A stretch of 64,000 nucleotides of DNA from Raja brachyura. Its lineage: Eukaryota. Shown piece by piece: positions 1 through 64,000 of the stretch. The first letter of the stretch is position 1; every line of letters begins with the position of its first letter. The notes under the pieces were generated by a model. It ran no database searches and was not told the origin of the DNA. It worked only from the letters and a program-made list of their open reading frames with translations. The stretch is from contig OY740798.1 in the NCBI GenBank assembly GCA_963514005.1, forward strand, positions 21,266,001-21,330,000, written 5' to 3'. The translations under genes and the position numbers were made by a program.

Positions 1-211
1 TCTTGAGGAAAAAGTAAAGTGCAGGAGGAACTTGGTTGTGAAGGGAAATAGACTGATGGTATTTCAGGTAGGGATTCTTCTGCAGACTCCATTTCGCAGG
101 TTATTTGATTTACTGATCACGCCTTGTTTATGCTCTGCAATAATTTTCGGTTTTCCTTTTCCCTCTTCATCTAGTTGTTATATATTTCCCCCTTATGTAT
201 TTACATTGAAA

Positions 212-305
212 ATAGACACAAAAAGCTGGAGTAATTCAGCGGGACAGGCAGCATCTCTGGAGAGAAGGAAAGGGTGATTTTTCGGGTCGAGACCCTTCTT
301 CAGAC
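212..305 (-). repeat. Penelope-terminus-derived short repeat family
   Basis: agacacaaaaagctggagtaa..cagcgggacaggcagcatctctggagag..gacccttcttcagac. Related copies at ~6760-6852, 10205-10335, 11105-11225, 12100-12215, 16145-16232, 55720-55920 and 62515-62610. Confidence 0.75.
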
Positions 306-1820
306 ATATTTACATTGTATTTACATTGTTGTCTCAGCTGATTCTTGTGGCAGGATATTTCAACTACTATGTGAAATATTCTTCTAGCATTTCCTTTTAA
401 GTTTCTGTGGAAATAATATCTTTTATATTCCTGCAAAAAGTTAATGCATCTAAATACTGGGCAGCTAATAATAGAACAGCATACATGTAGTGTTGACCAT
501 TAAAAACACATTCCTACCACTTTAATATCTGATCATTAAAAGTCCTTTCTTCTTAAAACGTGAATATTTCACAATTGTTATCTTGGCATTTACCAACTGC
601 ACAACCATGAAACATTTTTTAAACTTTTTTTTCCATGGATGTACGGAAACGTAATTATTTATTTTATGTAAAGCACTTTGGTTTCAACGCGAGTTGATTT
701 AAACGTACTATATAAATAAAACGTACTTACTTACTTACTTGCATTCTGCAATGAATGCCTTCAGGTGTTTCGCTGCTATTTCTCTTAAGTTATCTTCCCC
801 CCCCCCCCACCCCCATAAATTGGGATGATTAGCCGTATACATACAAACACCCCCCCCCCCCCCCCCCCGGTTGCAAATGGCCGACCTATGGACAACTGTA
901 CATATCGACAAGCTGCTTAATTTGAGGGGTGGTTTGAGCTGAACAGATACTCGCTCACACACTGAGTCAGTGAGGCTGTCTGGCTGGTGTCTGCTCTTCC
1001 CATGCCTGCTGTTTCTACGGCCCTCTCTCAGACTCTGTTTATGTTCACCAAGAAATCTGGGTTACAAACAGTTCTTAGAAAAAGGAACCTTTTCAAAACT
1101 CGGGGACTGCCGGCATTTTGTTTTTCCCTCGCAAAGTCTGAACATCATTTGGAATTTCTTTCCCAGCACCAATTAACTATGTGGGGTAAATGCAGAGCAA
1201 AGAAACCCTAAAATATTCAGGTCACTTCCTGAGAAAATAAATTGGCGAAAAATGGATGTATTGCACAAATATTATTGTAAATTAATATAAACTTTACCAA
1301 ATATCTAGCATATTGTGTAATACTGTAAACTTGGACGGGAGCTCCCCTGCTGGCCTGGTTGAATACTTTATGCCACTTCAAAACTATAAATCTGCCAATT
1401 GGCAAATGCTTTTATAATTATTAAGAGCATAGTTACAATGGCACTGTAGAATCATAGAAAGTTTACCATATAGGAGGTCATTGAGCCATCCTGCACCTGC
1501 TGGTCAAAAAGGAGCAACCAACCTAATCCCACTGTTCAGCACTTGTGGTCCTAAACATCTTCATAACCCACTCAGACAGCACCCAAGGTCAGGATTGAAC
1601 CTGGATCTCTAGCTCTGTGAGGCAGCAGTTCTACCAGCTGTGCCAGTGCTGCATTGCTGCCTTATCTGCCAGTCTATAGACTGTGCCTCAATTTTGATCA
1701 ACATGAAACAAATTAGCTTTTCTAAATATTTTATTGGCAATAAATTTGAGATTATTATTACAGCCCCTTGGTGTTCAGGAACTGGAGGAACCTAGTCAAC
1801 GAGCACAGAGGCCTGTGTTA

Positions 1821-2247
1821 CTGACAGCTTCCCTTTCTCCCTTCTACTTTACATGGCATGCTGCCAACAGCAGGTAGAGTAGTGTACATCTACAGAGACA
1901 TCTACAGAGACCACTGTATTCCTTTCCAGACCTTATTGACAAACACACAGTCCTCAATAAAGAGGATGCCGGTCTCATCCGCACAGCAGACACTTACAGA
2001 GCAGCAGTGAGCTCTAGTCATCATTGGTCTGCAGATCTTGGTGTCCATGTGAAAGTTGTAGTGATGATGTACTCTGACAAATGACTTTGACTGTCCATTA
2101 TTTTGAGACATATAACATCCCAAGAAGCAATGGTTGCACTTGGCTCTGTGAGACTGCTTGAGCCCTGACTTGTTGGAAGTGTACAATACTCTACCTCCTG
2201 TTGGCAGCATGCCATGTAAAGTAGAAGGGAGAAAGGGAAGCTGTCAG
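1821..2247. repeat. 68-bp inverted repeat (1821-1888 / 2180-2247)
   Basis: Direct comparison shows 2 mismatches over 68 bp. Confidence 0.92.
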
Positions 2248-3115
2248 AAACTGGCAAGCCCATTCCCATGGCTAAACGTGGCTAACAAGATTAAATCAAT
2301 TCAAGGCTATCGCCAATCAAGTCAAGTCTGCTGTGGGGCAGGGGAATTTGTCCAGACCAGATCTGTGGCATAGTGTGCAGGAAGATGTCTGACAGCCTTG
2401 TGCTGCCTTGGAAAATGATCGCCAACTTATGGTGAGTTAGGGTGCACACTTGACGAGTTAGGAAAATATCTTTGGAGAAAAATCCCACGTATGTGATGGG
2501 CATGCTCTCCAAAATGGAATTTGGGGAAGGAATCTGTAATTAGACACAAGTGCCCAACACAGAACATTAACAGCAAACTAATGAATGTTACCATTTTATG
2601 TTACACGGTAGAAAAATACATTTTCCAACATAGCTGTTGAGTTCAAAGGGAGTTGGAAATGGAACATGGTGAGTATCGGCTTGTATGTTTCAGGTTTGCC
2701 GCTTGTATTCCTGCGACATCAGTTCTGTCACTCACCTGATGTGTTGTCTGGATCCCGAACTCTGAACTAAAGATTAAGCCAGATACCACAAACAACACGA
2801 TGTATAAGCAATCAAATGCTGGATTCTTGGAGTTTTACTCGATAAGCCTTGGTCACTGTTGATTTCATCACCACCTATCATGCTCTTTCTCTCGAGCATG
2901 TTCAGTGCTGGTTAGCAATCGGTAGCCCAATCTAATTTTCATTTCCTTAACTTCAGTATCAACTTGTAGCATTCATTCCATTATCCGAGAAGATTGGTCT
3001 AGTCTACGAATATTAAGATCAAAATCATAACTTTCCCTGAATTACTTGAGGGGTTCTTAATACTTTGCTCGGATTTTAATATAAATTGCCTTTAACCGCA
3101 ATTGCTTCTTTACAG

Positions 3116-3331
3116 GGAAACAGTGGATGAGGTTCTGCAGATGCCTCCATCGTTATTAACATGTGGGGGTTGTCAGCAGAATATTGGAGATCGTTATTTC
3201 CTGAAAGCCATTGATCAGTATTGGCATGAAGACTGTCTGAGCTGTGACCTGTGCGGCTGTAGACTGGGAGAAGTGGGGAGGAGACTGTACTACAAACTTG
3301 GCAGAAAGCTTTGCCGCAGGGATTATCTCAG
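3116..3331 (+). CDS. LMO2: LMO2 (rhombotin-2) internal coding exon, LIM domain 1
   Basis: tttacag|G acceptor and AG|gtatgc donor. Translates [71 protein letters not shown], almost identical to vertebrate LMO2. The start-codon exon was not found in the window. Confidence 0.97.
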
Positions 3332-4199
3332 GTATGCAGCTCTCTTTGAATTTTAATTCTTAATATATTTATGCCTCTGTGCCGATAACAAAGGGACTTT
3401 TCATTTTCTTTGCTGCTGAATAAAAAAAACAAGCAAACTGTTAAAGGTTTAAACTCGTGTGGTGCTCGTCATTCCTATAAAAGGCCAAATAAATTACATT
3501 TTGAGTTGTGCCAGCACAGTCTAATGATTGGAGTGCCTACACCTCTTCAGGAGTGAAAACTCTCCATCTGGTTTGTGCAATTCACTTTCTGGTCAGTGTG
3601 ATCCTCATGATGTTGACCATAGTGGGGGTCATTGGAAATGGTATAAGCATTAAATGGTTGAGTTTTCTTTCCTGGGCCAATGCACAGTGTTTAACATTCC
3701 TTTCCCCTTTCAATCCAAGCATCAATATTGTCCAACATTGTTCCTGTTGTGAATGATTTATGTTCAGTATCGGAGCAATCTGAATGGAGCTGGAGCTTAC
3801 CAATATTTTCAGTAACTTCCTTTGGTCTTCAGAGTTGCCTATTCCAGTTCAGTCTGCATCTTTGTTGAACACTGTAACTCTTATTCAAAAAATGGATGAA
3901 TAGAATTTACATCAGAAAATAACTTTATCCAATTCCAAATCACTCAAATCACAATAGAGAGAAGCTACATGTAACTCTTGTTGCTTTGTCATCTTTTCTA
4001 ACTTTTCAGCTTTTTTCAATACATCAAATTATCTTTAATTCCATAACCTTTAGTCTTGATCATTGATGCCCTGAGTGAATCTTCACTGAATATTTTTTGA
4101 AATTTCCCACAATACCCATCACCTTCCCTGGGAATTCATGTCAAGCACAATGTCCCTTTCTGAAAAATACATCTTTTTGGGGATCTTGATCACTTAAGT

Positions 4200-4470
4200 C
4201 ATCAATTAAGGGACAGAAGTTTAGGGGTAACATGCGGGGGAAGTTCTTTACTCAGAGAGTGGTGGCTGTGTGGAATGATTTTCCAGCAGAAGTGGTGGAG
4301 GCAGGATCGATTTTAACATTTAAAAGTAAAGTTGATAGGTATATAGATGGGAAGAGAATGGAGGGGTATGGTCTGAGTGCAGGTAGATGGGACTAGGGGA
4401 AAATAAATGGTCGCACGGACTGGAAGGGCCGAGAAGGCATGTTTAGGTGCTGTAATTGTTATATGGTTAT
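4200..4470 (+). mobile_element. CR1 LINE 3' fragment
   Basis: ttctttactcagagagtggtggctgtgtggaat (FFTQRVV.VWN) motif and tail. Other old CR1 pieces at ~8590-8920 (-), 9500-9960 (+), 41060-41420 (+) and 47370-47530 (-). Confidence 0.75.
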
Positions 4471-4689
4471 AAGGTTACAATTGCAAAATGTTATCTATCA
4501 CATTTGAACTGGCCAATATTTACCTGAATGAGCTTTCTTCTCCTTTTTGAATATAGGTGATGTATTGGCCATTCTTCATCCTAGAGCTTTTATCACTTTT
4601 CGGGTCTCTGAAATTACTTCCCACGCTTCTGAGGTTTATTTTCAGTGTAGCTCATTAAATGTTGGCATCTACGTCCAAAGCCCCACTAA

Positions 4690-4990
4690 GCACAGTGGTA
4701 CAATTGGCGGTGCCGTTGACTCAACGGCCAGAAAACCAGATTGATCGTGATCTCGGATGTTGTCTATACAGAGTTTGCATGTTCTCCCTGTGACCGCATG
4801 GGTTTCCTCCATGTGCTCTAGTTACCTCTCACATCCCAAAGACATGCAGGTTTGTATGTTAACTGGTCTCTGTAAATTGCCCCTCTGTGTGTGTGTGTAG
4901 GGATTGAATGTAGAACTAGTGTGAATGGGTGAATGATGGTCGGCGTAGACTCAGCGGGCTGAAGGGCCTGGTAGCATGCTGTATCTTTCA
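4690..4990 (+). mobile_element. tRNA-derived V-SINE (HE1-like)
   Basis: gcacagtggt..; V-SINE core gagtttgcatgttctccctgtgaccgcatgggtttcctcc..cacatcccaaagac; CR1-like tail gggctgaagggcctg. Confidence 0.75.
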
Positions 4991-5546
4991 AGCAATCACA
5001 GATTATATTCTGAAATTTGTTCATCAGATGGTACAATTCCATTTTTTTTACTTGTGATCTTAATTCAAGATGTATAAAGTATGTGAGTAAACTAACTAGG
5101 TTTTGCATTTGAACTTCTCCCATTTTTGCCACCTTACCTGTGCAGGAAATGTGGCCTGGACATTTGTTCAGGGTGTTTTGTGCTGTTGTCTCATCTATTG
5201 ATAAATCCAAAATCACAGCCTCAGATATCTGCAGAATGAGAGAGAGGCAAATTCTTGGAAATATTAATTTGACCTTTCCTAGTGACCCAAGGCCTAGATA
5301 CTCCAGATGTACAGAAACTATCGCCAGGCACAATGTTGATTCTGCAGTCTAGAATCCTTGGCTTAACTTGGTACTCTTGCAGTCTGCGTGCTTTAATGAG
5401 AAACCTACTGTGCTCCTTTAACCCCGCTATCTAAACAATACTACTGCTCATTGGTCAATAGGTATATACTTGACAGAGCATGGGTTTAATTTGTATTTCG
5501 CACCATTACTTCTGCTTTATACTAACATCTTATCTCTCCACCTTAG

Positions 5547-5766
5547 GTTATTTGGCCAAGATGGACTTTGCTCTGCCTGTGATAAACGGATCCGAGCCTA
5601 TGAAATGACAATGCGAGTAAAGGATAAGGTTTATCACCTGGAGTGTTTCAAATGTGCTGCATGTCAAAAACATTTCTGTGTGGGAGATAGATACCTGCTC
5701 ATCAACTCAGACATTGTTTGTGAACAAGATATTTATGAATGGACTAAACTCAATGGGATGATCTAG
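5547..5766 (+). CDS. LMO2: LMO2 last coding exon, LIM domain 2 and stop
   Basis: Branch point TACTAAC (5520-5526), pyrimidine tract and ccttag|G acceptor. Translates [72 protein letters not shown]. Phase matches the preceding exon. Confidence 0.97.
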
Positions 5767-8700
5767 AATTACTTCAATGCTGAGTTTTGTAATCACTGTG
5801 TATATGTGAATTAATGCATTTGTAAGAGACTGTAAATGTTAAGAACTTGTACAGATATTTTATTAATATAAGCTGTGACGTTATATGTGATTTACCGCGA
5901 GCTATTAACTTCTACAGCTTTATTAAAGAGAGTGAAATTTAATATCATCTTAGTTATTGGGGAAAAAAAGCACTGCGTAATTATATTGAAGAATTCCTTA
6001 GTTTGGGTTTTGACAGAATAATTTTGGTCCAAACCTCCTCATAGTCTTCAAAAACAGACATGGACATAAGGATTGAAAAACCCAATGGAGAACTAAATAA
6101 TTATCCCTAGTATCAAGTCAGCGCACAATGTGCTATGGTACAGTATCAGGCCAGAGTACAATGTGTTAACCTGAGTGAAAAATGTCAACAGGGTCAAGGA
6201 GCACCCCTCTCCCTGCCATAATCTACACCACCCTCTCACATCAACCTTTGCAACCCCTCCCCACCATAAATAAGGTGGACTATGGTTGTCGGTGGGCAAT
6301 TATTGGCAATCAGTGAGTTCTGTAGAGGCAGCATACCCAATCTAGCTGTGTGTAGCAGCTTCATTAATTAACTTCCTTCATTGTAAACTCCCGAGTAATG
6401 TTTTTTTCCTGTTGATTTCAGTGTTTAGCTCTATTCACAGCCTTTCTGTTAATGAAACCACATGCAACCTGGACAGCATCCAGGCTTGGGATAACAAGTC
6501 TGTTAACACCATAGAAGTACAAACGAGGTCTAACCAAATATTCAATGGTACAACAGTCTAATTTAAAGTTGCTGCTGGCCAACTCACTTGCATCTGCCAT
6601 GTTAACACATGGTTATCTCAGCAAGACGGGTATAAAGGCTAGATGCAGTAACAGCTGTTTACCTGCTGAGAACTGTTGGATGGCCAAGATTTTGATGGTA
6701 AATTCACTTGCATATGTAGCTGGACCTGCAGAAGAAGACTGGCTAATTGACACTTCTGATTGAAGAAGGGTCTCGACCCAAAATGTCACCCATTCCTTCT
6801 CTCCAGAGATGCTGCCTGTCCCGCTGAGTTACTCCAGCTTTTTTGTGTCTATCTCTGGCTCATTGACAACCCTGTTACTGGATTACATTTTCACCACATT
6901 TTTTTAATGTTGGTAATGAAAGGCCATTTGTTTGTTTGATGTAATATGCTATATTAAAAAAAACTAGTAAAAGGTTCTGAAAAGGTAGTCATGCCTCCTT
7001 TTAGATATCATCCTTATGCTTGCAGTGCAGGCTGAGTCGTGTATGTCTAGTGAAAGATGCACAGCTCTAATCTTTTCTTAACCTCTTGACTGCCTCAGTG
7101 GTGTTGGTCTTGGTTCTTTCCAATCATAGATGAGTTATAATTTAAAGACTTAATCATTAGGTGGAGTTTGCCTGTATAATTTATTAGAGAGGCCAACAAG
7201 GGACAACAATTTATGTTGATTCCTCTCTGTTCCTCCAGAAGCAATTGTTAGAAATGAAACACTTCTACTTGGTGTCATTCACAACCTACGTACACTCAAA
7301 ACAACTTCTCAGCCCCAATAATACCTTTGCAGTGCAGTTGTAGGAAGAATAGCTGTCAATTTGTGCACAGAACACTTCTATTGGCTACAATGAAGTAATG
7401 GCTTGATTATTTTATTGTGCTGAATAAGGCATAATATTAATCAGGTTACTGGAGACACTGTAGCTGCTTTCCTCCAAGAAAAACGCAATGAGAACTTTTA
7501 TGAGACCACACAGGACTTTGGTTCAAAAGCAGATTAAACTAAAATGTCTGCACTTCCAATTAGACAATGTTCCCTCTGTGCAGCACTGGAGTTGGAATTA
7601 TTGCCCATACTTGCACATGAGAAGGTGATGGTAATATGTTTTCTTGAACAGCTGCAAGCCCTCTGCTGATGATACTCCCATAGTGCTGATGGGGTCAGCA
7701 GTACCTGGATTAAGACCATGAGGCGATGAAGGAACGATTACATTGTTCAAAATGAAGAAGATGTTTGACTTGGAACTGGTGTTCCCATGCCCCTACTGCC
7801 TTTGATCTTCTTGATGGCAAATACACAAGTTTGGAAGTGTTGTTGCGGTGACATAAACACAGACCTGAAGTATATTTTGTAGGCAGTATGAACTGACTGG
7901 ATGCTAGAAACAGAGGGACTGTACGACTCAACTGGTGGTCTGAAGAAAGGTCCTGACCGGAAACATCACCTATCCATGTTCTCCAGGGATGCGTCATGAC
8001 TTACTCCAGCACTTTGGAGTTCCTCCAGCACTTTGTGTCTTTTTTTGCAAGCTAGCATGGTGCAGTTCATTGTTTCTATGATTTGACTGGTGGACTGGGT
8101 ACCAATTAAGTGAGTTTCTTCCTGGAGTTATTTGAGTGCTATTCATCCCAGCAATTGAAGAATATCCCATTCAATTTCTGACGAGCAATTTTGGCGATGA
8201 AAAGGCTTTGATGAGGCAGACACGAGTCATTTGCTACAGCATAACTTGTCCTTGAGCTGTTCTTGTCACCATTAATTTTACATTTCAGATTTCAGAACTC
8301 AGTTGTTTATTGTCATGCACTGGTCATTGGTGCAAAGAAATTCCTTGTTTCCAAGCAGTGCAGAGAGTAAACAGTATTCATTTAGTGATGGTAAATACAA
8401 CACTAAACATAATATTAGGTGCAAAATAGGAAAATAGTACTAGATTGTAATGTAATCTGATGCAGTGCAAATTCACAGCAAAACAATGAAATAACCAAAT
8501 GAGATCGAATTAAGAGTAAGAGTCCATAACATCACCTCTAGGAATGGGGTGTACAAGAGGTGATTGGTTCTGGACGCACAAGAGCAGGCTCCGCAGCCCA
8601 CAATGTCTGTACTGCCCATGATGCCAAGTTAAACTAATCTACTCTGCCTGCACGTGATCCATATCCCTCCATTCCCTGCTGATCCACAAGCTTATCTAAA

Positions 8701-11700
8701 CGTTTCTTAAATACGATATCTGCCTTCACCACCACCCTTGGCAGAATGTTCCAGGCACCCATCATTCTGCATAAAAAACTTGCCACAATCATCTCCTTTA
8801 AACATTGTGCCTCTCATCTTAAATGGCAGATCCCTGTAGTATCTGCCATTTCCACCCTGGGAAAAAAGTTCTGTTTGTTTACCTTATCAACGCACCTCAT
8901 AATTTTATACACTTCTATGAGGTTTCCTCTCAATTGGATTGCACTGGGGAAGAAGCTGTTTTTAACATTGGATATCGAAGCTTTCAAACTCTTGTATCTT
9001 CTCCCAGAAAGTAGAAGGGAGAAAAGGAATGGCCAGAGAACTTTGACAATACTTCCAGCCTTCTTAAAGCAATGCATCGTGAAGATGGACTGGATTGAAG
9101 GAAGTAATCAACCTGTGATGGACTGGCCTGTGTTCACATTCTGCAGGTTCAAATAGGCAAGAGAAGTGCAGTAGCAAAACCAGGCTGAGATGCATACATT
9201 GGAATACTTTCTATAGTATATCTATCTACATTTGAGTCAACATGTACATGCTGAATCTTCGCATGTGTCTAAGAAAGTAAATACATCGATGCACTGTCTT
9301 CATCATTGCATCAATGTGAAGATACCAGGTTAGGTTGCTGCTGATATGGATGTCTAGCAATTTGAAGCTGTTGACCATCTCTACAACTGCTCTGTTGATG
9401 ATGACAGGGTTGTGCTCACCCTATCACTTCCTTCAGTCAATAATCATCTCTCGGTCTTGCTGTTAAGGGACAGATGGATATACTGTACCTGTATTGAGGA
9501 CTGAGCAGAGAAGGTTCACCAAGTTGATTCCTGTGATGAAGGGGTTGACACATGTGCAAGGTTAGGCAGGTTGTGCCGACACTCGATGGAAGTTTGATAG
9601 AATAAGAGGTGATGTTATTAAAACATGCAATTCTGAAGGGATTGACAGGATAGATGCTAAGAGGATGGTTTATCTAGAACTAGTTTCAAAATTAGAGGTC
9701 TACCATTTAAAATGAATATAAGGATAAATTCCTTCTCTGGGTTTCGTCACTCTTTAGAATTCCCTACCCGAGAGATCTGTGAAAGAAAAATCATTGAGTA
9801 TATTTTAGGCAGAGACTGACTGATATTTGAACTACAATGGAGTCAAAAGCTAGAGGGGAAGAGTGAGTAAATAATATTGTGGGCATGATTGGATATTAGT
9901 GAATGGCAGTGAAGGCTTTGTGAACCAAGTGACCTGTCCCTGATCCTGATTTTCAGTTTCTTACGAACATGGAAGAAGTGGTTTATGGAGATGCAGCAGG
10001 ACATTTCCTAATAGTCAAGCTTGAACCTTTGAGAAATCAATTGGTTCCATAAGGCAGCACAATAGTGCGACCTAAAGTTGCAGTGACACGTGCTCCATGC
10101 TCCTGACTTCCAGTTCTGTCTGTGGGTTTGCACATTCTCCCTGTGATTGTATGGGTTCACCCTGAGTACTCCGTTTCCCTACCACATCACAATGACATGC
10201 TGTGCAGGAAGGAACTGCAGATTCTAGTTTAAACCAAAGATAGACACAAAAAGCTGGAGTAACTCAGCGGGACAGGCAGCATCTCTGGAGGGAAGGAATG
10301 GGTGACGTTTTGGGTCGAGACCCTTCATCAGACCTGGCAGGTCAGCAATGACTTGCTGGCAGGTCTGTTAATTGGATGCTGTGAATTGTTCCTATGGAGG
10401 TAGGTGGTAGAAGAACCTGGGTGGATTTGATGGACCTGCAAGAGAGTAAGTTACAGGAAAATAACAGGAGATATGGAAGTGATGAGATTACTCTGGAAGA
10501 TAGCATCAACTTGATGGACTGAATAACCTCCTATGATGCAAGGAAAAACATTATTTTTTAAACATGTCCAGAATTAGTCACTTGGCACAATTCAGCATCA
10601 AATTCCAAGCCTTTGACTTCTTCTGACCCGTACCATTACTAATAATCATTATAGGAATTAGGACTGACTCTGAATCAAGAATCTGGAAACTCCTTCAGTC
10701 ACAGTGCCAAGGAATTTCTGACTACTGCCAAATGAGCAGAGTGAAGAAGCAATAGAAATAATTGGCTTCAGTACTACTGTTACAATGGAGAGGAGTCTGT
10801 GATTTTGTGTTCTTGTCAGCATGTGATCTCACTTAATGTTTCTGTGCTTTCATCAATTATTCACTTGACCACTGCTTTGATCATAAGCTGAATTACAAAG
10901 TAGCTCAACGAAATGGAATGCTGCTTCATGTACTAATATCACCGCATTTCCTGCACAACATGCGAGCCAAGAGGTTGCTGAAAAAAATGCTGAACATCAC
11001 AGCCTAGAAATACATTTTCACCTAAATAAAAGCACTAGATCCATGCTGTCACTGTTCTCTTCATTTTGGTACTGCTTGGATACAGTACATCTACAAAGAA
11101 ATAAGAAACCACAGATGCTGGTTTACAAAAAAATGACACAAAGTGCTGGAGTAATGCAGCAGGTCAAGCAGCATCTCTGGAGAACATGAATAGCTGATAT
11201 TTTGGGTTGGATACCTTCTTCAGACTCCATTGATGAATATTTCATATGTATATTTTGAGCCCCCAATACTCTACTTTTAATGCTAATTAGATACAAATAA
11301 TCATTAGTACTGTTATATCCACCTCTGCTGGCAATCCATATCCCAAATGACATCAAGCTTCTGGCCATCAAAACAGCTCAAGTCCCCCAAACCACAGCAG
11401 CGCTAGGCGTGTTTGTGGTCTGCTGTACTAACATGGTCCCAATAAAGACATGCCCTACACTTCATCAACTTTTACTTCTTTGAGGTTCTTCGAGAAGAAG
11501 TGGAAAGAAGGCATCAGGGATCAATGATGCTACTCAGAGCGGAAATCAATTAAACAGGAAAAACATTGTATTAAAGCACACTTCCCTGCTTTTGGTAAAT
11601 ATGAAGAAGACTGCTTGTTCTTGAGAATTGGAGTTGTTCACATTTTGCTGAGGATTCTGTGCCTACCTGCAATTTTCCTGGATGTGGATCATTGACCATT

Positions 11701-11879
11701 GACAGAGGAGGACCTCACAGATTAGGAATAAGTATATCACTCTATATCAGCAATAGTAACTTACTTCTAAAAGAGGCCACAGCGGTGAATCATGGCAGGC
11801 AGCCTACATGTTTACAGTACTTTCAGATTGGTGTCAATGTAATGTTTATCATTTGTAAAATTTACTCACATCTTGAGGA

Positions 11880-12540
11880 TTCGAAGGGCGGCCGGAGATG
11901 TCCGGGGCGACAACGGACTGACGGGACACCGGCCCGGAGCAGCGGCCCACAGGCCCACAGCCAGCGCAGAGAAGAAGCGCCAACCCCAACCCAACCCCGC
12001 TCCAACTCCCGAGGAACCCGAGGAATCTCCAGCCGCACCCCCCGCCCCACCCAGCGGCCGCTACCAGTAAAAGCCAAGCACCAACCATCAATGGGGATAC
12101 AGACAAAGCACTGCAACAGGTCAGCTGGACAAGCAGCATCCCCGGAGAAAAGGAATGGGTGACATATCGGGTCGAGACCCTTCTCCAGGGATGTTGCCTG
12201 ACCCGCCGAGCCACCGCAGCACCCCGTGTGCATCCCCATCGATGAACGGCGCTCGGCCCCCGCTGGCACCGAGGGAGCCAACCGACAGCCGCTGGCCTGC
12301 CGGGAAACGGCACCCTGGGAGCCAGAGCTGAGCTGAGCTGGAGCCAGCACCTCCATCCCACGCCGGCTGCAAGCCCGGGCCAGCACCGCGCCAGCCCAGG
12401 GCCACCCCGACACCTCCCCCGGACAGGGACGGGGCACCCAGACAGGGACAGAGATGGCCCAGCAGCAACTCAACAGTGCCGGAGACCCGGGCCCGAACCC
12501 AGCCCCACACAGCAGCACGATCTCGCCTACTCACCGAAGC
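11880..12540 (-). promoter_or_regulatory. CpG-island-like region with strong strand skew, possibly the first intron of a minus-strand transcript
   Basis: GC/CpG-rich, G/T-rich on the minus strand, with consensus minus-strand splice donors near both ends (GTGAGT at 12534 and 11869). Confidence 0.4.
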
Positions 12541-12773
12541 ATAAAGCAATAGAAACGACAAAATCATCGTAGCTTTGTACAAAGGAACAATAAATACAAC
12601 CAATTCATAGTTTGAAAGCAATATTTCCTTACCTAGAAGAATCAAAGCCGGAAAATACGGATGAAACAAATGTTCAGCTGCTCAGCTACCAACAATGTTT
12701 ATGGCGAGTGACCTATGACCTGGGCATGCACAGCCAAAATACCGAACTCGCTTTTTTAAGTGAGTTGTGGCTA

Positions 12774-13145
12774 CATAGAAACATAAAAACATAGAAAATA
12801 GGTGCAGGAGTAGGCCAATCGGCTCTTCAAGCCTGCACCGCCATTCAATATGATCATGGCTGATCATCCAACTCAGTATCCTGTACCTGCCTTCTCTCCA
12901 TACCCCCTGATCCCTTTAGCCACAAGGGATACATCTAACTCCCTCTTAAATATAGCCAATGAACTGGCCTCAACTACCTTCTGTGGCAGAGAATTCCAGA
13001 GACTCACCACTCTCTGTGTGAAAAATGTTTTCCTCATCTCGGTCCTAAAGGAATTCCCCCTTATCCTTAGACTGTGACCCTTTGTTCTGGACCTCCTCAA
13101 CATTGGGAACAATCTTCCTGCATCTAGCCTATCCAACCCCTTAAG
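12774..13145 (-). mobile_element. CR1 LINE 3' fragment
   Basis: Same 3' end as the 18510-19380 copy (FFTQRVVSLWNSLPQKVVEASSL; catagaaa tail). Confidence 0.9.
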
Positions 13146-13964
13146 TATGGTATGATACATGGTATATATCACGCAATTTGAAATATGAGCCACCTGCAAC
13201 AAAGATAGAGATGTTTCATGAGAGTATCAAGAATGTTTATTTATCATATGCACCAGATTTGAATCACGTAACAAAAATCTTACCCGCTGTAGCTTTTACT
13301 GGCACTTTCAAAGCGACCAATAAATGCTGTACACAATAAATTATCAGTTATTCTAAGTAAACCAGACAATGATAGTGCCAAAAACAATGTACATGGAGCA
13401 TACATAGTAGTGAAAGTCCATTGTAGTTTAGTGCTCAGGTATGGTTATGATTAGGGTTGTGCAGGGCGGGTTCAAGAACGTGATGAGTGATGGGAAGACG
13501 CTGTTCTCACATTTGGAGGTATCATTTTTCAGCCTCTTGTACTTTCTCACTGACGGTAGCACCAAGAAAAGCGTGTGGCCAGGGTGTTGTGGCTCTTTCA
13601 TGACTATACATCATGTAGCTCCCTTCAATGGTGGGGAGGTACGCCCATGATGTACCCGCACCTTCCATCACTTTCTGCAGCCTTCTTCACTCCTGAGCAC
13701 TGGCATTACCGAACCAGGCTGTAGTACAACCAGTCAGTACACTTTTGAAATATACACCTAGAAAAAGAAAATAGGTGCAGGAGGAGGTGCAGGAGGAGGC
13801 CATTCGGCCCTTCAAGCCAGCACCGCACCTGTTGGGGAGCACCTGTTGATTTTTGATTAAGTATTCAGTGGCATGACGAATTTTCTCAAACATCCGAGGA
13901 AGTGCAAGTGTTGGTGAGCTTTATTTGTGGTTACATCAACATGCTGTGCTCAGAAGAGATCATC

Positions 13965-14345
13965 AGCTCTTTGGTCTGCTGGAAACTTGTTGGCCTCCCA
14001 GCAGAGCGAGATATCGTTCAGGGAATGTTGCCAACTGGCCCATTCCAGACTGTAGGAATTACCTGCTGAGGAGCACACTGAAGCTTGGTGCAGCCAAGGA
14101 CAAGGCTCTGTGGGAGAGGAGCACAGCCTAGGGTCCTTCCGGGTGGGACATTGAGTTCTAGTGGACACACCCCTCAAACAAGGGAAGGGACATCACCCAG
14201 GAGGCCACAAGAAAGGCAAGGGTGCTTGGTTTAAGGATAGTTCGTGAACACCACCGCATTTGACACTGTTTAGACGCTGCGAATGTAGGAAGAGGTTCTT
14301 GTAAATGTTTTGCATACATGTTTCATTCTGAATAAAATATATTTG
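13965..14345 (+). mobile_element. Tx1/L1-like LINE 3' end fragment
   Basis: ORF2-terminus-like text (ALWSAGNLL..CCQLAHSRL..YLLRSTLKLGAAKDKALWERST) followed by a 3' UTR with AATAAA. Confidence 0.6.
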
Positions 14346-14406
14346 GGGGAGGGGGAGAGTGCCAACCAACAAGATCCTCAGCTGCCTTGGTTTTGTTTGC
14401 TTGATT

Positions 14407-15448
14407 TAGGTATGTTACAATACCTACCTTTAGCAGCGCTGCAGTGCTGCCGCTCCCCGTGTGCGCAACTTTGGCGCCTTTCCGAGGGGGGCGTGTTTAA
14501 AATGCCGAATTTTTCTAGGCAGTCCAAATCAATTCATGTCGGGCGATTTCGTCGCTAAAGAGAAATCGCTCCGACATTTCATTCATAAAGGTATTTTTAA
14601 ACTACGCTAGATTATTTATTAACTAGTTTAAAAATCATCTTCTAAACCTCTGAATGGTGACAGCGGAACAGACCTAAGGTAGGCGATAAAAGAAGCTACA
14701 CAGTTTATTTTTACATAAAAGCTTGGTTTTTAGGAAGGCTTTAATCATATTTTCATGTTGCGAAAAGGGGACAAATAAAATGTATGAACTGGCTGTATTT
14801 TTCATACCGACTTCACTGCAAACCGCAACGTTCTAATCCACCGCATTCCACTAAAACCCACTCGCTAGTTGATTTACAGGCATTAAACACTGGCCATTAA
14901 TTTACAGGCATTAAACACTAAATTCCTTCCATTTGGCCTATAAATTCATGAAAATGAGATTTAAAAATTATGTTATATTGTGGATTATTGTGTGAATGTT
15001 ATTTGGACACTTAGGCAATTTTAAAAAAGTTTATCTTTTCTTAAGAAATAGATAGATGTTTAGACCTACTCATTGAATTTTGTAATTAGCTACAATTAGA
15101 TAACTAACTAATTATATGCTTTAATTTCAGGTCATCCAAGTAAGATTGTTTCATATTTGTTTCAGAATGCTTCAATCTGTAATAACTGAAAATTTCATTG
15201 AGTTCTCTTAATTTTTAAGAAAGTTATGGGCTTTTAACTATTCCAGATCACAGCTTTTGAGTTAAGTGAATTGAAAGGCAATGGGGTACAAGATGCTAAT
15301 TTCCGAGTATGAAAATGGTCATAACTTTGCTAATACTGAAGGTATGAAAGTGAATTAGGCGTCAAATTAAACTTCTTTTTATGCTTTATCTGATGGGATA
15401 AATTGCAGACTTGATTTTTAAAATCTCAAAATTTTGTAACATTGCTAC
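14407..15448. mobile_element. Putative non-autonomous DNA transposon (~1 kb, possibly Kolobok-like)
   Basis: Imperfect TIR (atgttacaa / ttgtaacat), ttgatt on both flanks, internal 20-bp tandem duplication atttacaggcattaaacact. Superfamily uncertain. Confidence 0.5.
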
Positions 15449-15599
15449 TTGATTAGTAATCAACGAGCTATTTACCAGAAACGGGTATTTTTCCGACGGA
15501 AAAGTTCAGCTGATTTCCGGCTAACATGAAAAGTTGCTCCAGAAATAACATTGAGAAATAAAGTCCCTGTTGAATCCGCCAGGCTGTACAACAGTGTGT

Positions 15600-16260
15600 T
15601 TGTGTTGAGTGCGAGTGTCCCGCGATCTGCAGCGGGTTTGATCACGACCGCCCCGTGATTCTCCGCCTCACTTGCCCCTCCGCTCTGCCCAGTTTGAAGA
15701 TTTGCCCCAGAACCCGGGCCCCGGGCCTGTCTGTGACCCCGGGGCCGGCGGATCCCCCCACCTGCGGGAACTCCGGGGCTTTCCAGCCGCGCCTCCGCAT
15801 CGCCGGGCTGGTCCCCAGTCTGTCAGTCAGTGGCGAGCAGAGCCGAGCAGCGAAAGGGCGAAGCGCCGTTTAAGGGCATCGCTCGGTGCACAGCCGGCGG
15901 GAAGATGAGGGGCGACGAGCTGGGACACCGGTTGCTGCTGACCATCTCGGGAATCGGCGGCTCCGTCGCCTTGATCTACTCGGTTTGCAGCCGAGATTGG
16001 TACGCGGGGAGAGGGCTGTGGTACAAGGACAGCATCACGCAGCCGGCGAACCAGCTCAGCCGAGGTAAGAGATTCCGTGGTGCCACCTTGTGCCTCTTCT
16101 GCTCTCCTCCTGCGTGAAGGAGCGCAACGTGGTCACTTGCGGAAGATAGACACAAAATGATGGAGTAACTCGGCGGGACAGGCAGCATCTCCTGAGAAAA
16201 GGAATTCCGCGTCGAGAGTCTTCTTCAGACTGAGGCCACTCGGCCCACTGTACGTCTGCC
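15600..16260 (+). promoter_or_regulatory. CpG-island-like promoter/first exon of the tetraspan gene
   Basis: Sharp GC/CpG enrichment over the AT-rich background, surrounding the ATG at 15905. Confidence 0.6.
15905..16064 (+). CDS. Uncharacterised claudin/PMP22/EMP-superfamily tetraspan protein, exon 1
   Basis: aagATGa start and CGAG|gtaaga donor. MRGDELGHRLLLTISGIGGSVALIYSVCSRDWYAGRGLWYKDSITQPANQLSR contains TM1 and a W-x4-GLW motif. Confidence 0.8.
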
Positions 16261-17007
16261 TGCCGTTTGAAAGAACCATCCTGGCAGACCCCTCCCTCCC
16301 ACCCTCTCTCTCCTAAACTGTGGGCGAAATTGCCAATTTCAATTTACAACTGAATGCCCCTAATACCTCCCCTCCTTTATACCAGTCTTCAGATGACCAA
16401 TGTGTTGTACTTTTCTTTGATTCTTAAGTATAATCCTACTGATTTTCTGATTTAGCTTTGATAATCTGCGTTTTGCAGATTCAAGCTTCTCCACACCACC
16501 CACAGTGCTATCATTTGTGCTTAATGAGCTGTTTCTACTTTGACAACTATTGCTGTAATAAAATTCTATTTTAAGTAAAATTCTGAAGCAGATATTAAGT
16601 GGATAAAGTGGCATTCACAATATTTGGAATATTTGATGTAAATATTTGGAAAACATTTAACTGCCAATTATTTTCCATTTTCCACTGGCATTGGTTGGTA
16701 GGCAATCAAACTACATTCAAACCTCTGGCCACACAAGCTGTCCGGGCATCGTGAATTGAGATGGAGCCTTCAGTCTTTCCAATGGGGTGGAACAATGACC
16801 AAATATTGCGATATTTTCACAAACTCTAAAGCCATGTTTCTCCTGATGAGAATTTATGCAGTAAACGACCAGAGAATCTGCCAGGTCTCGTATGATAATA
16901 TTGTTTTTATTAGAAGAAAAAGATCTGAAGGACAAGCAATTTTACGAATTAGAACCATGAAGTGCTGCGTGTGATTTTGCTTAGTCAATCTTGGGTTTCC
17001 TTTTCAG

Positions 17008-17184
17008 CTGTGGAAACAGAACGTGTGCTTGGAGTGATTGCGAGTATGATGGCCGTCATCGCCATCTGTCTCTGTTTGCTGTTTAGCTTTTGCTGGGATC
17101 CATACACTTACAGTGAATCCAAGATGAATCCTGGACGAATTCGCCAACCAGAAAAACTGTTACTTACAGTACTGATGCCAACTG
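17008..17184 (+). CDS. Tetraspan protein exon 2 (TM2, intracellular loop, start of TM3)
   Basis: tttccttttcag|CT acceptor, ACTG|gtaaga donor, phase 1-1. (A)VETERVLGVIASMMAVIAICLCLLFSFCWDPYTYSESKMNPGRIRQPEKLLLTVLMPT. Confidence 0.8.
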
Positions 17185-18509
17185 GTAAGAGAATCATGAT
17201 CGATTAATTATTTTAATAAAGCTGTGACTAGCCAAGCCATGTAAATAAACAAGCAGCCTGAACTGCCGAGTCCCTCCAGCTACTTGTTTTTTTGAAAATG
17301 AACAAGGTTTTTGTTTTAACTCCAAAAGGGAAAAATAGCCAATGGTTCTGGATCCTGATTACTTGTCAAAATGTCCTGCTTGAAGTGAATGTGAACACCA
17401 GATATGATGACCTGGTTTGAACAGTGTTTGAAAGCATGAAAAGATCTTGAAAGTTGGTGGATAGGGCAGAGATAGGGCAGAAGGTTGCCTAGGAATACAG
17501 TGCTACATACAGGCCAGGAATCCAGCAGTCCTTGGCAGGTCGAGCACAGGTACACAGCGAAACAGTCACCTCGTGTGTAGGTGCACGCGAACCTCCATCT
17601 CACCGGGAAGGGTTGTGGGGTACCTGGATGAAGGTGAGGGAGGAGAAAAAGGCCAGGTGTTCCATCCTCTGGGTTTGCAAGAGAATGTACCTGCAGAGGG
17701 GGCATGTTGGGTGGGAAGGAATGAGTGAAAAAAGGAGTTGCAGAGGGAGTGGTTACTATGGAGAGCGGAAAGAAATGGGGATGGGAAGATGTGACAAGTG
17801 GTGTCAAGTGGAATGTGGGAAAGTGGTGGGAATGTTTGAAATGCCACTGCTTCCGCGAGAGGTTAGCAAGAGTGCAAGGTGGTGGACGTTGACTACATGA
17901 ACTGCAGGAAAGCCTTTGACAAGGTTACACAAAGTAGGCTGGTCTGGAAGGTTAGATTGCATAGGATCCAGGGTGAGTTATCTAATTGGTTCCGTAAGTG
18001 GCTTGATGGTATAAGCAGAGGATGATAGTGCAAGGTTGTTTTTCAGACCGGGGGCTTGTGACTAGTGGTGTGCTTCAGGGATTGATGGTGGGCTCATTAT
18101 TGTTTGCCATTTGGATGAGAATGTTCAAGGGTGACAAAGAAGGCTTTTGTCATGGTGGTCGTCATTAGTGAGGATGCTTTGCGTGCAGGAGATGTGATGT
18201 TCTATTGTGAGGTCTTGGTGAGGCCATTTGTGGAGTATTGTGTTCAGTTTTATTTACCCTGGTATGGCAAAGACCTCATTTAGCTGGAATGAGTGCAAAG
18301 AAGATTTCTGAAAATGTCATAATTCAACAGACCGAGTTAAAAGGAGAGGTTGGGCAGGCCTGGAGTGTATTCTTTGGATGGTAGGGGACTGAGGGGGTGA
18401 CCTTATGGTGGTGTATAAAATCAGAGGGGCATAGATAAGGTGTCTTTTTTTTTAAACAGATTTTCCCCCTGGATAGGGGAATCAAAAATGAGAAGGCACA
18501 GGTTTGAGG

Positions 18510-19380
18510 TATAGAAACATAGAAAATAGGTGCAGGAGTAGGCCATTCGGCTCTTCGAGCCTGCACCACCATTCAATATGATGGCTGATCATCCAACTCA
18601 GTATCCCGTACCTGCCTTCTCTCCATACCCTCTGATCCCTTTAGCCACAAGGGCCACATCTAACTCCCTCTTAAATATAACCAATTAACTGGCCTCAACT
18701 ACCTTCTGTGGCAGAGAATTCCAGAGATTCACCACTCTCTGTGTGAAAAATGTTTTTCTCATCTCGGTCCTAAAAGATTTCCCCCTTATCCTTAAACTGT
18801 GACCCCTTGTCCTGGACCTGCCCAACACCGTGAACAATCTTCCTGCATCTACCCTGTCCAACCCCCTAAGAATTTTGTAAGTTTCTATAAGATCCCCCCT
18901 CAATCTTCTAAATTCTAGTGAGTACAAGCCGTGTCTATCCAGTCTTTCTTCATATGAAAGTCCTGACATCCCAGGAATCAGTCTGGTGTACCTTCTCTGT
19001 ATTCCCTCTATGGCAAGAATGTCTTTCCTCAGGTTTGGAGACCAAAACTGTACGCAATGCTCCAGGTGTGGTCCCACCAAGACCCTGTACAACTGCAGTA
19101 GAACCTCCGTGCTCCTATACTCAAATCCTTTTGCTATGAATGCTAACATACCATTCTCTTTCTTCACTGCCTGCTGCACCTGCATGCCTACTTTCAATGA
19201 CTGGTGTACCATGACACCCAGGTCTCGTTGCATCTCCCCTTTTCCTAATCGGCCACCATTCAGATAATAGTCGACTTTCCTGTTTTTGCCACCAAAGTGG
19301 ATAACCTCACATTTATCCACATTATACTGCATCTGCCATGCATTTGCCCACTCACCCAGCCTATCCAAGTCACCTTGCAG
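18510..19380 (-). mobile_element. CR1 (HER1-like) LINE 3' fragment, young
   Basis: 227-aa ORF 18685-19368 with the CR1 RT C-terminus (WQMQYNVDKC..ERDLGV..RRLRGDLIETYKI..FFTQRVVNLWNSLP) and (catagaaa)n tail. Inserted into an older plus-strand CR1 (~17900-18510 and ~19395-19650). Confidence 0.92.
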
Positions 19381-20374
19381 CCACCTTGCACCTTGCAGTA
19401 TGAGTGGAAAGTGTTAAAAGGGACCTGAGGGGCAAAATCTGCACACAGAGGGTGGTCCATATATGGAACGAGCTGCCAGAGTAAATGATTAAGACAGGTA
19501 AAATAATATTTAAAAGATATTTGGACAGGTACTTGGATAGGAAAGGTTTAGAGGGATATGGGTCAAATGGAGGCAAATGGGCAAATTAGTTTAAGTGGGC
19601 AGCTTGGCAGCATGGACGTTGGCTGAAGGGCCTGTTTCTGTGCTGTATTGCCCAGTGATCTACTAACCTTCAGAAAAATCTTTTGAAATAATATTCAAAC
19701 ATGCAGAAAATAACTGAAATTCTCTACTTGACAGGATGTATAATTAGTACATATTTGGGATTAATATACGGTGTACCTGACGTAGTCCATACTTGATTTA
19801 CAGCTGTTTAGCATGTATCAATGAAGTGCATCTTACCACCTTTTCTCCGGTCAAGACAGTGAAACAATTCTACCTTGGTTCTCTCAGCACAGCTATATTT
19901 TGATCAAACCTGTTACATTGCTGATGGAACAATCTGAAACACACTGAAATAGAATAGATTCATTTTGATATGTTTATAAAGCATAAAATGCTATCAAACT
20001 CAGCTTTTTGTATTGACCAGTGGAGAATTCCAATAAAATTTAAGTGATTGAGTGCAATGAATGGTTAATTGCACAATTACATTTGACATGATGCAACTTA
20101 CTGAGTAAGATGTATTTTGCTTTGTAGTTCTGTGTACCGACTAGCCTTCCCACCCACTTTATTTCTTTGAAGGAAATGTGAGTGAATCAACTATTTATCT
20201 AAGTGGAAGTTAAAAGGTCCCTGGAAAACATTATCACATCAACATAGATCGGACAACTGTTATGATGTAACTGTGTTTCATGAGCTATTTTTCAGTTGTC
20301 AAAATTCACTGTCAACACATAGCATCATAATTGCTTGACTGATCACAATAATATTTTGTTTCTTCTATTTTCAG

Positions 20375-20592
20375 CTCTATTGTATTTTATCTCATGGTGT
20401 TCATACACCAGTCGTTACAAGGAACAAATCAGGAGTGATATCACAAAACTTGGCTCTGCATATTGGGCGGGAATCTGTTCTTGTCTCACTTTGTTAGTTA
20501 TTTTGCCAATTATACACTTGATGAAAGAGTGCGCACTTTCAGAACCAGAGACTAATCCGCAGAGGAGCTCAAAATTTCAAGAGAACATATAG
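20375..20592 (+). CDS. Tetraspan protein exon 3 (TM3, ECL2, TM4, tail, stop)
   Basis: tctattttcag|CT acceptor. (A)LLYFISWCSYTSRYKEQIRSDITKLGSAYWAGICSCLTLLVILPIIHLMKECALSEPETNPQRSSKFQENI*. The three exons sum to 555 nt = 184 aa plus stop. Confidence 0.8.
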
Positions 20593-21795
20593 ACATTTGG
20601 ACCGAGAGAACCTAAATGAAGTTTTCACAACTTTTGGGATCCCACAGCCGAAAGAGGTGGTGTTTACATTCAGAACTATTTTAGGAAATCAAGGACTCAA
20701 ACTCTGAAAGACTCTCCTTTAGAATTCAACGAAGTGACATTATAGTAAAAATATTTTTCATTGCAATGACCTTGAAACTTACTGAACTATATTATGAACA
20801 AAAAGGCCATTGTAAGTGAAGATGTTATTATGTGGAAATGTAATTGGAAAGACAGCAATTACCAATTTTATTTGAACTTTAACAGTTAAGATGCAAAAAC
20901 ATCACCCTCCAACCACTTTCATCCCTCCCAATGTTTTTACACCATCATCCCACTTGCTAAGTGAGCTCGAACAAGTATTACCTTTGATTAAAGATTTTAT
21001 TTATTTCACCTAATTTTTTTTAGATGTATTTTTTTCTAGTGCAAGTTTCTGTTGTATTTTCTTTTCTTTGTTTTTTTAAAACTCGTATTCTGGGTTTAAT
21101 TAAACTGGGAATTCGTATTCTGGGATGGATGGATGTACTCTCTCACTCACTCACATCTTGAATTACCAAATTATAATTGTCAATTACATTAGAAAACTAT
21201 TGAATCCGGAATTCTTCTTTGAGATGATAATTTCTCAATATTTACTCCCTAATATAATACTACTATTTTGCCATGGACTTTTCTAACACATTTGTAATAA
21301 TGGAAATGATGTATGTTACAATGTGCAGTGGTTCACAATCTCATGCAACTATTTCTCATATGCTTCTATTTGAAAGCCACAATGTAACAATCCTTTGTTA
21401 CAAACAAGATGCAGTGCAGGTTGAAATAAGGCGACTAGTGGCGCATGAACTGAGAAAAACAAGAGGAAACGAAAGACTAAAAAGCCACAAGGTCTTCCTG
21501 TGCATAGGAGCAAATATACCAGAAACCAACCGTAAATTGCTTAAATGCACAAAAACAGAATTTGTATCTACATTCTTGCTGAAATTCATGTTTTCCTCTC
21601 GTGGGGTGCAAAAATGATTTGTGTTCTTCCCACCAACCCCATATAACCTCTCCCCTCTGTTCCTCGAGATTTTTAGTCAATATTGTTCATTATTAACAAT
21701 GGAATCTTGTAACAGCAGGTTCTCACCAGATTGTTCTACCAATGTGGATATCAAAGGTGAGGTAATCTCTTACCTTGTCCCAACTCCAGCTCTCG

Positions 21796-21849
21796 CATAC
21801 GCGCACGCACACACGCGCACGCGCACACACACACACACACACACACACA
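21796..21849. repeat. (CG/CA)n-(CA)n microsatellite
   Basis: Alternating purine-pyrimidine run seen directly. Confidence 0.95.
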
Positions 21850-22313
21850 ACAAAAACATTGTCAATTTTTCTCCTCTTATGCTGAAATATTATGGTAAAT
21901 TGAAGCACCATGTATTTCCTGCCTGTTTTGATTAGTGATGGGTTAAATTTGAACTATTCCTGCTTGGTATGGAGTCATTTGCTACAGGGACTAATTATTG
22001 GTGCAGGTCGTATGCAATGTAATACTGCAGGATGTAGCACTGTAAGCAAATTTAAACCACAGAGCATTTACAGACAATTGAAATAGGAAGTAGAGCAACT
22101 GAGAAGGAAACACTCAATATGATTCCAAAGGTATTTCAGTGTTTTAAGTAATTGGGGAAATGGTGTTCAGTTCAGAGAAATTTGTCAAGAAACATAGAAC
22201 CAAAGTTAAAAGAATGCTTTACATAAAACAGTGGTTTAGCACTTGATCAGGAGAGAGAGAATAAATCTAAGAAGTGCTCAGCAACAGTGAAAAAGCATGT
22301 TTAGGTTTATCAT

Positions 22314-23622
22314 GTTTAAGAATGAACTGCAGATGCTGGAAAATCGAAGGTAGACAAAAGTGCTGGAGAAACTCAGCGGATACGGCAGCATCTATGGAGT
22401 GAAATAGGCAACGTTTCGGGCCGAAACCCTTCTTCAGACTGATGTAGGGTGGGGGTTGGAGGGAAGAAGAAACGAAGAGGAGGAGCCAGAGGGCTGAGGG
22501 AGAGCTGAGAAGGGAAGTAGACAGTGAGGGCTACCTGAAATTGGAGAAGTTAATGTTCATGCCACTGGGGTATAAACTGCCCAAGCGAAATATGAGGTGG
22601 TGCTCCTCCAATTTCCAGTGGTCCTCACTCTGGTCATGGAGGAGACCCAGGACAGAAAGGTCGGATTCGGAATGGGGAGTTGAAGTGCTGAGCCACTGGG
22701 AGATCAGGCAGGTTATTGCGGACCGAGCGGAGGTGTTCGGCGAAGCGATCGCCAAGCCTACACTTGGTCTCACCGATGTAGATCAGCTGACATCTAGAGC
22801 AGCGGATGTAATAGATGAGGTTGGAGGAGGTACAGGTGAACCTCTGTCACACCTGGAACGACTGCTCGGGTCCTTGAATGGAGTCAAGGGGGGAGGTAAA
22901 GCGACAAGTGTAGCATTTCTTGCGGTTGCAAGGGAAAGTGCCTGGGGAGGGGGTGGTATGGGTGGGAAGAGACAAATTGACCAGGGTGTTACGGAGGGAG
23001 CGGTCTTTGCGGAAAGCAGACAGGGAGGAGATGGGAAGATGTGGCGAGCGGTGGGGTCACGTTGGAGGTGGCGAAAATGACAGAGGATTATTTGTTGTAT
23101 GTGACAGCTAGTAGTGGCAGATGAGGACTAAGGCAACTCTATAGATGAGACTCTCACCAGGGTTTCTTCCATACCCCGTACCACTGCTCTCTCTCCCCAT
23201 CCCCCCACTCGTAACAAGGACAGATTCCCCCTAGTCCTCCGCTCGGTCCGCAATAACCAACCTGATCTCTCGGTGGCTCAGCACTTCAACTCCCCCTCCC
23301 AATCCGAATCCGACCTCTCTGTCCTGGGCCTCCTCCATGGCCAGAGGACCACCAAAATTTGGAGGAGCAGCACCTCATATTTCGCTTAGGCAGTTTATAC
23401 CCTAGTGGCATGAACATTGACTTCTCCAATTTCAGGTAGCCCTCACTGTCTCCTCCCCTTCTCAGTTCTCCCTCAGCCCTCTGGCTCCTCCTCTTCCTTT
23501 CTTTTTCCAGCCCCCCACCCTACATCAGTCTGAAGAAGGGTTTTGGCCCGAAAAGTTGCCTATTTCCTTCGCTCCATAGATGCTGCTGCACCCGCTGAGT
23601 TTCTCCAACACTTTTGTCTACC
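22314..23622. mobile_element. Penelope-like element fragment with inverted (fold-back) ends
   Basis: GIY-YIG endonuclease C-terminus on the minus strand (YIGETK..LGDRFAEHL..HFN..LEEHHLIFRLGSLYPSGMN), repeated in inverted orientation at ~23240-23622; 14-bp TSD TTTAGGTTTATCAT (22300-13, 23623-36). Confidence 0.85.
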
Positions 23623-24546
23623 TTTAGGTTTATCATTGTTTCTTGTACCAAGGTGCAGTGAAAAACTTTTGTTTGCATGTTATCCAATCAAATCAGATAT
23701 TACTATAAATGAATACATACAAAAGTTAGAGAAAAGACAAAGATATTAGAGTGCAGAATATCGTTCTCAGCATTGTTGCGTAGGACTTCCAGAGAAAAAG
23801 TCCAATTTCCACAATGATGTAGTTTGGTGAATCAGGATTGTACCAAAGCTCATGGAAGGACTGTTTGGAAGTCCAATAAGAGAGGAGAAGAAAGTGTATG
23901 CCACCAGAGTCTGGTGATACATGCTTTCACGCTTCTGTGTCTTCTGTCCGATGGGAGTGGGAAAAAGAATGACTGGGGTGGGAAAGGTCCTTGATTATGT
24001 TGACTGCTTTCCCAAAGCAGCGTGATGTGTAGATGGAGTCAATGGTAGGGATCGGTCTGTGTGATAGACTGGGCTACATTTACAACTCTGTAATTTTTGA
24101 TGGGGTTGGGCAGAGCTGTTCCCAAACCAAACTGTGATTGTAGAAGAATCTGTAGGTTCAAAAGAATTGTTGGAGATTTGCTGAATTTCCTCAGTGTCCT
24201 GAGGAATACAGACATCGGTGTGCTTTTTTAGCTTCAGAGTGGTATTGACACGTGTACCGAGGTATGGTGAAAAGCTTTTGTTGCATGCAAAGCAGTCAGC
24301 AGAAAGACAATGCATTATTACAATCGAGCCATTCAAGTGTATAGAAGCATGATAAGCGAAAAACATTTAGTGCAAGGTAAAGTCCGATCAAGGATAGTCC
24401 GAGGATCACCAGAGGTAGATAGTAATTCAGCATTGGTTGGTCCACAACAGATATTTGGTCATGTTTTCACCTAGGAACTTGAAGCTCTCAACCATTTCCA
24501 CTTTGGCACCATTGATGCTGATTGGGGCATGTACTCCAGTGGATGC

Positions 24547-25474
24547 TAGTTCATGGGGCGGAAATCACTGTCAAAACATGGGGGGGGGACACAATTTCTT
24601 GGTGGCCACGTGCACACACACGCAAGGCTTCGGCCGTGGGCCCATGTGGACACTAACATTGGGAGCTGACCTGGTTGGTTACCGACTCCGAACTCCAGCA
24701 ACAGCAGCTTCGTTCGCCCAAATCGTGGGGCTTGAATCAGCCTGTTTGCGGGGCCTTTCATCACCCGGCGCGGCTTAAAATCGGCCAGGGGGGGGTTTCA
24801 ACATCAGGAGCCTCGATCGCTTCGACGCAGCAGGTTGATTTTAAGCTGTGCTGGGCGATGAAAGGCCCTGCGAACAGGCCGATTCAGCCCTTAGAAAGCA
24901 TCTGATACCCGCTTGAATCTTTCAGAAGATACAATGGATTACAATGTGATAAATAACACTTAAACAAATAAACCTGAAGCAAATAAAGGCAAACAGAAGA
25001 ATCAACCTTGGAGGGGGGAGAGAGAGATGGGAAAAACATACTAAATAATGTGAGTGACCGTGAATGAGGGACTTACCTGCAAGGCAGCCAGGAAACACGT
25101 TCGACCGGTGCACTTAATGACCCGACCCGTTTAAATCCGATACCCATTTAAATCTTTCCCATCCACCAATACATCCAATTAGCTCAAATGGTAATTGTAC
25201 CCGCAACAGACAGTTTTAAGAAATTCTCCGTGATTACCTTCAGTAATACTTGAAGGTCAAAACATAATTGGCGACACATCGTGTTAATACATTAATGGAG
25301 ACATTTAACAAGCGCTTAGCAGTGACACCCCCACTGTCTCGTGGAAAGCGGAGATTTTAATAGTTTTTTTCCACCTAATTTCAAAATCCGGATTACAAAA
25401 CATGGCGGGGATTTTCTCCCACCTCTCAAAACATGGGAGGGGCGTGTGCTCCCCCCCCAGAGTTTCCACCCATG
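24547..25474. mobile_element. Putative MITE/DNA-transposon remnant interrupting a Rex1-like LINE
   Basis: Imperfect TIR catggggcggaaatc / gagtttccacccatg; internal ~50-bp inverted repeat (24733-24782 / 24837-24886); LINE sequence resumes on both sides. Confidence 0.55.
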
Positions 25475-28171
25475 TTTCCTGAAATCGATAACTAGCTCCT
25501 TTGATTCGCTGACATTGAGGAAGTGCTGCTTTCCTGACACCACATTACTAAGCTCTCTGGGGTGGAAGATTGCAACCTTCACGTGGTCCGCCCTGTTTCG
25601 ACAAATGCAATCAACCCGGCGTGCACAATCAAATAGAACAAGTTGTCCTACAACTTTAGACTGTGCACGCCATACGCAAGAGGAAGACCAAGCTCTTTAT
25701 CACCTTCCTGTACTCCAACTCATCTTTGGTCATGATCCTACCCACCTCATCTGCAAACTTATAGAACAAGTTGTTTGAAAACAGCACATTTTCAATTTTT
25801 TTCAAATTTTACCACCTTTTTTGAATTTGTACATTTATCCCTCTCCATAGTTATGCAGACAACGGACTAATTTGAACATTGTTTATTTCAGGTTCCCTCT
25901 CTCCTTTTCCCAAAAAAATCCCCAAAAGGCATCTCCACCAGATAGATTAACTGGAATGAAGAAAAGTAGACACACATTTCTTTTTCTCAGTCAGCACCGT
26001 CACCTAACATGTCTGTTTCCAACCTGTCTCCACCCCCACCCCTTTGTCTACGACTTAACACGTTTGATTTTTAATTTTTCCAATCCTGATGAAAAATCAT
26101 TCCCCTGAAACATTAACTCAGGTAATTTGTTACCGACACGAACTGATCTGTGTATTTCCAGTATTTTCTGCAATTATTTCAAATTTTTAGTATCTGCACC
26201 TTTTTTTCCCTTTTAATGAACAAGGAATATACATAAAGGTGGTAAACTACAGTATTTATGTTGTGATAAGGGTATGTAGAGCCCATACATAAACATGGAA
26301 CGGTACATACACAAATCATACAACCATGAACCACCAAGTGTTGTGGAACTTGTGGTTCCTACTTATCACACTTAAGTTAACGTAGGAAGCACGGAAGCAA
26401 ATCACTCTCCACCCCAAGGGAGTGTTGTCAAAGGAAGACATGAAAGCAGTTACATTAAATGCAGTCATAGTGTAAGTGTCAATAACATAATTTTACTGGG
26501 CAAATGAATACAGAGCTCAAAATAAAAAATATTTTACAATAATGAACGTATTAACAAGTGGCATGTTTGAAATTGTGTTAACGCTAAATCGCTATCACAT
26601 TGAATCATTATTATACAGCACTGGAATCCAAAACATTTTATATGAAATTCATTTTCCTTCCCTGTCCCATGTGGGTATCGTAACACAGACAATTATATCT
26701 TAGTTCACAGCTACATACTTTAGTTTTAGGCAAATAGGCCAAATAGTAACCCAGTCCTTGGGACGATGTTAACATAACATGACAAATCACATTTGTGTTT
26801 CACAGCCATTTACAGTACACAACAGAACATTAGTGAAAGAAAGCAAAATTAAAGGCAGAAAGTTCTCATGTAACAGAATTCCACGTTACTTTCAGTGATG
26901 AAAGCAATGAAAGTTTTAGTGGTTTAAACTAAACCAGAACTACCTGGGAATACTCAGGTTAGCAGACTGTGGAGAGAGAAATAGAGATAAAAGTTCAGAT
27001 TAATGACCTCACAATTCTCTCTTCGTGGATGCTACTTGACTTGCTATTTTCAGCATTTTCCTCAAATTTTATTAGAAATTTCCAGCATTGGTGCAATTTT
27101 GCTTTTGCAGCAATGTAATCATTTGTTAAAACTTAAGGGTGAACTAGGCAGGGAAATACTATCCTTGTCAGCTTAAAGTGAAAAATGATAAATGTTTTTC
27201 AATAAGGAATTATATAATACTTTTATTTGAAATTATGTTCTTTCTCCTTTTAATTGACTTCCCTCGAAATCACCCACAGTTCCCCATTCTTTCTGGAAAG
27301 CGGGAACACAATCTTATGTACAAAATCAGATAGATAAGATGCATGTTTCATTTTAGTGACATTAAGACACTAAGTATTCCCTAAAACAGTTTCCATGAAA
27401 ATGATTTCCACCACACACTGTTATATAATTATTTGCACAAAACCACCTTCACAAGGCACACTGCCAAATAACAATACAACTGGACCCAGTCCAAATACTG
27501 TAAAAAGTATTCCATCAAAACACTGGCGCTCTTTTGCACACTAATGCAATTTTAGCGCACAATTTACTAAGATACCAGGATGAAATTAGAAGTTCGAGCT
27601 CTTGAACTAAACTTTTCAGTCACATTTTGTCACTAAACCTTGATAAATCCTACATTGGAGACCAATAAAAAACAATTTGTGTTAACAACCAAAATCTGAG
27701 ATAAAAATTGATCATGGAAATGATGCGGCAAAGAGGTGATTTGGCCCATCATATAAATGCCAGTTATTTGGCTCATTTATCCCATTAGTCCTATTTCTAT
27801 TTCCCAGCAAGTCTGTAATGTATTCCCCTTTTAATATTTAAGCAGAGGCTGGAATTAACATGCTCTCTTCCCCCAAAAAACTGATTTGTGGTGAAGGTTT
27901 TTAATAAGCCAATGGCAAAATGCCTAACTTTTCATTTACATAAATCTTTTACCAAACTGGAGAGGGGAAAAAACACAGATTATTAATGATGACTTACCTT
28001 TTTCATTAGTTATAACAGTTTAGGGAGGTTCTTTAGCTAGGATGCAATCTAGCCCTCAGATCTTCAACAGAACAATTTTACTTTAAGCTCTCAAAAATCA
28101 TGAACAATGGAAGTCAAAAAGTAGAAATCCTTCCCAATGTAAAAGTATGGAACTCTAAGTTAAAAACTCCC

Positions 28172-29123
28172 CACTGATGAGAGCTTTGACCTTCCAAGTC
28201 CTTTATCAATTATATCGCATATCAGGAATTTAATTTGGCGAGTAAATTTGCGAAATATAAATGAGTTAATCAAAGCTCTGGACAAAGTTTCAGCCTTGAT
28301 AGTTCCCTCTGAAGAGCAACAATTTTCATTCCAATGGGAAAACTAAATTCCTCCTCAAAATGAGTTGCCATGAGAAAAGACAACTAGAATGTACAAACAT
28401 TCCTATATAGTTATATTAATTTGGCACTAAAGGCAATTAAAAGGCATGTAAAATTAATAAATAGGGCACACAAGATCTTAAGCGACAGTACTATATGGTA
28501 TTCTTTGCAATTAACAATTTCAATGTAAGAGCAACATATTTTTTTATTGTGGTAAGAACATCTTCTGAAGAAGTTACACACAATCTTAACATTCAAAATG
28601 AACATAACAACATAATGAATTTCAACTACCAAAAAGATTTTTCAATCATACTGCCGATTTGCTGAAACATAATCCAAATATTTGAATCATTTAGGATTCC
28701 TTTTGCAGCATCCTCTTTCTTTTACTGTGGTTTAGGTGAAAGAGTTAAAAATCTTCCCAATGCCCGTGTGTGCTGTTTATTCCCATTTAGTAAGGTCATC
28801 CTTTTCCATCGATAATTTCTTCTCATTCAAAGCAAATGGAAAGCACATGTAAAATTAAAACAAATTCACTGGAGCCAGCCTTTTATTTCACTCACAAGAA
28901 CAGCATTCTCTGGAACTCATAGATTATGTATAATCATTTCCACATTCGTATTATATGTCAGATTTCATTGTTTATCGTATTACTTGTTCACTGATGAGAG
29001 CTTTGACCTTCCAAGTCCTTTGTCAATTATATCCTATATCAGGAATTTAATTTGGCGAGTAGATTTGCAAAATATAAATGAGTTAATCAAAGCTCTGGAC
29101 AAAGTTGCAGCCTTGATAGTTCC
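28172..29123. repeat. 135-bp direct repeat (28172-28306 / 28989-29123)
   Basis: About 6 differences; each copy holds a 10-bp inverted repeat agagctttga/tcaaagctct. Confidence 0.92.
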
Positions 29124-30071
29124 TTGAACAATGGATGTGGATTCTCATGTGCAGTTAAAAGTACCAGAAATTTTAAACAAAATCAGAAGATAGCAGAAAT
29201 GCACATTCTACAACAAAGACAGAATTGATTCAGGTGCAACCCTCAGTCGCCACCATCGTTTTTGGGAGCAGAGTCTCACTCACCTGTTCTTTATTTTCCA
29301 AATGCTTCTTAGTTTGTTGCAGATTATTTTTATATTTACACTATTATCTGCTCTTCTCAGCTTCACAATGTTATTGTCGTAAATACATATTGGTCTAAAT
29401 GGATTGGACATCAGAAAGTTTTATTTTACATTTGCTGAGATTTAAAAACATCTGTCTTGCATTCATGAGCAAGTCCTTCCTCCTCCCTTAAAGTACACAA
29501 AAATATCACAGCAAGTAATGAAAAATAATCAACAGTGATTCCTAGTTGTCATGAAGAATACTGCATGGAAAGCAGTTAACAATATTTTAAACAACATTTA
29601 AAAAACCCAAAATGTGACCTATAAATTGTTTCATTCACAATAAAAGTTGATTTAGTTTATTAGCAACCAGCTTGAAATATAAAGAAATCATAATTCCTCA
29701 TTATTAGGAGGGTAATGCAGTGTATTTAACATTATTTTTAAAATCTTGTGATAGGATAGGAATATAATGGTGTCCTTGTTCTAGCGCTGTTCACTGATGC
29801 TCCAATTTTCGTCATTTATTGAAATTTCAAGTCCTGACAATGCTTGACAATCCTGTGAAGGTGACATTTCTCAATGCATCAAGTCGCGAAATGTCCTTAG
29901 AATGGGCAGAGGGCTTTGTGTACAGGTAAAACTATAAACAAGTAAAATAACAAGTTAAAAGTCCGAGCAGTGTTCTACAGTACCATTTCAGTGTTATGTT
30001 TCCAGCCCATGAGTCCCTGAAATTAATGACCAGTTCATTCACTGACACATTTTTGTAAATTACAGGACAGA

Positions 30072-30352
30072 TTATTTCTCTGCAAGCTTGCAGAAAACTT
30101 CATGGACTTCGGGATTCTCTTGAGCAAACTGTTCAGCTGTGTTTCTCTGTAACCAGTCAGTTGTTCGAATCTGTTCACGGAGAAGTCCAATCAGACCATC
30201 AAGAGCAGGATCTGGTAGAGATGGCTGGACACCAATTTCTATGACTTCTTCGGCAATTTTGGTCCTACTCTCTGAATCAGAATTTGGCTCTTTATCAAGA
30301 GATTGGATTACTGAATCTTGCTCTTCCAGGACCTTCCAAATTCTGCGCATTC
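30072..30352 (-). CDS. ACCS: ACCS-like last coding exon (GMRRIWKVL...EVHEVFCKLAEK*)
   Basis: ctgttag|GA acceptor and TAA stop. The 14 exons sum to 2048 nt and stay in frame from the phase-1 start to the stop. Confidence 0.88.
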
Positions 30353-31409
30353 CTAACAGAACAAAATCCAAATGTCATTATTTGGGTAAGTGGCAAAATA
30401 CGACTGGTCTATTTATCACATTCAAAATATAAACCATAGGATTAGTTTGAGTCCGCACACAACTCCGTAAAAGTTTTTACTAGAACGAATGCTCAGAATG
30501 TAATCATGTTAGCTAAATAAATCTAGTACAAACATGATGAACTGGGAATTTGTAGGCACCTGACACCCATCACTGACCTAAGATGTTCACACTGATGTAC
30601 TGGGCTCTGCAGCATTGATTTGCCCCATTCCAATGTGCCTTCTCAATTGGAGCCTTCTATTTACACAAGAGTGATGTTGTATGAGGGATGAAGGGAAAAT
30701 AATAGGTAAGAATGAATTAGAAGGGGCTTAATTTCTGCATATTTAAGACAGCAATGGTTCACATTTGCTATCTGTACTTGTAAAGTTAAACCTCGAGGAT
30801 ATGCGGCTAGAGGAATCAAGAGGATAAATCAAAGATTGGCACGATAGCACCATTTTCATAAACCTGGAATATTTGGACTTCCATCGGATTGCAACTGAGA
30901 TAAGAAGATGGTCAGACGAAGCCCAATGACTGTGAGTGAAGTAAGGGAATGTAGCAAAGACCACCAGGGATCTGGGAGGATTGGGAGGGTGGAGTTTGCC
31001 AGGTATGTTCTTGGTACATAACTCAGTTGTGGCAGAACTGGACATTCCATCCCCTGAGTACAGGAGCTGCAAGCCCTGGAGCTGGGGGGGGTTGCATAGC
31101 ACAGGATGATCACACCGGTTTGGAGATGCCAGAAATGACTGTGTACAAGCTTATCTTTACCTGGGTAGTTCTGTCCCAATAAATTACACCATGTCTCTGA
31201 TTAAATATAAAAAATCTACACTTTATGCTAAGGGAAAGAACATATGGGTCTGCACAATGCAATCTTGTACTAATGAAATACCTGGATATTTTCAATCAAG
31301 AGGGCAACATACTTGTTTTTAGGGCAAAGGAATCAAATCAGTTTTCTCCTTCCAAATACTGACAGAATTCCCAAGAGTTGCAATTGTTCCCAAGAATAAT
31401 TGCAACTTA

Positions 31410-31749
31410 GGTGATGGGTGTGTAAAGATACGAAGTAGGTATATCCCTTTTACATTTTTTGGTTTTGTTTTTTCTTTCCCCTTTTTTATATCGTCTTCTT
31501 ATTCTTTGCTTTTTTCCTTTTTTTCTATCTTTCTCGCGCTTTACTTCTTTATGGGCTCTTTTTCTTTACTTTCTCACGAACCATCATCACCATTACCTAA
31601 CCTAACTTTCTCTCTCTCTCTCTCTTTTTCTTGCTTCTGCTATTTTTCTACTGTTAAATTGTTAAACAAGAAGTTGTACAATAAATGTATTATGTTATTC
31701 TTGGTTTATACTACTGTACATGACTTCTAATAAAAATATATTTTAAAAA
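31410..31749 (+). mobile_element. 5'-truncated L1/Tx1-type retro-insertion (3' UTR, AATAAA, A-tail)
   Basis: 18-bp TSD AAGAATAATTGCAACTTA (31392-31409, 31750-31767); T-rich 3' UTR and AATAAA before an A-run. Confidence 0.8.
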
Positions 31750-31808
31750 AAGAATAATTGCAACTTAATCACCAACTGAAAGGCAACAAGTCAAATGACT
31801 TTGGTGGG

Positions 31809-31901
31809 TTACACAAAAAGCTGGAGAAACTCAGCGGGTGCAGCAGCATCTAAGGAGCGAAGGAGATAGGCGACGTTTCGGGTCGAGACCCTTCTTCAGA
31901 C
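31809..31901 (-). mobile_element. Short Penelope-terminus repeat with intact minimal hammerhead motif
   Basis: Reverse complement reads CTGAAGA-A-GGGT-CTCG-ACCC-GAAA-CG-TC (31899-31872); flanked by tgggtt. Confidence 0.7.
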
Positions 31902-32255
31902 TGGGTTGTTGCCGGGTCACCGGTGGGCAAGATGATGGGTAACTGATTCCAAGCATCGATATTGGAACAAAATAGATGACAGTTGGTTTGCAATAAGAAT
32001 CATTGCAATGACTTCAAATCATTAGAAAAAATATTTTGTAATATTGTGATTTGTATGTTTGAACTCAAACTACCTTGCATCTATTGATTTTCTGTAACAA
32101 CTGAAACTGGAATGTCTGAATTGTACTTAAATGTTGTGCTCATTAGCTACACAAGCACTTGTGGCAAATGCATATTTAGATGGGATAGAAAGGCTAACAA
32201 AGATTAAAACTCCAAATGGAAACAAGTAGATGAAAGTTATTGTAACTGTACTCAC

Positions 32256-32409
32256 CTAGTTGTAGCCTACTGGTTTTGTCAGCAAACACAATGCTGAACC
32301 ATCCAGGTTCACAGCACCCAAATGATTTCCCACTGCTGAGAAGGATTTTATTTTTAAGAAATCGCTTCCATAGTTTTGTTTCTTCTTCAAATGTCGGATT
32401 CCTTAAGTA
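32256..32409 (-). CDS. ACCS: ACCS-like exon (YLRNPTFEEETKLWKRFLKNKILLSSGKSFGCCEPGWFSIVFADKTSRLQL)
   Basis: atccag|/|gtgagt, 154 nt; EPGWF motif. Confidence 0.93.
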
Positions 32410-32910
32410 CTGGATAGAAAGATACACACATTACATTTGTGGTTTTCATTGCTGCAGTCTATCTGCTGAATCATGGAACACATTATTATCTAACCCTTGC
32501 CAACATACTAGAAGTCTCAAAACAGGAGGTATGCCTGGATACAAACTGGAAAATATGATTCTCCAATGAAAGACTTCAATTCAATAACACATAAGAGGAT
32601 CCAATTGTTTAAGAATAATCAATTAGTAAGACTTACATAATACAAAGTACTCAATCACCATAATTATTATTAATCCATTCGCTAAAACCCATCCTTTACC
32701 CTCCAGCCTTGAGATTTACTGTCCTGTCAGCATGGTGGAGGGTAATCTCTTTACTGTACTTTCTGTTCTGAACCACCATCTCATCCGCAGGCCAACACTC
32801 TGTTGCCTCAAGTTTGTTCTCCTTTTCTCACTATTTCCTTTCTGCATCTCCCTGATCAGGTGTCTGTCTTTGCCAAGCACTAAAACAGCCCTATACAAAA
32901 TCCCTTATAC

Positions 32911-33116
32911 CAAGGTTTCCCAACCTGGGGTAAATTTCACCTACCCAGGGAGTAAATTTGTTGATTCTGGATTTGTACATATTTTTTCCAATTGACTGAC
33001 CATGTTTGGTTCTGGTGTCTGTTATCATTACTTGTTCATAAATATGTTAAATAACACTGTTATGTGCTATTAAAGTTGCCAGGGGTAAACGGAACAAAAA
33101 AGGTTGGGAACCCCTG
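32911..33116. mobile_element. hAT/Charlie-type MITE
   Basis: TIR caaggtttcccaacct / aggttgggaacccctg; degenerate 8-bp TSD ccttatac/tcctatac with central TA. Confidence 0.75.
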
Positions 33117-34017
33117 TCCTATACTGTTGCTGTGGGTAGTTTTCCTCTGCGTGATATCTCCACAATTTCTATCTCTACTTAAATTAATTTGCTGTTCAAA
33201 TTGTCATCTCTGCATTTGTCATCTCTGCTCTCAACAATTGGCAGAATGCACAAATCATGTATAATTACCCCGAGAGCTAAAATCCTCCGCATTGTTCATA
33301 CAAAATAGCATATAAAGCAATAATGACCAAAAGCTGTCTTATGTTCTTGAAACTTCATGGTAGCGATAGTAAGGAGAGCTAAAAGACTTACTTTTTTATC
33401 AAACACTATGTTACACAGCATAGACCAAATGCACAAATAGAATACAATGCACCCCATGAACTAACAACCCTAATCCTACTTCAACAACAGAACACTATGG
33501 CACTACCATTATTTTTTTTTTTTCGAACTATGTTTTTACACAAATTTTATTTTCTATGCAATGTTCCTCCTTTCCCCCCCGATATTTTGTGAGATTTATG
33601 TATACTTTATGTCCTTGTGTGTTGTTTGAATTGATGTACCCATGATGTGGTCGCATACAAGGTTTTTCATTATACCTGTACCTCACCGTACTTGTGCATA
33701 TGACAATAAACTCGACTTGATATTCTAAAATATTCCCTTCACTCTTGCTTCTCAATGCATTATGATGATACATTTCTATGGCTGCATAACCATACCATCA
33801 CCTTCCATCTTGAGTCCCTCCCACATGAATGAGATCCTACAAAGTCCCTTGGTCTGAAATCAGAAGTAAAGATTCAAAATATGAAAAAACATAAGTTTTA
33901 AACAATTTTATTACATTATAGAATGTATATATTGAAACAACTGAAAATGAATCCTAAATTAATTTCTGGTACAGAAATGAAAGATTCCTTTATGTCCGTC
34001 TTCTGTGCAGTGAATAC

Positions 34018-34160
34018 CTTTCTAAAATCAGTCCAGATATGATGTCCTGCCTGTGGGTTCAAGAAAGGAATGTCCATTGCTATTAATTCATTCGTCATAC
34101 ACTTGTGGGCAGTTTTTAACCTGGCTCGATTTGTTGGTAAAAAAACACGATTGAACCAAT
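34018..34160 (-). CDS. ACCS: ACCS-like exon (WFNRVFLPTNRARLKTAHKCMTNELIAMDIPFLNPQAGHHIWTDFRK)
   Basis: ctctgtag|/|gtattc, 143 nt. Confidence 0.92.
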
Positions 34161-35599
34161 CTACAGAGAAATAGAAAAAAAAAATTTACACAGACGGAAT
34201 GAAAATGTCCTCATCTTGCAAAAGAAAATCTGTTATCCAATTTATAAAGCAGCATTTTTACATCCAACAATTAAAACAGTACTATTTTATCACTTTACTT
34301 TTATTACTGGAATACTGAAATTCAGTATTAATTTTATGTAGAGTCAACTCGCTGGCTTTCCGCTCTGCACTGGACCACTTGGACAATAGAAGGACGTCTT
34401 TTTATATAACTTTTAGCATGTACAAATTGTATCATTAGATATCCTTTTTGCAGGACTTTTACAGGACTAATTTCCAATCTATAAATATAAATCAAAATAC
34501 TGTAGGTAAACATAACAGATCATAATTTAGTCTCAGTCCCTTACAGAGAATACAAAAAAGTAAATAGGACCCACTAATTTTAAATTAAAGAAAATATACT
34601 CTGTTACATTTTGATTATTAAATATAACATACTTTCTATTGACTAACAAGTTACTAAAGAAAGATATGATAACTTATTCATTGTTTATATCTCATCCCTC
34701 CCCACTCTCCTTTGGATTGATACTTAGCCAATTAATGGAGTTTTGACTCTACAAGAGTGCTGGGCTAGCTCATCTCAGTGGCATGATGATACTCAGAACT
34801 GGTTTAAGCAAACTGGTTTAAACTGGTTACAACTGGTTTAAGCAAAACTAATCTAGAAAGGGAAAACTAAAGGCTGTTATTCTTATGGCAGTTCAGTATT
34901 CAGTCATGAGTTGAAAAAAATGGACGCGCATGGTTGTGTTTGGAAAAGAGAAGAATTCAGCTTAACTATAAAACCCTTCAAAATCTAACGTTGATGCAAA
35001 GTCAGATTTTTATTTAACATATTTGGTTCAGCCTCCAAACCTACTGGTCTGTAAAAGTGTACCTTCAGGAAAGTGTGAGGAGAATACCATTAAATCAGTT
35101 AAAACAAAAGGTAACACAATAAAACACTGATAATCTGCCACCTTGAATTTGATGGATGCGGGCTGGCAGATTTTCCAGACCGTCAGATGTTTTTCCTATT
35201 AATACCCAATCACACTTTTGATTTGCTTTTTTTTGTGTTACATAATAGCATAATTAATTCTGCATTGATCCACGTGAGTTTGAAGGGGTACAGGAACAGG
35301 GCCTGGTGAATTTAAAGGTAGCACGGTTTCCAGTGAGTTATAGTCATATAGCAAGGAAAGAGGCCCTTTGGCCCAACTTGCCTATATGCTGAGTTAATAG
35401 GGAATGTGTGAAACAAAACCAACTGAAACCAGTCCAAAGATTGGGATTTCTATGAATTCAGATAGTAGTTTTTTTTGTATTGGATTGGTAATCTTTGATA
35501 GCTACTTGTTGACATCCTAGTTACACAATGGTTTAATGTAAAAGGTGACGTAACACCCATTGACTATACGAGTAACTTTTTAAAAAGCTCTTTGTCATA

Positions 35600-36560
35600 A
35601 GTAGACACTAGGAACTGCAAATGCTGAAATAATGAACAAAGACAAAGTAGTGGAGGAACTCAGCAAAATCTGGCAATTGATACGTGGATAAAGGTGAGGG
35701 GGGGTTTGATCGGCAGATGAGTGGAATAAGTGACAAGGGCTTGAGATAAAATGGAGATAAAAGGTTATCGGTTAACGAGAGGAGTGAAATGTAAATCCAG
35801 AGAGAGGGATAAAAGTTGAAGGGGACAGGGGTAAGGGGGGAAAGAGGGGTAGGATAATGGGATAAATCGGTACACCTAGGGCAGGCCCAGGAAAGAGAGA
35901 TGAGAAAAAGGTGGTGTTACTAAAAATTTGGATAATGCAATGTCCATACCATTGGGTTGTAAGCTTTTCATGGAATACGAGGTGCTGTTCCTCTGGTTTG
36001 CAAGTGACCTCGCTCTGCAATTGGGGAGGCCCAGAACAGAAAAGTTGGTATATGACTGGGAAGGGGAGTTTAAATGGTAAACGACTGGGAGATGCAGCAA
36101 ACCTTGCCAGACTGAGCATGTGTTTGGTGAAATGGTCGCCTGGTCTACACCCCCTCTACTGCAATCAGCCTGAAGAAAGGTCCTGACCCAAAACATTGCC
36201 TATCCATTTCCTCCATATATACTGCCTGACCCACTGAGTTACTGTTTAAGAAGGAACTACAGATGCTGGAAAATCGAAGGTAGACAAAAATGCTGTAGAA
36301 ACTCAGCGGGTGATGCAGCATCTATGAAACGAAGGAAATAGGTGACATTTCGTGTCGAGACCCTTCTTCAGACTAATGTGGGGGTGGGAAGAAGAAACGA
36401 AAAGGCGGAGACAGTGGGCTATGGAAGGGGAAAGAAGGGGAAAGCAGGGACTACACTTCTTCCCACCCTGCTTTCCTTCGCTCCATAAATGCTTCCTCAC
36501 CTGCTGAGTTTCTCTTGCATTTTTGTCTACCATTGAGCTACTGGAGCACTTTATGTTTTG
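35600..36560. mobile_element. Cluster of decayed Penelope-like fragments
   Basis: GIY-YIG C-terminal remnant (..CKPEEQHLVFH..) plus several terminal-repeat copies in both orientations. Confidence 0.65.
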
Positions 36561-36589
36561 CATTTGTCATGTGTCATTTTGCTAATCAG

Positions 36590-37495
36590 CAGAGCTGCCA
36601 AGTTTTGTCAGAGCATTTCAGTACCTGAAAATCAGTATTTTGCTGAGGAAATCAGTATTTTTACGTGACCCCATTTTGCTGAAAAAGTGGGGGGGTTTTA
36701 TGTGCGGTCACAGCCATGTAAGAGTACAAGAATGCATAACTTTGCTACCAATTAACATGTCTTCTCTGCACCTTACTTGACAGTGCATTCATTGCCATCT
36801 CTTTGTATACTGGTGTTTGAAAGGCTGCTTGCTGCTTTTCGCACCAGATGATGATGTAGAAGCCATTTTGGAAGCCTCCCTCGCTCTCCCTCCTTCATCT
36901 CTTCCTCTCCCTACCACCCTCCGTCTCTCTCTCTTCCTCCCCCTCCCTCTCTTCCTCCCCCTCCCTCTTTCCTTCCCCCTCCCTCTTTCCTTCCCCCTCC
37001 CTCTTTTCCTCTCCCTCCCTCTCTCCTTCCTTTTTTTCTCCCTCCCTCTTATTCGCTCCCTCCCTCCCTCCCACTCCCTCTCTCCTTCTCCCTCTCCTAA
37101 CAGTCTGTGACCTATAGCGTTGTGGCCATAGCGCTATGTGTAAAGCCCATAGCATTATGTGTAATGGGAGCGCTATTTTTAGAACCCCTAGCGCAATTTG
37201 TTTAAATTCCCACGCGTTAAACTGACAGCGCTGTTTAAACCTGGAGCGGGACAGGCAGATCGAATAATCATCCAGATCCTGAAATGTAAAAAACTAATAG
37301 ATTTAATCTGCTATAATCTTTAGGGTTACAGTATGACATTTTATATCCTTGCATTTTTTAAGTAGCAAGATGAAACAGGAGGTGGGCTGGGGCTGATTTT
37401 TAAAAATCCGTATTTTACAATGCAAATCCGTACATCCGTATTCTGATCGCATTTCCGTACAAAATACAGAAAATCCGTACTACTTGGCAGCTCTG
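36590..37495. mobile_element. hAT-like non-autonomous DNA transposon with internal polypyrimidine tract
   Basis: 14-bp TIR CAGAGCTGCCAAGT; flanking 6-bp duplication AATCAG; subterminal repeats ATCCGTA and TCAGTA. Confidence 0.75.
36876..37097. repeat. C/T low-complexity tract with 18-bp units (ctcttcctccccctccct)
   Basis: Near-pure polypyrimidine run seen directly. Confidence 0.9.
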
Positions 37496-37749
37496 AATCA
37501 GGAATAATTTTTTAAAAAAAAGACATTCACTGGTTTCCATCATGCTAGTGACCAGTTTTTGAGGAAAAGTGGAAGGATCTAAATGGGTTGTTTAACAAAC
37601 AAAGATGAGCTGCTGTATCTAACAGTTTTGCCCTAGCTTTCCAATGCAGGCAAAGCAATGTATTTCATGTGAAGCAATACATTGCTTAATTGACATATGC
37701 ATTCTATGTACTGTTGGAACATGGGGCATTCTCCACAAGGCATTCTTAC

Positions 37750-37891
37750 CTTGGTCTCTCAGTAACTGTGCTACCATATGTTGTGTGGCAACTGGAACAC
37801 CATGGAAGTGTGACAGTTGGCCAAGGGCACTAATAACATCAGCATTCTCAGTGTGTAGAGTACCTAGATGAAGTCCACTGGCTGTAAAATC
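37750..37891 (-). CDS. ACCS: ACCS-like exon (DFTASGLHLGTLHTENADVISALGQLSHFHGVPVATQHMVAQLLRDQ)
   Basis: gttcag|/|gtaaga, 142 nt; aligns to DFGMSGLRFGTLYTEN...AQLLRDR. Confidence 0.92.
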
Positions 37892-38094
37892 CTGAACAAC
37901 AAAAAAACATGATTAATTTAGTTATCTCCTGATATTGCTCACTGCTCCTCAGTTTGCTTTTGGCATGCAATTTTATCCCAAATTGTCAAGCAAGCAAGGC
38001 CAAGCAACATGGTCCCTGGAAATCAGATACAAAACCATGAAACACTCACTCAATAGGATGCACACTTTTGGAAATTCCGTATTAATTTTATGTA

Positions 38095-39290
38095 AGTTCA
38101 ACTCGCTGACTTTCCGCTCTGCACTGGACCACTTGGGCAATAGAAGGACGTCTGTCAAGCTGTTATTCATACTTATCATCAAACTCAGTGAACTGGGTCT
38201 CTGCTCATCCCTTTATATTTGGATGCTTAACTTCCTCATCGGCAGACCACAATCATTACAAATTGGCAATAAAACTTGCTTCTCGATAACCACAAACACA
38301 GGGGCATCTCAAGGCTGTGTACTCAGTCCCCTGCTCCACTCTCTCTATCCCTTCGACTATGTAACCAGACACGGTCACAAAGCCATCTTTACATTCACAG
38401 ATGATAGCACTATCATTGGACGAATAACGGGTAACGATAAATCGGAGTACAGGAGGGTGATGATAATCTGATTAAATGGTGCCTGAACAACAATCCTGGT
38501 CTCAGCGGTAACAACAATCTTGGTCTCAACAACCAATGAGCTGGTTGTTGACTCTAGGAAAGGACCTGCCTTCATTGATGGGACAGTGGTGGAGTAAGTT
38601 AATAGGTACAAGTTCTTGGGAATACATATCTCTGAAGATCTGTGCTGGACCCAACACATCGATGCAATGAAATAAAACTCATCAGTGCCGCCAGTTCCTT
38701 AGAAGATTGAGGAGATTTGGTATATTGCTGAATACGCTATCAAACCTCTACAGGTGTAAGTTAGAGAATATTCTGACTGGTTGCATCACCACTTGGTTTG
38801 ATATTTAGAATGCCCAGGAACGAAGGAAGCTGCAGAAAGTGGTAGACATTCCCAGTTCATCATGGGCACAGACCTCTCCACCATCGAAGGGATCTCAAGA
38901 GCGCTGCCTCAAAAAGACATCTCATATCATGAAAGACCCACACAACCCTGGCCACACGCTCATCCCACTACTACCATCTGGAAGAATGTACAGGAGTCTA
39001 AAAACCGTGACCTTCAGGTTCAAGAACAACTTCTTCCTAGCAATAATCAAGCTCTTGAACGCCGCAGCTCCCTAAACGCAATCCTTTCTCAGTAACTATG
39101 ATGTATTATGGACTTTATTTTTGTTTGTATTATGTACTTTGGTTTTGCTCTATTGTGGTTTGTTACTTTGTCTTACTGATAATTAAATTTATTGTATAAT
39201 TGATTCTTGTGTATCTATGTGTTGTTGCAGCATTGTAAAGCTGTAAAGCTGCAGCATTGTTCCTTGCCAGTACAAATGACAATTAAATAG
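38095..39290 (+). mobile_element. Rex1/Babar-like LINE 3' fragment, decayed
   Basis: RT motifs TGASQGCVLSPLL..FTDDSTIIG and C-terminal LLPSGRMYRSLKT..FKNNFF. Similar decayed pieces at ~8930-9460 (-), 13450-13930 (-), 23640-24540 (-) and 53250-53640 (+). Confidence 0.8.
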
Positions 39291-41480
39291 ATTTTGCTCA
39301 TGCAACATATTCAGCAGTAAAGACATTGACTGTAATGTGTTACTGGTGGCTTGGAACAAGTTTATCTCCAATTTCAGATTACAAAGACAATAGTTACACA
39401 AAGGTAAATTTAAGGGTTATTCCCCCTCTGACGATCAGTATATGCTATCTTAGATACATAAAATATCAGTGAACTGAAGCACAGGCAGATTCTTACTACT
39501 TAATGGTCCAGATTTTGCAGTGGTGATAATGGTGAAATCACCAGCATTTTCCTTCATTAATCTATGAAACTGACACTGACCGTGGAATTTTGTGCTATGC
39601 AAAATTTGAACTTTTTACTGATTCAATGTCTTGCTACAGGCTTCTTTTTTGTTGCTTTCTTCAACAGAATCAACCTCTACCAACAAGGACAAAGGCTTCA
39701 GAAAAATGGCAACAATACCACTTACAAGTAGCACATCATCCTGATCAGTTACTTCAGCATCACTGGGTATAGTATCCTGCAGCTCCCTCTACAATATCAC
39801 TATAATGAATGCAGATGTCGGATGTCCACCAAGTTCTCAAGAACTCAAGGCTGAGCTTCAAATGCTGGCCTTGTTATCAATCCTTTAAAGATTAAATGCT
39901 GGCCTTGGATTACCTTACAGCACTTTAGTCAGCAGGGCGCATGTCCTCCAGTTCTCACAATATTTTCACTGCTACTCGGAAATGCATGATAATCATCAAG
40001 ATTATGTAGCCTTGGATTACTGACAACTTTACCGCAGAAATTCATAAAAGGATCACAACAATAAAACGACAAGCCAATTTGGCTCACTTTTTAAAAATGA
40101 TTTAACATCTGGTTCCTTTGTCTTTTCCAGTATCTGTCTCTTTGCAAGTAATTAACTAATTCTCACTGAAGGGAGTTAACGAATTCTGCTTTAATCACAT
40201 TTGATAGAAAGAATGCTACTATTAAGAAAGTTTTAATATTTTTTATTTTAAACATTCAGTGATCAGGGCTTCTGACCATCAAAGTAAGGTAACATCACAG
40301 TGAATTTATTGCGTAGACCGAGTCATTCAGCTAACTTCAAGATAAGTGTTCATGCTTTACAATATTTTCCTACAGCTCAACCTTCTATTTCAGTACTAAT
40401 CACTTCTTGATTAGAGGATTTTTCACAAATTCCTTCCTTCCTGGAATAAACTAAATAGTACAGAGATAAATTGAATAGAGTTTCTATTTTTGTTAAAATG
40501 ATTCTTCTGTAGCTTTAGATATAAACTCATGAGAGACCTAGCTCGTGCGAATAGGAAGGACGTATTCCCTTAGCTGAGAGACTAATTAGAAGGAAGCATA
40601 GGTTGTGGGTGGAAGGATTAGAGGAGAGCTGAGGAAAAAAATATTTACCCCAAGAGTGGTCAGGACTTGGAATTGTGTGTCTGAAAGAATTATGAAGACA
40701 GAAATCATGAACGGATTTATAAAAAGAACCAAGGAAATGAAAACTAAGAATAACCTAAAAAGTTTGTTTTTTAAACTGATATAAGCACAAGGCTAAATGC
40801 CTCCTTCTGGATTAAGATATTTAGGAATCCATCAAGTCCCCTGCACCTCCTACAAAAAATAGTAAGGTATTAGCTCTGGGCGGCGTCACAGCAGTTCAAT
40901 CGAATGGCTCTTCCTAATATATCCCCAGATGAATTCAGTTGTGACAAGGCTCATCATGGGAAATGCAAACCAGCATGTTACCATTCTCCAGCACAACATG
41001 TAAAAGTGCCATTTCACTGTTTCATGTTGCTACTTTAACACATTCTACGTTGCTGCTTTAATGAAAGGCATGCAGAGAGAGGATGTGAGAGAATGTTTCT
41101 ACGAGTGGGCCAGTCTAGGACCGGAGGCCACAGCATCAGAAAGGAAAAAACTTACCATTAGATGATGAGGAATTTCTTTATTAGAAATTTCTTTATTTAG
41201 AAGATGGTAAATCTGTGGAATTCATTGCCTCAGATGGCTGTGGAGGGCAAGGCTTTGGGCATTTTTAAAGCAGAGATTGACATATTTTTGATTAGTAAGG
41301 GTGTTAAAGGTTACGGAGAGAAGGCAGGAGACTGGGATTGAGAGGGAAGTACACATCAAACATGAATGAATGGTGGAGTAGACAATGGGACAAATGGCCT
41401 AATTCTGCTCCTATGACTTCTGAACTTTAACATCACATTATCTCTTGCAGTCACGCAGATGTCACAGTGGATACATTTAC

Positions 41481-41526
41481 CTTTCTAATTCCCCACATAA
41501 CATGAGTTCTCTGTGGATCAGGAAGC
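41481..41526 (-). CDS. ACCS: ACCS-like exon (LPDPQRTHVMWGIRK) with the PLP Schiff-base Lys
   Basis: tttttcag|/|gtaaat, 46 nt; aligns to LPDPQRTHVMWATSK. Confidence 0.92.
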
Positions 41527-42380
41527 CTGAAAAACAGTACCGGACAGCCATCAATATCGTACATATAAATATTTTAAAAAGCTCACACAATGTATACTAG
41601 CGTGGACAAGATAAAATTATGCAAGAGATAACATCAATGTGTTTTGAATTATCAGGTGAAAAAAAACAAAGGCTGTTATTACTTGAAATCGTAGGTTGTC
41701 TATGCATTTGATGTGTCTGGAGGTGTTGTGATAGAGGTGGATGAGAATCCACCCCCATCTTGGTAGACCATGAGCTTGATGTTGGGTAAAGCCTTTGGTT
41801 TTCAAACACTTTTTTTCCACAATCAGACAAAAGCTTTTATTCGCACATTGAATTTTGTCACTCATGCTTTCCTCAATGAGGGGGGTGAACGTTGAGATAT
41901 GGAAAGTAACCTTACGAAGGGTGTGGAGAGTAGTTTGTTGCGCAGTAGTTTAGTGCTTTTGTCTTCTGCATGTTTAGTTGAAGATCTTTTCTTCTGTAGG
42001 CTTCAGCAATTAAGCCAATGATGAACACAGAAGTTTGTCTTCGAACTATAATTTGACAACTGATGTTGGTACCACCTTGGTTCTGGAGTAGAAAAGTGCA
42101 GGCTAAGCTGTTTCCTGCTCATCTTTTAATCATCTTTGGAAGTTTGTTGGTGGTAAGGTACAATAAGAGAGTCACAACAATGATAAACGCTCGATAAACC
42201 AACATCAGTCTTTATCATTGCTGTGACTCTCGTCACAATATGGCTCACAGGCTCAACTGTGGTCAGATGTGGTATGGACCCATGAGTTAAAATCATGGTC
42301 TACATGCCATCTTGTGACTCATGGAGAATGGTGCTGAAATTCTGAGGATTCTCTTTCTGTCAGATGAAAGTTTTTGTGAG

Positions 42381-42469
42381 TTACACAAAAAGCTGGAGAA
42401 ACTCAGCGGGTGCAGCAGCATCTAAGGAGCGAAGGAGATAGGCGACGTTTCGGGTCGAGACCCTTCTTC
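42381..42469 (-). mobile_element. Short Penelope-terminus repeat (young copy)
   Basis: TSD AAAGTTTTTGTGAG on both sides; identical to the copy at ~31809-31898. Confidence 0.8.
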
Positions 42470-43506
42470 AAAGTTTTTGTGAGGTTGGAGGAGGCACTGT
42501 GCAGCATTTATTGCTACATTTTTTCCTGGATATGCCACACAATTAAGATTTTGTTCACTATACCTCTCAATGGACAGAATCGGTATTGCAACACAGTCAC
42601 TGCAATGAGGTCAACAGCTTTGCAAAGATTTTCCCTGTGGCAGCTGGCAAGGAGACAATTACAAAATCAGATGGTTGTTTACTTGGTGTAATGATTACCA
42701 CACTTATGTCCCTTTCACATTCTCCTCTTCTTAGATTGTAATGTATATAAAGGTAACTGTAACTTTAAGTACTATAATGGTATGATTTGTGTCATGTGAT
42801 ATATTCTATATCTAATCAGTCTCGTGAATATATGTGAGTATGCGCAGTGTACTTTTGCAAAATAAGGAAGACCCACACTGGCAACAGCGTGTACTGAAAA
42901 CTTGTGCTTGTTTCTATCTACATGCTGAAACCGTAATACAGTGTCTTACGATAGCGACGAGGATCAGATAGAGTTTTTGATCTCAACCTCCGAATACAGT
43001 GCAGGACTGTTTTGCAATATGCAGCATTGTTTCACATTTTAAACAGCAATTATGAAGCTGTGTCGCAGTTGTTTGCGAACTGGACACGAGAGGCCACAGA
43101 TCCTTCTTTGCATGGGACTGTAGTTTAAAATAGCAGCTGTACAAATCATCTAAAGTTTGTCAGGCTATCTTTGTGTTGTGCCCTGGGGGCAAGATGGCAT
43201 CCTTGGGGCTCATAGGCCGACTAGGGACATTCGACAAGAACTGTGAAACCTTTACCTCGTACTGTGAGCGAATGGAAATGTTTTTTTTGCAAATTACACT
43301 ATTGAAGCTGAAGAAAGAGAGGATGATGATCAAGCGCAGGTAAGAGCACAAATCAAGGCCATCCAAGAACAAAATCAAGTCATTCTATTAACTGAAATTG
43401 GTCCCAAAGTTTATGAAACTCTCACTAACATCCTAGCCCCAGAGAAAGCAAGGAATGTTTCATTTGAGACTGTTCTTTCAAAACCTGATCCTCGCTTCAA
43501 CCCTAA

Positions 43507-43794
43507 TGCCCCTGTCCCACTTAGGAAACCTGAACGGAAACCTCTAGAGACTTTGCGCCCCACCCAAGGTTTCCGTGCGGTTCCCGGAGGTTTTGTCCTC
43601 CGGCAACCACCTTCAACTAGCATCGGAACCGGCTTCGACTAAAAAATTACCGATTTTTAAAACGGAAACTACTTTCGACCATTAGGGAGACTGACAAAAA
43701 CCGCCGGAAACCTCCGGGAACCACACGGAAACCTTGGGTGGGGCGCAAAGTCTCCAGAGGTTTCCGTTCAGGTTTCCTAAGTGGGACAGGGGCA
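43507..43794. mobile_element. PIF/Harbinger-type MITE nested in the Gypsy gag
   Basis: Long TIRs starting TGCCCCTGTCCCACTTAGGAAACC; TAA TSD at 43504-06 and 43795-97. Removing it rejoins gag-like sequence (FNP...EIAESYKFH). Confidence 0.9.
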
Positions 43795-44571
43795 TAAGAG
43801 ATTGCAGAAAGTTACAAATTTCACACAAGAAACTAGAAGTCTGGTCAGACTGTGGGAGAGTACATTATCTCACTGAAGAAGTTGTCTCTACACTGCAATT
43901 TTGCGACATTTCTGGATCGAGCTTTGAGTGATAGATTTGTATGTGGAATGCTGGATGAGCGAGTCAAATCAAAATTACTGACACACCAGCCCTTACCTTT
44001 GATTTAGCATGCAAAACTGCTTTGGCCATGGAGATGGCATGTCAAAGTGCACGGGTTTCGACCAACACATGCTGGCGCAGTCAACAGTCAAAAGGTAGTT
44101 CCAAAACGCAAGCATGACAAGACAGGGAAAAGGCCTTCACAGGAAAGTTCTGTGAAAAGCGTATCTATGTGCTATTGATGCAATGGTCAATGGTAAAGCA
44201 AATAAGTGCCAGTTTAAGGACTATGTGCCAAAACTATCAAAAGAAAGATCATATTGCATCAGCATGTAGAGCACCATCACATGATAAAGCTAAACAAAAG
44301 GCTCGAGAAAACCACATGCGTGGGATTCATAATTGAACACTCGGAGAGTAATGAACTTGGACTGTACGGCATCTATACTATGAACGGTGGGTCTGGATAG
44401 GAAGACTTTCAGACAAGGGTCAAAGTGAACAATCAATACATCAATACTATGTGCATTGATACTGCTGCTGATTGCACAATTATAAGCAAAGACACCTATG
44501 AATCCAAGTTTAGCAATATGCCTATCACAGAAACAAACGTTCAACTGAAAACGTCATCTGGAGATGTATTT

Positions 44572-44775
44572 GAGGACGTGTTAGAAGTGTGCACATAAAC
44601 CATATGTTCCCAGCAAAGGATGAACCGATACAAGAGCAAAGCATAGACGAAGAAGTAGGTCTGTCAGACTTTGCTATTATTCTAAAGTCTGACAGATCTA
44701 CTTCTTCGTCTATGATTTGTTCTTGTACCCTTGCTGGGATCATATGGTTTATGTGCACACTTCTAACACGTCCTC
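44572..44775. repeat. ~200-bp palindrome/hairpin inside the Gypsy element
   Basis: Arms 44572-44672 and 44684-44775, 11-nt loop, about 5 mismatches plus one 9-nt indel. Homologous to 45847-45941. Confidence 0.95.
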
Positions 44776-46760
44776 CAATTTCTACCTTTTCAGTCACAGC
44801 AGCTGAAATTGCTGCTGAAACTCAAAAGGACACAGTGCAAAAACCAGTACACGAACAAACTTTGTGTGGATGGTCAGAAATAAAACCAAGTACTAATCAC
44901 CTAAAACCATATCACAATAAATGACATGAACTGTCATGTAAGCAAGGGTGTTTTAAATGGGATCACAGTGTAGTAATTGTTTAAGACAAAGATTCCATAA
45001 AGAACTCCATCGTGAACACACAAGTCTTGTGGGAATGAGGTCTACAGCCAGAGGTTGCATGTATTGGCCAGGATTGGACAATGACATAGAAGCAATGGCA
45101 AGCAAATGTAGCACCTGCCAAGAGTTGTAGAAGTAGGCCTGCCCAAACGCCTTTGCAAACATGGTCTTGGCCCACTAGACATTTTCAGAGGATTCATGTG
45201 GATTTTTGTGAAGACGGGAATAATAATTTTCTTGTTTTGGTAGATAGTCACTCAAAGTGGATTGAGGTGGTACATATGGGTACAAACACAACAACAGAAA
45301 GAAGAATAGACGCATTGTGGTCTATCTTTGCATGTCATGGATTACCTGAAGATCTTGTCTCTGACAACGGCCCCCAATTTCGTGCTGCACTGTTCCAAAC
45401 CTTCATGAAGCTAAATGGTATCAAGCATACCTTAGTGCCAACTTACCATCCGGCATCTAACGGCGCAGCCGAAAGGTCAGTCAGGATAGTCAAAGGAGCT
45501 CTCAAGAAACAAGTTCTTGAAGGGAATTCAAAATTCAGTATGTCACAGCGGCTAGCTAGTTTCCTACTGAAATATCGTACTATGCCACAATATACTGCAG
45601 GGTAAACGCCAGCTGAACTAATGAAAAGAAGGCTCAGAACTAGACAGAGTTTGGTTCTACCTAACTTATCTCCTGAGGTTGAACGAAAACAATTTGATCA
45701 GAAACGTCATTATGGCGGAGGTAAAAAAGAACGTAGGTTTGATACCCTTGATCAGGTTCGTGTTCTCAGAAAAATGTACAATCAGTACAAAGCAAAAAAT
45801 GGGAGGTGGGAACAGTAGTTGAAGTGCGTGGTACCAGGAGGTACTTGGTAGAAATTGGAGGACATGGTAGAAGTGTGCACATAAACCATACGATCCCAGC
45901 AAGAGCAAAGCACAGTTGAAGAAGTAGATCTGTGAGACTTTGGTATTAATGCAAGTTCAGATATAAAATCAGAACCTCCAAAGAAAGTAGAGATAAGGGT
46001 AAATGATGCTGAACGTGACTCTCCTTTAGAACCACAACCTGACACTTCCCCTAAACCACCCAGGAGATCAGAAAGAGTGCGTAAACCAGTCGTCAGATTA
46101 ACTTTATAAAATTAGTCTTGTTTGTCTAATTTACAAGTTATTTTACTTTCTAAGGGGAGAGCAGTGTAGTGTATATAATTATAACTGTAACATTAAGAAT
46201 TGAGTACTTTCATGGTATGATCTGTTTTGTGTGATATATTCTATATCTTATCAGTCTCATGAATATGTGTGACAATGTGCAGTGTACTTTTGCAAAATAA
46301 AGAAAACTCACACAGGCAACAGCATGTGCTGAAAACCTGTGCTTGTTTCGATCTACATGCTGAAGACGTCATATCTTACATAGATGAGGGAGATGAATTT
46401 GCACCAGAAATACCTCTTGATACCTGCCATTTGTTAGAGCTGGAGTTAGGGGTGAAGGCAGGACAATTTGTGTTTAAGGAACAATTGAAAGGACTGAGGA
46501 AACAGTTGTGGGCCAGTTACTGGGATTAGGTGGGGTGCGGATTTGGGGAGGGTGGATGGCAGAGGTTGGTGTGTGTCAGCCTCACCCCGTGGAGAGAGCA
46601 GGTGGGCAACAACGTTCCTCAACAACTCGCCTCAGAGGCTCTTTAAAAAAGACAATGGGTTTCTGACAGATGATAATATAAAAGTCAAACACACCAATAA
46701 TTGTAAAAGCAGGAAAATAATTAGGAGACGTACAATATTTAATATTAAAGTAACACTCAC

Positions 46761-46850
46761 TTGTCAAAGCTGAGGATACTTTGGAATGAATTTACGTCAT
46801 CAAATACGGAAAGCATGTACACTTCATCCACAATTACATGCAATTTGTAT
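46761..46850 (-). CDS. ACCS: ACCS-like exon (YKLHVIVDEVYMLSVFDDVNSFQSILSFD)
   Basis: gtag|/|gtgagt, 90 nt; DEVY PLP-pyridine-binding motif. Confidence 0.94.
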
Positions 46851-47043
46851 CTACATCACCAGAGGAACAAAAAACAGAATCTAAATAAGTTACTCACAAA
46901 TCTCAATCAATTCAAAGGTTCTGATTTTTTTTCCCCCACAAGGTAACCAGTCGTTTTGCATATTAATGGCATAGTGATATGGTTGAACCAACATGATCTT
47001 TGGGCAGAAAAAGTAGCCTCGACTAAAATATTAGAATCAGCAG

Positions 47044-47309
47044 GTAGACAAAAATGCTGGAGAAACTGAGCGGGTGCGGTAGCATCTATGGAGCGAAGGA
47101 AATAGGCAACATTTTGGGTCGAAACCCTTCTTCAGACCCGAAACGTTGCCTATTTCCTTCGCTCCATAGATGCTGCCTCACCCGCTGGTGGGCCCTCACA
47201 TGTTTTGCAAGTGGACAGTTTAAAAAGAGCTGGAGAAACTCAGTGGGTGAGTTTCTCCAGCATTTTTGTCTACCTTCGATTTTCCAGCATCTGCAGTTCC
47301 TTCTTAAAC
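47044..47309. mobile_element. Short Penelope-derived fold-back insertion
   Basis: Inverted copies of the terminal repeat; 16-bp TSD ATATTAGAATCAGCAG (47028-43, 47310-25). Confidence 0.8.
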
Positions 47310-48190
47310 ATATTAGAATCAGCAGTCTTTTTTGGATCCCATGACACTAGTCATAGGATCAAAGCGTCATAGAGTGAAACAGTGTGGAAACAAGCCCTTC
47401 GGCCCAACTTGCCCACACCGGCCAACATGTCCCAGCTACACTAGTCCCACCTGCCAGCATTTGGCCCATATCCCTCCAAACCTGTCCGATCCATGTACCT
47501 GTCTAACTGTTACTTAAATGTTGCAATAGTCTACTCTAAAAAATCTGAAAGAAAGTATATGCACAAAGTATATCCTACTGTTCCATGCTACTGCATAGGT
47601 TAAAATGAATGAATTGTACCAGTCGGGTATTCTTGTCATTGATTACATTTTTCTGCTAGTTAAATTAATCCAAAATATAGTAGCAAGAAATAGAATAAAA
47701 TAACTTGAACCATGCTTTGGAATCAAACTTCAGAATCATACATTTTGCCTTCAAACATACAAGGATATAACCTCCATTGTATCAGCAAGCCTTAATAATC
47801 TATACACACAGAAACAAGAGAGTGATTGGTCAACAGGATACGTAGAATTATGAAATTATATTTTTAATGCCAAAATAAAGTACATCCACACAAACAAACA
47901 ATGATATCCCATCCTCCCAAGGAAATATGTTAGCTGCGATAAAGATTCAGACCAGAGGCCACATTAAGTCTCAAGTGGAATTACAGGGATGGAAATGAGA
48001 TGTACATAAGGTCATATATCAAAGATATCTAAGGTCAGATTTATTTACTAAATTGGATGATCGGAACACCTAAGCAGACAACAGCAGGAGCATTTGATTG
48101 TTTTATTGAACATATAGTTTTAAAGTTTTCATGGAAATGTAACAAAGTAAAAACATGCAATTTTTCATTCTGGAACTGCGAATGTCTCAC

Positions 48191-48291
48191 CTTTTAGCAA
48201 AGCCAAGAAATTCTTTCATTTCTGTTGCTGAATAAATATCACCCAGGGGATTGTGAGGGTTTGTTAGAATCATGGCTGTGACCTTCTTACC
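48191..48291 (-). CDS. ACCS: ACCS-like exon (GKKVTAMILTNPHNPLGDIYSATEMKEFLGFAK)
   Basis: cacag|/|gtgaga, 101 nt; NPxNPLG class I aminotransferase motif. Confidence 0.94.
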
Positions 48292-48514
48292 CTGTGATAA
48301 CACAGAAAAATTATTAGGGCTATTGCAAAACAACCTTACAATGAAAGGTTAGTATAAGTGAAGATTTTAAGAGTCATTTTTGGAGTCATGCAATGGTAAT
48401 TATAATACCCAAAATACAAAGTGCATCATTAAACTTGTAATTAATTTTGTGTCAGGTACTTCCATTTCTCATTCTGATTTACAAGTGTTTCCACCTTGCT
48501 TTCACTCTTAAATT

Positions 48515-48820
48515 TAGTTTAGAGATACAGCTCAGAAACAGGCTCTTCGACTCACCGGGTCTGCACCGACCAGCGATCCCCGCACATTAACACTATCCTA
48601 CACACATTAGGGACAATTTACATTTATACCAAGCCAATTTACATACAAACCTGTACATCTATAGAGTAAGGGGAGGAAACCAACGATATTGGAGAAAACC
48701 CACGCAGATCACGAGGAGAACGTACAAACTCCGTACAGACAAGCACCTGGAGTTAGGATTAAACCCGGGTCCCTGGCGCTGTAAGGCAGCAACTCTACTG
48801 CTGCGCCACAGTGCTGCCCA
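48515..48820 (-). mobile_element. tRNA-derived V-SINE (HE1-like)
   Basis: Reverse complement of the same head (gggcagcactgtggcgcagcagtagagttgctgcc), core and CR1-like tail. Confidence 0.8.
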
Positions 48821-49120
48821 AATTGTGGAATATATTTTAAATAAACTATGAGATAGCTATTGTATAATCCTTAATGTAATAACCTGACTTAGCACTGGAA
48901 TTCCCATTCAGCTCAATGGGGATTCTGACCTGGAGCTGAGAAAAAGGTTCCGTTCAGTTAGTTAGTTTTTCTAAACATGTTTTCCTCTTTCATTGTTGTA
49001 ATTTATCGCAACAAAAGCCTTTCACTGTACCTCGGTACAAATGACAATAAACTAAACTGAAACCAAATCTGAAAAATTACTATCTACAATCAAAATGATG
49101 AACATTTCTGAATCATTCAC

Positions 49121-49198
49121 CTGGAGCTTTGCAGCTTCCATTGATTTTTTCAGCTTTCCCACTGTAAGTTGAAATGGACGTGTGTCACCATCAGTCAC
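49121..49198 (-). CDS. ACCS: ACCS-like exon (VTDGDTRPFQLTVGKLKKSMEAAKLQ)
   Basis: cctag|/|gtgaat, 78 nt; TRPFQLTV motif. Confidence 0.92.
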
Positions 49199-49739
49199 CT
49201 AGGCAAATACACAGCAAGACTTGGGTTTACACTTATAATTCTCTATGATATCAATTTCCACCTTTCTCAACTATACAATTAACATTACATGCAAACTGAA
49301 GCCAATACTAAGGGCTCATCCAACTTTCCTTTGGCAAAACTATATGTCTGCAGTTTGCATAGTTGGAGAACTGTGGACAGTGGGATATGAGGAGAATTAA
49401 AAAATACACTTTCCCATTATGACTGGTGTGGCAGGGCCCAGAAATGAAAAGGAATCATGTTATGCATATAAGAGGCTGATGTATGCATTCTGATTCAATT
49501 CAAGGGTGTCTTAGTGATTACATTGAACTTATATGTACAACATACATCTTGATCAAAAATACTCTCAAATACTAGTTCTAAACACAATGTTGGTTCTTTG
49601 ATTACAGTACAGATCAACCTTGCTTGAATAATTTTCATTCACTCAAACAGAAGCTCAATGATTTGGACAGGTTTTACAATAAGCAACTACTAAATACAAG
49701 GAACCACAAAGTCATGTTTTCAAATGTTTTTACTCTTAC

Positions 49740-49837
49740 TTTGCTCTCCAAATGCACATGCAAAGGTTTGACTTTGCTGTAGAGAAAAATATCATCCTTG
49801 ATAACACCATAGTATGGTGTGGGTAGAAGAATTCTAT
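49740..49837 (-). CDS. ACCS: ACCS-like exon (RILLPTPYYGVIKDDIFLYSKVKPLHVHLESK)
   Basis: gacag|/|gtaaga, 98 nt; PTPYYG motif. Confidence 0.93.
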
Positions 49838-50829
49838 CTGTCAACACAGAAGGAAAACAGTTACATTAAAGTAATTTTAGTAAATAGCCAGCAACTTAGA
49901 ATATAAATAGTCCTTTACAATTGAACAAAACAATTTTATGAATGAATGAAAGAATTAATTAATGACACTTCAGCATACTTGTTGCAAGTAACCAATGTTC
50001 TATGGCTGAATAGTGAAACCGGTTTATGAAAACAATTTTTAAAAACAAGACAAATGTGTGGTTTTATTCAAAATTCTATTTTACCAATAAGCATCCTGAT
50101 TTAGGTGCAAATATGGGATATAAATTCAGGCAGATAAATGGTTTAGGTTTACTATTGTCAAATGCTATGAGGTACAGTGAAAAGTCTTGTTCTGCATGCT
50201 ATCCAAACAGATCAATACAGCATGCATGGAATACATGCAGGGATATACTGAAGTCTCCCTATCGCACTTTCAAAAGTCTCCTGTTTGTCAGACATCCCTT
50301 TACCTGCAAATAGCATCTCCCAGTCAACTTTAGAGTTCCTGTCTGATGCCATAAAAATAACCCTTCCCACAATTTAGGCCATTAATTTATGAACCAGTCC
50401 AACCATTTTCCATGACCATCTTGAAACGTATAGAATTATGGTCATCGATCCCAAAGTGCTTCCAACCATTGATAAGGTAAACTCATCCACTATCACAATC
50501 CTGTTGTTCTTACAGCTATCTGCAAACTCCCTGTATATATTCCCTCTAATTCCTGCTGACTATTAGAGGGAGGGATAAGGCTACAATATAATTCCATCAA
50601 TGTGGTCACTCTTTCTTTATTTTTAAAGTTCTCCCCAAATAGCCTTGCTGGATGTTTCCTGGCACATCCTCTCTTCAATCAATGCTGCAATCCCTCCTAA
50701 ATTACCTCCATCTCTCTCACTCTGGAAGCATCAGTTTCCTGCAACATTGAGCTGCCAGTCTTGTCCATCACTCAACCACATTTCTATGATAGTTATAATA
50801 TCATAATCCCATGTGCCGATCCATGCTCC

Positions 50830-51340
50830 AAGTTGATCCAATGTCTTTTGCTATCGAGGGAGTGCAGCATAGGTTCACCAGACTGGTGGGACCAGTGGGA
50901 CTGACATATGATGAAATAATGGGTCGACTGGGCTTGTTTTCATTGGAATTTAGAAGGATGAGAGGGGATCTTACAGAAACATATACAATACAAGGCTAGA
51001 TGCAGGAAAAATGTTCCCGATGTTGGGGGAGTCCAGAACCAGGGATCAGTTTAAGAATGAGGGGTAGGCGATTTAAGACCACGATGAGGAAAAACGTTTT
51101 CACACAGACAGTGGTGAAACTGTGGAATTCTCTGCCACAGAAGGCAGTGGAGGCCAATTCACTGTATAATTTCAAGAGAGAGTTAGATTTAGTGCTTAGG
51201 GCTAACGGAACCAAGGGATATGGGGAAAAAGCAGGAACGGGTACTGATTTTGGATGATCAGCCATGACATATTGAATGGCGGTGCTGGGTCGAAGAGCCG
51301 AATGGTCTACTCCTGCACTTATTTTCTATGTTTCTATGTC
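50830..51340 (+). mobile_element. CR1 LINE 3' fragment
   Basis: RRMRGDLTETY..FTQTVVKLWNSLPQ; (ttctatgt)n tail. Confidence 0.88.
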
Positions 51341-51933
51341 TTACCTGCAAGGCCTCTTGCTTTGAAGCAAACTAGCTGTTCAGACCATCCATGCTCTCTG
51401 TTCTGCCCCAAGCCTTGTCTGGCCTGCCTCCTAAACATGCAGCTTTAATCTCTATACGTAGTTCAACAGTCCCAACTGGATCATTGATAAAGCAGCTGAT
51501 GGTAACTGGACTATAGATGTTATCCTGAGGCAACAAGGAATATTAGCAGTAATATCCTGAATCTGCAATGATTAGCCTGTAACAATCATGAGCATGTTTA
51601 CCTGTTGAGAACGGGGAGGTGGAGAAACCAAGGGTGTCTGTGGCCCTTTGTTACTAACTCATTTGAATAGTGTTTGTAGCAAGCACAGTTACTCTCAATC
51701 CTGTTCTACTTTTTAGTTTTAATATTTATTTCTGGATCAGGGACTGAGTTTTTAACATATTTTTACGTCCATTTCAAACACTGACAGTAGTTTAAAAGGT
51801 AATTTTACAATATTGATATGTCAAATGTCGTGGAACAATATCACATCCACAGTACAACTTTAACCCACTGAAAAACAAAACCAATTATTTTGTTGTTCAA
51901 ATAAACAACTACACAGTTTTGGCCTTCACCTAC

Positions 51934-52000
51934 CTCCAGGATCACAGAGCACAGCAGACAATGAGGAAAAGAGAGATCCACATCCATTAACCACCACTAT
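51934..52000 (-). CDS. ACCS: ACCS-like exon (IVVVNGCGSLFSSLSAVLCDPG)
   Basis: ttctag|/|gtaggt, 67 nt. Confidence 0.92.
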
Positions 52001-52629
52001 CTAGAATAATGACAAAGGTATTGAATGCATCATTCTTGGTTACAAAGTAATTAATGTATACGTATTACATCTGTAAGGAAAAATGACACCTACTCAAACT
52101 CCAGCTGTAAACAAAATTGGGAGACAAGGTGGTGTTCATCCAATTTGCATGTGGCCTCACTCTGGCAATGGAGGAGGCCCAGGCAAGAAAGATCAGAATG
52201 GGAAAGGGAGTCAAAGTGGTTAGCAACCGGAAGATCCAGTAGGCATTGGCGGACAGAGTGGCATTTGGCAAAATGGTTGTGGAGTCTATAATTGGTCTCA
52301 CTGATTTACAGAAGCCCATATCGGGAACACTGGACGCAGTAGATTGAAATATTTCCACAGGTACACAGGAATGCAGAGTTGGTGATAGAAACTGATCAGC
52401 CATGAGGTTATTAAATTGCAGAGTAGACTTGAGGGTCTGAGTGGCATTCTCTTCCTCCTAGTTTGTAGGTTCAACCAGGCTAATGGACCAGGCTAATTCA
52501 AAGATCTGCCACAAAATGTCATGAAGAGATAGAAGTGAAATTAACCATTCACATTCTCTGTAATGCTGCTTATTAAAATTAAAGTTTAATATGCCCTTTT
52601 TTCTTTATATTGGTTACTCCATTACTCAC

Positions 52630-52699
52630 GTTGTCAGGCTTGAGGTATACAGATGCCTTACAGTGATGCGTCAAAAACCTTCCAACTTCCACTCTGAGA
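52630..52699 (-). CDS. ACCS: ACCS-like exon (LRVEVGRFLTHHCKASVYLKPDN)
   Basis: cctcag|/|gtgagt, 70 nt, frame continuous. Confidence 0.9.
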
Positions 52700-54161
52700 C
52701 TGAGGTGGCAGAAAAAAGAAAAGACAAAAGGTGATAGATAAATGTACCTCTTGCACATTCCTTCATGTTTAAATTCTGGCTTGAAGCAAAACATACATTA
52801 ACAAAATTATCAGGTTAAAAGAAGTAAGAAGTAAACAGTGTCAGCAATATTACTTAAATGCTTATATTTCTTTCTTATAAAATGATTCTTTGTTGCTGGC
52901 TTCAAGGAGTGAAAAATGCACCATGGTGAGTTTCTGAAGCACAGTAATGTTGGGGTTTAATAGAGATAAGGAAATGTCAAGCAATGAAAAAGTTATCAGT
53001 TGAGATTATCTACTTCAGTCAACTTAAAAAATAGCAAGCAATAATGGAACTTTGGAACTCAATGTGTACAAGATTAAAGTTTTCAGTATGATAAAAACAG
53101 TTCAATGTTACCGAAGGCATTTAGTAAAAAGTCTCAACAGGCTACATTTATGCTTGGATTGTGTTTTATAGCTTTTCCAGTCATCATAGTTTTAAGACAA
53201 GGTTTGGCGCTGATATTACCCCACTTTATGTTTACCAAAGGATGAGGAGTGGAAGAGGGGATGATGGGAAACATTGGATGAAACGGGAGGTCTGCAATCT
53301 TCTTAGGGCCACAATTCGGGCAATCAAGTCTGTTGTCCAGGTATGACCTCGATAAGGCCATCAAAAAGGCTAAAAGGGGTTTCTGCTCTAAATTAGAGGA
53401 TGAGACAGATATTCAACAGCTGTGGCTGTGCTACGAGGCAAAACCAAGTGGCAGCTCAAGGGACAATGAGGCATTACTCCTGGGCAAGCTCAATGTATTC
53501 TATGCACACTTTCATAGGGAGAATATTGAATACTCAGGGCTCCCATTGTACCCCAATGATACTGTAATCTCAGTCACCAAGGTTGATGTCAGAAGATCCT
53601 TCATGAGGGTGAACCTTCAAAAAGTTTCTGGAACTGATCTGGGGTTCCCACCTGCTTCATATTCCTTTCTCTGGCTTCACAATTTGCACTCTTCTATCCT
53701 TATCACACACTCTTTGTCTTTTCATCTGTGGTCTTTGTCCAGCCATCTGCCAGTCAACCCCCCCCCCCCTCACCTGTATCCACCTATCACTCGTCAAGCT
53801 TTGCCTTGCCCCCACTTCTCATCGAGCTTTCCCTCCCCACCAGAATCAGTTTGAGGAAGGGTCCTGACCTGAAACGTGACCTGTCTGTGTTCTCCAAAGA
53901 TGCTACCTGACCCACTAAGTTACTCCAGCATTTTGTGTCTTTTTGTGTAAACCAGCGTCTGCAGTTCCTTGAGTCGCTCTAGATTTCATTTTAATATCTA
54001 AACTGAAACAACAGAACATCTCTAACGTTATGCACTGAAATATTAACCCAGAACATGTAGACAGCTTCCGATTTTTGACTCAGTATATGTTCGTGGATGC
54101 ACATTCAAATTAATATGATGTAACATCAATAAACTACAAATTAAAATCACACAGTACTTAC

Positions 54162-54232
54162 AATTCTTGTCCATTCCAGTCTGGACATTCCAAGAGTGGC
54201 AGGTCCATCTGCATTACGTCAGTCTGCATCAC
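54162..54232 (-). CDS. ACCS: ACCS-like exon (VMQTDVMQMDLPLLECPDWNGQE)
   Basis: ttttgcag|/|gtaagt, 71 nt; aligns to LLQYADWRGH of human ACCS. Confidence 0.88.
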
Positions 54233-54578
54233 CTGCAAAAAAGAACAATCAACTGTTCAATTGAACGTGCTTAAAACATGTTAATTATTTAATAACTATA
54301 AACCTACAAGTCAGTTATGAAAATGGTTTAAACTCTGTTGTGAGTTCATTTGGAAATGTAGAGTTTTATGTGAAAGAATCTGGACATGAAACAGAAAGAC
54401 AACCATAAATCTTCTGAAGAAATCTAATATAGGAACTTTTGTTGAAAGCATGAAAAACATTATTGCTTTAAATTGCTTTAAACATTAGCATATGAAAAAG
54501 TTAAATGATGTAAGTTTCATTTAGGAAGGCCATTTAAATCATTCTTTGAATGATATAAAAGTGTACAAATTGACATAC

Positions 54579-54638
54579 CCTTTTGGAAAGAAGATCAAAG
54601 CACAGCTTGTTTTCACTGGTTCCCAGATTGATAATGCC
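54579..54638 (-). CDS. ACCS: ACCS-like exon (GIINLGTSENKLCFDLLSKR)
   Basis: cag|/|gtatgt boundaries; ACC-synthase box 1 motif. Confidence 0.93.
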
Positions 54639-55233
54639 CTGGAACAAAGATGAAAGTACATCAAATATAATGACATACATCTGAACAAAAGTAAATTATA
54701 TGCAAACATAATTTGCAAATTGTCCTACAATGTCAGTGTTCGGCGGCTCCAATTCTACCATCAAAGTCCAATTTAATTTAAAGCATGTAGAAGGCCTTTC
54801 TGAATTTTCACTGACTCTGCTTTGTAACATTAATAGTTACATTATTTACACACAACAAACTGTATTTAAAACAACATAGACATTGCTGGAAATGAGTTTT
54901 CCACCGTACTGAAATCCGCAGTTTTTGCTGATTTATGAGAATGAAAAGGAGAGAAAATATTCTTCACGTCTCTGTACATCAGCTACGCAGCAAACATAAA
55001 TCATACAATGATTTCCAGGGAGACCAAAGGAAATGATAAACCAAGGACATTGTTCCTGGCACATAATGACCAAAGGCAACCTCCTCCCATAGATTTGGTA
55101 AATGTAAGATTAACATGCCTATTACAACATTTGATTAATAAATTTACATATCAGAAAGAGCTTTTAGATCTCTGTTTACTTCAGTTTTAAAAACAGCAAA
55201 AAACTATTCATCATTCCATCAATTATCAACATT

Positions 55234-55480
55234 TACATAGATACATGGACAATAGGTGCAGGAGGAGACCATTCGGCCCTTCGAGCCAGCACCACCATTC
55301 AATGTGATCATGGCTGATCATCCACAATCAGTACCCTGTTCCTGCCTTCTCCCCATAATCCTTGATTCCGCTAGCCCTAAGAGCTCTATCTAACTCTCCT
55401 TAGAATGCATCCACGACCTTCTGAATCAGCCTCCACTGCCTTCTGAGGCAGAGAATTCCAAAAATTCACAACTCTCTGTG
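55234..55480 (-). mobile_element. CR1 LINE 3' tail fragment
   Basis: Same tail sequence as the other CR1 copies (aataggtgcaggag..ccattcggcccttcgagcc). Confidence 0.85.
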
Positions 55481-56416
55481 AGATATTCTTAGTATAGTGA
55501 AGATTATAATGAAATTATTTCTTAGTATAATGAAGATTAAAACTGACTCAAATTTCATCGATGTGATTTGTAAACTTTCTTATTGACTGCATTGGAATGA
55601 AGATTAAATATTACAAAGTGAACAAAAATCAACACTGCAGAAATAGAAACAACTTTAACAACCACCAATAAAGCTCCTGTAAGAACTTTCCGTGGGTAAG
55701 TGCAGTGATCCAGAGTGGTGCAAAAAACAAACTGCTGGTGGAACTCAGCGGGTCAGGCAGAATCTGTACAGGCAAAGGGAAAGTCAACGTTTTGGGTCAC
55801 AACCCTGCATCAGTCCTGATACAGTCATACATCACCCAAAACTTCAACTATCTCTTTGTCTCCATTGATGTTGCCTGACCGCTGAATTCCTTCAGCAATT
55901 TGCTTTTTGCTCCAGAATCCAACATTTAATCTCCTGTGGATAGAAAGTTATGCATAGACAATAAACCTGTGTGCAGTGTAGTGCCCGCAACAAACGTGAA
56001 ACTTAATGTACAATATTCATAATGTACATATGTTAAAAGGATCAAGACTATAACATTTTTCATATGTACCAAACTGCAAGGTAAGTAAACCCAAGCCCAT
56101 GAATATCCCAAGACAACTGTGTGACAATTTTCCACCATCTCCACTTAATATTAAAATATTAAAGATTTGGACAGCTTTATGTGTGGAAATTAATCTTTCA
56201 CTGTGACTAAAGTCTCTTAAATAGATTCTTCTTACTGTGTCTTAAAAATCAAAGCCCAGAACCGTGGTAAAACATATTAACCAATCTGAAATTGTATATA
56301 GATTTAATTGACGTAGCTAACAAATCCCAAACAGAAAGTGATTGAATACAAATGCCCAAACTAAAGTAGTCATTCAGACCTACACTTGGTTATTTAACAC
56401 AGCTTAATACACTCAC

Positions 56417-57063
56417 ATTCGGGTTTTTGTCTTCATCGTACTTATCTGCGTGATGCGCAGGAGAATCTTTCTGAAATATTCCAAAAAAATTCTTAATTTC
56501 ATTTCCTCTTTTCGATAAATAAATACTTGACTGAAGCTGCTGGAATGTGGGATTCAACTCTGCATGAGTTGTAACATCTCTCAATCCATTTGGTAAAGGT
56601 TTGCTCTGATGCTGGAGCACTCTACTGCTACCATCTTTGGAGGTGGAGGCTGAGCTCGGGCTACCAACTGTTTCAGTAGCTTGGTCAGAAGACTGTGAGA
56701 AGACCCGGCTGAGGTCCAAGCCCAAGTTCTGCATGGAGCCACCGTGTCGAAGCGCATTCACCATCTGAGCAAAGATGGTGAACATTCTGTACTCGTGCTC
56801 CCTTTCCAGCTCCATCCGGCGCTGTTCCAGTTGCATCCGCCTGTCCTCTAGTTCCATGTCCCGTTGCATTCTGCGCTCCTCCATTTGTAGGAAACGTTCC
56901 TCCACTACTCTCTGCGCTGTGAGAAATTTAAGAAGAATGTCATCTAAGGGATCCTTCACCCGGGGTGGCTTCCTCTTCCGGCGAAGTCTGTGTAGGGTGG
57001 AAAATGCAGGCCCCGAGGTGTGCATTCCTGAAGACGTGCCACCTATATTCTGATTGACATAGT
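56417..57063 (-). CDS. ACCS: ACCS-like gene, large exon: basic stretch, coiled coil, linker and start of the ACC-synthase-like domain
   Basis: atttcag|AC acceptor and AAT|gtgagt donor. Ends SSIYLSKRG...DKYDEDKNPN, matching the vertebrate ACCS N-terminus (YLSSRG...DEYDEDKNPS). Starts in phase 1, so further exons lie upstream. ACCS versus a paralogue cannot be settled from the sequence alone. Confidence 0.88.
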
Positions 57064-57655
57064 CTGAAATAAAGAAATACAGAGTTAATCCAAAAATACA
57101 TTGCTTACGATTCCAAAAAACTGCAACACTTGTATTTGTGGTCATAATAATGAAGTAATGCATCTAAAGAAACTATTCAAGGTTGAACTCGTATATCAGT
57201 GTTAGCTCGGTGACACCATCCCTCCTTTGGAGATGTTCTTCTTCAGGATTTGCATACATCTTGGCTGTTACTTCTGATAATCATTGTCTCTTTCACCTGG
57301 CACAAATGGCACATCGGAACACGGCCACTTCGCAATTCCCCTGTGCTGTGCTGACTTACAAATAAATGACTGCTCCTTCTATTAAATGGGTAATAAACAT
57401 CAGGCCAGGATGCAGCGTTCACATCCCTGGCGTATGTAAATACAGTATTCAGGGAAGAGTGTATTCATGAAATCCTGTCATTTAGAGGTGATGTTTTGTT
57501 TTGGATGAGACTTCGGCAATGTAACATTCCTATAATACTTCAACAAACAGGAATTTCCCGTTTCCTGCTCAGTAGTTTTTCACCACCAAATATTACCAAA
57601 ATAGGCTATCTTTTCATCAATGAATTGCTGCTTGTAAAAAGAATGTATAAATTGC

Positions 57656-60600
57656 TTTGGCAAGTCAAGACGATGGGTAAGTAAAATTTGTTTTATTTTG
57701 AGAATTAAAATAACGTAATTACCCGAGTCGCTAAAGAGTCAAATACACGATGTTGGTCACACACGCGTGGCGCTAGAATGAATCAATACAGTAAATACAA
57801 CACCCGCGCTCATGTGACTTCTCCAGCCAATCGCGAGGGTTCGATTACACAGAGCCACCACCAGGTGTCGCTACAGAACCCCCCCCCCCCCCCCACTGAA
57901 CCCGAGTTACGGAATCGAGCAGGGGGCCGGACACGGCGACCGGAACACGTGGTACTTGGAAACGGGCCTAGCATAACAGAGGGGGCTGGTGGAACAAAGC
58001 CAGGGGACTGTAACTGGGTGGGAGGAACAGAAATAACCGGAGCGGGGGCAACAGACACCTCCAGATCGGCCGGCGGACGTCCCCTACCACCGGGCTATCG
58101 ACGTCCATGTGAGCAGGCTCGAGCCGGGCGACGGAGGTGATCTCCTCCCGGACCCCCACGTCCAAAGTGAAAGTTGCGACGCCAGAGCGCAACACCTGGA
58201 ATGGCCTCTCATAGACGCGATGCAGTGGGGACCGGTGTGAATCCCTGCGGACAAAAACATATAAACAGTTCTGCAGGACCGGATGGAACCCCAAACCGAG
58301 CAATCCAATTGGCCGCAAGGGCCCGGGCACAAAATGCGGTGGAGGTGTCCAAGAGCAGGATGGCCTCTGGCCATCTCGTAAACCGATCCACCACCGTGAA
58401 GTGATGAGTGGCGCCTCGGGATGTCGGTAACGGGCCCACCAAGTCAACATCGATGTGCAGAAACCGGGCCGAAGGGACAGCAAAGTCCTGTACTGGGTCC
58501 GTACATGCACATTGGAAGCGCGGAGGTTGCCCGGATGGAAGGGTGGGCCAGGCCATGGATTGCGTCGAAAATCTGACGGCGCTAACGCACGGGAACGATG
58601 GGACGTGGTCGCCCAGTGGAGATGTCACACAGCACCACCGTGCCCGAGGGCCTGCAAGGGACGTCGGTCAACCGCAACCCAGAAGCAGCTGTCTTGTAGT
58701 CCGTCATCCCATCATCCGCTGCAGCCAGCTCCACGCCGTGGTCCACGGCCGCCACCGCCAGGAGGGCAGAGCGGGACAGGGCATCAGGGACCGTGTTGCA
58801 CTTGCCAGCCACGTGCTGCACGTCCATGGTAAACTCAGAAACAAAGGCGAGGTGTTGCTGCTGCCGCGCAGACCACGGGTCGGACACCTTTCCCAAGGCG
58901 AAAGTCCGGGGCTAATGGTCAGTAAAAGTGGTGAAAGGCCTGCCCTCCAGAAAGTATCGGAAATGACGGATGGCCAGGTATAGAGCAAGAAGCTCCCTGT
59001 CAAAAGCACTACAGTTGCATTCAGGGGCCCGCAGCTGACGGCTGAAAAAGGCCAGCGGCTGCCAGCGTCCGTCGATGAGCTGCTCCAACATGCCGCCCAC
59101 AGCCGTGTCAGAGGCATCCACCTTGAGAGCCGTCGAGGCCGAGGCCCACGGGTGTACCAACATGGTGGCGCTCGCTAGGGCCGCTTTGGCCCCCTCGAAA
59201 ACAGTGTCTGCCTCAGGGGACCATACGAGCTCCCGCGGCTTTCCCGCGAGGCATTGGAAGAAGGGGCGTACGATTCTGGCTGCCGCCGGCACGAAACGGT
59301 GGTAAAAGTTTACTATCCCGACAAACTCCTGCAACCCATTCACCGTGCGCGGCCGGGGAAACTGGCGGATGGTCTGCACCTTAGAGAGTAAAGGGGTGGC
59401 GCCCTGAGATGTTACACTGTGCCCCAGGAATTAAATGGAGCGGAGGTCAAACTGGCATTTGGTGGGGTTGATGATAAGGCCATGGTCCTGGAGCCACTGG
59501 AACAGAGTCTGCAGGTGCGCGAGGTGCTCCTGCTGAGAGAGCCTCGCAACCAGTATGTCGAGTTAAATGTAGACGAAGTGCAAACTCCCACCGACCATGT
59601 CCATGAACCTTTGGAACGCCTGCGCGCCGTTTTTTCAACCAAAAGGCATATGAAGCCATTCAAACAGCCCGAACGGGGTGATGGTTGCGGTCTTGGGTAC
59701 GTCGTCCGGGTGCACAGGGATTTAATTATAACCGCGGACCAGGTCTACCTTGGAAAAAAAGGTAGCGCCTTCCAGATGGGCCGAAGAATTTGTATGTGTG
59801 GCACAGGATAGCGGTCCGCGGTTGTAATGGCGTTCAGACGCCTATGGTTCCCATATGGTCTCTACCCCCTAGATGCCTTGGGGACCGTGTGTAGCGGGGA
59901 TGCCCACGGGCTGTCCGAGCGCCGCACAATCACCATGTCCTCCATTAGCTGGAACTCCTCCCGGGCGATGTGCAGCTTGTCTGGTGGCAGCCGGCGCGCT
60001 CGGGCGTGCACTGGCGGTCGCACGGTGGGGATATGATGCACGACCCCGTGCTTGGGGGCCGCCGTGCGGAAACGGTGGGTGGGGAGATCCGTAAACTCGG
60101 CCAGGACGGAGGCACAGGGGCCCGCAACCTCGGCCACCGCGCTGAGCTGCGGGCTGGGTCGAGCCAAGGACCGCGGGTCCGAGGCCTACTGGTGGAATCA
60201 TGCGCCCGCCCCGCACATCGACTAAGAGGGAGAAAGCCCGGAGGAAATCGGCGGCCAGGAGCGGTTGTGCAACGTCCGCGATGATAAAGATCCATTTGTA
60301 CAGGCGGGAATCAAAGGATAGGGAGAGGGTCCGCCTGCCGTAGGTTCGGATCAAACTTCGGTTTACGGCCGTGAGCACAGGGCCCTGCTTACCAGCACAT
60401 GTGTCTAGCCCAGTCGGGTTAAGGATACTCACAGAGTCCCGGTCGTAGCCCTTGGTGGCGGTCGCGCACGTAGAGGCGGATGTTCGGGCTGATGGCGATC
60501 GCCTCTACTGATGATCGACCGAGGCATTTCCCGAAAACGAGCAGCGTTGTCGGCATCGGCGGGCCTCAGTGCCCCAGCGGAGATGGTAAAAACACCACTG

Positions 60601-61490
60601 GCGCTTACCCCGGTCTCCAGCACGTGGCTGCGGCTCTGCGACGTTAGTGGTGGACAGGGCGTCTCCGCGGTCTCGGCAAGGTGACTGGCGTGCAGGCACA
60701 GAGACCCGGTTTATAGACCCTGTTGGTTCGCGAGCCATAGCTCGTCGGCCCGTTCTGCGAGGTGCATGGGGTCGGTGAAGTCGGACCCGGCGAGCATCAA
60801 GCGGATGTCATCCGGCATTTGTTCAAAGAACGCCTGCTCGAACAGGAGGCATGGGCGATGGCCGTCCATTAGGGTGAGCATCTCGCTCATTAGGGTGGAC
60901 GGCTTGCGGTCGCCCGGACCATCCATGTGCAGGAGGCGGGCGGCGCGGTCTCGGCGGCTGAGCCCAAATGTACAGAGGAGGAGGGCTTTGAGGCCGTCGT
61001 ACTTCGCGAACGTCGGTGGGTCCTGCAAGAACGGCAGTAACCGCCTGATTGAAAGCCCCGACGACGTGGAAATACTTTGTGTCGTCGACGACGATATTCC
61101 GCAGTGGAACTGAGCCTCGATGTGTGCAAACCAGACCTGTAGTTGCTCTGCCCAGAACACGGGCAGCTTGAGGCCCACGACGTTTTGCTGGGCGTCGGGG
61201 ATGGCGGTGGCTCGCATGATGGAGTCCAATATTCAGTTGGACGCGTCGGGGTCACCAGTTTGGCGAGTCGAGAAGGTGGGTAAGTAAAATTGTTTTATTT
61301 TGAGAACGAAAATAACGAAATTACCTGAGTTGCTAAAGACAGCCAAATACACGATGTTGGTCCCACACGCGTGGCGCTAGAATGAATCAATACAGTAAAA
61401 AGCCCGCGGATAAAACACCCGCGCTCATATGACTTCTCCAGCCAATCGCGAGGGCTCGATTATACCGAGCCACCACCAGGTGTCGCTACA
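57656..61490 (-). mobile_element. Degenerate Ty3/Gypsy LTR retrotransposon, CsRn1-like lineage
   Basis: LTRs 61259-61490 and 57656-57875; PBS TGGTGACCCCGACG (tRNA-Trp) at 61244-57; poly-G PPT; probable 4-bp TSD ttgc/ctgc. Gag KLPVFW... with a CHCC knuckle (CFYH-x9-C-x3-C); RT (SPWASPLH, TPFGLFE), RNase H (VDAS..ELLA..FTDH) and integrase (HIDVDLVGPLP, VDRFTRWPEA) fragments broken by frameshifts and stops. Confidence 0.93.
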
Positions 61491-63159
61491 CTGCCATGTT
61501 TCCTTATGCTGTACATACAGTTTAAATACACATCACATTGGTTATAATAAAACATTTTGTGCTATCAGGCTGTGATAGAATGATTTAAATGCAAGGTCCA
61601 GAGATCCAGATTATTGCTTTAGTATTCATCCATATGCATCCTAATCAGTAGCTACTCAGCCACATGTATTTGCCCAATGTGGACTCAGAAACATATTTTT
61701 TTCAAATCATTGACAGCCTAAAACAATACCCAGAAAGAATGACTGCACTAAAAACCACATCACAAAGTTAAGTGTTCCTGGGGCAAATTCCTAGCAACAA
61801 AGGAAATCTTAGCCACAACTCAAAAGTACCTGCTTAATTTTCAGAACCCTACAACAATGCCATGCTTTCAGCAAGTGCCAAGCATGTTTCAGCTACAATG
61901 TGTTGTACACATTGGGCAAAGTACATGGAGCTGAGTAGCTCGTGATTTACCAATTAATACCTCAAGTCACAAGGGCACATTTTCTCAGAAGTGGTGGCAC
62001 CTCAACATAAACACCATGATCTAATCCTTTTTAATTGTTTTTATTTCCCTTGTTATTTCAACTTTAAATTTAATTTATCTTATGCACAGCAGCTTCACTG
62101 AGTACCTGCTGTTCTGATTAATCCGGCTCACTGTCAAAGTAGAAGTCTGCTCTAAAAGATGAAATTGCCCCCTGTTCTTTTTCACACCATCAAATTTGTG
62201 TTTAATCTATGATAATAAAGCCTAGATACAAATTCAGTTTAATTAAAAGCATGTTGAGCAAGCTGCAAGACACTTGATTTATCTTTTCCACTGCCACATT
62301 TATTTAATTTCTGTGAAGGCATCATTTTCTGGGAAGGCTCTGTGGATGTTACTACCCTTGAACAAGGGGTGGTTATAGATCTTGGAGGCCTTCACCATCC
62401 CAATTATACACTGATCACATATGGGCACATTGGGTCAGGCCAGGCCATTACTTCATTAAGTGCTTATTGAAATGCCTATCCCTAGTACATTCAATAGTAA
62501 CTAATGAACAGCGTAGACAGACACAAAATGCTGGCGTAACTCAGCGGGTCAGGCAGCATCTCTGGAGAAAAGGAATAGGCGACGTTTCGGATTTAGACCC
62601 TTCATCAGACCTTCATGAACAGCAAACCAGTAAAAGGTGAAATGGTAGTGGGCCAGTGTGGGCAAGTTGGGCCAAAGGCCCTGTATCCATGCTGTATCAA
62701 TCTCTGACTCTATTCTATACTTGATTTGAACAGAAGGACAATTTTTTCCACTATCCCACCGCTCTTCCCTCGTTTTCCTGTCCCCTTCCACCTATATCAC
62801 TCCTTTTAGCTTTACATTTCACTCATCTTTTCTCGTTATTTGACAACCTTTCGTCTCCTATTCATTTCTAGCCTTGGTCCCTTAGTCCACCCACCTGCCA
62901 ATTAATCCCTCCTAAGCTGTCTCCAGCTATCACTTGCCAGCGTTTGTCCTGCCTCACCTCTTTTCCAGCTCTCCCATCCACCAATCAGTCTGAAGAAGAG
63001 CCTTGACCCTATTCATTCCATCCATAGATGCTGCCTCACTAAATTATTCCAGCACTTTGTGATTTGATCAAGATTCCAGCGTTTGTAGTTCCTTCGTTGT
63101 TTGTAGTTCCTTGTGACAGCCTCGGGTGCACTTGTACCATGGTCACCATTGCAGACAGA

Positions 63160-64000
63160 TCAACCTTCCTGAGAGTGAACCTGTGGCAACTGGCATGGAT
63201 ACAGACCCAGCCATATCCTCAGAACCACTATGGACCAGCTGGCAAGAGTATTCACAGACCTCTCCCTAATTCCATCTGAGGTTAGCAACAGGTTTGCAAA
63301 TACCACTATCATCATAGTGCCAAGTAAAAACAAGGTATTGTTAATTGACTACTGCCCGGAGGTTAAGTGCTTTGAGAGGCATGTTGTGGTGCACATCAAC
63401 TCCAGCCTCCTATGAAGCCTTGATCCACTGCAATTCACCTACTGCCACAACAGGTCTACAACACACATGATCTCCCTGGGCCTACGCTCATCCTGGAAGA
63501 TCTGGATAACACCTCCATCATATCTTATTTATTGACTATAACTCTAACTACACTATCTTAATTCCAACCAAACGCATTTCCAAACCCTTGGACCCAGGTC
63601 TCAACAACTCCCTCTGTAATTGACCTCCTAACTTGTAGACTGTAAGTGTCTACTAGTCTACACAGTGTCTACACAGGTGGTGAGGAGTAAAACATCCTCC
63701 ACAAAAATTCTCAACACTGGTAGCCTGCAAGGTTGCATTCTCAGCCGCTTACTACACTCCCTATAAACTCACAAATGTGCGGCCAAATTCTGCTCTTTCC
63801 ACAAGTTTGCAGATGACACTGCCATAGTGGACCTGATCTCAAACAATGATGAGATGGAGTAGTGGAAGGTGATAAGTGAGCTTAATAGCATGGTTTCAAG
63901 GCAACAACCCCTTCCTCAAGGTGAGCAAAATGAGAGGCAGTCAGTGACTTCAGGGTTTGCGCAGCATGCACACCCCGGTCGGTATTAATGATGTCAAGAG
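63160..64000 (+). mobile_element. Rex1/Babar-like LINE RT fragment (runs off window)
   Basis: DQLARVFTD..IIIVP..VKCFERHV and TGSLQGCILS..KFADDTAIVDLI motifs with stops. Confidence 0.8.

What the first reader, a model, noticed from the sequence alone, without database searches (positions are those of the whole stretch)
30072..57063. Intact ACCS-like gene whose PLP active site has been rewired: candidate pseudoenzyme or ligand sensor
Seen: 14 exons with canonical splice sites and no stops or frameshifts. The PLP Lys (41481-83), NPHNPLG, DEVY and PTPYYG are retained, but four positions differ from the ACCS/class-I aminotransferase consensus. (1) PGWFR to PGWFS (AGC, 32293-95). (2) G-x-R-x-G to GLHLG (CAT, 37868-70). 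(3) S-K to R-K (AGA, 41484-86). (4) LQYxDWxG to LECPDWNG (TGT, 54185-87). Established: in fold-type-I PLP enzymes the first Arg (Arg386 of aspartate aminotransferase) binds the substrate alpha-carboxylate, while the second Arg (Arg266), the Ser before the Lys and the cross-subunit Tyr anchor the PLP phosphate. Human ACCS keeps these residues and lacks ACC synthase activity. Inference: this copy no longer turns over alpha-amino acids. It may bind a non-carboxylate amine or B6 vitamer, or act as a scaffold. The new Arg next to the Lys could compensate for the lost phosphate-binding Arg.
Basis: partly seen in the sequence, partly recalled or inferred. Interest (0 to 1): 0.85.

Follow-up and report, generated by a model that had tools for sequence, protein, structure and literature searches.

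The report
Ray-wide dead ACCS enzyme domain
Skates and rays have lost two active-site arginines of the vitamin-B6 enzyme domain of ACCS that sharks and other vertebrates keep, yet the gene is still spliced and conserved, so the enzyme part is likely dead and the attached predicted DNA-binding part is likely what selection protects.

Summary
The four codons and 14 exons are real, but the gene is larger than reported. A 15th exon about 4 kb beyond the window encodes a Myb/SANT domain, giving a 902-aa Myb/SANT + coiled coil + PLP-fold protein, the skate orthologue of vertebrate ACCS. The changes are not private. R671H and R797S are fixed in 10 of 10 batoid sequences (four orders) and 0 of 10 sharks. 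S662R is skate-only and Y472C arose twice. Stingrays, sawfish and electric ray lost further PLP contacts independently (Y535Q, Y629F, G660E, C510H). Active-site positions changed 11 times in batoids against once in sharks (other positions 170 vs 211; p=0.002). The rest of the fold stays constrained: no indels, 7 of 9 known differences synonymous, a rate no higher than the paralogue's, and spliced contigs in four runs. Best reading: a pseudoenzyme domain kept for its fold inside a probable chromatin or transcription protein. A compensating Arg or a new-ligand pocket is not supported, because six batoids lack that Arg and each lineage erodes the site differently. No activity was measured. New variant of a known kind; interest 0.5.

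The parts
57064..64000 (-). In-window part of intron 1; it runs on to coding exon 1, which lies outside the window (G000:C18:21333797-21334457, window-equivalent 67797-68457; start codon, Myb/SANT-like domain PF13837 aa 12-99, His-rich linker)
56417..57063 (-). Exon 2 (aa 221-436): basic RRKRK stretch (56983-56969), predicted long helix aa 259-326 (56950-56747), linker, start of the PLP domain
54579..54638 (-). Exon 3 (aa 437-456), NLGTSEN motif
54162..54232 (-). Exon 4 (aa 457-479); Cys472 (54187-54185) replaces the Y-x4-G Tyr; Trp475 kept
52630..52699 (-). Exon 5 (aa 480-503)
51934..52000 (-). Exon 6 (aa 504-525), G509-C510-G511 phosphate loop, kept
49740..49837 (-). Exon 7 (aa 526-558), PTPYYG; ring-stacking Tyr535 kept here, Gln in stingrays and mantas
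49121..49198 (-). Exon 8 (aa 559-584)
48191..48291 (-). Exon 9 (aa 585-617), NPHNP, Asn598 kept
46761..46850 (-). Exon 10 (aa 618-647), DEVY; Asp626 and Tyr629 kept here (Phe in 6 non-skate batoids)
41481..41526 (-). Exon 11 (aa 648-663); Arg662 (skate-only) and PLP Lys663, whose AAG codon is the last exon codon before the GT donor
37750..37891 (-). Exon 12 (aa 664-710); His671 (37870-37868) replaces the phosphate-binding Arg in all batoids examined
34018..34160 (-).
32256..32409 (-). Exon 14 (aa 759-809); Ser797 (32295-32293) replaces the carboxylate-binding Arg in all batoids examined
30072..30352 (-). Exon 15 (aa 810-902, stop); conserved helical tail aa 855-902 (30218-30075)

Best explanation
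This is the skate orthologue of vertebrate ACCS, a spliced 902-aa Myb/SANT + coiled coil + PLP-fold protein whose enzyme domain lost both active-site arginines in the ancestor of skates and rays and is now likely a catalytically dead module kept for its fold. Shown: gene structure, transcription, the batoid-wide Arg losses, later erosion of other PLP contacts in single lineages, and continued constraint on the rest of the domain. From established fold-type-I chemistry: without the Arg386-type residue an alpha-amino acid is not anchored, and without the Arg266-type residue the PLP phosphate loses its main counter-ion. Inferred: once these two were gone, selection on cofactor and substrate contacts lapsed, so each lineage lost others at random. 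Selection now acts on the near-invariant Myb/SANT domain, the coil and the tail (DNA/chromatin binding, inferred from family) and on a folded PLP domain that would act as a dimerising or spacing scaffold. Lys663 likely persists at least partly because its AAG codon forms the exon side of a splice donor.
For: His671 and Ser797 in 10 of 10 batoid sequences; Arg at both in 10 of 10 sharks and the chimaera. Among 224 fetched proteins (isoforms included), the Arg281-type site is Arg in 191 and His in 17 of 208 readable; the Arg407-type site is Arg in 181, Ser in 18 and His in 1 of 200 readable; every His671/Ser797 row is a named batoid or an unnamed sequence 97-99% identical to the window protein. 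The later changes differ by lineage: Y535Q and T443P (4 myliobatiforms), Y629F (6 non-skates), G660E (Pristis), C510H, G669A and Y751D (Narcine), Y472C twice, S662R and Y751H (skates). Fold constrained: no gap in the domain in 10 of 10 batoids; distance between batoid orders 0.14 in the domain vs 0.21-0.25 in the flanking linkers and 0.014 in the Myb domain; domain distance no larger than for the paralogue with an intact site (Leucoraja-Heptranchias 0.183 vs 0.202; Leucoraja-Rhinoraja 0.026 vs 0.068); 7 of 9 known coding differences synonymous, p 0.0006-0.003 against neutrality. Exon 13-14 joint seen in 4 of 4 runs. The model of P0001 matches apple ACC synthase, E 4.6e-35, TM 0.88 by target. 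The residues are first-shell contacts in AAT and ACS (passages).
Against: No activity or PLP binding was measured and no pocket geometry was available. Lys663, Asp626, Asn598, Glu445 and Trp475 are kept in 10 of 10 batoids, and skates also keep Tyr535 and Tyr629, so weak PLP binding is possible. The synonymous count is tiny, and differences near contig-piece ends were not listed. The domain is slightly faster in batoids than sharks (0.14 vs 0.11). DNA binding and dimerisation are inferred from family only. The natural reaction of intact vertebrate ACCS is not known to me, so 'dead' is relative to fold-type-I chemistry.
Confidence: 0.7

Rival explanations
1. Rewired pocket: the domain still binds PLP or another B6 vitamer and now senses or acts on a ligand without a carboxylate, with Arg662 standing in for the lost phosphate Arg.
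For: Lys663, Asp626 and Asn598 are kept in 10 of 10 batoids; His671 and Ser797 are themselves unchanged in 10 of 10, which could mean selection on the new residues; Arg662 is fixed in 4 of 4 skates.
Against: Six of 10 batoids have His671 without Arg662. The ring-stacking Tyr, the DEVY Tyr and phosphate-cup residues are lost in different lineages. The bacterial sensor GabR uses both a phosphate Arg (Arg319) and a carboxylate Arg (Arg430) (passages). The Lys codon also forms the exon side of a splice donor.
Confidence: 0.13
2. Weakened but working enzyme: residual lyase or deaminase activity on an unknown substrate persists and is what selection maintains.
For: Schiff-base Lys, Asp and Asn are kept, and the domain evolves no faster than the paralogue with an intact site.
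Against: Both Arg are conserved from bacteria to elephant. Active-site positions change 11 times in batoids vs once in sharks.
Confidence: 0.09
3. Slow decay: the domain is dispensable and only the reading frame is kept, so that the conserved C-terminal tail is made and the mRNA is stable.
For: Slightly higher rate in batoids than sharks (0.14 vs 0.11); 34 vs 24 of 147 otherwise invariant non-active-site positions altered; placental orthologues are about 500 aa and lack both the N-terminal part and the tail, so the modules are separable.
Against: No indels in the domain in 10 of 10 batoids; the domain is more conserved than its linkers; parsimony changes at 186 other conserved positions 51 in batoids vs 57 in sharks; mostly synonymous differences.
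Confidence: 0.07
4. Assembly error or private alleles.
For: None for the four sites. The window protein does carry a few private changes elsewhere, such as Gly614 and Trp815.
Against: Same residues in Amblyraja, Leucoraja, Rhinoraja and unnamed transcript-length sequences; spliced contig identical over exon 14.
Confidence: 0.01

Closest known systems
Vertebrate ACCS (ACC synthase-like protein 1), Myb/SANT-fused form of sharks, chimaera, coelacanth, ray-finned fish, amphibians, reptiles, birds, monotremes and marsupials
   Same: Same architecture PF13837 + PF00155, 902 aa, 82-86% identical to full-length shark proteins; groups with shark and chimaera orthologues in the domain tree. RefSeq gives the batoid proteins the ordinary name.
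   Different: Both active-site Arg are lost in batoids only; skates also lack the Tyr and the pre-Lys Ser.
Placental ACCS (human ACCS/PHACS type)
   Same: Same PLP domain; elephant, golden mole, colugo and camel keep all four residues. That human ACCS binds PLP, deaminates vinylglycine and makes no ACC is recalled (Koch et al. 2001, not retrieved); a table in PMC1282579 says only that human homologs have a different function.
   Different: About 500 aa, no Myb/SANT domain or tail; site intact.
Plant ACC synthase (apple 1M4N, tomato 1IAX)
   Same: Best sequence and fold match among solved structures.
   Different: Gln83 and Tyr85 are Pro473 and Trp475 here, as in most shark and placental orthologues; Arg281 and Arg407 are lost.
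MocR/GabR bacterial regulators
   Same: A DNA-binding domain joined by a linker to a fold-type-I PLP domain (abstract and passages).
   Different: Winged HTH rather than Myb/SANT; GabR uses the phosphate and carboxylate Arg that batoids lost. An analogy of architecture, not homology of the DNA-binding part.
MSANTD1-4, NAIF1 and TSNARE1 (Harbinger-derived Myb/SANT proteins)
   Same: Myb-like trihelix domain; best Atlas look-alike of aa 1-335 is a chordate trihelix cluster with PF13837, score 0.91.
   Different: No PLP fold is described for them in the passages read. ACCS is not named in the main text of PMC9392472. A Harbinger origin was not tested.
Chondrichthyan ACCS paralogue B (G000:C2:68462711-68492811)
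   Same: Same fold, similar exon layout, open 482-aa frame.
   Different: No Myb domain, about 46% identical over the domain; all four residues kept in 3 of 3 other skates and 3 of 3 sharks, but Cys273 replaces the phosphate Arg in this assembly.

Membership tests
Vertebrate ACCS orthologue group | PF00155 domain grouping with shark, coelacanth and tetrapod ACCS | tested here: met
   Quick ML tree (the careful search did not finish): batoid clade SH-aLRT 100, within elasmobranch A clade 95; unrooted, and the position of long-branch paralogue B is unreliable
Vertebrate ACCS orthologue group | N-terminal PF13837 domain and conserved tail (non-placental form) | tested here: met
   PF13837 aa 12-99, 73.5 bits, cut-off 27, on P0001; exon found at C18:21333797-21334457
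Vertebrate ACCS orthologue group | Linkage with EXT2 (human neighbour, recalled) | tested here: inconclusive
   Exostosin-family exons lie on the same contig C18 at 1.48-1.51 Mb, about 20 Mb away; identity as EXT2 not shown
Active fold-type-I class I/II PLP enzyme | Fold type I structure | tested here: met
   AlphaFold2 model of P0001, Foldseek E 4.6e-35 to 1M4N
Active fold-type-I class I/II PLP enzyme | Schiff-base Lys, ring Asp and Asn (AAT Lys258, Asp222, Asn194) | tested here: met
   Lys663, Asp626, Asn598
Active fold-type-I class I/II PLP enzyme | Substrate-carboxylate Arg (AAT Arg386, ACS Arg407) | tested here: not met
   Ser797
Active fold-type-I class I/II PLP enzyme | Phosphate-binding Arg, Ser and Tyr (AAT Arg266, Ser257, Tyr70) | tested here: not met
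   His671, Arg662, Cys472
Active fold-type-I class I/II PLP enzyme | PLP binding and turnover | not testable with these tools
   needs recombinant protein
Plant ACC synthase | Gln83 (Q98 of AtACS7) and Tyr85 | tested here: not met
   Pro473 and Trp475 (role of Q98 from passages)
MocR/GabR regulators | GntR winged-HTH DNA-binding domain | tested here: not met
   Pfam finds PF13837 and no GntR family at E up to 0.1
MocR/GabR regulators | PLP domain with phosphate and carboxylate Arg for ligand sensing | tested here: not met
   lost in batoids, kept in sharks and tetrapods
MocR/GabR regulators | Ligand-dependent DNA binding or transcription control | not testable with these tools
   needs experiment
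Pseudoenzyme | Expressed, intact gene with catalytic residues lost and fold under purifying selection | tested here: met
   the synonymous test rests on 9 differences
Pseudoenzyme | Measured lack of activity and a shown non-catalytic role | not testable with these tools
   none

The most novel reading that the evidence does not exclude
Non-placental vertebrate ACCS is a eukaryotic counterpart of GabR/MocR: a Myb/SANT transcription or chromatin factor switched by PLP and an amino acid bound in its enzyme-like domain. Batoids made it ligand-independent by losing the two arginines, and placental mammals took the opposite route, keeping the enzyme domain and dropping the DNA-binding part.
Probability: 0.2. 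Interest if true: 0.85.

Novelty: new variant of a known kind. Interest (0 to 1): 0.5.

Why it matters
ACCS is an orphan vertebrate PLP protein. Batoids supply a natural active-site knockout, held across all four orders, in the same protein whose Myb/SANT domain is almost invariant. This argues that in non-placental vertebrates the indispensable job of ACCS is not catalysis, and it gives a ready shark-versus-ray pair (82-86% identical) for testing PLP binding, activity and DNA binding. It is also a clean case of stepwise pseudoenzyme formation: two founding losses, then independent erosion. Pseudoenzymes as such are common and no phenotype is known, which limits the score.

Tried and rejected
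Complex prediction of aa 8-330 with the tail aa 852-902 gave no verdict (score 0.00, alignments not used); it is not used as evidence either way. The ESM Atlas gave no usable hit for the tail. No listed run is on record as RNA; transcription rests on contigs that join exons. The first read lay was swamped by intronic repeats and showed only 5 exonic differences. A full dN/dS was not possible because no orthologous coding DNA could be fetched. The motif count for co-occurrence of Myb domain and tail (first part) used too strict a pattern and is dropped; the alignment view is used instead. The careful tree did not finish, so the quick tree is cited. The papers on human ACCS activity and on tomato Arg286 mutants were not retrieved and remain recalled. 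Literature searches for ACCS with vertebrate, Myb, Harbinger, zebrafish, skate or pseudoenzyme terms listed nothing on this fusion or on batoid ACCS; one search matched 715 papers and only 15 were listed, one search listed 20 of 26, and subscription journals are not covered, so absence from print is weakly shown. Supplements of PMC9392472 were not read and could list ACCS. Earlier scan findings: none. Rejected: private mutation or assembly error; spare decaying duplicate; Arg662 compensation as the reason the gene is kept.


Full report
Observation. The gene is on the minus strand. The four codons and the retained motifs are at the stated places. Using P0001, an unnamed 902-aa relative that is 887 of 902 identical, I placed 14 exons in the window; all have AG acceptors, the 13 introns between them have GT donors, and the frame is open to the stop at 30072. 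The first in-window exon starts at a splice acceptor in phase 1. The start codon and a Myb/SANT domain lie in a 661-nt exon about 4 kb beyond the window. The full protein has 15 coding exons and 902 aa. It is 98.4-98.6% identical to Leucoraja and Amblyraja, so the window comes from a skate.

Anatomy. Pfam on P0001: PF13837 at aa 12-99 and PF00155 at aa 438-804. The AlphaFold2 model of P0001 (60-row alignment, mean pLDDT 61.7, long linkers disordered) shows a helical Myb domain, one long helix at aa 259-326, a confident PLP domain and a low-confidence helical tail. Its best solved match is apple ACC synthase (E 4.6e-35, TM 0.88 by target). The same fusion is annotated in sharks, chimaera, coelacanth, lungfish, ray-finned fish, amphibians, reptiles, birds, monotremes and marsupials. 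The three placental orthologues aligned are about 500 aa and lack the N-terminal part and the tail. In a quick tree of 51 domains the window protein falls in a batoid clade (SH-aLRT 100) inside the elasmobranch orthologues (95); the tree is unrooted and the long branch of paralogue B may be misplaced.

What the four residues are. Alignment to apple ACS maps His671 to Arg281, Ser797 to Arg407, Arg662 to the Ser before Lys273, and Trp475 to Tyr85 (residue roles from passages of PMC10813531 and PMC1282579). With three bacterial class-I aminotransferases, positions 472, 662, 671 and 797 are Tyr, Ser, Arg and Arg in 3 of 3, and position 751 is Tyr in 3 of 3. Tyr70, Ser257, Arg266 and Arg386 are first-shell contacts in E. 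coli AAT (passage of PMC3823064; PMC9430417 passages agree). That single Arg mutants lose orders of magnitude of activity is my recall, not read here.

Distribution. I compared 10 batoid sequences (the window, three named skates, Pristis, Hemitrygon, Hypanus, two Mobula, Narcine), 10 sharks, a chimaera and other vertebrates. His671 and Ser797: 10 of 10 batoids, 0 of 10 sharks. Across all 224 fetched proteins, isoforms included, the first site was readable in 208 (191 Arg, 17 His) and the second in 200 (181 Arg, 18 Ser, 1 His in an Apodemus protein); all His671/Ser797 rows are batoids or unnamed near-copies of the window protein. Arg662 is in 4 of 4 skates only. Cys472 is in skates and Mobula but not in Hemitrygon, Hypanus, Pristis or Narcine, so it arose twice. 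Other lineages lost other contacts: Y535Q and T443P in 4 myliobatiforms, Y629F in 6 non-skates, G660E in Pristis, C510H, G669A and Y751D in Narcine. Lys663, Asp626, Asn598, Glu445 and Trp475 are kept in 10 of 10.

Targeted loss. Parsimony on a fixed tree gave 11 changes at 16 active-site positions in batoids and 1 in sharks, against 170 and 211 at the other 399 positions (p=0.0017). I drew the list from published contacts after seeing the changes. Of positions nearly invariant in 21 non-elasmobranch vertebrates, 6 of 12 active-site ones are altered in some batoid and 0 of 12 in sharks (p=0.014); for the rest the counts are 34 and 24 of 147.

The fold is still constrained. No batoid has a gap in the domain. 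Mean distance between batoid orders is 0.014 in the Myb domain, 0.027 in the coil, 0.14 in the PLP domain, 0.21-0.25 in its flanking linkers and 0.062 in the tail; shark orders give 0.11 for the domain. The domain diverges no faster than paralogue B, whose site is intact in other skates. Contigs of related organisms gave 6 listed differences in exons 13-14, all synonymous, and 2 in exons 7 and 9, one synonymous. Adding Thr754, a replacement known from proteins but not listed because it lies near a piece end, gives 7 of 9 synonymous against 22-29% expected (p 0.0006-0.003). A few further differences near piece ends were not listed, so this is a rough check.

Expression. Contigs from 4 of 4 runs join 32409 to 34018 across the 1608-nt intron with canonical ends. 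A 4006-nt contig of X17 matches exons 13 and 14 with 0 differences, and a contig of the same length and depth matches exon 2 with 0 differences. The runs are not on record as RNA, but exon-joined contigs indicate spliced transcripts.

Second copy. Two own-genome searches found ACCS-family exons only on C18 and C2 (the first used a stricter filter). The C2 gene is an open 482-aa frame with no Myb domain. Three other skates and three sharks keep all four residues in it, but this assembly has Cys273 for the phosphate Arg. I did not check that codon in reads. Whether B buffers the loss in A is untested.

Mechanism. Most likely (0.7) the batoid ancestor lost both arginines, and with them amino-acid turnover and tight PLP binding; later lineages eroded the pocket independently, while selection kept the fold and the near-invariant DNA-binding part. 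A shared new ligand site (0.13) would predict conserved PLP contacts and is at odds with the scattered losses; Arg662 cannot be the general rescue because 6 of 10 batoids lack it. Lys retention is weak evidence of PLP binding, since its AAG codon directly precedes the donor gtaaat (the splice constraint is inference). Scaffold and DNA-binding roles are inferred from family.

Comparison and novelty. The layout recalls GabR/MocR, but the DNA-binding domain differs and GabR uses Arg319 and Arg430 for phosphate and carboxylate (passages of PMC6917764). The sensor idea therefore fits sharks and tetrapods better than rays. The fusion is visible in public Pfam annotation; I found no paper on it or on the batoid losses, within the limits of the library and without reading supplements. 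Papers were seen as search listings or found passages only; none was read whole. Verdict: real, a lineage-wide pseudoenzyme domain in a known orphan gene; new variant of a known kind; interest 0.5.

Noticed in passing
L005:9074-9215 (G000:C2:68489074-68489215): Paralogue B has Cys273 (TGT) where 3 of 3 other skates and 3 of 3 sharks have the phosphate-binding Arg, so in this assembly neither ACCS-family gene has that Arg. A second private Arg-to-Cys change is at 332. Not checked in reads.
   Followed up: partly
G000:C2:68468419-68468421 (L003): The third intron of paralogue B starts with a GC donor.
   Followed up: no
window about 3100-5766 (+): Two exons of a LIM-only gene (LMO4-like, name recalled), convergent with ACCS; its last exon has no match above 56% identity elsewhere in the genome search.
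   Followed up: partly
window 30075-30218 (-), aa 855-902: Conserved helical C-terminal tail of no known family, present in Myb-fused orthologues and absent in the three placental ones aligned.
   Followed up: partly
window exon 9 (48191-48291) and exon 15 (30072-30352), minus strand: Private replacements Gly614 (Glu in all other aligned sequences) and Trp815 in this assembly; its end branch is longer than those of other skates, 0.016 vs 0.002-0.009.
   Followed up: no
window 58000-61300 (-): GC-rich fragments of an LTR retroelement (gag-, RT/RNase H- and integrase-like frames, broken; identification recalled) inside the first intron; a further integrase-like fragment at 45090-45605.
   Followed up: no
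window 12873-13226, 18685-19413, 50996-51325: CR1/L2-type LINE reverse-transcriptase tail fragments (family recalled).
   Followed up: no
G000:C9:48855269, C18:29406526, C26:15389646: Three other loci with Myb/SANT-like matches 37-44% identical to exon 1.
   Followed up: no
P0148 (Myotis, second domain), P0190 (Apodemus): Mammalian ACCSL-like proteins also show active-site loss (DEVY Tyr and ring Tyr changed in P0148; His for the carboxylate Arg in P0190), a separate case of erosion in this family.
   Followed up: no

Follow-up and report, generated by a model that had tools for sequence, protein, structure and literature searches.

A Myb/SANT-like module of likely Harbinger origin is fused to the ACCS PLP domain in jawed vertebrates and retained in batoids beside a likely non-catalytic enzyme half

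The ACCS gene of Raja brachyura encodes a protein in which a Myb/SANT-like domain, a basic cluster, and a long helix precede a fold-type-I PLP domain. We observed its gene structure, its splicing, the conservation of the architecture from chimaera to marsupials, the pattern of its loss, and residue changes in the enzyme half. We think it reasonably probable that the protein acts in the nucleus as a DNA-binding regulator, with the helix and the fold-type-I domain serving as dimerisation or partner surfaces, the enzyme half being likely degraded in batoids and still in frame.

The gene model was built by mapping the transcript-derived protein P0002 onto the window (the whole 64,000-nt stretch of contig OY740798.1 that was analysed) plus 120 kb of upstream sequence. 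It has 15 coding exons, all GT-AG, is stop-free over 902 aa, and differs from P0002 at 15 of the 902 residues (Table 1). Coding exon 2 is flanked by an acceptor ending in tttcag and a donor starting with gtgagt, and was single-copy in a search of the 2.7-Gb R. brachyura assembly. One open frame runs through RLRRKRKPPRVK, DPLDDILLKFL, an E/R/M-rich run to EREHEYRMF, a Ser-rich linker, and the first ACCS motif; the contents originally described for this exon (an NLS-like stretch, an E/R run, a Ser-rich linker, and an ACCS motif) are thus all there in a single frame.

Table 1. Features of the R. brachyura ACCS gene (window positions unless a locus is named).
Feature	Residues (aa)	Position	Strand	Remark
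Non-coding 5' exon		ends near L002:6034		upstream of coding exon 1
Coding exon 1	1-220	G000:C18:21334457-21333797 (L002:4457-3797)	minus	Myb/SANT-like domain; beyond window
Intron 1		in-window part 57064-64000	minus	phase 1, 10,733 bp; splits exon 1 from exon 2
Coding exon 2	221-436	57063-56417	minus	basic cluster, long helix, linker, first ACCS motif
Basic cluster RLRRKRKPPRVK	246-257	56954-56989	minus	predicted NLS
68-aa E/R/M-rich helix	259-326	56747-56950	minus	AF2
Start of ACCS fold-type-I domain	402-436	56417-56521	minus	aligns to lamprey and plant ACS N-termini
PLP-domain coding exons 3-14		span 32256-54638	minus	
Exons 3-8		54638-54579, 54232-54162, 52699-52630, 52000-51934, 49837-49740, 49198-49121	minus	
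Exons 9-14		48291-48191, 46850-46761, 41526-41481, 37891-37750, 34160-34018, 32409-32256	minus	
Arg662 and Lys663	662-663	41481-41486	minus	Arg662 replaces apple Ser272 (skate-specific); Lys663 is Schiff-base Lys273, kept
His671	671	37868-37870	minus	replaces PLP-site Arg281, all batoids
Ser797	797	32293-32295	minus	replaces substrate-carboxylate Arg407, all batoids
Last coding exon		30072-30352	minus	carries C-terminal helical module
C-terminal helical module	856-902	30072-30215	minus	conserved from annelid/echinoderm to marsupial

The original prediction placed a Myb/SANT domain in upstream exons. Coding exon 1, located 3.8–4.5 kb past the window end, encodes such a domain (PF13837, aa 12–99, E = 1.9e-20), and single contigs of 4006, 3953, and 4049 nt join this exon to the first 30 nt of exon 2. 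The contigs come one per run from three runs of three studies; the runs have no RNA label on record and were read as mRNA because the contigs skip introns. All three also cover exon 2 and carry the full fusion, and the contig from run X17 has a depth of 16.6, the same as at PLP exons 5, 7, 9, and 10. An annotation artefact or two adjacent genes were ruled out by these junction-spanning contigs. The encoded protein clusters with skates and has skate diagnostic residues. Translation starting only after the helix had been named as an outcome that would speak against the fusion; the long ORF begins at the Myb ATG and is preceded by two in-frame stops. Short isoforms may exist beside it: an early Met is present in exon 2 of 40 of 54 orthologues, and since the Myb domain is missing from 28 of 101 models, short forms may carry part of the function.

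Several other elements were seen in and around the window. Intron 1 holds an LTR retrotransposon remnant (57656-61490) with broken gag/pol pieces and direct repeats at 57656-57875 and 61259-61490 (87%). A second LTR-element remnant with an integrase core (PF00665) lies in intron 10 (43268-45605). A multi-exon membrane-protein gene on the plus strand (about 15900-20556) begins in a CpG island, and the scanned piece gave no Pfam match; because the same gene follows ACCS in the bony-fish-type model P0290, the neighbourhood is conserved. The last exon of a LIM-domain gene (PF00412), presumably LMO2-like, lies at 5422-5766 on the plus strand. About 36–40 kb past the window end (L005-L006) are retroelement-like ORFs, which we take to resemble a tyrosine-recombinase (DIRS-type) retroelement.

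The PF13837 match scored 73.5 bits in P0002 (cut-off 27) and 78 bits in the genome, and an Atlas search that used a bird orthologue's N-terminal module returned PF13837 clusters alone. The AF2 model of aa 1–106 (mean pLDDT 74) had its two best matches in DNA-binding domains, that of Sap1 (Z 11.3, rmsd 2.9, 92 aligned) and that of GT-1 (Z 9.5, rmsd 2.1, 69 aligned); the match after these had Z 7.3. Foldseek also ranked Sap1 and GT-1 on top, but with E >0.001. An aromatic core of W14, W26, and W91 was kept in every row with a residue, and no variation was seen among the 54 aligned orthologues at the core positions of the putative recognition helix (G61, Q63-E66, K69, and E74-R76). Identity to shark over aa 1–101 was 80–100% in 53 of the 54 and 74% in one goby, a conservation higher than that of the enzyme domain. 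The domain is net basic (22 K/R vs 16 D/E). Myb/SANT domains can, for their part, bind proteins and not DNA (PMC9392472).

Against run X2, 21 of the 23 codon differences listed were synonymous. The 303 nt coding for the Myb domain (L002:4155-4457) had no listed base difference, synonymous ones included, from runs X2, X17, and X18, and X2 had nine listed base differences in the other 358 nt of exon 1. Extra nucleotide-level constraint on the Myb-coding stretch is possible.

At least four K/R per 6-aa window were present in the basic cluster of 53 of 54 orthologues; we take RLRRKRKPPRVK to be of the nuclear localisation signal motif type. A psi-K-x-E motif, presumably a SUMO consensus, was equally frequent (53/54). 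In the full AF2 model the E/R/M-rich run forms one 68-aa alpha-helix with pLDDT of 79–88 per 10-aa block, followed and preceded by other modules from which it is set apart by predicted disorder (about 140 and 70 aa between modules). Helix identity among cartilaginous fish was 98–100%. The hydrophobic period of the helix peaks at 3.6 and not at the heptad value of 3.5, so the coiled coil that had been proposed here is no more than plausible.

The distribution of the fusion was assessed via relatives of its two first exons. Among 101 exon 2 relatives, 71 had PF13837 and PF00155, 28 PF00155 alone, and two PF13837 alone. For the Myb domain, both families were found in 119 of the 120 relatives listed (of 258). 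The listed two-domain proteins came from chimaera, sharks, rays, gar, teleosts, coelacanth, lungfish, amphibians, reptiles, birds, monotremes, and marsupials, and no named placental was among the 120 listed of 258. Long ACCS N-termini, suspected at the outset to be annotated already in other non-mammalian vertebrates, were thus found across non-placental jawed vertebrates. Searching 1.84 billion representatives with a profile brought in unfused relatives among the best 150 listed.

We placed these proteins on PLP-domain trees (33 rows, LG+G4, drawn from a quick tree of 64 rows). Lamprey and hagfish orthologues were sister (100/99) to a jawed-vertebrate clade (100/99), and this single clade with placental ACCS/ACCSL and cyclostome ACCS makes the gene a member of the vertebrate ACCS/ACCSL orthogroup. 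This orthology rests on the tree and not on an EXT neighbour, as the EXT-family match on the same contig is about 19.9 Mb away from ACCS. The Myb domain and helix were missing from both lamprey models (two annotations), and the hagfish model is a fragment. ACCS proteins of amphioxus, echinoderms, hemichordates, and annelids were unfused. Placental ACCS and ACCSL grouped with fused marsupial proteins (100/99) and so fell within the fused clade; a tree constrained to make the 18 fused rows monophyletic was rejected (p-AU 0.014, the group having been named after the first tree).

No Myb domain was found in the placental ACCS/ACCSL proteins examined. The statement that human ACCS has no such segment agrees with the placental ACCS examined, all from non-human placentals, but placental ACCSL keeps a decayed copy. 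The N-termini of 15 closely related cat ACCSL proteins scored 12–15.6 bits against the helix profile, with reversed sequences below 0 and none of 500 shuffles reaching the score of either sequence tested; the alignment was colinear from helix through linker to ACCS motif. One rodent ACCSL gave a weak match (6/500 shuffles), and in three guinea-pig-group models the helix region or its signal was absent. Because the lamprey models are unfused, placentals nest in the fused clade, and ACCSL has a relic, it is likely that jawed vertebrates acquired the N-terminal module on their stem and that placentals lost it. The C-terminal helical module predates the fusion, as the ACCS proteins of lamprey, amphioxus, echinoderm, and annelid also have it; it had no Pfam match and no usable Atlas match and was not seen in the placental proteins examined. 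In Heterodontus, a 2007-aa model (P0269) runs the complete gene together with a tandem copy beginning at exon 2, which may parallel the route by which placental ACCSL arose.

Evidence on the origin of the N-terminal module came from a metagenome scan, in which two stretches were confirmed among the 596 candidates listed. One metagenome contig carries an intact-looking Harbinger-type element (L057:397-3302) with both ORFs open: a 278-aa PF13837 ORF convergent with a 349-aa DDE_Tnp_4 (PF13359) transposase. Its termini are imperfect 23-nt inverted repeats. The PF13837 ORF matched the Myb domain of the fusion (44%, E = 7e-25) and, in the same order, the basic cluster plus helix (37%, E = 5e-6), with a KKRKR cluster at the same place as the basic cluster. 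Fusion profiles scored 85.2 (Myb) and 31.4 bits (helix) on this ORF, values reached by 0 of 500 shuffles each. Since Myb domain, basic cluster, and helix occur in order in this ORF, the whole N-terminal module is of the Harbinger cargo type, and the Myb plus helix module of ACCS is likely a captured Harbinger gene, a link drawn from this one element. In another stretch (L058), a Myb ORF was found with no recognised transposase.

Standalone genes at C9:48.86 Mb and C18:29.40 Mb share with the fusion gene its first two exons, the phase-1 intron between them, and the helix, and end after the helix. The resemblance first noticed to the C-terminal helix of MSANTD/Harbinger-like proteins is borne out by this shared helix in standalone host genes and in the Harbinger ORF. 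Over 92 Myb residues, identity to the fusion was 38/92 for the Harbinger ORF and 37/92 and 34/92 for two standalone host genes; as the element is barely closer, capture via an already domesticated gene is possible. Two-exon Myb/SANT plus helix genes were located at L051 (C9:48.855-48.860 Mb), L053/L054 (C18:29.40 Mb), L055, and L056, and are possibly further Harbinger domestications.

A donor among the Harbinger copies of the skate's own genome was rejected in the sample covered (two copies of a repeated family; four transposase loci of 152 matches), where the second ORF is MADF-like and has no match to the fusion Myb profile. This repeated family (L047, L048, and about 150 other places) includes two copies 94% identical over 4.4 kb and many open 469-aa transposase frames, and it was possibly active recently. 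No transposase remnant was found near the fusion gene (window plus 120 kb), and single copy, no transposase nearby, and the same downstream neighbour in a bony-fish-type model are features of a fixed locus. The position of the join inside exon 2 suggests read-through into the old first coding exon and not a new splice.

Capture of transposase domains is a theme with a wider literature. A wave of Harbinger domestication that produced MSANTD1-4 and NAIF1 was described by Etchegaray et al. (2022, PMC9392472) in a screen that started from human proteins. Such a screen would have missed the fusion because it is absent from the placentals examined; the main text of that paper does not contain "ACCS", "aminotran", or "fusion", and its supplements could list more genes. 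Approved binding experiments were obtained for two human Myb/SANT proteins that derive from transposons (PMC11601247).

In the enzyme half, PF00155 covered aa 438–804 (E = 2e-52), and the best Foldseek match was apple ACS (TM-score 0.84 by target length), by alignment to which residues are numbered. The ACS active-site set comprises Tyr85, Asn202, Asp230, Tyr233, Ser270, Lys273, Arg281, and Arg407 (PMC10813531), and Arg150 is also counted (PMC1282579). ACC synthesis is not expected because Tyr85 (Trp in 50/54), Ser270, Pro146 (Gly), and Arg150 (mostly lost) are replaced across the animal family, which does not match the residue set of true ACC synthase (EC 4.4.1.14). Reading Tyr472Cys as the loss of catalytic Tyr85 was ruled out, as apple Tyr85 aligns with Trp475.

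Batoids show further replacements. Arg281 was His and Arg407 was Ser in 14 of 14 batoid rows (the R. brachyura genome, eight named species, and five Logan proteins from the skate cluster) vs none of 20 other rows. The H/S pair was limited to batoids among 201 stored proteins of the fused type, the non-batoid exceptions being one Ala and one Leu row, both poorly aligned models; K273 was kept in 196 of the 196 rows with a residue. Ser272Arg was added in nine skate-type rows, and Tyr145Gln and Tyr233Phe in stingrays and mantas, which leaves R. brachyura with S272R, R281H, and R407S. Lys273, Asp230, and Asn202 have changed in no batoid, so the batoid pocket may still attach PLP weakly.

Protein-level rates (not dN/dS) differed between the modules. 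Lineage-specific changes in batoids vs sharks numbered 50 and 12 in the PLP domain (p = 1e-6), 1 and 0 in the Myb domain, and 0 and 0 in the helix. Relative-rate comparisons gave 42–58 batoid vs 12–20 shark changes in the PLP domain (7/7 triplets, p from 0.005 to 2e-7) and 0–2 changes in the Myb domain or helix, and linkers were faster in batoids in three of seven triplets. Root-to-tip values for batoids vs sharks were 0.190 vs 0.089 for the PLP domain, 0.190 vs 0.142 for the linkers, and 0.006 in both for Myb plus helix; the batoid PLP domain evolves as fast as the batoid linkers. All 13 downstream exons remained in frame in batoids, with a C-terminal module 89–94% identical to that of shark. 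Judging from these sequences, the batoid enzyme half probably serves as a non-catalytic scaffold.

The genome has another ACCS-like gene, unfused, at G000:C2:68.468-68.490 Mb (L025-L028), with no Myb match within 160 kb; in the tree it falls with lungfish and paddlefish proteins that are likewise unfused (97/94). As it has Cys at that position, both ACCS genes of R. brachyura lack Arg281. The rodent ACCSL proteins P0300, P0441, and P0328 lost Arg281 independently, and one is also without Lys273 and Arg407.

From these observations we infer four steps: nuclear import, DNA binding, dimerisation, and loss of PLP chemistry. On the stem of the jawed vertebrates, a Harbinger Myb ORF would have become attached to what was then the first coding exon of ACCS. 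The basic cluster would import the protein into the nucleus, the trihelix-type domain is predicted to bind DNA, and the fold-type-I domain (normally a dimer) may, together with the long helix, bring two DNA-binding heads into a pair or serve to recruit partners. In batoids, cofactor chemistry may have become dispensable with the fold and the DNA-binding module kept. Pocket loss with fold and Myb domain kept would imply that neither catalysis nor ligand sensing is required for the function retained in batoids.

The best-surviving alternative, which we still hold to be unlikely, is that the ancestral and non-batoid protein follows a MocR/GabR-like logic, PLP plus an amino acid or amine switching DNA binding or co-factor recruitment, and that batoids lost the switch and became ligand-independent. 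The order of domains is that of MocR, a DNA-binding domain and then a class I aminotransferase-like one (PMC5320631), but the long predicted disorder between the modules gives no sign of allosteric contact. Among the 201 fused-type proteins, R281 and R407 are each kept in all but one non-batoid row and K273 in all 196; lamprey and placental ACCS, which are unfused, have the same intact pocket, and a sensing role is therefore not needed to account for its retention. The family-wide alteration of plant substrate residues (Tyr85, Pro146, Arg150) and the retention of the fusion across jawed vertebrates fit a switch. In GabR, Arg319, Ser311, and Arg430 bind the PLP phosphate and the ligand carboxylate, and R319A weakens PLP binding (PMC11669113). 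Sensing of this style, put forward in the original prediction, is not supported for R. brachyura, in which the phosphate- and carboxylate-binding Arg and, as in other skates, the pre-lysine Ser are replaced; because all positions equivalent to the three GabR residues (an equivalence from motif spacing, not alignment) are affected, amino-acid or PLP sensing is improbable for the R. brachyura protein. Sharks, bony fish, and non-placental tetrapods have an intact pocket, and there PLP-ligand sensing has an outside chance. Equally doubtful is the wider proposal that jawed vertebrates built a vitamin-B6/amino-acid-sensing factor, convergent with MocR/GabR, from a Harbinger DNA-binding gene and ACCS, and that it became ligand-blind in rays.

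Less probable again is a passive fusion, in which the halves share a transcript and work apart, the long form as a transcription factor and short forms starting in exon 2 as an enzyme, so that each half can be lost alone. Placentals did lose the Myb half (AU p 0.014) and batoids degraded the enzyme half, and the long disordered linkers, the models without the Myb domain (28/101), and the early exon 2 Met (40/54) are in keeping with it. A useless half should truncate, however, and batoids keep the 13 downstream exons in frame and the C-terminal module; moreover, every one of the three contigs carries the full fusion. A chromatin tether or adaptor, whose Myb/SANT domain would bind proteins (histones, a repressor complex, or a HARBI1-like nuclease) and bring an active PLP lyase, is very improbable: Harbinger Myb proteins and NAIF1 bind the transposase/HARBI1 and plant derivatives occur in chromatin complexes (PMC9392472), mammalian ACCS deaminates vinylglycine (PMC12363045), and the psi-K-x-E motif is widespread, but the idea cannot hold in batoids if the pocket is dead, and the domain is net basic with DNA-binding domains as its best structural matches.

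ACCS and ACCSL are poorly understood vertebrate PLP proteins, and their ancestral jawed-vertebrate form is a chimera with a highly conserved Myb-type domain, invisible to human-centred screens because that domain was lost in placentals. To the known Harbinger captures it likely adds one that took place on the jawed-vertebrate stem and had a metabolic enzyme for its host partner. Two natural controls exist, batoids having a degraded pocket beside a retained Myb domain and placentals a retained pocket with the Myb domain gone, and gating of transcription by the PLP domain is directly testable because chicken, Xenopus, medaka, and killifish have the full form. If the convergent-MocR reading were true, placental loss of the DNA-binding head would explain the orphan-enzyme look of human ACCS/ACCSL, and most lineages would still use a sensing factor.

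Among previously described proteins, human ACCS is reportedly the subject of a 2001 study by Koch et al. RefSeq and UniRef already contain the two-domain proteins as "ACC synthase-like protein 1", so the Myb plus PLP architecture is latent in databases; in the full-text literature, where few subscription journals were covered, we found no description of the fusion, the Harbinger link, the ACCSL relic, or the batoid decay. MSANTD1-4 and NAIF1 are standalone and present in humans (PMC9392472), whereas the Myb module of ACCS is part of a metabolic-enzyme fusion that none of the placental proteins examined has. Placental ACCS/ACCSL have an orthologous PLP domain, and ACCSL a colinear exon 2 relic, but the sequences examined are without the Myb domain and the C-terminal helical module.

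MocR/GabR proteins and the fusion both have an N-terminal DNA-binding domain and a fold-type-I PLP domain. The former use a GntR winged helix, whereas the latter has a trihelix Myb domain, long disordered linkers, and an extra helix; Pfam scans of the fusion protein contained no GntR family, and the MocR-type model NF052290 scored 52.8 bits against a cut-off of 487 over aa 491–814, the PLP part only. The residues for PLP phosphate and ligand carboxylate expected of MocR/GabR are replaced in R. brachyura, whereas R281 and R407 are present in 20 of 20 non-batoids. The fusion is not a MocR/GabR member; its domain order is analogous. Plant ACC synthases (apple 1B8G/1YNU, tomato 1IAX) share the fold, with Glu47, Asn202, Asp230, and Lys273 kept in ACCS, but are without a DNA-binding module, and animal ACCS has Tyr85 changed to Trp, Pro146 to Gly, and Arg150 lost. 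The closest solved structures to the N-terminal domain are plant GT-1 trihelix factors and fission-yeast Sap1, which share 16–20% structural identity with the fusion Myb domain and, unlike it, have no enzyme domain attached.
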